DNA of 18,212 nucleotides from a virus. Lineage: Duplodnaviria > Heunggongvirae > Uroviricota > Caudoviricetes. How positions within the stretch are numbered: the first letter of the stretch is position 1; every line of letters begins with the position of its first letter. The notes below the pieces were generated by a model. It did not search any database and had not been told where the DNA came from. It saw only the letters and a list, made by a program, of their open reading frames with translations. The position numbers were made by a program, and so were the translations under genes. The stretch lies in the IMG/VR virus record IMGVR_UViG_2617271087_000009; one strand, written 5' to 3'. This document shows positions 1 to 18,212 of the stretch, piece by piece.

Positions 1-1014
1 TTACTCTACTGTGGACACTGTGTGGACACTCTCGGCTTCAGTACCACCTCTTAGCGGATTAAGAGAAATGGCGTCCTGAAGGTACTCTGGCGCAAAATGA
101 GCGTAAACCATAGTTTGCTCAATCCGCGTGTGACCTAGTATCCGTTGTAGCGTGATAATACTTCCTCCATTAATCATGAAATGAGTGGCAAAGCTGTGCC
201 TTAGTGCATGTGTGGCTTGCCCCGTTGGCAAATCCGGTTTTATTGCTTTCATTGTTCGTCTGAAGCGAGGGTAATCAGCATCAGGGAATAAAAAACCTCG
301 TTTGTTATCCGCGATCATTTTGGCAACAGCCTCTGAGATCGGGACGGTGCGTGGTTTGTTTGTTTTCGTTTTAACAAACGTGACGCGGTTATGGATGATA
401 TTTTCTGCTTTCAAACGAGCTGCTTCTCCCCAACGTGCTCCTGTACTCAGGCAAAGAATCGCAATCTTTTTGTTGTCGCCGTCAAGTGCTGCAAGCAGTA
501 AGGCAATTTCTTCCTGTGTGAGATAGCCTGTTTCTGGTTTTTCCTCCTTAAGCCTCTTTGTCCCTCTGATAGGGTGCTCACCAAAGAATAACTCCGCTTC
601 AATCAGGGCTGTAAACATGCCGCTAATACATGTTAAATCACGATTGATACTCGAAGGTTTAATACCCTGACTTCTTCGGGTGGCGCAGTACTGGCTGATA
701 AGGGATTTCGTGATTTGAAATGCGCATGGGTCATTCGTTATTTTTGTGAAGATTTCAATTTTTCCAAGATTAGATTTCCCATGCTCTTCGTGTTTACCCT
801 TTAAATCCCACCAGATCTGTGTCAGTTCCGACAGACGTCGTTTGTCTGTTGGTTTTGATAGCCATTCTTTATTGTGGTGGTTGTACAACGTGTATTTTTC
901 GAAAGCGACAGCTTCGCTTTTCTTATCAAACTTCCTACGGATGCGTTTTCCGTTACGTCCAGTAGGGCGGATGTCCACTTCATATCGACCATCATCGAGT
1001 TTTTTGATTGCCAT
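1..1014 (-). CDS. int: Tyrosine integrase, P2 Int-like (337 aa)
   Basis: Minus-strand ORF 1..1092; internal Met at 1012-1014 gives 337 aa, the P2 Int length, beginning MAIKKLDDGRYEV. C-terminal HxxR...Y recombinase-type residues (ATHALRHSFATH ... MVYAH). Lies next to the divergent repressor/cox pair. Confidence 0.9.
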   Translation of the reverse strand: MAIKKLDDGRYEVDIRPTGRNGKRIRRKFDKKSEAVAFEKYTLYNHHNKEWLSKPTDKRRLSELTQIWWDLKGKHEEHGKSNLGKIEIFTKITNDPCAFQITKSLISQYCATRRSQGIKPSSINRDLTCISGMFTALIEAELFFGEHPIRGTKRLKEEKPETGYLTQEEIALLLAALDGDNKKIAILCLSTGARWGEAARLKAENIIHNRVTFVKTKTNKPRTVPISEAVAKMIADNKRGFLFPDADYPRFRRTMKAIKPDLPTGQATHALRHSFATHFMINGGSIITLQRILGHTRIEQTMVYAHFAPEYLQDAISLNPLRGGTEAESVHTVSTVE

Positions 1015-1069
1015 CAGAAAACCCTCCGAGTGGTACTTTTTTTTTGCTACTACTAATCGCTTTTTTCGT

Positions 1070-1090
1070 GGTGGCTGAAATTTAGCCACC
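1070..1090. other. Perfect 7-bp stem / 7-nt loop hairpin (GGTGGCT-GAAATTT-AGCCACC) in the C-int intergenic region
   Basis: Inverted repeat read directly. No U-tract follows on either strand, so not a canonical intrinsic terminator; possibly a protein-binding or int-regulatory element. Confidence 0.3.
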
Positions 1091-1130
1091 AATAGTAGGC
1101 ACTTGTGATGAATATATTCACGATAAATTG

Positions 1131-1430
1131 TTAACCAGTCTTTTGACCGGAGTGGGGCGACGTTGTTTCGTTTTGCCCAAAGTGTGCGAGAGCGGGCGCA
1201 ATTTGCCCGGCTTCTGGAGCTACCTGATCAGTCATGAACCACAAAGTATATTTAGTAAATCTGGGATGTTGTAAGACCTTCATTATGGCTTCAACTCCAG
1301 CGTTTTTTGACCGGCTCTCATAGCTCGAAAGTGAGCTGTAGGCTACACCAGTTAATTCACTGAATTCTTTACGGTTTAACCTTTCAGATTCACGGATTAG
1401 CTTCAACTTCTCCGAAACGTCTATTGACAT
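1131..1430 (-). CDS. C: Immunity repressor, P2 C-like (99 aa), Xre-type HTH
   Basis: ORF 1131..1502; Met at 1428-1430 gives 99 aa. C-terminal half (FTKYTLWFMTDQVAPEAGQIAPALAHFGQNETTSPHSGQKTG) matches my recollection of P2 C; N-terminal HTH region looks diverged. Position between int and cox on the opposite strand to cox. Confidence 0.85.
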   Translation of the reverse strand: MSIDVSEKLKLIRESERLNRKEFSELTGVAYSSLSSYESRSKNAGVEAIMKVLQHPRFTKYTLWFMTDQVAPEAGQIAPALAHFGQNETTSPHSGQKTG

Positions 1431-1551
1431 AATTACTCCGATTGCGTAATTTCTTGCTGATAGTGTGAAATGTTGTGCTTCTGGAGTTATCCTTTTAGGC
1501 AATAATTAGCCATTAGGAGCCATTAGAAGCACTAAGGGAGAATCGTAGCAG
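1431..1551. promoter_or_regulatory. Lysis/lysogeny switch region (Pe/Pc promoters and operators expected); direct repeats AGCCATTAG at 1508-1516 and 1518-1526
   Basis: Intergenic region between divergent C and cox. In P2/186 the face-to-face promoters and repressor operators lie here. The two 9-bp direct repeats are read directly; I could not place -10/-35 elements confidently. Confidence 0.4.
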
Positions 1552-1827
1552 ATGAATAGACAGCTTGTAAGCGTGACTGATGCCGTGCCTTATCAGGAGT
1601 TTGCAAAACTCATTGGTAAAACTCCAAGAGCTGTAAGGGGCATGATTGAGAAAGGGAAATTACCAGTTATTGAGATTACTGACCCTCAGTCAGTATCGGG
1701 GCGTGCTGGTGAATATTGGGTATACCTTCCGGCATGGAATAACGGACTAAAACTGGCTTATGAAAGCCGTCCTAAAGAGATTCGTGACGGCTGGTTGATG
1801 TGGTTAGGTCTCGGTGAACCACGTTAA
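1552..1827 (+). CDS. cox: Cox (excisionase / early-promoter repressor), 91 aa
   Basis: 91-aa ORF, same length as P2 Cox; sequence AVPYQEFAKLIGK...GRAGEYWVYLPAWNNGLKLAYESRPKEIRDGWLMWLGLGEPR matches P2 Cox from memory. Confidence 0.9.
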   Translation: MNRQLVSVTDAVPYQEFAKLIGKTPRAVRGMIEKGKLPVIEITDPQSVSGRAGEYWVYLPAWNNGLKLAYESRPKEIRDGWLMWLGLGEPR

Positions 1828-1837
1828 GGAGAACCGT

Positions 1838-2008
1838 ATGAATGAGCCTCGTTGTATTGCTCAGTTATTGCGTAACGAAAGCCCCAGGGCGATTGACTTC
1901 ACCATCACCCACGGTAAGGGGCGTAAGGGAATCATTATCCGCACCAAAAAACAGAGTCCGTTAAAAAAGGCTCTGACCTTTCTGAAAAGCCGGAGGGTCT
2001 GGAAATGA
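1838..2008 (+). CDS. Small early hypothetical protein (P2 orf78 position)
   Basis: ATG at 1838 preceded by AAGGAG at 1826-1831; stop overlaps the B start (ATGA at 2005-2008). The ORF track's 1814 start is a GTG with no better RBS. Confidence 0.5.
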   Translation: MNEPRCIAQLLRNESPRAIDFTITHGKGRKGIIIRTKKQSPLKKALTFLKSRRVWK

Positions 2009-2505
2009 CAGTGATGACGCTCAATCTCGTTGAAAAACAGCCAGCAGCTATGCGCCGGATAATTGGTAAGCATCTGGCCGTCCCTCGCTGGCAGGAGACA
2101 TGCGATTATTATAATCAGATGATGGAACGCGAACGGCTAACGGTTTGCTTCCATGCGCAGTTAAAACAGCGTCACGCAACGATGCGTTTTGAAGAAATGA
2201 ACGACGTCGAACGTGAACGGCTGGTTTGTGCAATTGATGAACTGCGTGGGGCATTCTCAAAACGCCGTCAGGTCGGTGCAAGTGAGTATGCATATATTAG
2301 CTTTTTAACTGTCAGTCAGCGCCGTACTTTATTTATGCATGCCGGATTGACTGAAAAAGAATTCAACCAGCCATACTGGCGAATTAATGAAGAATCATGT
2401 TACTGGCGTGATGCCTTATTCCGTGCATTACGTGAATTATTCAGCCTGTTTGAGTATGCACCGACAATTCTGACGTCGGTAAAACCAGAGCAATATCTGC
2501 ATTAA
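2005..2505 (+). CDS. B: Replication protein B (166 aa)
   Basis: 166-aa ORF equal to P2 gpB length, in the conserved position after cox/orf78; start overlaps the upstream stop. Confidence 0.85.
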   Translation: MTVMTLNLVEKQPAAMRRIIGKHLAVPRWQETCDYYNQMMERERLTVCFHAQLKQRHATMRFEEMNDVERERLVCAIDELRGAFSKRRQVGASEYAYISFLTVSQRRTLFMHAGLTEKEFNQPYWRINEESCYWRDALFRALRELFSLFEYAPTILTSVKPEQYLH

Positions 2506-2568
2506 GTAATTAACCAGAGTTTTTAACGCACTTAATTGTGCGGGGCTTCTTTTTGCCTGGAGAAAGTC

Positions 2569-2793
2569 ATGCATACAGTTTCTGAAAATCAGTGCGGTAA
2601 ATACGCATTACTGCTGCAACAGGCCAGAACCGAAGCACAGGCCGACGCAGCGACGCGCTTTTCTTCTCATCTTGACGCCATGATTCGCCACATCACAAAG
2701 GCGGAGTTATCCCGCGTGGAGATAGTCGAGCTGCTCAGTCAGGAGTCGGAAAAATTTCACAATATCGGATTGTCTCGCGGGGAGGTGCTTTGA
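2569..2793 (+). CDS. Small early hypothetical protein (P2 orf80 position)
   Basis: ATG at 2569 with GGAGAAAG RBS at 2559-2566; the track's 2536 start is GTG. Stop overlaps the next start (TGATG at 2791-2795). Confidence 0.6.
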
Positions 2794-3095
2794 TGTCCTG
2801 TTCTCGTTCAGTTGTATTACTGAATAACGCCTTAAAAATCGCCGTTATGAAAAATGGCGATTTATCTCTTATTCAACTTGGTCTTGATAAAGAAAAACGC
2901 GAAATAACTGAGTCTGTTATCGCGATTTATCAGAACGAATTAAATCTCCTGTCTGATGTGGTCAATTTACTTGTTAAACGCGCTGTATTTCACAAGCAAA
3001 TCTCCTCCGTGGATGAACTGACGAAATTAACGACAGAAATTGCCAGCTATTGCGCTGATGAATTTAAAAAACTTAACGACAAAAGGAGCTGGTAA
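2793..3095 (+). CDS. Small early hypothetical protein (P2 orf81 position)
   Basis: ATG at 2793 with GGGGAGGTG RBS; translationally coupled to both neighbours (TGATG upstream, TAATG downstream). Confidence 0.6.
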   Translation: MSCSRSVVLLNNALKIAVMKNGDLSLIQLGLDKEKREITESVIAIYQNELNLLSDVVNLLVKRAVFHKQISSVDELTKLTTEIASYCADEFKKLNDKRSW

Positions 3096-3319
3096 TGCCG
3101 GACAACGTAGATTTTATTCAGGAACAACAGGCTGAATTACTGGAGCGCCAGATTAACGCGGCAAGGGTAAAGCATTGCGGTGTTTCTGCGCTGGTTTGCG
3201 AAGAGTGTGACGCGCCAATACCTGCTGCCCGTCGTGCGGCTTATCCGTCAGCCACGCGTTGTGTTTCCTGCCAGTCAGTCTTTGAAGCAAAAAACAAACA
3301 TTACCGGAGAACGGCATGA
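3095..3319 (+). CDS. TraR/DksA-type C4 zinc-finger protein (P2 orf82-like)
   Basis: 74 aa with C-x2-C ... C-x2-C (CEEC...CVSC), the four-cysteine arrangement of TraR/DksA-family phage proteins; AAAAGGAG RBS at 3081-3088. Confidence 0.75.
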   Translation: MPDNVDFIQEQQAELLERQINAARVKHCGVSALVCEECDAPIPAARRAAYPSATRCVSCQSVFEAKNKHYRRTA

Positions 3320-3597
3320 GTATTCGTATTGAAATTGGCGAGCGTTATGTCGTCACAAATGACCGTTTTCAGTTCATTTTGCAGGAGAGAAAGACCGCTG
3401 AAACCGGGAAGAATGCCGGTAAAGAGTGGCTGGATGTTGTCGGCTATTACCCCAAATTAAACCAGCTCGTTTCCGGTCTGATCCATCACGATATTTTGAG
3501 CGGTAACGCTGTCTCTTTTGAGGCGCTGAGCTCTCAGGTTGAGCAGCTCGGTCAGCAGTGTCTGACTGCGTTTCTCTGTGCGGGGAAATCTAAATGA
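3316..3597 (+). CDS. Small early hypothetical protein (P2 orf83 position)
   Basis: 93-aa ORF; ATG at 3316 overlaps the upstream stop (ATGA); GGAGA RBS at 3306-3310. Confidence 0.6.
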   Translation: MSIRIEIGERYVVTNDRFQFILQERKTAETGKNAGKEWLDVVGYYPKLNQLVSGLIHHDILSGNAVSFEALSSQVEQLGQQCLTAFLCAGKSK

Positions 3598-4602
3598 TAG
3601 TTGATACCCGCTGCCGAGCTGAAAGCTCTATCAATATTATTTCTGTTTCTGGCGGAAAGGATAGCCTTGCTCAATGGCTTGTTGGTATTGAAAGCGGTGT
3701 GCATTTTTTTGCCGGTTTTTGCAGACACCGGGCATGAGCATCCGCAGACAATGGAGTATCTCGATTATCTGGAGAACCGACTCGGGCCGGTTAAACGGGT
3801 TAAAGCTGACTTCTCCCGACAGATTGAAGGTAAGCGCAAGTTTATTGCTGAGAAATGGCCTGTTTCTCTGGTTGAAGAGTGCGGAATGTCTCCGGGGGAA
3901 GCGGCAGAGCGCATCAATTGTGCGCTGGAAATTCTCAAGCCTACTGGTATCCCATTTCTTGATTTGTGCATGTGGAAAGGGCGATTTCCTTCCACTAAAG
4001 CCAGATTTTGCACTTTTGACCTTAAACATGAGCCAGTACGTACTCAGGTCGTGTTACCTGCGCTTAATGAGTTTGATGAGGTAATTAGCTGGCAGGGGAT
4101 TCGCGCTCAGGAGTCTCCTGCGCGCGCGGGTCTGCCTGCCTGGGAAGAGGATGCGGACAATACGCCCGGGCTCCATGTATACCGTCCTATTCTGAACTGG
4201 ACGCATGAGGAGGTATTTGCATTTGCAAGACGTCATGGAATTAAACCTAATCCGTTATACCAGCAGGGATGCAGTCGTGTCGGTTGTATGCCCTGCATCC
4301 ACGCCAGAAAGTCTGAATTAGCTGAAATTTTTAGTCGCTGGCCGGAAGAGGTTAAGCGTGTTGCGGAATGGGAGCGACTTGTCGCCGCATGCTCCAGACG
4401 CGGAAATTCTACTTTCTTCCCGTCAACTCATGACCCGCGTCGTGCGGAACGCCGCATTGATATTATTACTGTCGATGCTTACGGAATTGAGTCTTATCGT
4501 GACTGGGCGATGACCACGCGTGGCGGGGCACAGTTTGATTTGCTGGCTTCGGTGAATGATAAGTCAGTTTGCAGTAGTGTCTATGCCGGTGTATGTGAAT
4601 GA
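3594..4602 (+). pseudogene. PAPS reductase / DndC-like PP-loop protein with Cys cluster, interrupted by a +1 frameshift in a T7 run (3704-3710); possibly a sequencing error
   Basis: Frame 0 from ATG 3594 (overlapping the orf83 stop) encodes MIVDTRCRAESSINIISVSGGKDSLAQWLVGIESGVHFF and stops at 3735-3737. Frame +1 continues FLPVFADTGHEHPQTMEY... to 4602. SGGKDS followed about 25 residues later by DTG...P.T is the PAPS-reductase family signature, but here it is split across frames. Removing one T from the T7 run restores one ORF of about 335 aa. C-terminal GCSRVGCMPC cysteine cluster. Confidence 0.7.
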
Positions 4603-6884
4603 GTCATTCTTTCCAGGAGCAATACACCTGCGTACCTCCGTCAGCATTTGCTGCAGGCACCGGTAAGGCGTTTACCGGTGCTTATGCATGGAACGCGCCA
4701 CGCGAGGCCGTCGGGCGCGAAAGACCCCTTACACGTGACGAGATGCGTCAGGTGCAAGGTGTTTTATCCACGATTAACCGCCTGCCTTACTTTTTGCGCT
4801 CGCTGTTTACTTCACGCTATGACTACATCCGGCGCAATAAAAGCCCGGTGCACGGGTTTTATTTCCTCACATCTACTTTTCAGCGTCGTTTATGGCCGCG
4901 CATTGAGCGCGTGAATCAGCGCCATGAAATGAACACCGACGCGTCGTTGCTATTTCTGGCAGAGCGTGACCACTATGCGCGCCTGCCTGGAATGAATGAC
5001 AAGGAGCTGAAAAAGTTTGCCGCCCGTATCTCATCGCAGCTTTTCATGATGTATGAGGAACTCTGCGATGCATGGGTTGATGCACATGGCGAAAAAGAAT
5101 CGCTGTTTACGGATGAGGCGCAGACTCACCTGTATGGTCATGTTGCTGGCGCTGCACGTGCTTTCAATATTTCCCCGCTCTACTGGAAAAAATACCGTAA
5201 AGGACAGATAACCACGAGGCAGGCATATTCTGCCATTGCCCGTCTGTTTAACGATGAGTGGTGGACTCATCAGCTTAAAGGCCAGCGTATGCGCTGGCAT
5301 GAGGCGTTACTGATTGCTGTCGGGGAGGTCAATAAAGACCGTTCTCCTTATGCCAGTAAACATGCCATTCGTGATGTGCGTGCGCGCCGCCAGGCAAATC
5401 TGGAGTTTCTTAAATCGTGTGACCTTGAAAACAGGGAAACCGGCGAACGCATCGACCTTATCAGTAAGGTGATGGGCAGTATTTCTAATCCTGAAATTCG
5501 CCGGATGGAGCTGATGAACACCATTGCCGGTATTGAGCGTTACGCCGCCGCAGAGGGTGATGTGGGGATGTTTATCACGCTGACCGCGCCGTCAAAGTAT
5601 CACCCGACACGTCAGGTCGGAAAAGGCGAAAGTAAAACCGTTCAGCTTAATCACGGCTGGAACGATGAGGCATTTAATCCAAAGGATGCGCAGCGTTATC
5701 TCTGCCGTATCTGGAGCCTGATGCGCACGGCATTCAAGGATAATGATTTACAGGTCTACGGTTTGCGAGTCGTCGAGCCACACCACGACGGAACGCCGCA
5801 CTGGCATATGATGCTTTTTTGTAATCCACGCCAGCGTAACCAGATTATTGAAATCATGCGTCGCTACGCGCTCAAAGAGGATGGCGACGAAAGAGGAGCT
5901 GCGCGAAACCGTTTTCAGGCAAAACACCTTAACCGGGGCGGTGCTGCAGGGTATATCGCGAAATACATCTCAAAAAACATCGATGGCTATGCACTGGATG
6001 GTCAGCTCGATAACGATACCGGCAGGCCGCTGAAAGACACTGCCGCGGCTGTTACCGCATGGGCGTCAACGTGGCGCATTCCGCAATTTAAAACGGTTGG
6101 CCTGCCGACAATGGGGGCTTACCGTGAACTACGCAAATTGCCTCGCGGCGTCAGCATTGCTGATGAGTTTGACGAGCGCGTCGAGGCTGCACGCGCCGCT
6201 GCAGACAGTGGTGATTTTGCGTTGTATATCAGCGCGCAGGGCGGGGCAAATGTCCCGCGCGATTGTCAGACTGTCAGGGTCGCCCGTAGCCCGTCGGATG
6301 ACGTTAACGAGTACGAGGAAGAAGTCGAGAGAGTGGTCGGCATTTACGCGCCGCATCTCGGCGCGCGTCATATTCATATCACCAGAACGACGGACTGGCG
6401 CATTGTTCCGAAAGTGCCGGTCGTTGAGCCTTTGACTTTAAAAAGCGGCATCGCCGCGCCTCGGAGTCCTGTCAATAACTGTGGAAAGCTCACCGGTGGT
6501 GATACTTCGTTACCGGCTCCCACACCTTCTGAGCACGCCGCAGCAGTGCTTAATCTGGTAGATGACGGTGTTATCGAATGGAATGACCCGGAGGTCGTGA
6601 GGGCGCTCAGAGGTGCATTAAAACACGGCCTGAGAAGACCAAACCGTCAGCAAAGAAACGGAAGCCCGTTAAAACCGCATGAAATAGCGCCATCGGCCAG
6701 ACTGACCCGGTCTGAACGATTGCAAATCACCCGTATCCGCGTTGACCTTGCTCAGAACGGTATCAGGCCGCAGCGATGGGAGCTTGAGGCGCTGGCGCGT
6801 GGCGCGACCGTAAATTATGACGGGAAAAAATTCACGTATCCGGTCGCTGATGAGTGGTCGGGATTCTGGCATCAATTTGAGTAA
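4599..6884 (+). CDS. A: Replication initiation protein A (rolling-circle HUH endonuclease), 761 aa
   Basis: 761 aa equals P2 gpA length; HUH-like motif (GTPHWHMMLF) and tyrosine-containing active-site region (GYIAKYISKNIDGY); start overlaps the upstream stop (ATGA). Confidence 0.9.
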   Translation: MSHSFQEQYTCVPPSAFAAGTGKAFTGAYAWNAPREAVGRERPLTRDEMRQVQGVLSTINRLPYFLRSLFTSRYDYIRRNKSPVHGFYFLTSTFQRRLWPRIERVNQRHEMNTDASLLFLAERDHYARLPGMNDKELKKFAARISSQLFMMYEELCDAWVDAHGEKESLFTDEAQTHLYGHVAGAARAFNISPLYWKKYRKGQITTRQAYSAIARLFNDEWWTHQLKGQRMRWHEALLIAVGEVNKDRSPYASKHAIRDVRARRQANLEFLKSCDLENRETGERIDLISKVMGSISNPEIRRMELMNTIAGIERYAAAEGDVGMFITLTAPSKYHPTRQVGKGESKTVQLNHGWNDEAFNPKDAQRYLCRIWSLMRTAFKDNDLQVYGLRVVEPHHDGTPHWHMMLFCNPRQRNQIIEIMRRYALKEDGDERGAARNRFQAKHLNRGGAAGYIAKYISKNIDGYALDGQLDNDTGRPLKDTAAAVTAWASTWRIPQFKTVGLPTMGAYRELRKLPRGVSIADEFDERVEAARAAADSGDFALYISAQGGANVPRDCQTVRVARSPSDDVNEYEEEVERVVGIYAPHLGARHIHITRTTDWRIVPKVPVVEPLTLKSGIAAPRSPVNNCGKLTGGDTSLPAPTPSEHAAAVLNLVDDGVIEWNDPEVVRALRGALKHGLRRPNRQQRNGSPLKPHEIAPSARLTRSERLQITRIRVDLAQNGIRPQRWELEALARGATVNYDGKKFTYPVADEWSGFWHQFE
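6456..6475 (+). other. Candidate origin / A-protein nick region inside the A coding sequence
   Basis: GCGCCTCGGAGTCCTGTCAA matches my recollection of the P2 ori sequence, which is known to lie within the 3' part of gene A. Recall-based, not computed. Confidence 0.4.
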
Positions 6885-6973
6885 GGATCTCATCTATACA
6901 GTATAAGTAGTTTTGACTGTAATTGATTGTTTTTTATATGGTTGCATGCATTAAATCTACGTCAATATCATTA

Positions 6974-6982
6974 TGTTATAAT
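6974..6982 (+). promoter_or_regulatory. Extended -10 promoter element (TGtTATAAT) upstream of the cargo operon
   Basis: TG-n-TATAAT read directly at 6974-6982, about 29 nt upstream of the ATG at 7011 with GGAGA RBS at 7001-7005; AT-rich context; no good -35. Confidence 0.45.
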
Positions 6983-7010
6983 GCATTACTTAAAAATGTT
7001 GGAGATAAAA

Positions 7011-7202
7011 ATGTTAAAGCCTGCAGATGTTGTTTGTTTGAAAAGCGGTGGATTTAAAATGACTGTATCTGACTCTACTGAAACTCATGCTAAATGTATT
7101 TGGCATGATAAAGAAGGAGTTTTGCACGAGGAGTCATTCTCCATTGATTTACTGGAAATAGCAGAGAGTAAAAGTGGTATGCTTTGTCGTCCACGTAAGT
7201 GA
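7011..7202 (+). CDS. Small protein (63 aa), YodC/DUF2158-like, first gene of the cargo island
   Basis: ATG at 7011 with GGAGA RBS. The pattern V.LKSGG.KMTV ... C.W.D ... F recalls the DUF2158 (YodC) small-protein family, from memory only. AT-rich codon usage unlike the flanking phage genes. Confidence 0.6.
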   Translation: MLKPADVVCLKSGGFKMTVSDSTETHAKCIWHDKEGVLHEESFSIDLLEIAESKSGMLCRPRK

Positions 7203-7229
7203 ATCATAATAAAATTCACGGGGGAAAGT

Positions 7230-7910
7230 ATGAAACAATACAGCGAATTAGAAAACAATGTTAAGAGATTCATTGTTGAGCATGAAAAAGGGATTTCTAT
7301 TGATGATATTCATCATAAGTTCCGGATGAAGGATGGTCAGAATCGCAAGATGGCAGATTATCTTATTGATAATAAAAAGATAATTTTGGAGATGAAAAGT
7401 CTTTTTTCTGACAGGGTCAAGAATGTCAATGATAAACTGAATGAGTTGGTTAAAACTGATAATTGGCTTGCAAAAAACTGGCATGGTGCTATTCATTTAG
7501 AAGAGTTGATAAAAAGACACCCAGACTCAAAGCGATTTAGAAATGATATAATGAACTTTGCTTATGAAAATATTAAAACAAAGATAGTTAAGGAAGCTAA
7601 TAAGCAAATAAATGCAACAAAGGATGTTTTGGATTTAAATGACTCGATTGGCGGGTTGATTTTGTTAAATGATAATGTCTTTTCACATGAGTCTAATTAT
7701 TTGTCAGATGAAATATTATATTTGCTAGGCACAAAGAGATATTCGAGTGTTGAGTTTGTGGTTTATATTGCAAAATTGATTGATAAACAGGTTGATGTTT
7801 GTGTGCTACTTGACAGTCAATCTAAAAATAAAAATTATATTGAATGGTATATGAATAATGTTTTTTTATTGAACTGGGCGTCTTTTAATAAATATGCAAT
7901 AAAGATGTAG
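7230..7910 (+). CDS. Hypothetical protein (226 aa), cargo gene of unknown function
   Basis: ATG at 7230 with GGGGGAAAG RBS, 27 nt after the upstream stop, so probably co-transcribed. K/N/E-rich, AT-rich; no motif I recognise, no predicted transmembrane segment. Confidence 0.7.
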   Translation: MKQYSELENNVKRFIVEHEKGISIDDIHHKFRMKDGQNRKMADYLIDNKKIILEMKSLFSDRVKNVNDKLNELVKTDNWLAKNWHGAIHLEELIKRHPDSKRFRNDIMNFAYENIKTKIVKEANKQINATKDVLDLNDSIGGLILLNDNVFSHESNYLSDEILYLLGTKRYSSVEFVVYIAKLIDKQVDVCVLLDSQSKNKNYIEWYMNNVFLLNWASFNKYAIKM

Positions 7911-8163
7911 TGGTGTGGATGGATATGAAATGAGTCAACCAAGATGCACCTTGGTCAGTAATCTCATGTGAGATACCACATATAACACCAAAAGTGTCAG
8001 GTTGATGGCCATTGTTCACCGTTTACAGCAGATTATGGTCAACGAAAATCTGACGCCTGACGAGCTGGTCGGGTGTGCCGAAATAGTCTGGGATAATTAC
8101 GGGCGGTTTAACTATATCGGTCAGTCCAGAGTTGCGCCACCACCACGCAGACGATAGAGAACG

Positions 8164-8197
8164 CCGCCAGTCGTGAAACTTGTTTTCAGGCTGGCGG
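8164..8197 (-). terminator. Possible weak intrinsic terminator for the 313-aa cargo gene
   Basis: CCGCCAG ... CTGGCGG 7-bp GC-rich stem with a long structured loop, about 33 nt downstream of the minus-strand stop, followed on the minus strand by CGUUCUCUAUCG (only moderately U-rich). Confidence 0.3.
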
Positions 8198-8229
8198 AGT
8201 TGAACAACGAGCGAAGTGAGGCGTTAGCA

Positions 8230-9171
8230 TTAAGTTAATTTTAATGAATGGTACTCTATCGAGCTGATTGTAGATGCGATATATTTACGATCATTTACAG
8301 AGAGTATTGCCGCTAGTAGACGACATACCAGAGCCTGCATTTGTAGCAATATATCGCTACCATATTGACAATCATTGATACTAGAGAAACCAAGCGGTTG
8401 CCCATTAAAAATGGCTTCATGAAAATTATCATTGCGTATAACTGAAACATTACATTCATCTGTTGCCCATGACGGGATTTTTACACCGTAATTTTCGCAC
8501 ATCCAATATACTCTATTTTGATGAGATGGTTTTTTCTCTTTAATGACTTTATCCCTTTCATCCCATGCTATAGCAAAACAGCAATCAAGAGCCATATAAA
8601 GATACTGGAATTTCTCAAAGGAAAGGTATAGTGGGTTATGTGACAGGAATAGGGAGTGTATCACCGCAGCTATTCTTTTAATGGAGCGATCATCTTTTTG
8701 TTTGTCTTTTATATAGTTAAGTGCTAGCTCTATTACTTCTTTTTCAGAGCATCCAACGAGAATAAAGTCGGTTAACTTAGTGGGCTTGATAGTGGTTGCA
8801 TCAAGAAAACCAGCGTCAGTGGTTGTCAATCTTATACCCTTGAAAAAAGAGAGGCACCACACAACAAAGTTGAGAGTTTCTAACGAGGATGTGTTTTTTA
8901 ATTTTAGTGTGTGCGTTTTGGGCATGCCGAATACTCGGTAACTATAAGGCATTGTGCATGTGTCACCATTAAGGTTATATACCTTTCGATTCCCAGGGTA
9001 TATCCAACCATTAACAACGTTTTTATCATTGTTAATACGTTCCACGTTCTCAATAAGACCGGGTAAAGTACGCAAAGAAAATTGTTCAGTCTCAATGTTA
9101 ACTTCTACTGGATAGTATCCAAACTCCGAAATAATCTCATTTGGTTGCTGTTCGTCAACTTCACCTTGCAT
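8230..9171 (-). CDS. Hypothetical protein (313 aa), cargo gene of unknown function
   Basis: ATG (reverse complement of 9169-9171) preceded by GGAGAAAG RBS; convergent with the 7011-7910 operon; AT-rich. It contains an R-x4-H motif (RNDNFH, residues about 246-251) reminiscent of HEPN Rx4-6H, which is weak evidence. Confidence 0.7.
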   Translation of the reverse strand: MQGEVDEQQPNEIISEFGYYPVEVNIETEQFSLRTLPGLIENVERINNDKNVVNGWIYPGNRKVYNLNGDTCTMPYSYRVFGMPKTHTLKLKNTSSLETLNFVVWCLSFFKGIRLTTTDAGFLDATTIKPTKLTDFILVGCSEKEVIELALNYIKDKQKDDRSIKRIAAVIHSLFLSHNPLYLSFEKFQYLYMALDCCFAIAWDERDKVIKEKKPSHQNRVYWMCENYGVKIPSWATDECNVSVIRNDNFHEAIFNGQPLGFSSINDCQYGSDILLQMQALVCRLLAAILSVNDRKYIASTISSIEYHSLKLT

Positions 9172-9409
9172 AACTTTCTCCGTTCAAAAACAGGCACGAT
9201 AATTCTCGTAAGCCTATCATGTTCGCAAAGTATCCATACCTGTGGATTTTGTAAATTTAAGTTGATTTGTCATTAAATAAGCCGTTGCATGCAACAAGTG
9301 AATGTTTTTGCATGCGTCGGGGATGTCCGTTCAGGCTGCGTGCGGTCAGGACTGGTGCGGATCCATAGTATCTATGCAACTGCATTAAAACCGCCCCATG
9401 AAGCGGGCG

Positions 9410-9428
9410 GGCGAGGCGGGGAAAGCAC
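9410..9428. other. cos: cos site (19-nt cohesive-end sequence GGCGAGGCGGGGAAAGCAC)
   Basis: Exact match to my recollection of the P2/P4 19-nt cohesive end, in the expected position downstream of Q and adjacent to the tin/old-equivalent locus. Confidence 0.55.
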
Positions 9429-9562
9429 TGCGCGCTGGCGGTGGTGCTGATTTTATTTTTTCAGCGTCTCAGCGCGTCGTGATGGCATTTAGTCGGCCTG
9501 CTGGGGCGTTGGTGTGTCTGCGGGGTGTTTTGTGCGGTGGTGAGGGCGTGATGACGGGATGT

Positions 9563-9584
9563 AAAAAAGCCGCCCGCAGGCGGC
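9563..9584 (-). terminator. Rho-independent terminator after Q
   Basis: Minus strand reads GCCGCC-UGCG-GGCGGC followed by UUUUUU, starting 5 nt after the Q stop codon. Confidence 0.65.
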
Positions 9585-9589
9585 GATGT

Positions 9590-10624
9590 TCAGCCGTTGT
9601 CAGTGTCAAGTGAGTAGTTTTTAAAGCGGATGACCTCCTGACCGAGCCAGTCGTTTATCTCGCGGATCCTGTCCTGTAACGGGATAAGCTCATTGCGGAC
9701 AAAGACCTTTGCCACTTTCTCAATATCACCCAGCGACCCGACGTTCTCCGGCTTGCCACCCATCAACTGAAAGGGGATGCGGTGCGCGTCCAGCAGGTCA
9801 GCGGCGCTGGCTTTTTTGATATTAAAAAAATCGTCCTTCGTCGCCACTTCACTGAGGGGGATAATTTTAATGCCGTCGGCTTTCCCCTGTGGGGCATAGA
9901 GAAACAGATTTTTAAAGTTATTGCGGCCTTTCGACTTCACCATGTTTTCGCGAAGCATTTCGATATCGTTGCGATCCTGCACGGCATCGGTGACGTACAT
10001 GATGTATCCAGCATGTGCGCCATTTTCGTAATACTTGCGGCGGAACAGCGTGGCCGACTCATTCAGCCAGGCAGAGTTAAGGGCGCTGAGATATTCCGGC
10101 AGGCCGTACAGCTCCTGATTAATATCCGGCTCCAGCAGGTGAAACACGGAGCCGGACGCGAAGGCTGTCGGCTCGTTGAAGGACGGCACCCACCAGTAAA
10201 CATCCTCCTCCACGCCACGGCGGGTATATTTTGCCGGTGAGGTTTCCAGCCTGATAACCTTACCGGTGGTGCTGTAACGCTTTTCCAGAAACGCATTACC
10301 GAACACCAGAAAATCCAGCACAAAGCGGCTGAAATCCTGCTGGGAAAGCCACGGGTGCGGAATAAACGTTGAAGCCAGAATATTACGTTTGACGTAAATC
10401 GGTGAGCTGTGATGTACGGCAGCACGCAGGCTTTTTGCCAGACCGGTAAAGCTGACCGGTGGCTCATACCATCTGCCGTTACTGATGCACTCGACGTAAT
10501 CCAGAATGTCACGGCGGTCGAGTACCGGCACCGGCTCACCAAAGGTGAATGCCTCCATTTTCGGGGCGCTGGCGGTCATTGTTTTCACCGCAGGTTGCGG
10601 TGTTTTCCCTTTTTTCTTGCTCAT
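9590..10624 (-). CDS. Q: Portal protein Q (344 aa)
   Basis: 344 aa equals P2 gpQ length; start ATG overlaps the P stop (ATGA); adjacent to terminase. Confidence 0.9.
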   Translation of the reverse strand: MSKKKGKTPQPAVKTMTASAPKMEAFTFGEPVPVLDRRDILDYVECISNGRWYEPPVSFTGLAKSLRAAVHHSSPIYVKRNILASTFIPHPWLSQQDFSRFVLDFLVFGNAFLEKRYSTTGKVIRLETSPAKYTRRGVEEDVYWWVPSFNEPTAFASGSVFHLLEPDINQELYGLPEYLSALNSAWLNESATLFRRKYYENGAHAGYIMYVTDAVQDRNDIEMLRENMVKSKGRNNFKNLFLYAPQGKADGIKIIPLSEVATKDDFFNIKKASAADLLDAHRIPFQLMGGKPENVGSLGDIEKVAKVFVRNELIPLQDRIREINDWLGQEVIRFKNYSLDTDNG

Positions 10625-12395
10625 CAGTAAAACTCCAGAATGGTGGATGTCAGCGGGGTGCTGATACCGGCGGTGAGTGGCTCATTTAACAGGGCGTGCA
10701 TGGTCGCCCAGGCGAGGTCGGCGTGGCTGGCTTCCTCGCTGCGACTGGCCTCATAGGTGGCGCTGCGTCCGCTGCTGGTCATGGTCTTGCGGATAGCCAT
10801 AAACGAGCTGGTGATGTCGGTGGCGCTGACGTCATATTCCAGACAGCCACGGCGGATAACGTCTTTTGCCTTGAGCACCATTGCGGTTTTCATTTCCGGT
10901 GTGTAGCGGATATCGCGCGCGGCGGGATAGAACGAGCGCACGAGCTGGAACACGCCGACACCGAGGCCGGTGGCATCAATACCGATGTATTCGACGTTAT
11001 ATTTTTCGGTGAGTTTGCGGATGGATTCAGCCTGGGTGGCAAAGTCCATGCCTTTCCACTGGTGACGCTCAAGTATCCTGAATTTGCCACCGGCCACCAC
11101 CGGCGGTGCCAGCACCACGCATCCGGCGCTGTCGCCACGGTGTGACGGGTCGTAACCAATCCATACCGGGCGGGAGCCGAACGGATTGGCGGCAAACGGT
11201 GCATAGTCTTCCCATTCTTCCAGCGTGTCGACCATGCAGCGTTGCAGCTCCTCGAACGGGAACACCGATGCCTTGTCGTCAACAAATTCACACATGAACA
11301 GGTTTTTAAAATCGTCGGCGCTGTTTTCGCGTTTGAGCTGCTCAATGTCGAACAGTGTGCAGCCACCTTTCAGGGCGTCCTCAATGGTGACAATCTGCCG
11401 CCACTGGCCGTCCGCACAGAGAAGCCCACCGGCAAGGGCGTTATGACTGACGTCGATTTCCACACGTTCGGCGGCGCTGGCGCGTCCCCGGTTGAACAGT
11501 TCACCCGACCAGAACGGGTAGCGTCGTGCGCCAGTGTGGACGGGGTGGAGAAATAGGTCGAGCGCAGGTGACTCTGTGAGGCCATACCTGATGCCACCTT
11601 ACGCAGAACCTGAAAATTTGGGATCCAGAAAATCTCGTCGACGTACAGGTCACCGTTATGGCTCTGTGCGGTGTTGGAGTTGGTGCCGAGAAAAATCAGT
11701 TTTGCGCCGTTATTGCCCAGGACAATCGGGTCACCGGTCAGGTCAACGTCAACCAGACGGGCAAAGGCGATGATGTATTCACGGAACACATACGCCTGCG
11801 TTTTACTGGCCGACAGAAAAATCTGGTTATGACCGGTTTTCAGGGCGCGCAGCAGCGCCTCGCGGGAAAAATAAAATGTCGCGCCAATCTGGCGGGATTT
11901 CAGGATATCGCGGATGCGGTGCTCAAGCCCGGCGCGATACCAGTGCAACTGATAGTCGAAAGACTGCTCAAAGAAAATCTGCTCCAGCTTTTCGATAGCC
12001 TCGTCACTGAAAAAATTCTTTTTCGGTTTGCGCCGCCCGCCTTTGTTGCGGTTAGCGACGTTCGGATTAAGGTCTGCCTCGTTGCCGGTCTGGCTGTAGC
12101 GGTTTACCCGTGCCAGTCGTTCAATCTGGCGTCCGAGCAGGTCAATTTCCTTGAAGTCACCGCCGGTTTTCTGCGGTTTGATAATGAGCTGGGTCAGCCG
12201 CGCTTCCAGACTCATTTCGACACGGCTGATGGGGGCAACGCTGTCCCAGCCGTCGCGCTGTTTCCAGCTCTGCACCGTCGGGCGTTTCATCTGCAACATG
12301 GCGGCAATCTGCGGCACGGAAAACCCCTGCCAGTACAGCAGCGCCGCCTGACGACGCGGGTCGTGTAAAAGAGTGGTGTCTGTGGTGATGGTCAT
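10624..12395 (-). pseudogene. P: Terminase large (ATPase) subunit P, split by an apparent 1-nt deletion near 11515-11530; possibly a sequencing error
   Basis: N-terminal part from ATG 12393-12395 (MTITTDTTLLHDPRR...) runs in one frame to a stop at 11370. The C-terminal part (…YPFWSGELFNRGRASAAERVEIDVSHNALAGG…) is in another frame that is open from 11598 to the stop at 10624-10626. The coding span is 1769 nt, one short of the 1770 needed for the 590-aa P2 gpP. Sensible protein sequence switches frames at about AHDA|YPFW. Confidence 0.8.
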
Positions 12396-12568
12396 GAATA
12401 CCTCGCCGTGATGAATACACGGCAAGGCTACTGAGTCGCGCCCCGCGATTCGCTAAGGTGCTGTTGTGTCAGTGATAAGCCATCCGGGACTGATGGCGGA
12501 GGATGCGCATCGTCGGGAAACTGATGCCGACATGTGACTCCTCTAATCACTATTCAGGACTCCTGACA
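12396..12568. promoter_or_regulatory. Divergent late-promoter region (P_P leftward, P_O rightward), expected Ogr-dependent
   Basis: Intergenic region between divergent P and O, as in P2. A TGT-N12-CAC element (12533-12550) partly resembles the TGT-N12-ACA late-promoter upstream motif. Not resolved further. Confidence 0.35.
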
Positions 12569-13423
12569 ATGGCAAAAAAAGTCTCAAAATTCTTTCGTAT
12601 CGGCGTTGAGGGTGACACCTGTGACGGGCGTGTCATCAGTGCGCAGGATATTCAGGAAATGGCCGAAACCTTTGACCCGCGAGTCTATGGTTGCCGCATT
12701 AACCTGGAACATCTGCGCGGCATCCTGCCTGACGGTATTTTTAAGCGTTATGGCGATGTGGTCGAACTGAAGGCCGAAAAGATTGACGATGATTCGGCGC
12801 TGAAAGGCAAATGGGCGCTGTTTGCGAAAATCACCCCGACCGATGACCTTATCGCGATGAACAAGGCCGCGCAGAAGGTCTACACCTCAATGGAAATTCA
12901 GCCGAACTTTGCCAACACCGGCAAATGTTATCTGGTGGGGCTGGCCGTCACCGATGACCCGGCAAGCCTCGGCACGGAATACCTGGAATTCTGCCGCACG
13001 GCAAAACACAACCCTCTGAACCGCTTCAAATTAAGCCCTGAAAACCTGATTTCAGTGGCAACGCCCGTTGAGCTGGAATTTGAAGACCTGCCTGAAACCG
13101 TGTTCACCGCCCTGACCGAAAAGGTGAAATCCATTTTTGGCCGCAAACAGGCCAGCGATGACGCCCGTCTGAATGACGTGCATGAAGCGGTGACCGCTGT
13201 TGCTGAACATGTGCAGGAAAAACTGAGCGCCACTGAGCAGCGCCTCGCTGAGATGGAAACCGCCTTTTCCGCACTTAAGCAGGCGGTGACTGACAGGGCG
13301 GATGAAACCAGCCAGGCATTCACCCGCCTGAAAAACAGTCTCGACCACACCGAAAGTCTGACCCAGCAGCGCCGCAGCAAGGCCACCGGTGGTGGCGGTG
13401 ACGGCCTGATGACGAACTGCTGA
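12569..13423 (+). CDS. O: Capsid scaffold protein O (284 aa)
   Basis: Internal ATG at 12569 (MAKKVSKFFRIGVEGDTCDGRV...) gives 284 aa, the P2 gpO length; coiled-coil-like C-terminus. Confidence 0.9.
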   Translation: MAKKVSKFFRIGVEGDTCDGRVISAQDIQEMAETFDPRVYGCRINLEHLRGILPDGIFKRYGDVVELKAEKIDDDSALKGKWALFAKITPTDDLIAMNKAAQKVYTSMEIQPNFANTGKCYLVGLAVTDDPASLGTEYLEFCRTAKHNPLNRFKLSPENLISVATPVELEFEDLPETVFTALTEKVKSIFGRKQASDDARLNDVHEAVTAVAEHVQEKLSATEQRLAEMETAFSALKQAVTDRADETSQAFTRLKNSLDHTESLTQQRRSKATGGGGDGLMTNC

Positions 13424-13481
13424 CCGGCGTCAGTCAGTCCGGGAAAACCTTCACGATTAACCCTTAATTTCAGGAAAAACT

Positions 13482-14555
13482 ATGCGCCAGGAAACCCGCT
13501 TTAAATTTAATGCTTACCTGTCCCGTGTTGCCGAACTGAACGGCATTGATGCCGGTGATGTGTCGAAAAAATTCACTGTTGAACCGTCGGTCACCCAGAC
13601 CCTGATGAACACCATGCAGGAGTCCTCTGACTTTCTGACCCGCATCAACATTGTGCCGGTCAGCGAAATGAAAGGGGAAAAAATTGGTATTGGTGTCACC
13701 GGCTCCATCGCCAGCACCACCGACACCGCCGGTGGCACCGAGCGTCAGCCGAAGGACTTCTCGAAGCTGGCGTCAAACAAGTACGAATGCGACCAGATTA
13801 ACTTCGATTTTTATATCCGCTACAAAACGCTGGACCTGTGGGCGCGTTATCAGGATTTCCAGCTCCGTATCCGTAACGCCATTATCAAACGCCAGTCCCT
13901 TGATTTCATCATGGCCGGTTTTAACGGCGTGAAGCGTGCCGAAACCTCTGACCGCAGCAGCAATCCGATGCTGCAGGATGTGGCGGTCGGCTGGCTGCAG
14001 AAATACCGCAATGAAGCCCCGGCTCGCGTGATGAGCAAGGTCACTGACGAGGAAGGCAGCACCACCTCTGAGGTCATCCGCGTGGGTAAGGGCGGTGATT
14101 ATGCCAGCCTCGATGCACTGGTGATGGATGCGACCAACAACCTGATTGAGCCGTGGTATCAGGAAGACCCTGACCTTGTGGTGATTGTGGGGCGTCAGCT
14201 ACTGGCGGACAAGTATTTCCCCATCGTCAACAGGGAGCAGGATAACAGCGAAATGCTGGCTGCTGACGTCATCATCAGCCAGAAACGCATCGGTAACCTG
14301 CCAGCGGTACGCGTCCCGTACTTCCCGGCGGATGCGATGCTCATCACGAAGCTGGAAAACCTGTCTATCTACTACATGGATGACAGCCATCGCCGCGTGA
14401 TTGTGGAAAACCCGAAACTCGACCGCGTGGAGAACTACGAGTCAATGAACATTGATTACGTGGTGGAAGACTACGCCGCCGGTTGTCTGGTGGAAAAAAT
14501 CAAGGTCGGTGATTTCTCCACACCGGCTAAGGCGACCGCAGAGCCGGGAGCGTAA
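13482..14555 (+). CDS. N: Major capsid protein N (357 aa)
   Basis: 357 aa equals P2 gpN length; conserved position after O. Confidence 0.9.
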   Translation: MRQETRFKFNAYLSRVAELNGIDAGDVSKKFTVEPSVTQTLMNTMQESSDFLTRINIVPVSEMKGEKIGIGVTGSIASTTDTAGGTERQPKDFSKLASNKYECDQINFDFYIRYKTLDLWARYQDFQLRIRNAIIKRQSLDFIMAGFNGVKRAETSDRSSNPMLQDVAVGWLQKYRNEAPARVMSKVTDEEGSTTSEVIRVGKGGDYASLDALVMDATNNLIEPWYQEDPDLVVIVGRQLLADKYFPIVNREQDNSEMLAADVIISQKRIGNLPAVRVPYFPADAMLITKLENLSIYYMDDSHRRVIVENPKLDRVENYESMNIDYVVEDYAAGCLVEKIKVGDFSTPAKATAEPGA

Positions 14556-14558
14556 CCG

Positions 14559-15302
14559 ATGACGAGTCCCGCACAGCGCCACATGATGCGGGTCTCGGCA
14601 GCGATGACCGCGCAGCGGGAAGCCGCCCCGCTGCGACATGCAACTGTCTATGAGCAGATGCTGGTCAAGCTGGCCGCAGACCAGCGCACACTGAAAGCGA
14701 TTTATTCAAAAGAGCTTAAGGCCGCGAAAAAGCGCGAACTGCTGCCGTTCTGGTTGCCGTGGGTGAACGGTGTGCTGGAGCAGGGCAAAGGTGCACAGGA
14801 TGACATTCTGATGACGGTCATGCTGTGGCGTCTGGATACCGGCGATATTGCCGGTGCGCTGGAGATTGCCCGTTATGCCCTGAAGTACGGTCTGACCATG
14901 CCGGGTAAACACCGCCGCACCCCGCCGTACATGTTCACCGAGGAGGTCGCACTCGCGGCCATGCGTGCCCACGCTGCCGGTGAATCTGTGGATATCCGCC
15001 TGCTGACGGAGACCCTTGAACTGACCGCCACGGCTGACATGCCTGATGAAGTGCGCGCAAAGCTGCACAAAATCACCGGTCTGTTTCTGCGTGACGCTGG
15101 TGATGCCGCCGGTGCGCTGGCTCACCTGCAACGTGCGACACAGCTCGACTGTCAGGCAGGCGTCAAAAAAGAGATTGAACGACTGGAGCGGGAGCTGAAA
15201 CCGAAGCCGGAGCCGCAGCCCAAAGCGGTCACCCGCGCCCCGCGTAAGACCCGGAGCGTGACACCGGCAAAACGTGGACGCCCGAAAAAGAAAGCCAGTT
15301 AA
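14559..15302 (+). CDS. M: Terminase small (endonuclease) subunit M (247 aa)
   Basis: 247 aa equals P2 gpM length; basic C-terminal tail (RKTRSVTPAKRGRPKKKAS). Confidence 0.9.
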   Translation: MTSPAQRHMMRVSAAMTAQREAAPLRHATVYEQMLVKLAADQRTLKAIYSKELKAAKKRELLPFWLPWVNGVLEQGKGAQDDILMTVMLWRLDTGDIAGALEIARYALKYGLTMPGKHRRTPPYMFTEEVALAAMRAHAAGESVDIRLLTETLELTATADMPDEVRAKLHKITGLFLRDAGDAAGALAHLQRATQLDCQAGVKKEIERLERELKPKPEPQPKAVTRAPRKTRSVTPAKRGRPKKKAS

Positions 15303-15401
15303 CAACCGAATGCGCCCCGCGCCAGGGCGGCACGCCGGTCAGTGAGGGTGAATCACCTGACACTGCACCGGCGTCCACCGCCCGACTTTTCAGAGGTAGT
15401 C

Positions 15402-15911
15402 ATGATGACGCTGATTATTCCGCGAAAGGAGGCTCCCGTGTCCGGTGAGGGTACGGTGGTCATCCCGCAACCGGCAGGCGACGAGCCGGTGATTAAAAAC
15501 ACGTTCTTTTTTCCCGATATCGACCCGAAGCGCGTCCGGGAACGTATGCGCCTTGAGCAGACCGTCGCCCCCGCCCGTCTGCGTGAGGCCATCAAGTCAG
15601 GCATGGCGGAGACGAATGCGGAGCTGTACGAGTACCGCGAACAGAAAATTGCCGCCGGTTTTACGCGTCTGGCGGACGTTCCGGCGGACGACATCGACGG
15701 TGAAAGCATCAAAGTTTTTTACTACGAGCGCGCCGTGTGTGCGATGGCGACCGCGTCGCTTTATGAGCGTTATCGCGGCGTGGATGCCAGTGCGAAAGGC
15801 GACAAGAAGGCCGACAGCATTGACAGCACCATTGATGAACTGTGGCGGGATATGCGCTGGGCGGTGGCGCGTATCCAGGACAAGCCGCGCTGCATCGTGA
15901 GTCAAATCTGA
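15402..15911 (+). CDS. L: Capsid completion protein L (169 aa)
   Basis: ATG at 15402 (MMTLIIPRKEAP...) gives 169 aa, the P2 gpL length; AGAGG RBS at 15392-15396. Confidence 0.85.
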   Translation: MMTLIIPRKEAPVSGEGTVVIPQPAGDEPVIKNTFFFPDIDPKRVRERMRLEQTVAPARLREAIKSGMAETNAELYEYREQKIAAGFTRLADVPADDIDGESIKVFYYERAVCAMATASLYERYRGVDASAKGDKKADSIDSTIDELWRDMRWAVARIQDKPRCIVSQI

Positions 15912-16114
15912 TGAAGACCTTTGCGCTACAGGGTGACACGCTCGACGCCATTTGTGTCCGGTATTACGGGCGCACTGAGGGCGTGGTTGAGACCGTGCTC
16001 GCCGCAAATCCGGGACTGGCTGAACTGGGTGCGGTGCTGCCACACGGCACCGCCGTCGAACTGCCCGACGTTCAGACCGCGCCCGTGGCTGAAACTGTCA
16101 ATCTGTGGGAGTAA
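15911..16114 (+). CDS. X: Tail protein X (67 aa)
   Basis: MKTFALQGDTLDAICVRYYGRTEGVVETVLAANPGL... is 67 aa, the P2 gpX length; start overlaps the L stop (TGATGA). Confidence 0.85.
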   Translation: MKTFALQGDTLDAICVRYYGRTEGVVETVLAANPGLAELGAVLPHGTAVELPDVQTAPVAETVNLWE

Positions 16115-16117
16115 CGC

Positions 16118-16411
16118 ATGACAGCAGAAGAAAAAAGCGTCCTGTCGCTTTTCATGATTGGGGTGCTGATTGTTGTCGGCAAGGTGCTTGCCGGTGGTGA
16201 ACCCATCACCCCGCGTCTGTTTATCGGGCGCATGTTGCTCGGCGGTTTTGTCTCGATGGTTGCCGGTGTTGTTCTGGTGCAGTTTCCTGACCTGTCACTG
16301 CCTGCGGTGTGCGGCATCGGTTCCATGCTGGGTATCGCCGGTTATCAGGTGATTGAGATTGCCATTCAGCGCCGCTTTAAGGCAGGGGGAAACCGTAATG
16401 CCGGTAATTAA
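16118..16411 (+). CDS. Y: Holin Y
   Basis: 97-aa hydrophobic protein with transmembrane-like stretches (LSLFMIGVLIVVGKVLAGG; FVSMVAGVVLVQF) and a charged C-terminus; GGGAG RBS; first gene of the lysis cassette. Confidence 0.85.
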   Translation: MTAEEKSVLSLFMIGVLIVVGKVLAGGEPITPRLFIGRMLLGGFVSMVAGVVLVQFPDLSLPAVCGIGSMLGIAGYQVIEIAIQRRFKAGGNRNAGN

Positions 16412-16895
16412 CACGCATCAGAATATCGCCGCCTTTCTCGACATGCTGGCCGTGTCCGAAGGGACGGCGAATCATCCGCTGACGAAAAACCGGGGCTATG
16501 ACGTGATAGTCACCGGACTGGACGGAAAGCCGGAAATTTTCACCGACTACAGTGACCACCCGTTCGCGCATGGCCGACCGGCGAAGGTGTTTAACCGTCG
16601 CGGTGAAAAATCCACGGCCTCCGGTCGCTATCAGCAGCTTTACCTGTTCTGGCCGCACTACCGCAAACAGCTTGCCCTGCCGGATTTCAGTCCGTTGTCA
16701 CAGGACAGGCTCGCCATTCAGTTGATCCGCGAACGCGGTGCACTGGATGACATCCGGGCGGGACGCATTGAGCGCGCCATTTCACGCTGTCGCAATATCT
16801 GGGCGTCCCTGCCGGGTGCCGGTTACGGTCAGCGTGAGCATTCACTGGAAAAACTGGTCACCGTCTGGCGTACCGCCGGCGGCGTACCGGCTTAA
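16398..16895 (+). CDS. K: Endolysin K (165 aa)
   Basis: ATG at 16398 (MPVINTHQNIAAFLDMLAVSEGT...) gives 165 aa, the P2 gpK length; AGGGGGA RBS; overlaps the Y 3' end. Confidence 0.85.
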   Translation: MPVINTHQNIAAFLDMLAVSEGTANHPLTKNRGYDVIVTGLDGKPEIFTDYSDHPFAHGRPAKVFNRRGEKSTASGRYQQLYLFWPHYRKQLALPDFSPLSQDRLAIQLIRERGALDDIRAGRIERAISRCRNIWASLPGAGYGQREHSLEKLVTVWRTAGGVPA

Positions 16896-16909
16896 ACGGA
16901 GTAAACACC

Positions 16910-17335
16910 ATGAAGAAATTATCCCTTTCACTGATGCTGAACGTGTCGCTGGCGCTGATGCTGGCACTGTCCCTGATTTACCCGCAGAGCGTGGCCGTCA
17001 GTTTTGTCGCCACCTGGGCGATTCTGGCGACGGTTATCTGTGTGGTTGCCGGTGGTGTCGGCGTGTATGCCACGGAGTATGTGCTGGAACGCTACGGGCG
17101 GGAGCTGCCGCCGGAATCGCTGGCCGTGAAGATTGTCACGTCGCTGTTTTTGCAGCCGGTGCCGTGGCGCAGACGGGCGGCGGCTCTGGTGGTGATGGTG
17201 GCGACGTTTATCTCGCTGGTCGCTGCCGGGTGGATTTTTACTGCGCTGATTTACCTCGTGGCGTCGGTGTTCTTCCGGCTGATACGTACGGCCTGCCGTC
17301 AGCGTTTTGAGGGGCGGGAACCATGTCAAAGCTGA
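16910..17335 (+). CDS. lysA: LysA (141 aa), membrane protein modulating lysis timing
   Basis: 141-aa multi-TM hydrophobic protein in the P2 lysA position; GGAG RBS. Confidence 0.8.
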   Translation: MKKLSLSLMLNVSLALMLALSLIYPQSVAVSFVATWAILATVICVVAGGVGVYATEYVLERYGRELPPESLAVKIVTSLFLQPVPWRRRAAALVVMVATFISLVAAGWIFTALIYLVASVFFRLIRTACRQRFEGREPCQS

Positions 17336-17748
17336 TGATTGTACTGGTTGTGTTGTTATCGCTGGCGGTGGCGGGGCTGTTTCTGGTGAAACATAAAAAT
17401 GCCAGCCTGCGCGCCTCGCTGGACAGGGCGAACAACGTCGCCAGCGGGCAGCAGACGACTATCACCATGCTGAAAAATCAGCTTCATGTTGCCCTCACCA
17501 GAGCAGACAAAAACGAGCTGGCGCAGGTGGTACTGCGTCAGGAACTGGAGAACGCCGCGAAGCGTGAAGCACAGCGCGAGAAAACCATCACGAGGTTACT
17601 CAATGAAAACGAAGATTTTCGCCGCTGGTACGGCGCTGACCTGCCTGATGTTGTGCGCCGGTTGCACCAGCGTCCGGCCTGCACCGACGCCAGTGATTGT
17701 CGCCAACGCCTGCCCGAAAGTGAGCCTTTGCCCGATGCCGGGCAGTGA
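17323..17748 (+). CDS. lysB: LysB (141 aa), Rz-like i-spanin
   Basis: N-terminal TM segment (MIVLVVLLSLAVAGLFLV) followed by a charged helical periplasmic domain; overlaps the lysA 3' end. Confidence 0.8.
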   Translation: MSKLMIVLVVLLSLAVAGLFLVKHKNASLRASLDRANNVASGQQTTITMLKNQLHVALTRADKNELAQVVLRQELENAAKREAQREKTITRLLNENEDFRRWYGADLPDVVRRLHQRPACTDASDCRQRLPESEPLPDAGQ

Positions 17749-17875
17749 CCCGCAGACGAACGGCGATTTAAGTGCTGATATCCGGCAGCTTGAGAACGCG
17801 CTGGCACGCTGTGCCAGCCAGGTAAAAATGATTAAACACTGTCAGGACGAAAACGATGCTTGCGTATTACCGTGA
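17603..17875 (+). CDS. lysC: LysC (90 aa), Rz1-like o-spanin lipoprotein, overlapping lysB in the +1 frame
   Basis: ATG at 17603 with GAGGT RBS; signal peptide plus lipobox (LMLCAGC); Pro-rich mature region; begins inside lysB and extends past it. Confidence 0.7.
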   Translation: MKTKIFAAGTALTCLMLCAGCTSVRPAPTPVIVANACPKVSLCPMPGSDPQTNGDLSADIRQLENALARCASQVKMIKHCQDENDACVLP

Positions 17876-18212
17876 AGGAGATCGGTGAGTAACATCGATG
17901 GAGATCGGTTCGTGTCACTTTCACAGAACCGTTTTTAAATTACCTTCACTGATCTCCTTCGGTCAACGGAGATTGTATTTTCCGCATTGATTCTCCTTTA
18001 AGTTCGATCTTGATACTGCCATGAACCAGTCGATCTAGGATGGCATCCGCATGTGTGGAGTCTCCGATCATTTTGTACCAGTTTTCCACCGGCAACTGGC
18101 TCACTACGATGATTGAGCCTCGTTGGTACATCAGATCCACTATTTCCAGCAGGTCGCTACGCTGTTCTGATGAGAGAGGTTCCAGCCCCCAGTCATCCAG
18201 AAGCAGCAGATC
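17876..18212 (-). mobile_element. IS21-family insertion sequence, right end; continues beyond the window
   Basis: Contains the istB 3' end. The 70 bp between the lysC stop and the istB stop carries repeated motifs (GGAGATCGGT at 17877-17886 and 17900-17909, and an inverted GGAGATCAG copy at about 17947-17958), typical of multi-repeat IS21 termini. The exact boundary is not determined. Confidence 0.65.
17946..18212 (-). CDS. istB: IstB (IS21-family transposition helper ATPase), C-terminal part; N-terminus off-window
   Basis: Minus-strand translation from the window edge: DLLLLDDWGLEPLSSEQRSDLLEIVDLMYQRGSIIVVSQLPVENWYKMIGDSTHADAILDRLVHGSIKIELKGESMRK... This carries the Walker B (hhhhDD) region and conserved C-terminus of IstB. 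The track's 64-aa ORF is only the tail. Confidence 0.8.
   Translation of the reverse strand, partial: DLLLLDDWGLEPLSSEQRSDLLEIVDLMYQRGSIIVVSQLPVENWYKMIGDSTHADAILDRLVHGSIKIELKGESMRKIQSPLTEGDQ

Follow-up and report, generated by a model that had tools for sequence, protein, structure and literature searches.

A probably defective P2-like prophage with full-length hotspot cargo at a rare attachment site in Escherichia coli

The stretch of DNA analyzed here, referred to as the window, is 18,212 nt long and closes the 320-kb draft contig CBWH010000002.1 (GCA_000529975.1), position 18212 being the end of the contig. Its first 17.9 kb are the left part of a P2-like (Peduovirus) prophage, and the remaining 352 bp belong to ISEc12. 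Peduovirus genomes share 96-98% identity with the window, and its genes follow the order found in P2-like phages (int-C-cox-B-...-A-hotspot-cos-Q-P / O-N-M-L-X-Y-K-lysA-lysB-lysC-R). The Pfam domains detected include Phage_GPA, Phage_portal, Terminase_6N/6C, Phage_GPO_N, Phage_cap_P2, Phage_term_smal, Phage_GPL and Phage_Cox, all from the P2 family. The P2 cos 19-mer has an exact match adjoining Q (9410-9428), where 0.01 matches were expected by chance. These results bore out the original prediction of a P2-like prophage. Phage P2 itself (Peduovirus P2) shares the gene order, the cos 19-mer and the att core, and is 96.5% identical over the shared genes. Unlike the window, P2 carries tin and old in the hotspot in place of ORF226 and ORF313, is without the PAPS-reductase-like gene described below, and has a different C/cox immunity type.

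The P2-type tyrosine integrase gene (1..1014, minus strand, 337 aa) is intact and its product is identical to WP_000985261.1 of E. coli strain 4/0; the exact protein was present in 19,988 blocks of the searched sequence collection. Between int and C there is a non-coding run of nine T (1029..1037) that has eight T in 4/0, a 1-bp insertion. The genes for the immunity repressor C (1131..1430, minus strand, 99 aa), Cox (1552..1827, plus strand, 91 aa), replication protein B (2005..2505, plus strand, 166 aa, PF26815) and replication endonuclease A (4599..6884, plus strand, 761 aa) are also intact, and the immunity type of C is unlike that of SW070912 (dS 0.97). An accessory early gene coding for a PAPS-reductase/DndC-like protein (3594..4602, plus strand) is a pseudogene, in which an extra T in a T7 run (3704-3710) splits the SGGKDS PP-loop from the remaining protein. 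This frameshift is common to the window, 4/0 and the prophage of JJ2434, and the gene is absent from the more distant prophages of E1 and A_5. The expectation that the integrase, immunity, early and replication genes and the cargo would all be intact was therefore correct only in part: the int, C, cox, B, A and cargo ORFs are full length and their products identical to the 4/0 proteins except for one substitution in ORF226, but the PAPS-reductase-like gene is frameshifted.

The variable gpA-gpQ (cos-proximal) hotspot (6885..9589) has a low G+C content (31-45%) and holds cargo of the P2-EC67 type. This hotspot is a known variable site and a reservoir of defence genes (PMC9122126). The four cargo ORFs are full length. 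They code for a DUF2158 small protein (7011..7202, plus strand, 63 aa; PF09926, E = 4.7e-8), ORF226 (7230..7910, plus strand), a 51-aa product (8002..8157, plus strand) in a segment conserved across many P2-like hotspots, and ORF313 (8230..9171, minus strand). The PGAP name given to the 51-aa ORF, 'meiotically up-regulated 80', is spurious. ORF226 has a probable PD-(D/E)xK nuclease fold and carries in the window the substitution S78N (A for G at 7462), at a variable column. ORF313 combines an N-terminal beta-rich domain with a probable C-terminal HEPN-like domain that includes an Rx4-6H motif (R246-N247-x3-H251-E252), whose four named residues do not vary among 44 sequences with identities as low as 44%. 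The one HEPN hint from databases was a single UniRef name, 'Apea-like HEPN'; none of the 44 members matched a curated HEPN profile in Pfam, and a Foldseek search of ORF313 against the PDB returned nothing significant. Sequence-profile searches of Pfam, PADLOC and the PDB had no match for ORF226 or ORF313, and none of the PADLOC-DB 2.0 profiles (E up to 0.1) matched these two proteins, the DUF2158 protein or the 51-aa ORF. In PHROGs, ORF226 and ORF313 fall only in families of unknown function, and literature searches on P2-EC67, the protein accessions and the assembly accession returned nothing relevant.

The same cargo set and arrangement is found in the TO-region of P2-EC67 (AM157369: ORF73, ORF226, ORF313; ECOR67), which is 92.8% identical over 93% of the island. 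In that element ORF313 has diverged from the window copy (dS 0.42, omega 0.28), and ORF226 is nearly identical (7 differences). IncFII-type plasmids of Pantoea also carry ORF226, and a genomic island of P. aeruginosa carries ORF313. ORF313 further occurs in P2-like phage records from Yersinia; in vB_YpM_46 and VB-YPM-4 it is 98.7% identical, and the hosts given there are strains of Y. pestis. Each gene is found elsewhere without the other, and a single two-gene system was rejected on this ground. The record vB_EcoM-720R8 was rejected as an isolated phage with this cargo, since the host genes and the split capsid gene in it mark it as a predicted prophage. ORF226 is probably a PD-(D/E)xK nuclease and ORF313 probably a HEPN protein. 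As for their roles, we tentatively regard the PD-(D/E)xK-like nuclease and the beta-domain, HEPN-like RNase as two independent, uncharacterized single-gene modules for anti-phage defence or inter-element competition, a proposal that has slightly less than an even chance of being right.

Downstream of the hotspot, the portal gene Q (9590..10624, minus strand, 344 aa) is intact. The gene for the terminase ATPase P (10624..12395, minus strand) lacks one G at position 11520 (codon 292) relative to 4/0, GG having become G, and the 590-aa terminase is broken into a 341-aa N-terminal and a 279-aa C-terminal ORF. The frameshift in P that had been noticed previously is thus present in the sequence. The genes for O (scaffold), N (capsid), M (small terminase) and L (head completion) (12569..15911, plus strand) are all identical to those of 4/0 and are followed by the gene for tail protein X (15911..16114, plus strand). 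Holin Y (16118..16411, plus strand) has 97 aa in the window and 93 aa in 4/0, a consequence of a GGG to GG change at 16380 that the original prediction did not mention. The 97-aa allele was present on at least 24 further contigs; in the six that were compared, divergence is about 2% and R, S and V are called downstream. On these grounds the deletion was rejected as a third lesion; it is probably a natural variant that other P2-like prophages share. The endolysin gene K, lysA and lysB (16398..17748, plus strand) are intact. The next gene, lysC (17648..17860, plus strand), has lost its last 11 codons to the insertion sequence, and only the first 5 nt of the tail completion gene R (17856-17860) precede the junction.

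The remaining 352 bp (17861..18212, minus strand) are the terminal segment of ISEc12, an IS21-family element, and include the 3′ part of istB, a partial ORF with an IstB_IS21 domain. The istB-side end of ISEc12 is matched without a difference over all 352 nt, and the terminal repeat corresponds to that of the other IS end, though only one end of the element lies in the window. The join at 17860/17861 coincides with the exact ISEc12 terminus, 5 nt into R and inside lysC. The IS21-family insertion was thus confirmed and named, but the claim that it interrupts the late operon is indistinguishable from truncation, because the IS sits at the contig end with a single junction visible; istA, the second junction and the target duplication fall outside the contig. 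The genes from R to ogr likewise lie beyond the window and the contig, and a larger IS-mediated deletion is therefore possible. Other P2-like prophages also have ISEc12 insertions: SW070912 has one downstream of S, and in OHT76-1 and VE-V10-F the element lies close to the R/S genes. The phage/IS junction of the window had no match in any other complete genome. ST131 genomes match the window at 5-8 places each, which we read as the prophage plus additional ISEc12 copies.

Over positions 1-17860 the window is 99.98% identical to prophages in E. coli 4/0, Ecol_656, 736 and NR1441 (ST131). Four differences separate it from 4/0 in these 17,860 bp, one substitution and three 1-bp indels (T8 to T9, GGG to GG, and GG to G). 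The one substitution changes an amino acid of a cargo protein (ORF226 S78N). These four prophages and that of JJ2434, which together span 99.6-99.98% identity, share with the window the immunity region, the frameshifted PAPS-reductase gene and the cargo. Unlike the window, they are located at another chromosomal site, yegR, and have an intact 590-aa P, a 93-aa holin and no ISEc12 in lysC/R. The structural genes of 4/0 are annotated as intact through gene D, where the examined stretch of 4/0 ends, and its late genes R through D are present. Against domestication, cargo-bearing prophages elsewhere are intact over the window region: the JJ2434 prophage (99.6% identity) has the same cargo and is intact over the window region, and so are P, Q, O, N, M, L, X, Y, K and lysAB of E1 and A_5, which also carry it. 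In exact-protein look-ups across 153 billion gene positions, which would miss assemblies with other gene calls, the P fragment, the lysC'-IS fusion ORF and ORF226 S78N were each found on the source contig only.

In the source contig the prophage adjoins gsiD, its attachment site being gsiD-pdeI. The near-identical prophages sit instead at yegR, with the P2 locI core. Of the 27 nt of the P2 core, 18 are matched by the attL of the source contig and 15 by the empty attB, against 26-27 at the yegR site. P2 integrates at more than 10 sites and tolerates core mismatches (PMC3931495). A P2-type integrase next to gsiD was present in one of 5,426 complete genomes, where it belongs to a different phage. 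The chromosomal flank is identical to that of 4/0 at 2,688 of 2,688 bp, and the gsiD-pdeI site of 4/0 is empty; this dates the integration as very recent and the lesions as later still. The source genome may also have a copy at yegR. A better example of real decay is provided by strain 203740, with truncated A and H at the same gsiD site.

The explanation that we favor with reasonable confidence is that a Peduovirus prophage integrated recently at a rare site and was then disabled, its cargo being intact as the normal load of the phage with little time elapsed. A P2-like temperate phage would have entered the secondary site gsiD/pdeI of an E. coli with the same flank as ST131 strain 4/0, and ISEc12 would have transposed into lysC/R afterwards. 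The insertion would take R, and probably S by polarity, off the O-operon transcript; we infer both this polarity and the order of events. If the base call is right, the 1-bp deletion would part the ATPase from the nuclease domain of terminase P. ORF226 (nuclease-like) and ORF313 (HEPN-like) would represent the usual cargo of a working phage lineage, and since almost no time has elapsed, selective sparing is not needed to explain their integrity. The prophage is probably defective, with two inactivating lesions in lytic or virion genes, the frameshift in P, which may be a sequencing error, and ISEc12 in lysC/R.

A serious competitor, to which we assign roughly one chance in three, is that the 2013-era draft assembly introduced the single-base differences, the P frameshift among them, leaving the ISEc12 insertion as the one real lesion. 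Three of the four differences from 4/0 are 1-bp indels in short runs, a pattern that real mutation seldom gives but that is typical of errors in draft assemblies, and the P lesion may therefore not exist. The indel to substitution ratio of 3:1, the location of every indel in a mononucleotide run, the draft WGS origin of the contig and the absence of the P fragment elsewhere are all consistent with this explanation. However, no indels separate the 2,688-bp flank from 4/0, although only about 0.45 would be expected at an equal rate; the P deletion sits in a run of just two G; and the holin variant is a genuine allele elsewhere.

The original prediction went further and proposed that virion genes are decaying in a domesticated prophage while selection holds the hotspot cargo, which would be the reason the locus persists. 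The concept of defective prophage remnants that keep genes was reportedly set out by Bobay et al. in 2014. Packaging, lysis and tail genes do carry lesions next to full-length cargo ORFs, and ORF313 shows long-term purifying selection with respect to P2-EC67. The hotspot's standing as a defence-gene reservoir points the same way, and one section of a published report describes defective P2 elements that keep near-identical defence genes (PMC13586616, section 29). Like the window, the remnants in that section combine mobility or virion lesions with intact hotspot genes, but they are degraded, and here there are at most two lesions, in one assembly, after a very recent integration. Domestication is nevertheless unlikely here. 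The lesions are private to one assembly, the intact twins differ at 4 of 17,860 positions, and the element is new at gsiD-pdeI, a site unoccupied in 4/0 despite the identical flank. No defective element vertically inherited at gsiD-pdeI was found, the lesion ORFs being confined to one contig. A 2.7-kb island would escape 2-3 random lesions in 17.86 kb with a probability of 0.61-0.72, within a wider range of 0.6-0.8. The sole substitution is a non-synonymous change in the cargo, and an accessory early gene, the PAPS-reductase-like one, is already a pseudogene. Relaxed selection on the structural genes was not found either: their omega against a 4%-diverged relative is 0.03-0.14, a value of strong purifying selection and the history of a working phage, and that of the cargo is 0.17-0.28. 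The intact accessory genes of this prophage show nothing about selection or domestication; the evolutionary half of the earlier description was not supported, and its account of a P2-like, probably defective prophage with full-length gpA-gpQ cargo stands.

That the prophage is undamaged, the indels being errors and the IS an assembly chimera, is very improbable: the IS does close the contig, and repeats are where assemblers break, but the join falls at the exact ISEc12 terminus with 352 bp at 100% identity, which a random chimera would not give, and ISEc12 is inserted in other P2-like prophages (SW070912, OHT76-1 and VE-V10-F).

P2-like prophages and their gpA-gpQ hotspot are already documented, as are defective remnants in which hotspot genes are retained. 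The present case is a caution that a frameshift and an IS beside intact cargo in a single draft contig do not demonstrate domestication. Near-identical intact copies, a different attachment site and the privacy of the lesions point to an element that is newly arrived and either newly broken or partly mis-sequenced. The lead worth keeping is the cargo itself, ORF226 and ORF313, which was sequenced in the mid-2000s as P2-EC67 and resembles two nuclease-type modules.

The integrase-first, inward-reading organization of the window, as determined from the ORF map, composition and similarity searches, is that of a P2-like (Peduovirus) prophage. A total of 168 phage records matched the window in the similarity search, the genes shared with P2-type genomes were 96.5–97.8% identical, and the P2 cos 19-mer was present as an exact match at 9410–9428. 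Positions 1–17860 were 99.98% identical to the prophage in the complete genomes of the Escherichia coli ST131 strains 4/0, Ecol_656, 736 and NR1441; for the prophage of strain JJ2434 the identity was 99.6%. In the RefSeq annotation of 4/0 the early genes follow the order int, C, cox, orf, B, DUF2732, DUF5405, TraR, DUF5405, PAPS-reductase-like and A; then come the four cargo ORFs, Q, P, O, N, M, L, X, Y and K, and finally lysA, lysB, lysC and R before the prophage continues on to D. By every feature tested, the element belongs with the P2-like phages. Phages of this type are not known to be SOS-inducible, which makes mitomycin a weak means of probing function. The record ON470606 ('Escherichia phage vB_EcoM-720R8', 15423–16486) includes host yegS and yegR, both att cores and a major capsid gene that is split. 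We rejected this record as an isolated virion genome because these features mark it as a predicted prophage region.

The window and the 4/0 prophage differ at four positions. These are an extra T at 1037 (T8 to T9) in the non-coding interval between int and C; A for G at 7462, which causes S78N at a variable alignment column of the cargo protein ORF226; the loss of one G at 11520 (GG to G) in the terminase gene P; and the loss of one G at 16380 (GGG to GG) in the holin gene Y, six codons from its end. The original prediction of a frameshifted P was borne out: the deletion at 11520 is a true frameshift at codon 292, after which the Terminase_5/6N domains remain in a 341-aa fragment and Terminase_6C falls in a separate ORF. 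Of the eight other loci with the same integrase, P was called in seven; in all of these, and likewise in four annotated relatives, its product has 590 aa. The change at 16380 was rejected as damage and is taken as a natural allele, since at least 24 further contigs encode its 97-aa product; comparison of six of them showed P2-like prophages at about 2% divergence from this one, in which R, S and V were called downstream. The 93-aa and 97-aa holin alleles (window 16118–16411) are one G apart in a G-run near the 3′-end, and each occurs in P2-like prophages whose late genes were called further downstream. This G-run suggests a site that is prone to slippage yet tolerated.

Of the four differences from 4/0, three are one-base indels that fall in mononucleotide runs; the source is a draft assembly. 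Substitutions usually dominate real divergence. The chromosomal flank contained no indels in 2,688 bp, with about 0.45 expected at the same rate. We consider a sequencing or assembly error in P somewhat unlikely, if by no means negligible. An artefact is a far less ready explanation for the insertion sequence junction. Positions 17861–18212 match the istB-side end of ISEc12, an IS21 family element, at 100% identity, and the last of these is the final base of the source contig (CBWH010000002.1 of assembly GCA_000529975.1, 320,873 bp), which was identified by an exact-protein look-up. The join falls at the exact ISEc12 terminus, and a 28-nt stretch matches the opposite-end inverted repeat of an ISEc12 copy. 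The insertion point is 5 nt inside the tail-completion gene R and 11 codons short of the end of lysC, and 17860/17861 is therefore a real transposition junction. The IS21-family element of the original prediction was confirmed as an ISEc12 end; the contig stops inside the element, so the state of the remaining prophage is out of view. The same phage/IS junction was found in none of the complete E. coli genomes. In the more distant P2-like prophage of E. coli SW070912 (23230–25765), ISEc12 was located in the second variable region, past gene S on its downstream side. For OHT76-1 and VE-V10-F, the match takes in R and S and places an ISEc12 end no more than about 0.6 kb from lysB/lysC. Insertions of ISEc12 into P2-like prophages have occurred more than once and at various positions.

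The early genes had also been predicted to be intact, which proved wrong for the PAPS-reductase/DndC/SspD/BrxP-like accessory gene of the early operon (3594–4602, upstream of A), a pseudogene. The frameshift comes from an extra T in the T7 run at 3704–3710 and cuts off the SGGKDS PP-loop, which is read in the frame of the ATG at 3594, from the remaining protein. The annotations of 4/0 and JJ2434 show the same pseudogene; the gene is intact in SW070912, where it might serve in anti-defence or DNA modification, and it is absent from the P2-like prophages of strains E1 and A_5.

The prophage sits between gsiD and pdeI, at an intergenic site with only a weak version of the P2 core; the usual site is yegR/locI. 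Upstream of int the source contig continues into gsiB-gsiC-gsiD, while in 4/0 and the other relatives the prophage adjoins yegR instead. The yegR site of loci with the same integrase has the exact 27-nt P2 core, known in the literature as the locI core (PMC3931495). The attL of the source contig, GGTTAAAAAGCCGCAGCAAGGGAGATT, matches the P2 core at 18 of 27 positions, and the counterpart of the gsiD site in 4/0 is empty and matches at 15 of 27. The gsi flanks of the source contig and 4/0 are identical over 2,688 bp, with zero mismatches or gaps. One phage, one substitution apart, at two different sites in chromosomes that share an identical gsi flank points to a very recent integration, which would have been that of a working phage. 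The lesions would be later than the integration and would block further spread. When exact proteins were looked up in a collection of 153 billion gene positions, three ORFs were confined to the source contig: the 341-aa P fragment, the 46-aa lysC′-IS fusion ORF and the ORF226 S78N variant. Among 5,426 complete genomes, only that of strain 203740 has a P2-type integrase next to gsiD, and it belongs to a different phage. That P2-like prophage (21073–41601) shows real decay: replication gene A is without its C-terminus, beside swapped cargo (DUF4325 and others), and an ISVsa5 element interrupts the tail-fibre gene H.

The original prediction held that a decaying prophage was being domesticated while selection kept its cargo. 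The retention of near-identical defence genes by defective P2 elements has already been published (PMC13586616). Vertical persistence and differential selection, which would mark a domesticated element of that kind, are both lacking at this locus. Comparison with SW070912 (about 4% diverged) gave omega values of 0.03–0.14 for structural and early genes and 0.37 for lysA, the latter from six differences only, with no sign of relaxed selection on the structural genes. Against P2-EC67, the equivalent region from ECOR67, omega was 0.28 for ORF313 (dS 0.42) and 0.17 for ORF226 (seven differences). Judged by these substitution patterns, structural and cargo genes both have the history of functional phage genes. 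Lesions falling at random in 17,860 bp would miss the 2,705-bp cargo island with P = 0.72 for two lesions and 0.61 for three, and the cargo coding sequence alone with P = 0.79 and 0.70, respectively. In the cargo-bearing prophages of 4/0, JJ2434, E1 and A_5, the genes of the region are annotated as intact except for the PAPS-reductase pseudogene. The comparison proposed with the original prediction, of cargo presence with structural integrity and selection, came out against domestication at this locus. The element is an ordinary prophage, recently acquired, recently disabled and possibly in part mis-sequenced.

The cargo island occupies the cos-proximal gpA-gpQ hotspot (PMC9122126). In P2 this is the position of tin and old, and elsewhere that of many defence systems. 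Loci with the same integrase have SIR2, DUF4238, AAA_13 or methyltransferase cargo in this position. The cargo of the window is of the P2-EC67 type, whose deposited ORFs are ORF73, ORF226 and ORF313, and is complete in 27 of 5,426 genomes. Within it, a segment of about 260 bp with a 51-aa ORF (7970–8227) is kept at about 91% in P2, Wphi and many further P2-like hotspots whose cargo is unrelated, and may be a recombination anchor for cargo swapping; the PGAP name of this ORF, 'meiotically up-regulated 80 protein', is clearly spurious.

The ORF313 family ranges across the Gammaproteobacteria, and its invariant residues R246, N247, H251 and E252 form an Rx4H motif. The assignment of ORF313 to HEPN proteins is only probable, since no Foldseek or Pfam match was found and the motif lies in a low-confidence loop of the AlphaFold model (mean pLDDT 82.6). 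ORF226 is restricted to Enterobacterales (Escherichia, Salmonella, Citrobacter and Pantoea), and its invariant D43, E54 and K56 are at or on adjacent strands. The PADLOC profile search returned no match for either protein. ORF226 was found without ORF313 on Pantoea IncFII-type plasmids, and ORF313 without ORF226 in a P. aeruginosa island and in Yersinia P2-like phage records; since they occur apart, they are independent modules. The genomic island that carries the P. aeruginosa homologue also has, at a distance of about 3 kb from it, a gene for an OLD/GajA-like AAA-TOPRIM ATPase, with DUF932 nearby and, in one locus, ParB_N genes, a context compatible with a defence island. The function of the cargo genes ORF226 and ORF313 is the only lead worth keeping from this locus.

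Follow-up and report, generated by a model that had tools for sequence, protein, structure and literature searches.

The orf84-like gene described here, a non-essential accessory gene of a P2-like prophage, has very probably been inactivated by a heritable +1T frameshift of single origin. The DNA analysed, referred to below as the window, is 18,212 nucleotides long and corresponds to the left 18 kb of the prophage, in which the gene order is integrase, C repressor, cox, B, orf80-83, the orf84-like gene, A, cargo, portal, terminase, capsid and lysis. A replication slip would have added one T to the T6 run of the codons CAT-TTT-TTG (His-Phe-Leu), with the result that translation would end after 47 codons and the orf84-like protein would be lost. 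The slip would have arisen once and then been stably inherited, becoming common in public assemblies. The T7 lesion is already known, as the gene is flagged as a pseudogene in RefSeq, and it is an ordinary pseudogene. The features of the locus are listed here.

3316..3597, plus strand: orf83-like DUF5405 gene (PF17399, E 6.8e-13), the stop of which shares an ATGA with ATG 3594
3594..3737, plus strand: N-terminal fragment of the orf84-like PAPS-reductase-family gene, 47 codons and TGA
3648-3665, plus strand: PP-loop SGGKDS, inside the N-terminal fragment
3704..3710, plus strand: T7 run, the frameshift site, one T above the T6 of intact alleles
3711..4602, plus strand: rest of the orf84-like gene in the +1 frame, residues 39-335 of the restored protein
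3716..3720, plus strand: T5 run, Val-Phe codons of VFADTG, equal in all alleles and with no part in the lesion
3751..3753, plus strand: in-frame ATG, Met53 of the restored protein, 13 nt past the premature stop; candidate restart site
4599..4602, plus strand: ATGA overlap of the orf84-like stop (4600-4602) with the gene A start
4599..6884, plus strand: gene A, replication endonuclease, intact, 761 aa

Reading of the frames agreed with what the first-pass annotation had described at this locus. The SGGKDS motif is encoded in the frame of ATG 3594, which is joined to orf83 by the ATGA overlap, reads MIVDTRCRAESSINIISVSGGKDSLAQWLVGIESGVHFFAGFCRHRA and halts at TGA 3735-3737. An open +1 frame extends from 3601 to 4602 and continues from the tract on as LPVFADTGHEHPQT...GCSRVGCMPC (4267-4296)...GVCE and the stop codon; it carries the FADTGHEHPQT signature with its DTG motif, the conserved C139, the C231/C234 pair (4285-4296) and the C-terminal C326/C334. 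The switch between frames falls at the T7 run, with the T5 run close after it. The premature TGA overlaps an ATG of the third frame (3734-3736), which is open to 4084 and lies within an ORF at 3719-4084, and ribosomes terminating at 3735-3737 could restart in that frame at ATG 3734 or, alternatively, at ATG 3751. Five homopolymer runs of at least 7 bases are present in the window, three of which lie in other genes (7861-7867, 9824-9830 and 12574-12580), all inside intact ORFs, so a 7-base run as such is not unusual. The unusual feature of the T7 run is its length relative to orthologues.

With one T deleted from the run, the frame encodes 335 aa, the same sequence as the protein of the viable Yersinia phage P37. 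Exact look-up found this restored protein on 128 public contigs. A tblastn search of phage genomes identified orf84 (CP84) of coliphage 186, a gene of the early lytic operon, as the orthologue (82.3% amino acid identity over residues 2-335). The two genes share the PAPS_reduct domain, the slot between orf83 and A, and the ATGA junction with A, whereas the window copy carries the T7 run and is cut off after 47 codons and the 186 copy reads CCGCGCACCACT at the tract position, where it has no T-run. The window, the common E. coli allele and phage 186 share the final 21 nt of orf84 and the ATGA without a difference. The first-pass annotation had not recognised the orthology with 186 orf84 and had not considered coupling to gene A. 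In the GenBank record of 186, Orf84 is annotated as 'not essential'. Most phage records matching the region (71 of 75) have no orf84-like gene, and in those orf83 abuts A; the gene is therefore an accessory early gene. Because most P2-type phages do without the gene and its 186 orthologue is annotated as non-essential, loss of it would be tolerated. The intact family shows strong purifying selection (dN/dS 0.08 between the two E. coli alleles) and is large, with 3,066 cluster representatives when E is limited to 0.001.

With T7, the gene is 100% identical over all 1,009 nt in nine complete E. coli genomes: 4/0, Ecol_656, JJ2434, 1442, 736, NR1441, Esc30, Esc31 and BLSE177-2012. One of these carriers, JJ2434, is an ST131 H30-Rx isolate (PMC3870262). 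Five of the nine were inspected, from isolates of the USA, Sweden, Japan and Belgium, and in all five the prophage lies beside yegR and the gene is marked 'frameshifted' in RefSeq. T7 is also found in an IMG/VR contig, and the 311-aa ORF that exists only with T7 (window 3667-4599) is present on 277 contigs (464 index blocks of the public collection). Comparison with orthologues, which had been proposed as a way of finding a T6 counterpart, recovered T6 in 12 records (five further complete genomes, two isolated phages, four contigs from IMG/VR and one from a metagenome), with intact alleles including that of phage P37. In an alignment of the window with phage P37 and 'P2SIDE7', T7 versus T6 is the sole difference in 200 nt. 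A pattern spanning the tract, run as one scan each, contributed one T6 contig from the metagenome contigs and none from the genome contigs.

These records bear directly on whether the lesion might be a homopolymer error of sequencing or assembly, the true sequence being T6 and the gene intact, as the first-pass annotation had suggested among its explanations. The source assembly of the window may indeed be prone to such errors, because three other single-base homopolymer indels (1037, 11521 and 16381) occur in the window alone and not in prophages that otherwise match it exactly. For the T7 run, however, the probability of an error is practically negligible: T7 is common to nine finished genomes from different laboratories and countries, to the IMG/VR contig and to the 277 contigs with the diagnostic ORF; T6 was called correctly in the 12 other records; and T7 tracks one haplotype in the records compared instead of being scattered among alleles. 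For the lineage, an assembly artefact at 3704-3710 is refuted. The genuine inactivating slip, which had also been put forward, is supported by the T7 run in the nine finished genomes, by the single haplotype and by the intact T6 protein found elsewhere. For curation, the lesson is that the T7 lesion should neither be 'repaired' as an assembly error nor be read as a contingency switch.

The T7 prophage was found at two bona fide att sites, namely yegR (21 contigs) and gsiD (IS29 and GCA_964019685.1). The yegR copies include 4/0, JJ2434 and others, and in the gsiD copies the prophage lies downstream of gsiD. Both junctions show the P2-type core AAGCC...AAGGGAGATT (L021:6312-6400 against L005:15912-16000; L029). 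Over the 14.6 kb compared, the window itself is 100% identical to the end of contig CBWH010000002.1 from E. coli IS29. Since the same T7 prophage occupies two att sites, the frameshift arose before the element changed site. A mosaic prophage at yegR (L027; GCA_001030325.1, KQ087645.1) contains a block identical to the window from 3272 to 4951, which indicates one T7 origin followed by recombination, not recurrent slips. In this mosaic the orf81/82 region and gene A are diverged, the cargo consists of DNA_methylase and two unknown proteins, and the flanks differ.

Natural alleles that differ by one T might instead suggest a contingency tract that switches a DNA-modification or anti-restriction function on and off, a phase-variable arrangement that had likewise been raised in the first-pass annotation. 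T6 and T7 do occur on nearly identical alleles, and the tract lies early in the ORF, where toggling would be effective. Known slipped-strand switches use runs of about 8 or more, and a run of only 6-7 is short by comparison. Exact look-ups in the collection returned T6 or T7 products only, with none for T5, T8 or T9. T7 was present in 21/21 yegR-site contigs and in 9/9 complete genomes without a T6 sibling, and all T7 copies compared belong to one haplotype; among these copies, ON and OFF states were not found together in one lineage. Conservation of the tract across orthologues was also not seen, as the T-run is missing from most homologues: GVHFLP occurs at the tract in 1 of 120 cluster representatives, the encoded loop is hypervariable, and the common E. 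coli allele (53 genomes, 82% amino acid identity) reads CCCATATTG at this position. A switch of this kind is consequently very unlikely, and the T6 run is, to judge from the codons, an accident of His-Phe-Leu in a hypervariable loop.

Recoding on the U7 run would have left the gene functional, with programmed +1 (or -2) ribosomal frameshifting or transcriptional slippage producing the full-length protein. A +1 slip of tRNA-Phe on UUU_U would give the exact wild-type H-F-L-P, and a +1 shift anywhere ahead of the stop at 3735 would give a protein of the same length. The heptamer U_UUU_UUU, however, favours -1 slippage, which leads into the wrong frame (3719-4084); only +1 or -2 restores the protein. 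Nearly all of the homologues listed consist of one stand-alone ORF of about 300-380 aa, and among the homologue sequences examined there was no two-frame arrangement, contrary to the conserved layout that had been entertained as a possible refutation of the slip. No stable RNA structure was seen after the tract, where the 3690-3800 fold was no better than shuffles (z = -0.24), and T6 is the ancestral state. Programmed recoding thus appears extremely unlikely as an explanation of the T7 allele. Slippage of polymerase or ribosome on the U7 run may correct the frame at a low level.

Loss of the orf84-like reading frame may also affect the gene downstream. According to the GenBank annotation of 186, translation of the A protein apparently needs translation to the end of orf84. 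The slip may lower gpA translation because the premature stop lies 862 nt ahead of the ATGA junction with A, and, if 186-type coupling holds in the window prophage, gpA synthesis would fall. A promoter and terminator scan was without specific signal and revealed no promoter-like site on the plus strand in 3737-4599. A Shine-Dalgarno-like GGTGTAT (4588-4594) is located 5 nt upstream of the A start and has a perfect complement in ATACACC (4622-4628), within A codons 8-10. A different hairpin lies over the A start in phage 186. Sequestration of the A ribosome-binding site could conceivably be a basis of orf84-to-A coupling.

These features raise the question of whether reduced gpA was itself selected, the slip uncoupling gpA translation and thereby stabilising the prophage in a successful host clone; if so, it would do more than remove an accessory enzyme. 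The 186 annotation, the conserved junction, the potential pairing of the A ribosome-binding region with 4622-4628, the promoter scan and the abundance of the T7 allele on 277 contigs are all consistent with such attenuation. We nevertheless regard it as unlikely. Folds of the junction RNA were no better than shuffled controls (z = -0.41 and -1.11), restart at ATG 3751 could preserve coupling to A, and the abundance of the allele may only reflect hitch-hiking with the host clone. In addition, the T7 prophage occupies two att sites and also occurs in a recombinant mosaic, which indicates that the element remained active after the slip and speaks against a strong block of gene A by polarity. Simple loss of a dispensable accessory gene through one inherited slip is the reading that we prefer. 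The remaining interest lies in the role of a widespread phage enzyme family that is found beside replication genes and DNA methylases, and in the possible polar effect on A. The T7 null allele and the intact T6 allele of phage P37 form a ready isogenic pair for both a counter-defence or DNA-modification role and the coupling of orf84 to A.

The restored protein is a member of Pfam PAPS_reduct (PF01507; 123.3 bits against a cut-off of 22.5, residues 15-236), and its AF2 model (pLDDT 80.6, C-terminus disordered) has the adenine-nucleotide alpha-hydrolase fold. CysH and APS reductases head the PDB fold matches, with probability 1.0, and TtuA sulfurtransferases follow; sequence and fold searches of the PDB returned these generic families only, with no DndC or SspD structure. 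Among homologues of 38-56% identity, SGGKDS, D44-T-G-x-E48, Cys139, Cys231, Cys234, Cys326 and Cys334 are invariant or at least 90% conserved. The first-pass annotation had called the gene PAPS-reductase/DndC-like. The domain and the PP-loop uphold the first half of that call, but the likeness to DndC and BrxP amounts to distant homology only, with models that are sub-threshold or partial. DndC itself scored 22.6 bits against 290.4 (TIGR03183), with no dnd genes in the window and with orf83 and A as neighbours. SspD matched in two stretches (76 bits over the protein as a whole), and the better of these spans positions 72-202 of the 277-position profile; there are no ssp neighbours. The BrxP match covers profile positions 212-336 of 779 only, with no BREX genes nearby. 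The protein also fell below the cut-offs of the CysH equivalog models (NF002537, 66.8 against 154; TIGR00434, 45.6 against 165; TIGR02057, 41.7 against 254; TIGR02055, 55.2 against 235).

Proteins of the Dnd, Ssp and BREX type 4 phosphorothioation systems (DndC, SspD and BrxP) have the PP-loop ATP-pyrophosphatase fold and conserved cysteines in common with the restored protein. Its partial HMM matches to SspD (E 8.6e-22), BrxP (1.1e-15) and DndC (6.5e-7) are confined to the C-terminal half of the domain, and the window gene lacks DndA/D/E, SspABC or BREX partner genes. BrxP is also far longer, with a 779-position profile and extra domains that are absent here (PMC12839542). Among solved structures, CysH gave the best matches (6vpu, 2goy and 1sur; Foldseek E about 1e-7, TM 0.56-0.60 by target). 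Sulfonucleotide reductases are not known to have the canonical SGGKDS PP-loop, which the restored protein retains, and it differs from CysH further in a 55-residue helical insert and in its C-terminus (...GVCE). Its GC-x-PC aligns with the Fe-S CxxC motif of APS reductase. The TtuA-type PP-loop/[4Fe-4S] tRNA sulfurtransferases are second-tier fold matches (5ztb, 5gha and 5b4e; E 3e-5 to 3e-4) and resemble the restored protein in combining a PP-loop with a cysteine cluster, whereas TM is low (0.32-0.37), rmsd is high and there is no family match at the sequence level.

A counter-defence role in DNA modification is likely for the intact enzyme. Divergent homologues have ParB_N, helicase and primase genes as neighbours in phage early operons, and elsewhere they adjoin N6/N4 and C5 DNA methyltransferases or stand directly upstream of Prim-Pol. 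The enzyme would probably adenylate a nucleic-acid substrate and transfer sulfur or another group to it, and the modification might shield the DNA of the phage from host defences, for instance phosphorothioate-dependent restriction of the Dnd type. We propose with moderate to low confidence that phage nucleic acid would be modified in an ATP-dependent reaction, assisted by Fe-S or thiol groups, and that this would serve counter-defence. A search of the literature for an experimentally defined role of stand-alone phage PAPS reductases returned AMG-style annotations only, the anti-Dnd case of a vibriophage excepted. In vibriophage 44E38.1, p0018 is a 479-aa fusion of a PAPS-reductase domain with Dam, and its transfer together with one neighbour gene conferred anti-Dnd activity (Piel et al., 10.1101/2021.05.05.442762; this preprint is cited in PMC13551039). 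By its description, p0018 resembles the window protein in being a phage PAPS-reductase-domain protein from a variable early region. It provided the one experiment found that ties a phage copy to counter-defence, but it involves a Dam fusion and a second gene, unlike the window gene, and the E. coli hosts of the window prophage are not known to have a Dnd system.

The cargo between A and the portal gene occupies three positions.

7011-7202, plus strand: cargo gene
7230-7910, plus strand: cargo gene
8230-9171, minus strand: cargo gene

These genes encode a DUF2158 small protein and proteins of 226 aa and 313 aa, the latter two without a Pfam or PADLOC match. They lie in the A-Q variable region, which houses defence genes in other P2-like phages; in relatives it contains restriction-modification genes, Dcm or different cargo.

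Set against more than 20 prophages that otherwise match it exactly, the window has the private indels at 1037 (T9 versus T8, between int and C), 11521 (GGG versus GGGG) and 16381 (G5 versus G6), as well as a SNP at 7462. Through the indel at 11521, gene P for the terminase ATPase (10624-12396, minus strand) falls apart into two ORFs, and the indel at 16381 changes the holin C-terminus. The three indels may be errors of the IS29 draft or real, private decay. Similarity to the reference prophage ends at 17860, inside lysB/lysC, and is followed by 352 nt (17861-18212) whose reverse strand looks IstB-type helper-like by eye. In complete genomes matching through 18212, an IS21-like ISEc12 transposase is annotated in the matched region. 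The stretch 17861-18212 appears to be the end of an IS21-family element, and, as the contig ends inside it, the lysis region of the window copy would be interrupted.

Follow-up and report, generated by a model that had tools for sequence, protein, structure and literature searches.

The question raised by this locus is what the AT-rich DNA between the replication gene A and cos of a P2-like phage encodes, and whether its genes act as one anti-phage system, as several, or in another capacity. The A-to-cos locus occurs in 1,650 arrangements, validated defenses among them (Rousset 2022, PMC9122126). Location alone is no proof of defense, because about one-quarter of P2 hotspots carry non-defense cargo, e.g., partition systems and toxins (PMC9122126); in approximately 19% of P2-like prophages, the hotspot has no recognizable defense gene (PMC13586616). 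The features described below are listed in Table 1 and are numbered along the window, i.e., the whole 18,212-nt stretch of DNA that was analyzed.

Table 1. Features of the A-to-cos island and its flanks
Feature	Position	Strand	Remarks
Gene A	4599-6884	+	stop at 6884
Cassette 1	6885-7945	.	AT-rich insert, GC 0.31; stands in place of the orf91 (DUF3850) gene and of ~17 codons at the 5' end of the orf92-like gene
Sigma-70-like promoter candidate	6913-6942	+	TTGACT-18-TATGGT; 5' of the DUF2158 gene; consensus scan 9/12, pattern match only
DUF2158 (YodC-family) protein	7011-7202	+	63 aa; Pfam PF09926, E 4.7e-8; RefSeq WP_001547483
ORF226, predicted PD-(D/E)xK nuclease	7230-7910	+	226 aa; candidate catalytic residues D43, E54, K56, Q126
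ORF226 candidate residue codons	D43 7356-7358; E54 7389-7391; K56 7395-7397; Q126 7605-7607	+
P2 backbone remnant	7946-8229	+	284 bp, GC 0.50; holds the truncated orf92-like ORF and a stem-loop
orf92-like ORF	8002-8157		51 aa, 5'-truncated
Stem-loop	8163-8198		between the convergent units
ORF313, putative HEPN-type RNase	8230-9171	-	313 aa; one-gene cassette; beta-rich N-terminal and helical C-terminal domain
ORF313 motif R246-N247-x3-H251-E252	8416-8436	-	invariant; in the C-terminal helical domain
Sigma-70-like promoter candidate	9246-9273	-	ATGACA-16-CAAAAT; upstream of ORF313; consensus scan, pattern match only
P2 cos core	9410-9428	+	exact 19-nt match to GGCGAGGCGGGGAAAGCAC; right-hand limit of the hotspot
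Portal gene (Q)	9590-10624	-

Location, boundaries, and modular exchange of the island

The GC content falls from 0.535 in gene A to 0.369 in the island (6885-9409) and is 0.568 in the region from 9590 to 17860. Within the island, values of 0.314 (6885-7945), 0.300 (ORF226), and 0.372 (ORF313) are observed. The three island ORFs are complete, and the 313-aa frame is convergent with the other two; RefSeq calls the same three genes in a prophage of Escherichia coli strain 4/0, which is 99.98% identical over 17.9 kb. The cargo thus lies in a P2-like phage, bounded by gene A on one side and by cos and portal gene Q on the other, with conserved flanks and with differing genes in the same interval of related phages. 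The first-pass annotation had described the abrupt switch in composition, the intact ORFs, and the tin/old hotspot location in the same way. The cos-bearing clones listed in Table S2 of Rousset 2022 (PMC9122126) include the same cos core sequence, GGCGAGGCGGGGAAAGCAC. The terminase and the tail operon are disrupted, as had also been noted: strain 4/0 has an intact 590-aa terminase gene, which in the present sequence is split by the loss of 1 bp at 11521, and a tail gene is interrupted after three bases by an element of the IS21 family (IstB; Pfam E 1e-24) that starts at 17861. The 1-bp differences at short base runs could be sequencing errors.

The island consists of two separately exchanged cassettes that are split by a P2 backbone remnant of normal GC content. 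The left edge of cassette 1 is the A stop codon, and its right edge is the start of homology to vB_YpM_46 and Wphi. The remnant is kept at 89 to 92% in P2, Wphi, P22H4, and others, and its ORF corresponds to the last 51 residues of a vB_YpM_46 gene of 68 aa; i.e., the exchange breakpoint falls inside the orf92-like gene. This truncated gene contradicts the view that nothing in the interval resembles the genes beside P2 orf91. The stem-loop is stable (-24 kcal/mol, z -3.2). P2, Wphi, vB_YpM_46, and E. coli prophages have only the 7970-8227 block and cos in common. A search for attachment-type or cassette-bounding repeats gave short matches at chance level only, and neither Rfam nor tRNA scans revealed a retron-like or other RNA. 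The GC-normal conserved block and its 51-aa ORF were missed in the first-pass annotation.

Cassette replacement is seen directly when the interval is compared across P2-like phages, in which the other cargo comprises tin/old, methylase, DUF3850, DinI-like, and ImmA/IrrE genes, and the ORF313 alleles are cos proximal. Among 5426 complete E. coli genomes, ORF313 is present in 93, where its left-hand partners are of at least four kinds, and the DUF2158 and ORF226 genes are present in only 27. ORF313 occurs without cassette 1, next to unrelated partners, in 66 of its 93 genomes and in functional Yersinia phages, and copies of cassette 1 that are 99% alike are joined to ORF313 alleles that are only 85% identical. 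These counts and the intervening remnant do not agree with the single three-gene module that had been proposed at first. The phage genome of vB_EcoM-720R8 carries the whole island at 99.6%, and that of vB_YpM_46 carries ORF313. Since related P2-like phages lack the island genes, these genes are dispensable for the phage life cycle. The carriers of the cassette include ST131-type clinical E. coli and Salmonella.

The cassette is already catalogued and is not new. It corresponds to ORF73, ORF226, and ORF313 of P2-EC67 (GenBank AM157369, 2006) and to system 63, 'DUF2158', of Rousset et al. 2022 (Table S5B; 226-aa and 63-aa proteins, 67 occurrences; PMC9122126), where the four-gene arrangement of strain 4/0 is also catalogued; both records are without an assigned function. 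The TO-region of P2-EC67 has the same gene order at the same A-to-cos position, and its cassette 1 DNA is 98 to 99% identical, whereas its ORF313 allele shares 81% amino acid identity with the one in this study, with all of the divergence in the C-terminal half. The old, tin, and orf91 genes of P2 are likewise AT-rich accessory genes at this locus that are expressed from the prophage, and they have an exclusion function. However, they show no sequence or domain relationship to the island proteins: Old is an ATPase-TOPRIM nuclease and tin encodes a different protein, while in the present island orf91 is deleted and the truncated orf92-like gene is left. Rst_3HP ('hp+hp+hp' of Rousset 2022, active against P1) also consists of three unannotated genes at the same hotspot, but this identity was rejected; i.e., its proteins are of approximately 340, 350, and 230 aa with unrelated sequences (Rousset Table S2A), and there was no PADLOC match.

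ORF313 and its HEPN-like motif

The C-terminal helical domain of ORF313 contains the motif R246-N247-D-N-F-H251-E252, in which R, N, H, and E are invariant among 46 homologues at approximately 45% identity. The motif is kept in the P2-EC67 allele and agrees with the Rx4-6H pattern of HEPN proteins. The HEPN abortive-infection RNases (ApeA, AbiD/AbiF, HepT, Csm6, and PrrC/RloC) resemble ORF313 in that it is a one-gene system with Rx4H in a predicted C-terminal helical bundle and with a non-catalytic domain on the N-terminal side. One homologue bears the UniRef name 'Apea-like HEPN domain-containing protein'; this name is the sole link to ApeA, and there was no match to the PADLOC ApeA model.

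On the other hand, the HEPN and defense models (Pfam HEPN clan, NCBIfam, and PADLOC ApeA/Abi) matched neither ORF313 nor any of the 46 homologues, and the isolated C-terminal domains of the family matched no HEPN model at E values up to 10. The similarity of the fold to HEPN is marginal. Foldseek against the PDB gave nothing significant, and the motif region has a low pLDDT. When the ORF313 alignment was used for a further profile search, only the same close family was recovered, with no Pfam-annotated distant relatives. A marginal PDB profile match to the N-terminus of NrdB was treated as chance. Further invariant residues are found outside the motif (H87, R79, R114, D124, D135, H172, H217, and R220), half of them in the N-terminal domain, which has approximately 25 invariant residues and no recognizable relative. 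The RNxxxHE residues may accordingly form part of another catalytic or binding site on a new fold, in which case ORF313 would not be a HEPN RNase; we regard this as the less probable assignment, though one of appreciable weight.

The ORF313 alleles have a dN/dS of 0.28, which indicates that ORF313 is a real, constrained gene. The family comprises at least 699 sequence clusters across Gammaproteobacteria, and ORF313 is found singly in Aeromonas, Pseudomonas, and Acinetobacter. One homologue adjoins Gabija in a P. aeruginosa island, another adjoins a DUF4238 gene in Acinetobacter, and the Aeromonas homologue stands alone amid housekeeping-type chromosomal genes. In Table S10 of DefensePredictor, the allele WP_001161722 of this family has a log-odds of 9.68 (cutoff, 4), and the representative of its cluster, WP_001620979, is the 99.6% allele; a phenotype was seen in only 45% of the DefensePredictor predictions tested. 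ORF226 and DUF2158 have no entry among the DefensePredictor table rows listed.

ORF226 and the DUF2158 protein of cassette 1

By motif and modeled fold, ORF226 is a PD-(D/E)xK superfamily nuclease with predicted activity. D43, E54-x-K56, and Q126 are invariant; for D43, E54, and K56, this holds across 61 sequences and across 11 fusion or long homologues. In the structure model, the catalytic motif lies on the adjacent β-strands E44-46 and E51-58 of a predicted restriction-endonuclease-like α/β fold, which is interrupted by an 80-residue helical insertion with the invariant Q126-x3-T130. No curated family in Pfam, NCBIfam, or PADLOC matched ORF226, and a sequence-profile search of the PDB gave nothing; the sole family hint is a sub-threshold DpnII-MboI match of one homologue. 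The long homologues join this domain to Mrr_cat restriction-nuclease domains.

The small, stand-alone, prophage-borne ORF226 resembles single-protein PD-(D/E)xK defense nucleases in its D...ExK core, its restriction-endonuclease fold, and its lack of a methylase partner. Examples of such nucleases are the 13 DefensePredictor-validated PD-(D/E)XK systems, the NucC effector, and the PD systems of nuclease type described in Vassallo 2022. ORF226 differs from these families in that none of their HMMs matches it, in its helical insertion, and in the DUF2158 gene that precedes it in P2.

The ORF226 family has approximately 180 representatives, some with Mrr nuclease fusions, and in scans of viral and species genomes, ORF226 matched identical islands and one Serratia prophage only. 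Homologues in Serratia and metagenomic prophages lie directly 3' of a cI-type repressor gene and adjoin a DUF4238 gene, which is a validated defense gene; one homologue is surrounded by SLATT, Mrr, and GIY-YIG genes, and another is on Pantoea IncFII plasmids.

The 63-aa protein scores 33.1 bits against PF09926 (gathering threshold, 22.3), covering model positions 4 to 48 of 50, and matches phrog_3261 (E 1e-19). DUF2158/YodC is a widespread stand-alone small protein that is chromosomal and sigma-S regulated in Salmonella. When the four ORFs, the 46 ORF313 homologues, and the 61 ORF226 homologues were compared with Pfam, NCBIfam, PADLOC (2023 models), and PHROGs, DUF2158 and function-less PHROGs were the only matches. 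The first-pass annotation, which had recognized no known defense family, is borne out in this respect; its description of the genes as unassignable is not, given the DUF2158/YodC membership, the PD-(D/E)xK core of ORF226, and the HEPN-type RNxxxH motif of ORF313.

Anti-phage and other possible functions

The island probably represents two anti-phage (superinfection-exclusion) cassettes that are exchanged horizontally and independently of each other and are expressed in the lysogen. Cassette 1 would be read rightward, and ORF226 may cut the DNA of an incoming phage, or any DNA once triggered, with DUF2158 as a dispensable accessory or regulator rather than an obligate antitoxin. Cassette 2 would be read leftward from the cos side as the self-contained ORF313, whose conserved N-terminal domain may sense infection; its C-terminal HEPN-like domain would then cleave RNA (tRNA, rRNA, or mRNA) and halt phage growth in the manner of abortive infection. 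A defense or exclusion role, as first suggested from the AT-rich genes, is still the best reading, but the island cannot be called undescribed in view of AM157369, Rousset system 63, and the DefensePredictor prediction for ORF313. The literature searched contained no functional study of P2-EC67, DUF2158, ORF313, or the protein accessions and no phenotype data for either cassette, which the assays of Rousset 2022 (PMC9122126) omit.

Non-defense cargo is one rival explanation. The genes could encode a nuclease of the phage itself, for host DNA degradation, recombination, or counter-defense, or could be host-physiology morons; the partition systems and toxins at this hotspot, the many functions of PD-(D/E)xK and HEPN folds, and the ordinary chromosomal setting of the Aeromonas ORF313 homologue are consistent with such a role. 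However, both families are patchy and mobile, related P2-like phages lack the genes, and homologues repeatedly adjoin validated defense genes (Gabija, and DUF4238 twice). The position of one ORF226 homologue 3' of cI, where it would be expressed in the lysogen, and the high DefensePredictor score of the ORF313 family also argue against this explanation, which we therefore consider rather unlikely.

Cassette 1 might instead be a toxin-antitoxin (addiction) pair, in which DUF2158 is the antitoxin and ORF226 is the toxin, and which stabilizes the prophage while other phages are not excluded. The small gene ends 27 nt 5' of ORF226 in one apparent operon; ORF226 has its own ribosome-binding site (GGGGGAAAG). 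Each of the 27 complete E. coli genomes with a DUF2158 gene has it inside the complete island and directly 5' of ORF226, and by tblastn this gene was found in only two phage records, both also with ORF226. However, the ORF226 homologues of Pantoea plasmids and of Serratia and metagenomic prophages, at 41 to 64% identity, have no DUF2158 gene, and their catalytic residues are intact, so the nuclease is tolerated without DUF2158; this does not fit an obligate antitoxin. DUF2158/YodC is, moreover, widespread on its own, and toxin-antitoxin and defense roles can coexist. An addiction pair that does not exclude phages is thus improbable. That all three genes cooperate as one defense system is highly improbable: ORF313 accompanies cassette 1 in all 27 genomes, but ORF226 homologues outside this island lack both DUF2158 and ORF313, ORF313 occurs as a solo gene or with other partners, and the two units are convergent, differ in allelic pairing, and have backbone DNA between them.

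Under the preferred reading of two anti-phage cassettes, a bolder proposal is that ORF313 and ORF226 are each a one-protein immune system with a new mechanism: the N-terminal domain of ORF313 would detect a phage or host cue as a sensor of a new kind and gate a divergent HEPN-like nuclease, and DUF2158/YodC would act as a small regulatory protein for a PD-(D/E)xK nuclease. We consider this proposal unlikely; if it is true, the regulation of a PD-(D/E)xK nuclease would be the first function for the DUF2158/YodC family. Nuclease cargo is expected in this hotspot, and no new conceptual question is opened by it. If the anti-phage role is confirmed, two widespread unannotated families, both missed by the 2023 PADLOC models and Pfam, would join the catalogue of anti-phage nucleases, and their carriage by ST131-type E. 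coli and Salmonella could affect the host range of phage therapy.

Layout of the interval and state of the prophage

As the first-pass annotation had proposed, the interval between gene A and cos in this P2-like E. coli prophage contains AT-rich DNA with three intact open reading frames, which was confirmed by ORF calls (see the table) and base composition: the GC content is 0.535 in gene A, 0.314 in 6885-7945 (cassette 1, comprising the DUF2158-family gene and ORF226), 0.372 in ORF313 (cassette 2), and 0.568 in the morphogenesis genes (9590-17860). The block at 7946-8229 has a GC content of 0.50, which is ordinary for P2, and is approximately 90% conserved in P2, Wphi, P22H4, and many others. 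Yersinia phage vB_YpM_46 and E. coli prophages other than this one have an intact 68-aa orf92-like gene, and the 51-aa ORF in this block (8002-8157) represents its last 51 residues. Phages with the intact gene have the order A, orf91 (DUF3850), orf92-like gene, cargo, and cos; here, the AT-rich 6885-7945 segment has taken the place of orf91 together with the 5' end (~17 codons) of the orf92-like gene. The RefSeq label of the 51-aa ORF (WP_371128002), "meiotically up-regulated 80 protein," is a spurious name transfer; the ORF is the 3' part of the conserved 68-aa P2-family gene, phrog_11386.

Features of the gene A-to-cos interval and its surroundings
Feature	Position	Strand	Size	Remarks
Gene A	4599-6884			ORF
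DUF2158-family gene	7011-7202		63 aa	intact ORF
ORF226	7230-7910		226 aa	intact ORF
Stable stem-loop	8163-8198			between convergent units; -24 kcal/mol, z -3.2
ORF313	8230-9171	minus, convergent	313 aa	intact ORF
P2 cos core	9410-9428			exact match
Portal gene	9590-10624	minus

Over 17.9 kb, the window shares 99.98% identity with the prophage adjoining yegS/yegR in strain 4/0. ST131-type strains, JJ2434 among them, carry the island at 100% identity, and the deposited phage genome vB_EcoM-720R8 also has it as a whole. The reported disruptions of the terminase and the tail operon were both located: the terminase gene, whole in strain 4/0 (590 aa), is split here by the loss of 1 base at 11521, and an IS21-family element starts at 17861, 3 bases into a tail gene. 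The target is the tail gene after lysC, homology to strain 4/0 ends exactly there, and the element's end (17861-18212) encodes the IstB C-terminus on the minus strand (Pfam E 1.3e-24). Three single-base indels, at 1037, 11521, and 16381, all in short base runs, distinguish the otherwise identical prophages; the terminase large subunit (10624-12396) is split by one of them and the end of the holin gene changed by another, and the third falls between genes, upstream of the integrase. These differences may reflect errors of long-read sequencing and not true pseudogenization, and the prophage retaining the island may itself be decaying. Immediately upstream of gene A, a phosphoadenosine-phosphosulfate-reductase-family gene (3594-4602) is found, the same-family gene of the strain 4/0 prophage being frameshifted according to RefSeq; in a P2-like early operon, such a gene may serve in DNA modification or counter-defence.

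Predicted folds of the island proteins

The ORF313 family comprises at least 699 clusters of ~310-325-aa members from Enterobacteriaceae, Aeromonas, Pseudomonas, Acinetobacter, Stenotrophomonas, and other hosts, and none of the members examined matched Pfam. An alignment of 46 sequences at ~45% identity has 49 invariant columns, including R246-N247-x3-H251-E252, which fits the HEPN Rx4-6H (RNxxxH) motif. In the predicted model (pLDDT 83), a beta-rich N-terminal domain is followed by a helical C-terminal domain, in which the motif opens a helix after three long helices; this segment is poorly modelled. One homologue is named "Apea-like HEPN domain-containing protein" in UniRef; Foldseek returned nothing significant for the model, and HEPN models gave zero matches to ORF313 by sequence. 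The fold evidence is mixed; a HEPN identity is somewhat favoured, and a non-HEPN ORF313 is the less likely alternative. The first 45 residues of NrdB (E. coli ribonucleotide reductase R2) match the family profile marginally (E 0.01, domain E 0.2) at ORF313 residues ~243-283 (window ~8323-8445; profile string "..S..RND.lhEalFf.ePlG"), overlapping the putative catalytic motif; this resemblance is probably due to chance.

An exhaustive search yielded 181 representatives of ORF226 at E < 1e-3, the close relatives being confined to Enterobacteriaceae. Only D43, E54, K56, and Q126 are invariant among 61 aligned sequences (20-82% identity), and D25, D61, T130, and N147 are nearly so. Longer homologues have an Mrr_cat restriction-nuclease domain ahead of this domain, as well as SEC-C motifs, and keep equivalents of the four invariant residues. 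ORF226 is very likely to adopt a nuclease fold of the PD-(D/E)xK type. The window has AAT at 7461-7463 versus AGT in strain 4/0 and most database copies (N78 versus S78); the exactly matching protein is WP_032334975 (E. coli IS29). The 63-aa protein belongs to DUF2158/YodC (33.1 bits versus a Pfam gathering threshold of 22.3), a family for which we know of no function; a chromosomal member in Salmonella is sigma-S-regulated.

Genomic neighbourhoods and earlier catalogues

Two prophages, one of Serratia fonticola and one metagenomic, carry an ORF226 homologue 30 bases downstream of a cI-type repressor, which is where exclusion genes expressed in the lysogen, for example lambda rexAB, are situated. 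Both homologues are convergent with a gene for DUF4238, a one-gene defence from the P2 hotspot validated by Rousset et al. 2022 (PMC9122126). Another ORF226 homologue lies amid SLATT, Mrr, GIY-YIG, and DUF4145 genes, and a further one is carried by Pantoea IncFII plasmids. A P. aeruginosa island has an ORF313 homologue beside Gabija (GajA/GajB), and Acinetobacter has one beside DUF4238; that of Aeromonas is a solo insertion amid housekeeping-type genes. DUF4238 directly beside homologues of ORF226 (the two prophages) and ORF313 (Acinetobacter), at 6712-7539, 4711-5538, and 4907-5917 of loci L013, L030, and L021, respectively, is a notable adjacency that recurs across unrelated hosts. The functional evidence for ORF226 and ORF313 is association throughout, and with these neighbours, the reading of the island genes as non-defence cargo appears improbable. 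Still less probable is that cassette 1 is a toxin-antitoxin pair: the DUF2158 gene is absent beside all the ORF226 homologues described here, and therefore DUF2158 is not an obligate antitoxin.

GenBank AM157369 (P2-EC67, from ECOR67) annotates ORF73, ORF226, and ORF313, and the literature search found no functional study of the three proteins. Rousset et al. 2022 (PMC9122126) recorded the arrangement "DUF2158 + hypothetical x3," strain 4/0 included, and curated the 63-aa protein with the 226-aa one as system 63 (67 occurrences in 18,150 loci), which is outside the set they cloned; the three hypothetical proteins that make up their P1-active system are unrelated to those of the island. DefensePredictor (PMC13092281) lists the ORF313 allele WP_001161722 as a "predicted novel defense gene" (log-odds 9.68 versus a cutoff of 4); the representative of its cluster is the 99.6% allele, WP_001620979. 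The entry does not occur in those tables of tested systems that were searched in full. A 2026 study (PMC13586616) reported that 19% of P2-like elements are without recognizable defence genes and tested such loci in P4 only, where 6 of 8 were active.

Independent distribution of the two cassettes

The DUF2158 gene occurs in 27 of 5426 complete E. coli genomes, in every case inside the complete island. ORF313 alleles occur in 93 of the 5426, always at the cos-proximal end of the P2 hotspot, with variable left-hand partners (DUF3850 and IS2; a DinI-like set; an ImmA/IrrE peptidase and a hypothetical protein), and also in deposited Yersinia phage genomes. Relative to P2-EC67, cassette 1 is 98-99% identical, the promoter side of ORF313 99%, and its coding region 85% (overall dN/dS = 0.28). 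Codons 1-150 (window 8230-9171 versus AM157369 1408-2349) retain 93-100% protein identity, and all the divergence is confined to codons ~150-313, the HEPN-like half (codons 151-313: ~37-80% protein and ~73% DNA identity), which argues for recombination within the gene; the pattern suggests that the effector half is exchanged and the N-terminal half kept.

The three genes had been taken as a single candidate module; instead, they form two cassettes, split by the 7946-8229 P2 backbone block and distributed independently, which are separately exchangeable, and a single system of all three genes is highly improbable. We somewhat favour the reading of the island as two independent single-effector anti-phage cassettes, in which ORF226 would act as a PD-(D/E)xK DNase with DUF2158 as an accessory, and ORF313 would combine a sensor with a HEPN RNase of the abortive-infection type. 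This is a sound and unsurprising lead, the hotspot and the system types being known and the genes already catalogued and partly predicted computationally; its value lies in testable catalytic residues for both proteins and in the case for testing each separately.

What the first reader, a model, noticed from the sequence alone, without database searches (positions are those of the whole stretch)
7011..7910. Two-gene operon: DUF2158-like small protein plus 226-aa unknown protein
Seen: an extended -10 (TGtTATAAT, 6974-6982), then a 63-aa ORF, then 27 nt later a 226-aa ORF with a strong RBS, both AT-rich and on the same strand, so probably one transcript. The small protein has the LKSGG.KMTV ... 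C.W.D pattern I associate with the YodC/DUF2158 family, whose function is unknown. The 226-aa partner is hydrophilic and K/E/N-rich with no motif I recognise. Inference: a small-protein-plus-effector pair in a defence hotspot could be a sensor/effector or toxin/antitoxin-like module.
Basis: partly seen in the sequence, partly recalled or inferred. Interest (0 to 1): 0.7.

Follow-up and report, generated by a model that had tools for sequence, protein, structure and literature searches.

The report
Prophage nuclease gene with small partner
A P2-type prophage carries, in its known anti-virus cargo slot, a two-gene cassette whose larger protein is predicted to be a DNA-cutting enzyme of an unnamed family and whose small partner is a tiny barrel protein; the pair was already listed in a published survey but has never been tested.

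Summary
ORFs of 63 aa (7011-7202) and 226 aa (7230-7910) lie 27 nt apart on the + strand, each with a Shine-Dalgarno sequence, behind a TGnTATAAT extended -10. They are AT-rich (30-38% GC against about 53% in the flanks). The small protein is a true DUF2158/YodC member by Pfam.

The window is a P2-like prophage, and the pair sits in the gpA-to-portal defence hotspot. The same locus is GenBank AM157369 (P2-EC67 ORF73/ORF226). Rousset et al. 2022 list it as untested system #63, "DUF2158".

In P2-like phages the two genes always travel together. Homologues at 64-67% identity lack DUF2158, which argues against an obligate toxin-antitoxin pair.

The best reading is a nuclease-based anti-phage cassette with an accessory regulator. 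No experiment supports it. Interest is moderate.

The parts
6974..6982 (+). Extended -10 promoter element TGTTATAAT. It would allow expression in the lysogen independently of the repressed early operon.
   Evidence: Read directly. TGnTATAnT is conserved in Citrobacter (TGATATAAT) and a metagenomic relative (TGATATACT) while the flanks diverge. There is no -35 match, so the scan did not list it. No transcript data.
7001..7004 (+). Shine-Dalgarno GGAG of the DUF2158 gene
   Evidence: GTTGGAGA invariant in four aligned loci.
7011..7202 (+). 63-aa DUF2158/YodC-family protein. Predicted five-stranded SH3/KOW-like beta-barrel (residues 7-50) with a disordered basic C-terminal tail.
7203..7229 (+). 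27-nt spacer with the RBS GGGGGA (7220-7225) and no terminator. The two genes are probably one transcript.
   Evidence: The spacer is 41-42 nt in the Citrobacter and metagenome relatives, with TTCACnGnGG conserved.
7230..7910 (+). 226-aa predicted PD-(D/E)xK nuclease of an unnamed family. Proposed catalytic residues are D43, E54 and K56, with conserved D25, Q126 and N147.
7970..8229 (+). Conserved P2-backbone segment (contains a 51-aa ORF, 8002-8157). It separates the slot holding the pair from a second cargo slot. It marks the cassette's right border and is not part of the cassette.
   Evidence: Only this segment matches P2, Wphi, Yersinia P2-like phages and 374 E. coli genomes. GC is 0.49. 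Wphi layout.

Best explanation
This is a self-contained, horizontally acquired two-gene cargo cassette in the gpA-portal hotspot of a P2-like prophage. It is expressed in the lysogen from its own extended -10 promoter.

The 226-aa product is a metal-dependent PD-(D/E)xK endonuclease, with active site D43 / E54-x-K56 helped by D25, Q126 and N147. It acts as the effector that cuts the DNA of superinfecting or competing phages. It would do so either directly, like a solitary restriction-type enzyme, or after activation, as in abortive infection.

The 63-aa DUF2158 protein is an SH3/KOW-like barrel, a fold that usually binds nucleic acid or a partner protein. It is a lineage-specific accessory that tunes, restrains or targets the nuclease.

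Shown here:
- the gene structure;
- DUF2158 family membership;
- strict co-inheritance of the two genes in P2-like phages;
- purifying selection on both genes;
- the hotspot location;
- the conserved D...ExK signature and a nuclease-like predicted fold.

Inferred, not shown: nuclease activity, any anti-phage effect, co-transcription, and any physical or functional link between the two proteins.
For: Location:
- The pair lies between gpA and portal Q of a P2-like prophage. Cloned cargo from this hotspot has repeatedly given phage resistance (PMC9122126; PMC13586616).

Foreign origin and promoter:
- GC is 0.30-0.38 against 0.53 in the flanks.
- The extended -10 is conserved.

Nuclease prediction:
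- The AF2 model is confident.
- D43 and E54-x-K56 sit on the adjacent strands 44-46 and 51-57. They are invariant in 144-145 of 149 remote representatives, together with Q126 and N147.
- Five remote members give weak hits to PF18742, REase_DpnII-MboI.
- Four long relatives fuse the domain to Mrr_cat.

Context of relatives:
- A 41%-identical homologue sits directly after a prophage cI-type repressor and next to a DUF4238 gene, which is a validated defence family. A BamHI restriction-modification system lies nearby.
- A Sulfuritalea homologue lies 49 nt downstream of a DUF4238 gene on the same strand.
- Others are in an island with GIY-YIG, DUF4145, Mrr_cat and SLATT, next to YobI-ATPase, or on plasmids.

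Pairing of the two genes:
- 27 of 27 E. coli genomes carry both, as do 26 of 26 contigs read.
- The pair is kept together in Citrobacter and a metagenome with equal dN (0.13) for both genes.
- The pair is the sole hotspot cargo in L017.

Precedent: YodC-domain proteins accompany UG2 defence reverse transcriptases (PMC9226505).
Against: - There is no experiment of any kind. The pair was not among the systems cloned by Rousset et al..
- It does not appear in the held supplements of DefensePredictor.
- PADLOC models do not recognise either protein or 36 relatives.
- Foldseek against the PDB gave nothing significant, best E 0.11.
- Hotspot cargo is not always defensive. Partition systems and toxins also occur there.
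- The remote 340-aa class mostly sits among housekeeping genes.
- No basis for telling self from non-self DNA is visible: there is no methyltransferase and no recognisable modified-base reader.
- DUF2158 is dispensable in close homologues, so its coupling to the nuclease may be loose.
Confidence: 0.5

Rival explanations
1. Type II toxin-antitoxin or addiction module. The nuclease is a toxin that is constantly neutralised by the small, labile DUF2158 antitoxin. The pair would stabilise the prophage, or fire when infection stops antitoxin synthesis.
Against: Homologues at 64% identity (Pantoea plasmids) and 67% identity (L016) have no DUF2158 ORF upstream. More remote members are solo or follow unrelated genes. 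DUF2158 has an SH3/KOW-like fold with no HTH, RHH or AbrB DNA-binding module of classical antitoxins. One genome keeps DUF2158 with a shortened 203-aa nuclease gene (L026), whereas antitoxin loss has not been seen either way.
Confidence: 0.13
2. Two functionally independent cargo genes that are only physically linked. DUF2158 would be a small stress or regulatory protein, like chromosomal YodC, or a counter-defence factor. The nuclease would work on its own.
For: The nuclease family is overwhelmingly found without DUF2158. The DUF2158 family includes solitary chromosomal genes such as RpoS-dependent YodC (PMC5437024, listed). The sampled P2 lineage is shallow: most copies are at least 97% identical.
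Against: Linkage persists to about 75% amino-acid identity in three lineages, with a short conserved spacer and no second promoter or terminator. dN is equal for both genes. No P2-like locus was seen with only one of the two.
Confidence: 0.17
3. A selfish or DNA-metabolism nuclease rather than immunity. It would be a free-standing homing-type endonuclease that spreads its own cassette into the slot next to gpA, or a recombination/replication helper for the phage.
For: It is an AT-rich insertion precisely between a conserved gene and a conserved 260-bp backbone segment. That position is occupied by orf91/orf92 in Wphi. The PD-(D/E)xK fold also serves homing and recombination enzymes (established knowledge). 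It is on the same strand as, and just downstream of, the replication gene A.
Against: It has its own conserved promoter. Relatives occur in very different settings: plasmids, a cI-adjacent prophage position, and chromosomal islands with other nuclease or defence genes. That fits mobile defence cargo better than a site-specific homing element. No repeats or target-site signatures were noticed.
Confidence: 0.1

Closest known systems
P2 old and tin (and other cargo of the P2 gpA-Q hotspot, e.g. Rst_DUF4238, Rst_3HP, DprA-PRTase; Rousset et al. 2022, PMC9122126)
   Same: Same genomic position in the same phage family. It is AT-rich cargo, probably expressed from the prophage, and in old's case nuclease-based exclusion of other phages. 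Homologues of the 226-aa protein are twice found adjacent to DUF4238 genes.
   Different: There is no sequence relationship: no OLD ATPase/TOPRIM and no DUF4238 domain. Its proteins are absent from the paper's tables of cloned systems (zero occurrences in Table S2). It has never been tested. In that paper it appears only as catalogue entry #63, 'DUF2158', with 67 occurrences.
Type II/IIS restriction endonuclease catalytic domains (BsmI by structure; REase_DpnII-MboI, PF18742, by weak sequence signal)
   Same: Predicted PD-(D/E)xK core with an Asp before the second strand and Glu-x-Lys on the third. Five remote family members give sub-threshold PF18742 hits over the motif region.
YodC/COG5475-domain proteins next to UG2 (DRT2-type) defence reverse transcriptases (Mestre et al. 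2022, PMC9226505)
   Same: A small YodC/DUF2158 domain is encoded beside a defence-type effector, and the authors regard it as accessory or regulatory.
   Different: There the partner is a reverse transcriptase and the YodC domain is part of larger proteins, some with WYL. Here it is a free 63-aa protein beside a nuclease. No function is known in either case.
CdiA-CT nuclease toxins with CdiI immunity proteins, and NucC (CBASS/type III CRISPR effector nuclease)
   Different: There is no sequence similarity. There is no delivery domain, no cyclic-nucleotide signalling genes nearby, and the partner is dispensable in close homologues.

Membership tests
DUF2158 / YodC (Pfam PF09926) | Match to the family HMM above the curated gathering score | tested here: met
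   33.1 bits against a cut-off of 22.3, E 4.7e-8, residues 6-46 on profile positions 4-48 of 50. The Citrobacter and metagenome partners are also PF09926.
PD-(D/E)xK nuclease superfamily | Alpha-beta-beta-beta-alpha-beta core fold | tested here: inconclusive
PD-(D/E)xK nuclease superfamily | Conserved acidic residue plus (D/E)xK on adjacent strands | tested here: met
   D43 precedes strand 44-46, and E54-M-K56 lies in strand 51-57. Among 149 remote representatives, D43 is kept in 144 of 144 with a residue at that column, E54 in 145 of 146, and K56 in 145 of 146. These residues are invariant in alignments A2 and A3.
PD-(D/E)xK nuclease superfamily | Divalent-metal-dependent phosphodiester cleavage | not testable with these tools
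   Needs purified protein and substrate assays.
Type II toxin-antitoxin module | The toxin gene is always accompanied by its cognate antitoxin gene | tested here: not met
   The Pantoea plasmid homologue (64% identity) has no DUF2158-like ORF in the 500 bp upstream. L016 (67% identity) has none either. Remote homologues are solo.
Type II toxin-antitoxin module | Toxicity of the large protein that is neutralised by the small one | not testable with these tools
   Requires expression experiments.
Catalogued anti-phage systems (PADLOC-DB 2.0.0, including the Rousset and Vassallo systems) | HMM match of the component proteins | tested here: not met
   No hit at E up to 0.1 for either protein or for ORF313. 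Among 36 family members there were only two stray hits, at E 0.003-0.005.
Restriction-modification (type II) | A cognate DNA methyltransferase encoded beside the endonuclease | tested here: not met
   The ORFs between gpA and Q (63, 226, 51, 313 and 71 aa) have no methyltransferase domain.
P2 gpA-Q hotspot cargo (as defined in Rousset et al. 2022) | Variable gene set located between gpA and gpQ of a P2-like element | tested here: met
   gpA is 4599-6884 and the portal is 9590-10624. The same proteins are listed in Table S5A/B of PMC9122126.

The most novel reading that the evidence does not exclude
The pair is a new anti-phage system. A previously unnamed PD-(D/E)xK nuclease family (about 350 clusters at 50% identity across Proteobacteria and beyond) would be the effector. 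The DUF2158/YodC barrel would be a portable sensor or regulator that can plug into different effectors: this nuclease here, and UG2 reverse transcriptases elsewhere. That would give the first function for a widespread 'domain of unknown function', including E. coli YodC.
Probability: 0.3. Interest if true: 0.65.

Novelty: new variant of a known kind. Interest (0 to 1): 0.42.

Why it matters
If the cassette protects against phages, it would add a compact defence module of about 0.9 kb carried by P2-like prophages of E. coli, Salmonella and Citrobacter.

It would also put a name and an active site on a nuclease family that currently has no Pfam, NCBIfam or PADLOC model. That family is found on plasmids and prophages and in chromosomal islands.

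It would give a testable role to DUF2158/YodC, a small protein family with no known function that also accompanies UG2 defence reverse transcriptases.

If the cassette does nothing against phages, it is simply one more uncharacterised piece of hotspot cargo.

Tried and rejected
Family and structure searches that found nothing useful:
- Pfam, NCBIfam and PADLOC scans of the 226-aa protein found nothing meaningful.
- A profile search of PDB sequences gave only chance-level hits to shikimate kinase, E 0.005.
- Foldseek against the PDB gave no significant match. The afdb50 library was unavailable.
- The word-indexed protein search found only close relatives of either protein, and again when given the broad alignment.

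Collection scans that found nothing:
- tblastn of both proteins against PLSDB plasmids gave no match, although Pantoea draft-genome plasmid-like contigs carry a homologue.
- The GTDB species-representative scan with close relatives found none.
- Broad alignments were too divergent for the locus finder.
- No Rfam family matched anywhere in the window.

Ideas considered and dropped:
- That the locus is the validated three-hypothetical-protein system (3HP) of Rousset et al. Its proteins are absent from their Table S2, and PADLOC gives no hit.
- That ORF313 is a third component. It occurs in 93 genomes, often without the pair, and the pair occurs without it.
- An operator-like inverted repeat around the -10 (6946-6953 / 6979-6986). 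It is not conserved in Citrobacter, so it was not pursued.
- BLAST between the two DUF4238 neighbours of homologues found no similarity. They are independent, divergent DUF4238 members.

Literature: searches for the accession numbers, P2-EC67 and ORF226 found nothing relevant. Two papers mention DUF2158 in their main text, neither functionally.

Full report
**1. What the window is.** The 18.2-kb window is the left half of an integrated P2-like (Peduovirus) prophage. It carries these genes:
- an integrase (1-1092, minus strand);
- a C-type repressor, Cox and B;
- small early genes;
- replication protein gpA (4599-6884; PF05840, E 4e-124);
- the portal Q (9590-10624, minus strand), terminase P and capsid genes.

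It is 99.9% identical over the finding to prophages in E. coli strains such as 4/0 and JJ2434, and 99.5% identical to the isolated phage vB_EcoM-720R8. The finding lies in the gpA-to-Q interval. Rousset et al. 2022 showed this interval to be a hotspot of anti-phage cargo in P2-like phages. It is the position of old and tin in P2 itself (PMC9122126; confirmed on a larger data set in PMC13586616).

**2. Check of the observation.**
- The ORFs are a 63-aa ORF at 7011-7202 and a 226-aa ORF at 7230-7910, separated by a 27-nt spacer.
- GGAG lies 6 nt before the first ATG and GGGGGA about 5 nt before the second. TGTTATAAT is at 6974-6982.
- The two-hexamer promoter scan did not list this site because there is no -35 match, which is what an extended -10 promoter can do without.
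- In an alignment with a Citrobacter prophage and a metagenomic P2-like contig, the TGnTATAnT element, a T-rich upstream block and the RBS are kept while the surrounding bases change. Those relatives are about 75% identical to the window at protein level.
- The reading frame upstream of ATG 7011 is broken by indels in that alignment. The 63-aa form is therefore the real one, not the 73-aa 'ORF73' of GenBank or the 91-aa TTG form.
- No terminator-like site lies between the genes, and none was found on the + strand after 7910, so the 3' end of the transcript is undefined.
- The two genes have 38% and 30% G+C, against 53% for gpA and Q.
- Both are under purifying selection. dN/dS is 0.19-0.33 for the small gene and 0.08-0.13 for the large gene.
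- The small protein is a DUF2158/YodC member above Pfam's own threshold.

**3. The cassette is already on record, but untested.**
- The same DNA (97.5% identity) is GenBank AM157369, 'Bacteriophage P2-EC67 proviral ORF226 and ORF313', with ORF73, ORF226 and ORF313 annotated as hypothetical proteins.
- In Rousset et al. 2022, Table S5A lists this arrangement with the very accession numbers found in strain 4/0 (WP_001547483, WP_023136039, WP_032179103).
- Table S5B lists the two proteins together as genetic system number 63, named 'DUF2158', with 67 occurrences.
- Neither protein sequence occurs in their tables of cloned systems, whether validated or not.
- I found no later paper that mentions the accessions, and nothing in the held supplements of DefensePredictor. 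The novel systems that the 2026 P2/P4 study reports came from P4 loci, according to its abstract.

**4. The 226-aa protein is a predicted nuclease.** Word-indexed searching found only 26 close clusters (at least 64% identity), all in Enterobacterales and all 'hypothetical'.

An exhaustive profile search of 1.84 billion cluster representatives found 348 relatives at E up to 1e-3, of which 74 were at E up to 1e-10. They come in three size classes:
- about 220-260 aa;
- about 335 aa;
- a few proteins of 600-740 aa, in which the domain is internal.

Aligning the best 149 to the profile shows a striking set of fixed positions:
- D43, 144 of 144;
- E54, 145 of 146;
- K56, 145 of 146;
- Q126, 142 of 142;
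- N147, 136 of 139;
- near-fixed D25, A42, D61, G86, P98, A123, T130 and G141.

The AlphaFold2 model (pLDDT 82, pTM 0.78) places D43 just before strand 44-46 and E54-x-K56 inside the neighbouring strand 51-57. This is the classic arrangement of the PD-(D/E)xK nuclease active site (established knowledge of that superfamily).

- XisH and NucC;
- three CdiA-CT nuclease toxins;
- Hna, N.BspD6I, NucS, NgoMIV and AF1548;
- bunyavirus cap-snatching endonucleases.

Two further hints support the call. Five remote members give sub-threshold hits to REase_DpnII-MboI over the motif region, and four long members carry an additional Mrr_cat domain.

I rate 'PD-(D/E)xK nuclease' at roughly 0.75-0.8. It is a member of a family that has not been named.

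**5. The small protein.** AlphaFold2 was run on a shallow alignment. It still gave pLDDT 81 and predicts a five-stranded barrel (residues 7-50) followed by a disordered, basic tail.

- Tudor and PWWP domains;
- HspQ;
- a small barrel within the Hpy99I restriction enzyme;
- the RNA-binding protein OapB.

Such barrels typically bind nucleic acids or a partner protein. That is a statement about the fold class, not a test of this protein. The only defence-related precedent I found is that YodC (COG5475) domains are encoded beside UG2 defence reverse transcriptases, sometimes fused to WYL (PMC9226505).

**6. Is it one unit?** Within P2-like phages, yes.
- All 27 complete E. coli genomes with either gene have both.
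- All 26 contigs read for the small protein have the large gene 27 nt downstream. One of them is called at 203 aa.
- Citrobacter freundii prophages and a metagenomic P2-like contig keep the pair at about 75% identity, with the same dN (0.13) for both genes.
- In that metagenomic contig the pair is the only cargo between gpA and the portal.

ORF313 (8230-9171, minus strand) is a separate module.
- It occurs in 93 E. coli genomes, often with other cargo in place of the pair.
- The pair occurs with a different third gene or with none.
- A 260-bp segment (about 7970-8229, 49% G+C) lies between the pair and ORF313. It is shared with P2, Wphi and hundreds of prophages, so the hotspot is in effect two slots.

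**7. Is the small gene needed?** Outside the P2 lineage, no.
- The 64%-identical homologue on Pantoea ananatis plasmid-type contigs (next to an IncFII-type repA and a PLD-family gene, PF13091 PLDc_2) has 500 bp upstream with no DUF2158-like ORF.
- A 67%-identical homologue in another contig has none either.
- More remote members are solitary or follow unrelated small genes.

This is the main argument against an obligate toxin-antitoxin pair. It favours seeing DUF2158 as an add-on.

**8. Context of relatives.** Several contexts fit mobile defence cargo:
- A 41%-identical homologue sits 33 nt after a prophage cI-type repressor (HTH plus S24 peptidase). It is back to back with a DUF4238 gene, beside the serine recombinase, with a BamHI restriction-modification system nearby. 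DUF4238 is one of the P2-hotspot genes that Rousset et al. validated against T7.
- A Sulfuritalea homologue lies 49 nt downstream of another, unrelated DUF4238 gene on the same strand.
- Others lie in an island with GIY-YIG, DUF4145, Mrr_cat and SLATT genes, beside a YobI-type ATPase and plasmid genes, or beside HNH and SOS-polymerase genes.

Against this, most neighbours of seven betaproteobacterial and other 340-aa-class members are ordinary housekeeping genes. Guilt by association is therefore moderate, not strong.

**9. Most likely mechanism.** I commit to a prophage-expressed nuclease cassette that restricts other phages. The 226-aa enzyme is the effector and DUF2158 is an accessory that restrains, activates or targets it (confidence about 0.5).
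- Shown: the gene structure, the family membership of the small protein, the co-inheritance, the selection, the hotspot location, and the conserved catalytic-type signature on a nuclease-like predicted fold.
- Inferred: catalysis, anti-phage effect, co-transcription, protein-protein coupling, and how self DNA is spared. No methyltransferase and no recognisable modified-base reader is present. The possibilities therefore include a type IV-like preference for modified phage DNA, activation only on infection, or structure-specific cleavage.

The rivals are:
- a toxin-antitoxin or addiction module, 0.13;
- two independent genes that are merely linked, 0.17;
- a selfish homing-type or phage DNA-metabolism nuclease, 0.10.

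**10. Comparison with known systems, and novelty.**
- By position and likely role it is analogous to P2 old/tin and to the Rousset hotspot systems, but it is homologous to none of them.
- By fold it belongs with restriction-type PD-(D/E)xK enzymes.
- The DUF2158 partner parallels the YodC-domain genes of UG2 systems.
- It fails membership of every catalogued defence family I could test (PADLOC), and it fails the obligate-pairing criterion of toxin-antitoxin systems.

I class it as a new variant of a known kind: nuclease-based prophage cargo with a small accessory protein. The protein families involved are uncharacterised.

**11. Verdict.** The setting is a well-known hotspot, and the pair is already listed in a published supplement. 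What this analysis adds is the nuclease assignment with named catalytic residues, the breadth of the family, the fold of DUF2158, the evidence that DUF2158 is dispensable elsewhere, and the separation from ORF313. Without any functional data this is a reasonable but not exceptional candidate for experimental testing. Interest is about 0.4.

Noticed in passing
window 8230-9171 (minus strand): ORF313 is a 313-aa protein with no Pfam, NCBIfam or PADLOC hit (phrog_5937). It fills the second cargo slot, next to cos and Q. It is present in 93 complete E. coli genomes in several alleles (75-100% identity). It occurs with or without the DUF2158 pair, for example with DUF3850 plus IS2, or with a DinI-like gene. 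It is an independent, uncharacterised hotspot gene and a defence candidate in its own right.
   Followed up: partly
window 7970-8229 (51-aa ORF at 8002-8157, + strand): This 260-bp segment has normal G+C (0.49) and is conserved in P2, Wphi, Yersinia P2-like phages and 374 E. coli genomes. It splits the gpA-Q hotspot into two slots and may serve as a recombination anchor for cassette swapping. PGAP names its small ORF 'meiotically up-regulated 80 protein', which looks like a spurious name transfer.
   Followed up: partly
window 3594-4602 (+ strand): A PAPS-reductase-family gene (PF01507, E 1e-31) sits in the early operon just upstream of gpA. In the near-identical prophage of strain 4/0 it is annotated as frameshifted. 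Here an ATG ORF (3594-3737) and a TTG ORF (3601-4602) lie in different frames, which suggests the same 5' frameshift.
   Followed up: no
L009 5001-6539 and L044 5016-6990: Remote homologues of the 226-aa nuclease lie immediately beside DUF4238 genes in two unrelated genomes. In one they are convergent, 33 nt apart. In the other they are tandem, 49 nt apart. DUF4238 is a validated anti-T7 defence family. The two DUF4238 proteins share no BLAST-level similarity with each other. This may be a recurrent association.
   Followed up: partly
L004-L007 (Pantoea ananatis contigs), gene at about 6001-6723: A 240-aa homologue (64% identity) is carried solo on IncFII-repA-type conjugative plasmid contigs. 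It lies between a PLD-family gene (PF13091 PLDc_2) and variable cargo that includes a Macro-domain gene. PLSDB tblastn found no plasmid copy, so these plasmids seem to be missing from that collection.
   Followed up: no
P0052, P0070 and related proteins (600-740 aa): A few distant relatives embed the nuclease-like domain (their residues about 350-510) between an N-terminal Mrr_cat restriction-endonuclease domain and a C-terminal SEC-C metal-binding motif. This is a two-nuclease-domain architecture of unknown function.
   Followed up: no
L026 2626-3237 (E. coli CP030214.1): In one genome the nuclease gene downstream of an intact DUF2158 gene is called at only 203 aa instead of 226. This may be an example of decay of the effector.
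   Followed up: no
window 6946-6953 and 6979-6986: A perfect 8-nt inverted repeat, ATGCATTA / TAATGCAT, brackets and overlaps the -10 element, and the downstream arm is itself palindromic. It could be an operator, but it is not conserved in the Citrobacter or metagenomic relatives.
   Followed up: partly

Follow-up and report, generated by a model that had tools for sequence, protein, structure and literature searches.

ORF313 of a P2-like prophage encodes a predicted HEPN domain joined to a conserved N-terminal domain in the slot of P2 old

The stretch of DNA analysed here (18,212 nucleotides, IMG/VR record IMGVR_UViG_2617271087_000009; referred to as the window) is a P2-like (Peduovirus) prophage. 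Its cargo gene ORF313 belongs to a new, large and unnamed HEPN family in which the HEPN domain, identified by prediction, is joined to a novel N-terminal domain, and it lies in the classical phage-exclusion slot. [quoted passage not shown] An initial annotation, made from the letters of the DNA alone, had offered a HEPN-type effector as a weak lead; it missed both the conserved 140-residue N-terminal domain and the location of the gene in the P2 old/tin hotspot beside cos.

The ORF313 gene and its slot beside cos

The cargo region was defined as the interval from replication gene A to the portal gene Q, which contains a DUF2158 ORF, ORF226, a 258-bp segment and ORF313 (Table 1). The P2-type cos sequence, at which the phage genome ends on the right, places ORF313 in the slot of P2 old, 240 bp inside cos and with the position and orientation of that gene. 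In the reference P2 genome the order from A to cosR is orf91, tin and old, with old and tin transcribed leftward.

Table 1. Features of the window discussed in the text, with positions counted from its first letter
Feature	Position	Strand	Remarks
Integrase	1-1092	-	
Replication gene A, last gene of the early operon	4599-6884	+	
DUF2158 ORF	6927-7202	+	DUF2158 domain, E 1.2e-7; position of P2 orf91
ORF226, hypothetical	7230-7910	+	30% GC; PHROG 20483 (function unknown)
258-bp segment	7970-8227	+	Between ORF226 and ORF313; common to many P2-like phages
ORF313 coding sequence, 313 aa and stop	8230-9171	-	ATG start; PHROG 5937
Predicted HEPN domain, residues ~141-300	8272-8751	-	Core helices 161-176, 184-207, 242-252 and 274-289; insert 208-241
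Predicted catalytic Rx4H motif, R246-N-D-N-F-H251 codons, then E252	8419-8436	-	From conservation
E186 codon, start of core helix 2	8614-8616	-	Predicted auxiliary active-site residue; 96/96
N-terminal alpha/beta domain, residues ~1-140	8752-9171	-	No assigned fold
Ribosome-binding site GGAGAAAG	9174-9181	-	GGAG 6 nt 5' of ATG
Promoter-like site (sigma-70-like), ATGACA / 16 nt spacer / CAAAAT	9246-9273	-	Consensus match 9/12
P2-type cos cohesive-end sequence GGCGAGGCGGGGAAAGCAC	9410-9428	+	Right end of phage genome
Portal gene Q	9590-10624	-	Beyond it terminase gene P, then O, N and M

The gene had initially been described as a genuine ORF with an ATG and a ribosome-binding site, AT-rich and convergent with its neighbours, and all of this was borne out. 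ORF313 faces the plus-strand genes on the early-operon side (A, the DUF2158 ORF and ORF226), and its GC content of 37.2% is below that of the window overall (50.8%) and of the A and Q genes on either side (53%). The accompanying statement that no family could be recognised held for Pfam, NCBIfam and PADLOC, but not beyond them, as the protein matches PHROG 5937 (function unknown) with an E value of 5e-199 and has hundreds of unnamed homologues. The corresponding RefSeq entry, WP_032179103.1 from E. coli 4/0, is encoded by 100% identical DNA and is annotated as 'hypothetical protein'. The pair of ORF226 and ORF313, which is also carried by phage vB_EcoM-720R8, goes back to a 2006 deposition under the name 'P2-EC67 ORF226 and ORF313', in which each of the two is labelled hypothetical.

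The coding strand before the start codon reads GAACGGAGAAAGTT-ATG, and the ribosome-binding site reported initially is therefore present. Further upstream lies the promoter-like site listed in Table 1. The mRNA starts of P2 old-tin have been mapped ~45 nt upstream of old, and in a global alignment they fall at positions 9240/9242 of the window, just past the -10 element; the promoter regions of P2 and the window are only 56% identical, and BLAST detects only the cos match between them. Judged by position, ORF313 would be expressed from the prophage as old is, leftward and from a promoter just inside cos.

Several observations concern the surroundings of the gene. The DUF2158 ORF has a shorter RefSeq version of 63 aa, and several of the hotspot arrangements that Rousset et al. 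list in Table S5 have this ORF at their A-proximal edge. The 258-bp segment shows 90-93% identity in a large number of P2-like phages, P2 and Wphi among them, and it accompanies ORF313 in Yersinia phage YpM46 and in E. coli MS15052. With positions 6900-9600 as query, 2,166 of 5,426 E. coli genomes gave a match, which in almost every case came from a short conserved stretch like this segment. A small plus-strand ORF within it (8002-8157, 51 aa) bears the RefSeq name 'meiotically up-regulated 80 protein', which is clearly spurious. GC-rich hairpins, each followed by a T run, stand on either side of the cos sequence at 9391-9410 and 9569-9586 (minus strand); one overlaps cos at its left edge, and the other lies just past the Q stop codon.

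The gene for gpP, the large terminase subunit (10624-12425, minus strand), is divided between two frames with a break near 11520 because of a 1-nt deletion that turns GACGCCTACC into GACGCTACC. With the intact 720R8 protein as reference, residues 1-292 and 293-590 match different frames. Either the prophage is unable to package DNA or the split arose as an error of sequencing; an intact gpP is annotated in E. coli 4/0, whose DNA is identical to the window over 6900-9600.

Motif conservation, predicted fold and the N-terminal domain

The sequence RNDNFH, to which attention had been drawn near residue 250, corresponds to residues 246-251, and the caution attached to it, that a six-residue motif can arise by chance, was well placed. 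Shuffled versions of the ORF313 protein contained Rx4H in 21% of cases, Rx4-6H in 50% and RNx3H in 1.5%. The Rx4H motif alone therefore proves nothing. Conservation was examined in an alignment of 96 homologues with 23-78% identity to ORF313, in which R246 and H251 are kept throughout. The positions invariant in the alignment are G112, E186, R246, H251, G261 and R284, and the two motif residues are therefore two of just six. The residue after the arginine is N247 in 91 homologues and histidine in two, and a polar residue (N, D or H) right after the conserved arginine is typical of catalytic HEPN domains (PMC3710099). E252 is found in 90 of the 96, with aspartate in five more, and at least 90 homologues keep N247, E252, H217, R220, W56, T86, H87 and Y297, among others. 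Unlike the occurrence of the motif, its conservation in the aligned sequences is significant and exceeds chance. A second motif, R166-x5-H172, was attributed to chance, with R166 present in only 35 of the 96 homologues.

A conserved acidic residue in helix 2 is frequent in HEPN families (PMC3710099), and E186 is the putative counterpart in ORF313. Four positions past it, the 96-member alignment has Y or F, where the HEPN pattern Ex3[KR] would have K or R.

The fold was predicted with AF2 on the deeper alignment; an earlier model from 25 sequences had pLDDT values below 50 exactly at residues 244-271. Structure comparison identified the four-helix up-and-down bundle of two alpha-hairpins expected of a HEPN domain, and the lower-ranked fold matches included HI0074, a second Csm6, ST0689, TT1696, TTHA0636 and AbiV. 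In the model, E186 opens helix 184-207, and an insert (residues 208-241, with a helix at 217-228) separates core helices 2 and 3. According to the model secondary structure only, the motif closes helix 242-252, which ends just past H251, and a loop leads on to helix 274-289, bearing the invariant R284. The Rx4-6H motif of HEPN proteins is thus found as R246-x4-H251 and, by the model secondary structure, at the C-terminal end of core helix 3 behind a helix 2-3 insert. This is the location described for HEPN domains, in which an insert between helices 2 and 3 is frequent (Anantharaman et al. 2013, PMC3710099), and the predicted layout of helices, insert and motif is the canonical HEPN layout of that study.

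The suggestion of a HEPN-type protein is supported by these results, as R-N-x3-H, with its R and H invariant across the family, stands at the end of helix 242-252, the HEPN motif site (PMC3710099). The structure prediction and fold search proposed as a check in the initial annotation were run, and the fold they returned was not one unrelated to HEPN. Residues ~141-300 were concluded to form a catalytically competent HEPN domain as predicted by the model, and we regard it as very probable that ORF313 has a HEPN domain with a functional active site. Pfam, NCBIfam and PADLOC returned nothing significant for ORF313, its two halves, or the 25 and 96 homologues, the family profile had no sequence match among PDB chains, and Foldseek against the PDB gave no match below E 0.5. 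Sequence-profile matches in the PDB to ribonucleotide reductase R2 covered a short loop only (E ~0.02) and were treated as chance.

In front of the predicted HEPN domain, residues ~10-140 are modeled as seven strands and two helices. W56, R79, T86, H87, G112, R114 and D135 are each present in at least 87 of the 96 homologues, and the motifs RVFGLPKTH and GMRLTxTEAGFLDATPIK lie in this part of the protein. Mean column conservation is 0.47 in the N-terminal domain versus 0.45 in the HEPN domain, and a domain that senses phage proteins, which evolve fast, would not usually be conserved to an equal degree. Since the N-terminal domain is strongly conserved, a conserved ligand, RNA substrate or host factor fits better than a variable phage protein. 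Residues ~15-70 (window ~8960-9130) show a weak, non-significant resemblance to bacterial RyR-domain proteins (PDB 6ug5, 3nrt and 4n05), with a Y-x-P...helix...W-x-Y-G pattern and E values of 0.12-0.45 for single domains and 0.0027 for a two-copy chimera. The Pfam RyR model had no match among the 96 family members, and this possible resemblance, which is not significant, was kept as a lead only.

Family distribution, genomic neighbours and alternative readings

A profile search of 1.84 billion representatives returned 639 proteins with E<=1e-3, of which 189 reached E<=1e-30, giving a family of at least 639 representatives at 50% identity. Among the best 150 of the 639, most are ~300 aa long and match over their full length. 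Members of odd length were considered as domain swaps and rejected, their arginine-rich out-of-frame tails being frameshift artefacts. A word-indexed search yielded 260 clusters, all 'hypothetical' except for one automatic UniProt name. UniProt A0A3A8EY04 from Acinetobacter tianfuensis (P0098), 45% identical to ORF313, is named 'Apea-like HEPN domain-containing protein', a name that was not reproduced. Pfam HEPN_Apea has no match to this protein with E values of up to 10 allowed, and the name therefore points correctly to HEPN but to the wrong family.

Relatives found with the 25-sequence alignment are encoded at 77 loci in different species of alpha-, beta- and gammaproteobacteria and a few other phyla. 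ORF313-like DNA is present in 93 of 5,426 complete E. coli genomes (~1.7%), and the family also occurs in P. aeruginosa, Acinetobacter, Salmonella and Klebsiella.

Experiments have validated the gpA-gpQ region as a hotspot of anti-phage systems, and Table S5 of the study describing it catalogues the ORF226/ORF313 arrangement and other ORF313 alleles as 'hypothetical' (PMC9122126). Accessions of the ORF313 family are absent from the table of tested systems in that study (Rousset et al.), and the family was not found in the supplements of Vassallo et al. (PMC9519451). Homologues in P. aeruginosa adjoin Gabija in an island with ParB and DUF932; others in this species lie in an integrase island with an upstream small HTH gene, in which a resolvase and proteins of the HNH and TIR-NACHT types are also encoded. 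The 147 immediate neighbours at 37 diverse loci include type IIG restriction-modification enzymes, DRT1a, HmaB, two DUF4238 proteins, the PADLOC candidates PDC-S49, PDC-S26 and PDC-M06B, resolvases and Phd antitoxins, as well as phage terminase and portal genes; elsewhere ICE genes are immediate neighbours too. The link of the family with defence genes is a qualitative one.

Two of these loci deserve a separate remark. In P. aeruginosa locus L099, a 73-aa HTH_3 (Xre-type) gene (7729-7950) lies 50 bp upstream of the homologue in the same orientation, and in that lineage it could act as a regulator of the locus or as a partner resembling an antitoxin. Synteny in Sphingopyxis that had seemed vertical was set aside, as it represents a shared ICE (DUF3363, SLT, S26 peptidase, DUF736 and imuB/dnaE2); in this element (locus L055), a 375-aa gene at 10958-12085, located 64 bp past the ORF313 homologue, is a borderline HEPN_AbiU2 match (E 9e-5).

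ORF313 might also be an active HEPN RNase that has no part in phage exclusion and serves as an element addiction or stabilisation toxin, or as an RNA-processing or regulatory enzyme. Such a role would accord with the strong conservation of the whole protein, N-terminal domain included, with the broad spread of the family over three classes of proteobacteria and with the presence of some copies among ordinary chromosomal genes, for example beside an AlkZ-like gene in Aeromonas. The Phd/YefM antitoxin and small HTH genes among the neighbours point in the same direction. However, no antitoxin-like neighbour is conserved, several copies lie within defence islands, the synteny in Sphingopyxis is that of an ICE in which the next gene is the borderline HEPN_AbiU2, and ORF313 itself occupies the old position in a validated defence hotspot. 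A function outside exclusion is accordingly considered unlikely, though it retains appreciable weight.

The presence of the convergent ORF226 raises the alternative of a two-gene system, such as a toxin with its immunity protein or a sensor with its effector. ORF226 is found in 27 of the 5,426 complete E. coli genomes, which is rarer than ORF313-like DNA and the same number as for the whole segment. In these genomes it always stands beside an ORF313-family allele, in one of the 27 a different one of 85% identity; both genes are AT-rich cargo (30% and 37% GC), and P2-EC67 has the same pair. Against such a system, ORF226 is missing from 66 of the 93 E. coli genomes with an ORF313 homologue, from Yersinia phages that carry one, including YpM46, and from Salmonella P2-like prophages, where the homologue is the sole cargo gene between Q and DinI/gpA. 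Other E. coli alleles of ORF313 adjoin DinI-like and hypothetical genes, or ImmA/IrrE and a hypothetical gene. An all-against-all comparison of neighbours within 6 kb at 73 of the 77 loci (67 with a full-length homologue) revealed no recurrent partner, the repeats being just two shared mobile elements, and an ORF226-like neighbour recurs at none of these loci. The two genes are, in addition, convergent, and the 258-bp segment between them is present in many P2-like phages that lack both.

The Salmonella, Yersinia and E. coli loci and the 73-locus comparison rule out ORF226 as an obligatory partner, and ORF313 is an autonomous module; a two-gene system therefore appears very doubtful. ORF226 probably belongs to the hotspot cargo in its own right, as a second gene. 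It had no match in Pfam, PADLOC, NCBIfam or the PDB, and it contains D-x6-E-x-K (DNKKIILEMK), a candidate feature that could hint at a PD-(D/E)xK nuclease.

The last alternative, a non-catalytic HEPN-like bundle with a binding or scaffold role as in nucleotidyltransferase-fused HEPN, would leave the Rx4H motif with no enzymatic meaning, and it is given the least weight of all, as highly improbable.

Proposed mechanism and comparison with known HEPN systems

With moderate confidence in the complete defence model, we favor ORF313 as a single-protein HEPN RNase of the abortive-infection type that is gated via its N-terminal domain. We infer that the protein has RNase activity, is toxic and takes part in phage defence or abortive infection, and we derive its RNA target and trigger in the same way, along the following lines. 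The protein would be made in the lysogen and held inactive. Infection by another phage would then trigger it via the N-terminal domain or an interdomain pocket, by analogy with ApeA and HepS. The HEPN domain would form a dimer, as suggested by the superfamily, with a composite active site in which two R246-N-x3-H251 motifs are assisted by E186. Metal-independent RNA cleavage at this site may leave 2',3'-cyclic phosphate ends, the most likely target being tRNA anticodon loops, or else other translation RNAs. Translation would be halted and the infection aborted.

More tentatively, ORF313 may found a widespread single-protein anti-phage system in Proteobacteria and beyond. Its N-terminal domain would in that case be a new sensor or regulatory module that gates the HEPN RNase and answers a conserved small molecule, nucleic acid or host factor. 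We regard this broader proposal as possible rather than probable.

Among abortive-infection effectors, solo HEPN nucleases like HepS and ApeA are coming to be seen as one of the main classes, for which silencing and triggering are the key question. At 313 aa, ORF313 is a compact representative, in a model temperate phage and at the classical old/tin slot, and its family was missed by the Pfam, NCBIfam and PADLOC models searched. The N-terminal domain would be a new one, and escape-mutant genetics in E. coli could reveal its ligand or trigger. Of P2 elements, 19% have no recognisable defence genes (bioRxiv 10.64898/2026.02.27.708500), and inclusion of the ORF313 family would fill a gap in the annotation of P2 hotspots. 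A HEPN abortive-infection effector in a prophage hotspot would be unsurprising to specialists; the family is nevertheless widespread, unannotated, small and testable in E. coli.

Among known systems, HepS, the 'HEPN solo' of Salmonella Gifsy-1, is likewise a HEPN protein and is an abortive-infection anticodon nuclease (PMC13043305). HepS-type proteins are standalone HEPN domains of less than 250 aa with the motif R100-H105 (PMC13043305), whereas ORF313 adds the conserved 140-residue N-terminal domain. HepS forms a tetramer that is opened by its trigger, the siphovirus J tail-tip protein (PMC13043305). This trigger is not to be assumed for ORF313. With members of consistently ~300 aa, the ORF313 family falls outside the HepS type.

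ApeA is reportedly the system of Gao et al. 2020. [quoted passage not shown] However, ApeA is a mostly alpha-helical protein of ~580 aa with N-terminal, Mid and split-HEPN parts, assembled into decamers or dodecamers (bioRxiv 10.64898/2026.01.26.701840), whereas ORF313 has 313 aa and a beta-rich N-terminal domain. Pfam HEPN_Apea had no match to ORF313, its halves or A0A3A8EY04, with a best value of E 0.15 among the 96 members, and the PADLOC ApeA model had no match among 25 members at E up to 1. Both the family models and the ~580-aa, three-domain helical architecture thus place ORF313 outside ApeA.

The HepT toxins (HepT/MNT, DUF86, type II/VII; PDB 7ae2, 5yep and 8xdj) are ~130-140 aa long and always accompanied by the gene for an MNT nucleotidyltransferase antitoxin. 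No MNT antitoxin gene flanks ORF313 in the window, and no partner family is recurrent across the compared loci, so that ORF313 falls outside HepT/MNT as well.

Finally, P2 Old (586 aa, an ABC-ATPase with a TOPRIM nuclease) and Tin have no homology to ORF313 and share its position alone. Like them, ORF313 occupies the slot from gpA to cos/gpQ in leftward orientation, with a putative promoter just inside cosR, and all three are non-essential cargo of lysogenic conversion.

Follow-up and report, generated by a model that had tools for sequence, protein, structure and literature searches.

The large terminase subunit gene P of a Peduovirus (P2-family) prophage in Escherichia coli IS29 is split between two reading frames by the loss of a single base, and we consider a consensus base-calling or assembly error in the draft genome to be the most likely cause (probability about 0.6). 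The window analysed here is an 18,212-nucleotide stretch of DNA that forms the end of contig CBWH010000002.1 in the draft assembly GCA_000529975.1, with position 1 of the window corresponding to position 302660 of the record. The assembly is a 2013-14 draft of an ST131-like chromosome. The locus in CBWH010000002.1 is identical to the window, so the gap is present in the public record itself. The features discussed below are listed in Table 1.

Table 1. Features of the IS29 prophage window and sites at which it differs from sister prophage copies (window coordinates).
Feature	Position	Strand	Remarks
Indel, T8 to T9 (+T)	1037..1045		C-int intergenic region, about 23 nt upstream of the start of minus-strand int
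Substitution, A/G	7462		Ser to Asn in the 226-aa protein; the only private substitution of the window
Gene Q (portal), intact	9590..10624	-	Start overlaps P stop by 1 nt (TGATG)
Gene P (gpP, large terminase subunit), P2-family prophage	10624..12395	-	Assigned by nucleotide identity to P2-like phages and by Pfam
P second frame (-1), stop at 10624	10624..11598	-	Holds Tyr293 to Tyr590
P N-terminal frame, ATG at 12395, stop at 11370	11370..12395	-	341 aa
Missing-base site	11520..11521		Plus strand GTAGGCG to GTAGCG; coding strand GCC (Ala292) to GC
Gene O (scaffold/protease), intact	12569..13423	+	Divergent from P
Single-base deletion, GGG to GG	16380..16381	+	Last codons of the holin gene; relative to the four reference copies
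ISEc12 (IS21-family) right end, 3' end of istB	17857..18212	-	Contig ends inside the IS

Gene P is 98.1-98.6% identical at the nucleotide level to the best 25 of 119 matching phage records, among them phage 899, L-413C and P2. The P2-type synteny around it is kept: Q and P are read leftward with their one-nucleotide overlap, and the genes O-N-M-L-X-holin-lysozyme-lysA-lysB-lysC are divergent from them. An earlier reading made from the sequence alone (hereafter the sequence-only reading) had described P as running in one frame from its start to a stop at 11370, with its continuation open in another frame from 11598 to 10624, the whole being one nucleotide short of a gene for a 590-aa protein. 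Translation and comparison with reference genes confirm both frames, and the length is 1772 nt here against 1773 nt in the same best 25 phage records. The switch between frames, which had been placed at 11515-11530, falls within that interval: alignment to P2, L-413C and phage 899 puts the gap at 11520/11521, where GAC-GCC-TAC (Asp291-Ala292-Tyr293) has become GAC-GC-TAC with the loss of one C. The lesion is a change in the length of a base run, CC to C on the coding strand and GG to G on the plus strand, and the run is only two bases long, which agrees with the observation that no long homopolymer is present.

Both halves of P are 100% identical in nucleotide sequence to P of E. coli 4/0, which is intact, the single gap being the sole difference in 1772 nt, and the two-frame pattern therefore did not arise by chance. 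Once repaired, the 590-aa gpP has no residue differences from the TerL protein of phage 899 and one from P2 gpP. Since the gene is otherwise identical to an intact copy and the repaired protein differs from those of phages by at most one residue, there is no sign of relaxed selection on P.

Comparison with the reference shows that residues 1-292 of the 341-aa frame are genuine gpP, while residues 293-341 are 49 out-of-frame codons. The frame contains the motifs SRQIGAT (at residue 167), LYVDE (at 250) and STPS (at 283), which we take to be Walker A, Walker B and motif III, respectively, by analogy with T4 gp17. The -1 frame runs from 11598 to 10624 without a stop, and its last 298 residues match the Tyr293 to Tyr590 portion of reference gpP, which includes the last part of the ATPase domain as well as the RNaseH-like nuclease. 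Among the deposited proteins of Escherichia coli IS29, the 341-aa product is CDK86047.1 and a 213-aa product, corresponding to the 3' part of the -1 frame, is CDK86046.1. Pfam analysis of an intact homologue identifies Terminase_5 at residues 12-69, Terminase_6N (the ATPase) at 164-386 and Terminase_6C (the RNaseH-like nuclease) at 413-571. In the window, Terminase_5 (PF06056, a gpP-like HTH) is found in the N-terminal fragment at residues 12-69 (E=1.5e-27). Terminase_6N (PF03237), which is unbroken in the 4/0 copy (profile positions 2-215, E=5.6e-60), is divided between profile positions 2-142 in the N-terminal fragment and 142-215 in the other frame. Terminase_6C (PF17289, E=1.2e-47) is fused to the ATPase in the reference and occurs here only in the -1 frame. 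The ATPase domain is thus broken at profile position 142 of 215, just past the SRQIGAT, LYVDE and STPS motifs. By analogy with T4 gp17-type terminases, a break just past motif III would presumably abolish both translocation and cutting. The sequence-only reading had named P as a disrupted terminase, and the interrupted ATPase domain and out-of-frame nuclease bear this out: judged by its predicted products, the DNA as deposited cannot encode a working terminase.

The two frames overlap from 11598 to 11370, and a -1 shift anywhere in this overlap would yield a full-length product. A joining of the frames in vivo, whether by programmed -1 ribosomal frameshifting, by transcriptional slippage or as a split terminase, is effectively refuted and is the least probable of all the explanations considered. 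No in-frame X_XXY_YYZ heptamer occurs in the overlap, where the longest runs are C4 and G4. Each of the 1588 matches in complete genomes, like the best 25 phage records, has P as a single-frame gene, and the break lies within the ATPase fold. Programmed frameshifting is rejected and slippage is not credible, there being neither a slippery site nor a conserved two-frame layout.

A search of 153 billion indexed gene positions places the exact 341-aa and 213-aa fragments on the IS29 contig alone. A 50-mer across the gap gave no match in 5426 complete E. coli genomes, in which the corresponding 51-mer with the extra base, serving as a positive control, matched at 1588 places in 1399 genomes. The gap allele was likewise absent from 50,697 phage records, from IMG/VR (beyond the IS29 window) and from the GTDB representative genomes, and the proteins private to IS29 were carried by none of the Logan assemblies. 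An error copied from a reference genome used to guide the assembly is unlikely, since the fragment is encoded on none of the other indexed contigs. The sole other carrier of the gap is OQEB01001833, a 7.6 kb human gut metagenome contig (ENA) of 1.13x coverage that belongs to a different P2-like lineage. Its identity is 98.6%, and over 7.5 kb its alignment to the reference opens 22 gaps, of which many fall at base runs and several within the portal and terminase genes. OQEB01001833 is plainly error-ridden, and it shows only that the site of the P gap can suffer sequencing error. The contig also serves as an example of the noise in some public metagenome contigs.

The IS29 prophage is integrated downstream of gsiD, at the gsiD-pdeI site, and its attL junction contains a P2-like att core ending AAGGGAGATT. 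In eight complete ST131 genomes, including that of 4/0, the same prophage (99.98% identical) lies at yegR, and the gsiD site of these genomes is empty. A P2-like prophage occupies gsiD in only one complete genome, that of strain 203740. We considered whether the gsiD/int junction might be a chimeric contig and rejected this, as a P2-like prophage is integrated there in strain 203740 too and the junction has the att core ending AAGGGAGATT. The occupation of different sites by a near-identical prophage implies recent phage mobility between sites or strains.

Four complete ST131 genomes, those of 4/0 (Sweden), Ecol_656 and 736 (Puerto Rico) and NR1441 (Japan), carry prophages that are mutually 100% identical over a segment of 17,861 nt. 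Positions 1-17860 of the window differ from these four copies at four sites: one is a substitution and three are single-base indels, each at a base run (in the C-int intergenic region, in P and in the holin gene). In E. coli, indels make up roughly 10% of spontaneous point mutations, a figure obtained in mutation-accumulation studies. Taking that proportion, the probability of at least three indels among four events is about 0.004. The adjoining gsiBCD flank, 2688 nt of the same contig, shows no differences from ST131 strain 4/0; at the indel rate observed in the prophage, none would be expected with a probability of about 64%. Private one-base indels are also present in other assemblies of this prophage, where PGAP labels the affected genes as 'frameshifted' pseudogenes: that for tail protein X in Esc31, and that for a DUF5405 protein in 1442. 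The two indels of 1442 lie in runs of five, and the indel of Esc31, like the P gap, lies outside any long run. Private one-base frameshifts are a common assembly signature for this prophage.

The deletion in the holin gene (16118-16411) alters the last six codons, giving a protein of 97 aa instead of 93 aa. An identical 97-aa holin is encoded in a P2-like lineage with about 97.5% identity, on at least 24 further contigs from Logan and NCBI drafts. In this lineage, the nearest distinguishing SNPs lie 60-70 nt from the GG allele on either side, and the window contains no linked SNPs. A 50-mer of the GG allele, searched without a separate positive control, was not found in the complete genomes. 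The GG allele was examined as evidence that the indels are real and was set aside: with a source lineage 97.5% identical and no linked SNPs in the window, it decides neither way. It also bears on the idea that a second, related P2-like prophage corrupted the consensus, either through collapsed-repeat misassembly or through a short gene-conversion tract. Some ST131 genomes do contain two P2-like P genes, and the holin allele is known in a lineage whose nearest SNPs would lie 60-70 nt away. Against this, none of the collections searched contains a donor of the P gap, and the three indels come without the accompanying SNPs expected of a paralogue, leaving this origin extremely improbable. Even taken together, all explanations besides consensus error and real mutation are very improbable.

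The single private substitution lies in a cargo slot (6927-9590, minus strand) between replication gene A and portal gene Q, which encodes a 63-aa DUF2158 protein and proteins of 226 aa and 313 aa. The latter two have no Pfam or PADLOC match. In related prophages, the A-Q slot contains SIR2, AAA_13, HATPase and methylase genes, and its position is that of a known P2 defence-gene hotspot. Elsewhere in the window, in a PAPS-reductase-family gene (3593-4602), the SGGKDS and FADTGHE motifs are separated by a frameshift at a T7 run; this is presumably the frameshift mentioned in the sequence-only reading as the T7 case. The same frameshift is annotated in six near-identical complete-genome copies (those whose annotation was read). 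Being common to these six sister copies, it is inherited and not private.

At the other end of the window, where IS sequence begins at 17857/17861, ISEc12 sits within the first 5 nt of the tail-completion gene R, and the 3' end of lysC is cut off. The ISEc12 junction was found in none of the complete E. coli genomes, and IS29 alone encodes the LysC-IS fusion protein. Because an IS21-family element is inserted at the start of an essential tail gene, the prophage is, on its predicted gene products, defective independently of P. The suggestion that the P frameshift may have rendered the prophage cryptic thus stands only in part: the terminase is unworkable as written, but the status of the prophage does not depend on P. 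With R interrupted, the recovery of infectious particles is no usable test of the P lesion. To our knowledge, P2-type prophages are not inducible by the SOS response or mitomycin.

We therefore favour a consensus error as the origin of the P gap on several grounds. Among deposited records, the lesion is private to that of IS29; the ratio of three indels to one substitution reverses the spontaneous spectrum; P is otherwise identical in nucleotide sequence to an intact gene; private indels of the same kind are seen in the Esc31 and 1442 assemblies; and the only other carrier of the gap is an error-ridden contig of 1.13x coverage. From these observations we infer that the base was lost in sequencing and not in the cell. 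In such a scenario, the two-base run would have been undercalled in an indel-prone draft, and the true gene would encode an intact 590-aa terminase identical to those of E. coli 4/0 and Escherichia phage 899. The sequence-only reading had fairly named an assembly error as the alternative to its own interpretation. Its argument that the shortness of the run favours a real mutation does not hold, given three private indels against one substitution and the occurrence of the same deletion in the error-ridden metagenome contig. A literature search for papers on IS29, CBWH01 or GCA_000529975, or for the sequencing platform, found none.

A real and very recent loss-of-function mutation is the second most likely explanation, though we think it somewhat less likely than not. 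The C would then have been lost in IS29 or its immediate ancestor after integration at gsiD-pdeI. The 341-aa fragment would retain Walker A, Walker B and motif III but lack the rest of the ATPase and the whole nuclease, so that DNA would be neither cut nor packaged, and the prophage would be in decay, with gene R interrupted by an IS, the holin tail shifted and P broken. The gap is, after all, what the deposited sequence contains. A two-base run is not a classic homopolymer error site and would be an unusual place for a consensus error, and the 2.7 kb of chromosomal flank is free of errors, so the indels are not shown to be genome-wide. ISEc12 in R/lysC is already a genuine lesion that disrupts the prophage, so a further lesion in P would be selectively neutral. 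The holin GG allele occurs naturally in another P2-like lineage, and not every indel need be an artefact. Broken copies of P are, moreover, common in E. coli: distinct gpP fragments, N-terminal as well as C-terminal, number in the hundreds in protein clusters, and a C-terminal one of 203 aa is found on 128 contigs. However, the IS29 gap recurs in no second isolate, genome or read-derived (Logan) assembly, three indels to one substitution is a proportion far removed from that of spontaneous mutation, and no further change has accumulated across 1772 nt. The identical copies in four independent complete genomes indicate that this prophage normally undergoes no change on such a timescale. Stronger still would be the proposal that the P frameshift, the altered holin tail and the IS in R/lysC are all real and reflect rapid, selected inactivation (domestication) of the prophage soon after its integration at gsiD-pdeI, as a secondary att site, in an ST131 strain; we consider this quite unlikely.

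Whichever origin is correct, the P gap is ordinary: it is a one-off lesion in a well-known gene. As an artefact, it would be one more frameshift error in an old draft and would give no ground for calling the prophage cryptic. As a real mutation, it would be a one-off null allele of a familiar gene, in a prophage that an IS had already inactivated, and hence routine prophage decay. For annotation, the lesson is that, where a mobile element is otherwise identical to its sister copies, comparison with those copies should come before any biological reading of a private one-base indel.

The closest well-known counterpart of the IS29 gene is that for gpP of bacteriophage P2 (Peduovirus), with 98.3% nucleotide identity and, after repair to 590 aa, a single differing residue. 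The two share the same Terminase_5, Terminase_6N and Terminase_6C architecture and the same Q-P and O-N-M-L synteny. Unlike the P2 gene, the IS29 sequence lacks one base in codon 292 and encodes two fragments. The repaired protein is 100% identical to TerL of phage 899 (PV533660) and to WP_000156861.1, the gpP of 4/0, Ecol_656, 736 and NR1441. The prophages of these four strains lie at yegR and are intact through gene R, whereas the IS29 copy lies at gsiD-pdeI, has ISEc12 in R and contains three single-base indels. The frameshifts in Esc31 and 1442 resemble the P gap in being one-base indels restricted to a single assembly of an otherwise identical prophage, but they affect different genes. 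More distantly, the T4 gp17-type terminases belong to the same two-domain fold family, combining an ATPase with an RNaseH-like nuclease (Pfam Terminase_6N/6C). gpP is remote from them in sequence and has an additional N-terminal HTH domain (Terminase_5).

Follow-up and report, generated by a model that had tools for sequence, protein, structure and literature searches.

The window analysed here, the whole 18,212-nt stretch of DNA, carries the late genes of a P2-like prophage and ends in the DNA of an insertion sequence shortly behind the lysis genes. This raises the question of where exactly the phage gives way to the mobile element, and of what has become of lysC, of the tail gene R that should follow it, and of the late operon as a whole. 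In P2, the late operon that runs from the O promoter to S has R and S as its last genes, both of which are needed for tail completion. The gene order of the P2 late operon, O-N-M-L-X-Y-K-lysA-lysB-lysC-R-S, is alike in the window prophage, and the P2 match covering positions 15900–17860 of the window is 97.9% identical. However, whereas the P2 operon is uninterrupted, that of the window prophage is broken after nucleotide 5 of R.

We placed the phage/IS joint between positions 17860 and 17861. Positions 1–17860 align in one piece, with 4 differences, to a P2-like prophage of ST131-type E. coli that is carried by strains such as 4/0 and Ecol_656. Homology stops at 17860 in all intact relatives, and the same holds for 134 of 134 phage records with a match, P2 at 97.9% among them. 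In a three-way alignment of the window, an intact prophage and an independent copy of the element ISEc12, the switch falls after GATGCT. The element reads TGCGTATTACCGTGAAGGAGATCGG at its start at 17861, and the independent copy, which sits in an unrelated flank, has sequence in common with the window from TGCGTATTACCG onward. Because the alignment switches at 17860/17861, the element starts 15 nt to the left of position 17876, where the first-pass annotation had put it, right after the lysC stop codon. The joint lies 5 nt into R and 33 nt ahead of the native lysC stop, and it is the right (istB-proximal) end of ISEc12 that faces the lysis genes. The features on both sides of the joint are the following:

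17323–17748, plus strand: lysB (Rz-like i-spanin), intact, a 141-aa ORF upstream of the insertion.
17603–17875, plus strand: chimeric lysC (Rz1-like o-spanin), codons 1–86 native, last 4 codons and TGA from the IS.
17856–17860, plus strand: first 5 nt of R (ATGCT), the last phage sequence and predicted 5-bp target-site duplication (17856 corresponds to position 3957 of the intact prophage locus L001).
17861–18212, minus strand: right-end 352 nt of the 2581-bp ISEc12, with istA and istB on the minus strand; cut by the contig end.
17861–17945, minus strand: non-coding right end (IRR region) with terminal TGCGTATT..., from the alignment and the clustered motif.
17946–18212, minus strand: 3′ end of istB, which encodes an AAA+ helper ATPase (the final 88 of 248 codons and the stop codon), from PF01695 and NF038214.

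The lysis gene next to the joint did not escape the insertion. Downstream of lysA (16910–17335 in the ORF list), lysB is identical to the lysB of ST131-type prophages; the exact protein occurs on many contigs, and all contigs obtained when LysB was looked up were long and had an intact R. The lysC ORF overlaps lysB in the +1 frame, ends at 17875 and encodes the lipoprotein LysC (MKTKIFAAGTALTCLMLCAGC...); under PGAP practice, its start would be 17648. Native LysC comprises 96 aa and ends in ...HCQDENDA-QTRQPAQGAD, whereas the version in the window has 90 aa and ends in ...HCQDENDA-CVLP. Thus, the last 10 codons were swapped for 4 IS-encoded codons (CVLP) and an IS-encoded stop codon at 17873–17875, while native lysC, as seen in the intact prophage L001, reaches the equivalent of 17893, 18 nt further. 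The stop codon of P2 lysC is inside R, in another reading frame (PMC3091744), and in the intact relatives the lysC stop likewise lies inside R; the native C-terminus with this stop is absent in the window. Since its stop codon and last four codons are IS sequence, lysC is truncated and not intact. The lysis cassette Y-K-lysA-lysB-lysC had initially been described as intact, which does not hold for lysC or for Y, the latter being altered by a 1-nt deletion at 16380. The accompanying suspicion that the insertion may have trimmed the 3′ end of lysC was well founded, as QTRQPAQGAD is replaced by CVLP. Judged by profile matches, the conserved domain of LysC is untouched by the insertion: positions 1–69 of 69 of PF23793 (LysC) are matched by residues 16–84 in both the native and the window versions, NF038368 (P2_Rz1) matches the window LysC over profile positions 1–82 of 85 with 124 bits, and the protein has a lipoprotein signal with a lipobox cysteine (MKTKIFAAGTALTCLMLCAG followed by C).

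The IS21-family element itself is ISEc12, with positions 17861–18212 as its visible, istB-proximal (right) end. The IS part of the window is identical to four full-length ISEc12 copies at 352 of 352 positions, with 0 mismatches, and the stretch 17876–18212 was found at 100% identity in more than 1,400 (1,556 counted) of 5,426 complete E. coli genomes. PGAP annotates the matched copies as "IS21-like element ISEc12 family helper ATPase IstB", and the name ISEc12 as used here rests on PGAP. Carrier genomes among the complete E. coli genomes have the element at a median of 3 places and at up to 14; moreover, 729 plasmid records match the ISEc12 stretch of the window. Full-length ISEc12 in other P2-like prophages is 2581 bp long and has the ends TGCGTATTACCG... 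and ...GAAAATACGCA, its termini running from TGCGTATT... on the right to ...AATACGCA at the other end. It encodes IstA (513 aa; NF033546, transpos_IS21) and IstB (248 aa; NF038214), both matching NCBIfam IS21 equivalog models, and istA was present in 14 of 14 full copies examined elsewhere. Of the 5′-TG...CA-3′ termini only one end is inside the window, the terminal TG of the right end being located at 17861; the 16-nt terminal arms of full ISEc12 copies are 81% complementary.

The description of an IS21-family right end with repeated motifs agrees with this 352-nt identity. GGAGATC has 3 occurrences in the 18.2-kb window, at 17877–17883 and 17900–17906 on the plus strand and at 17951–17957 on the minus strand, and in one full ISEc12 copy (L002) the terminal inverted repeat and GGAGATC-type internal repeats pair between both ends. 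The two direct repeats read GGAGATCGG, as had been stated, at 17877–17885 and 17900–17908, and, by analogy with IS21, they are presumed to be IstA binding sites. Likewise, istB does read inward on the minus strand to the window edge: from its stop codon at 17946–17948 the ORF is open for 88 codons. This fragment matches PF01695 (IstB_IS21) over profile positions 155–234 of 238 (E=1.3e-24) and NF038214 (IS21_help_AAA) with E=3.9e-29. The latter match is below the whole-protein cut-off for the sole reason that the gene is truncated; full-length istB copies, identical in DNA to the part in the window, reach 270 bits with NF038214 at a cut-off of 200. In comparison with PGAP-annotated ISEc12, the element is alike in the C-terminus of IstB, the TG terminus, the GGAGATC end repeats and the 352-nt identity, and it differs from known copies in its insertion site only (R codon 2, in the lysC/R overlap). 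ISEc12 also interrupts tssM in ST131 clade C (PMC10711316).

The source contig, CBWH010000002.1 of assembly GCA_000529975.1 (320,873 bp), extends only 2 nt beyond the window and stops within istB; in reverse complement, its locus is identical to window positions 1370–18212. It is the break of the draft contig in this multicopy repeat that terminates the window, whose end is therefore a contig break and no biological boundary. Indications of what may lie beyond come from 14 complete ISEc12 copies in P2-like prophages. In twelve of the 14, a target duplication borders the element and the interrupted gene or flank continues behind it; the duplication measures 5 bp in 10 of these 12 and apparently 7 bp in the other 2; one duplicated copy sits inside R itself. 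A 5-bp duplication by ISEc12 has also been published for tssM of ST131 (PMC10711316). No obvious target consensus was recognized among the 12 duplications. By analogy with the 14 copies, displacement of R seems likelier than its removal and, given a real junction, a simple insertion that duplicated ATGCT and left the R ORF restored appears probable. The predicted right-junction pattern, allowing for a variable duplication length, had 0 matches in metagenome contigs and species-representative genomes. The two ISEc12 copies without target duplication, L035 4528–7108 and L036 4414–6994, are followed by an IS91 transposase pseudogene and by an inverted tail-fibre assembly gene, respectively; these flanks indicate IS-associated deletion or inversion of prophage DNA.

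Contrary to the idea that the IS had replaced the start of R, the ATG of this gene is still present at 17856–17858 and the interruption follows nucleotide 5; the start codon was retained because the insertion happened inside the lysC/R overlap. No intact R ORF follows lysC in the window, where only ATGCT remains of a gene that encodes 155 aa in intact relatives (PF06891, E=1.7e-44). That the late operon is cut between the lysis genes and R/S was correctly recognized at first sight, as ISEc12 lies precisely there in the P2 gene order. We propose that a copy of ISEc12, with its DDE transposase (istA) and AAA+ helper (istB), transposed into the P2-like prophage of an ST131-type E. coli. If the insertion was simple and duplicated the 5 bp ATGCT, the sequence at the far junction would consist of ...AATACGCA, ATGCT and CAAACCC in direct succession, or in longer form GAAAATACGCA-ATGCT-CAAACCCGACAGCC. 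The IRL end ...AATACGCA would then be followed by the R sequence ATGCTCAAACCCGAC, and the string predicted for the source genome in this case is GAAAATACGCAATGCTCAAACCCGACAGCC. At the far end the R ORF would be whole again, without its native AGGA ribosome-binding site, and it would lie 2.6 kb from the late promoter, behind antisense IS DNA.

From this arrangement we infer a polar effect on R and S. Both genes would be under-expressed and the prophage would be defective for infectious particles, while the capsid and lysis genes upstream would stay under normal control. On the plus strand inside the IS there are 6 terminator-like hairpins vs 2.2±1.5 in shuffled sequences, two of them at 17957–17984, all of which are consensus matches only. 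No sigma-70-like promoter directed outward was found at the end of the IS in the window. This prophage probably cannot complete its tails, which is nothing unusual for prophages.

We regard it as very likely that ISEc12 inserted into the P2-like prophage at R, probably by a simple insertion with duplication of ATGCT, as a result of which R and S would be under-expressed. Events of this kind, strain-specific and involving a well-known IS, are ordinary. The junction might also be real and the IS mark a rearrangement or deletion by which R, S and possibly more were removed or inverted, either through recombination with another ISEc12 copy or through an IS-mediated adjacent deletion. Partners for recombination exist, given the copy numbers of the carrier genomes (median 3, up to 14 places), and the two copies L035 and L036 exemplify elements without duplication that have unrelated or inverted DNA next to them; furthermore, the far side lies beyond the contig end. 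Nevertheless, such a course appears unlikely to us, as 12 of the 14 comparable copies are simple insertions and the window itself has no sign of a rearrangement.

Far less probable still is an assembly artefact, with the joint produced at a chimeric contig end and the prophage actually uninterrupted. It is true that the contig ends inside a repeat, that three single-base indels in short single-base runs have the pattern of sequencing error, and that the junction was in no other genome searched: an 80-nt junction query of the 5,426 complete E. coli genomes returned no record covering it, the exact left-junction pattern had 0 matches in species-representative genomes, viral contigs and JGI metagenome contigs, and the chimeric LysC protein, looked up with three alternative starts, was not on record in any form. 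Absent from these collections, the junction therefore rests on one draft assembly with error-type indels. However, the joint coincides precisely with the terminal TG of the IS, which is the signature of transposition, whereas mis-joins occur within repeats and not at their exact ends; in addition, strain-specific ISEc12 insertions in P2-like prophages are common. Hardly any credence can be given to an IS that begins at 17876, directly behind a complete lysC, and takes the place of the beginning of R. Although 17875 is indeed the last position of the lysC ORF and 17877 the first of the leading GGAGATCGG repeat, the intact relatives diverge after 17860 and not after 17875, native lysC is 18 nt longer at this end and extends to the equivalent of 17893, the segment 17861–17875 is common to ISEc12 copies in unrelated flanks, and the R ATG survives. 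The three-way alignment, together with the comparison of full copies, refutes a start at 17876. With ISEc12 inserted at R, the IS boundary belongs at 17861 in the annotation, lysC is C-terminally altered, and R is interrupted after nucleotide 5.

Independent ISEc12 insertions in P2-like late genes were seen in N, L/X, R, S and the S–V spacer, in both orientations (L002, L013–L015, L029–L038). The capsid gene N is hit in S88 and MS7163, S in the P2-like prophages of APEC E19025, OHT76-1 and VE-V10-F, and R in GN04171 (NZ_CP095520), at a nucleotide position different from that in the window. These prophages share with the window the element, the prophage family and the disruption of late genes, with both orientations represented. 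Among the insertions examined, the one in the window is the only one that also truncates lysC.

As a side test of insertion preference, we counted, among the 5,426 complete E. coli genomes, those with an ISEc12 end within about 1.15 kb downstream of a 961-nt anchor. The lysA–lysC anchor yielded 7 genomes with 4 distinct sites in the same orientation as in the window and 3 genomes with 3 distinct sites, one of them inside R, in the opposite orientation. In the same orientation, 6 genomes with 3 sites in the capsid gene N were found with the O anchor, and 6 genomes with 4 sites with the M/L anchor, which covers L and X. R/S as a special hotspot was dismissed, since the O and M/L anchors gave counts similar to those of lysA–lysC, and so was an orientation bias of ISEc12 in view of the three opposite-orientation insertions. 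Chromosomal control anchors were chosen from non-essential DNA present in nearly all 5,426 genomes; the intervals yegS to gatR/gatD (5,423 genomes) and gatD to gatC (5,195) had 0 and 0 ISEc12 insertions. Taken together, P2-like prophages look enriched for ISEc12 in this test, which is uncontrolled for phylogeny, other prophage types and purifying selection. Whether ISEc12 preferentially inserts into P2-like prophage DNA, with the window as one more instance, is doubtful. If true, the preference would mean either that IstB/IstA select such targets or that disrupted P2-like prophages are favoured by selection, as in a selective sink.

The combination of the IS insertion with a frameshift in the terminase gene P had been taken to suggest a degenerating prophage. 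Compared with the closest complete genome (NZ_CP023849), the window differs at four positions only:

1037: one T more in a T8 run, just past the start of the integrase gene.
7462: single SNP.
11520: missing G (GG to G) in terminase gene P (minus strand, 10624–12395), which is thereby split.
16380: missing G (GGG to GG) in holin gene Y (16118–16411).

The deletions at 11520 and 16380 separate the window from every other relative examined. P is split into fragments of 341 and about 279 aa, and the protein of the N-terminal fragment was found on one contig only among indexed assemblies, namely CBWH010000002.1. The C-terminus of holin Y changes from GRGKP to AGGNRNAGN, each followed by the stop, giving 97 aa instead of 93. 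The 28 blocks (assembly groups) in which this 97-aa form recurs include prophages of unrelated background, often from assemblies in which many genes are split; this suggests either a recurrent error at the single-base run or a hypermutable site. As the three indels, which lie within 17.9 kb, are all in short single-base runs, sequencing error fits at least as well as decay, and the P frameshift may be one such error. The ISEc12 insertion is the only robust inactivating lesion. The case for a degenerating prophage, which rests on the P frameshift, is weak.

Three further observations concern other parts of the window. The 3′ end of the integrase gene falls on position 1. At about 3593–4602, a gene of the PAPS reductase family is annotated as "frameshifted" in NZ_CP023849; the window is identical to that genome there and is therefore in the same frameshifted state, the longest ORF in this region having 333 aa and a TTG start. 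Finally, two cargo ORFs are located in the variable region between the replication gene A and the portal gene Q, at 7230–7910 (plus strand, 226 aa) and at 8230–9171 (minus strand, 313 aa). Searches of these ORFs against Pfam and PADLOC gave no match. Related prophages have AAA_13/AAA_21, reverse-transcriptase, HEPN or GmrSD-type genes at the same position, and the two cargo ORFs could therefore be uncharacterised candidate defence genes.
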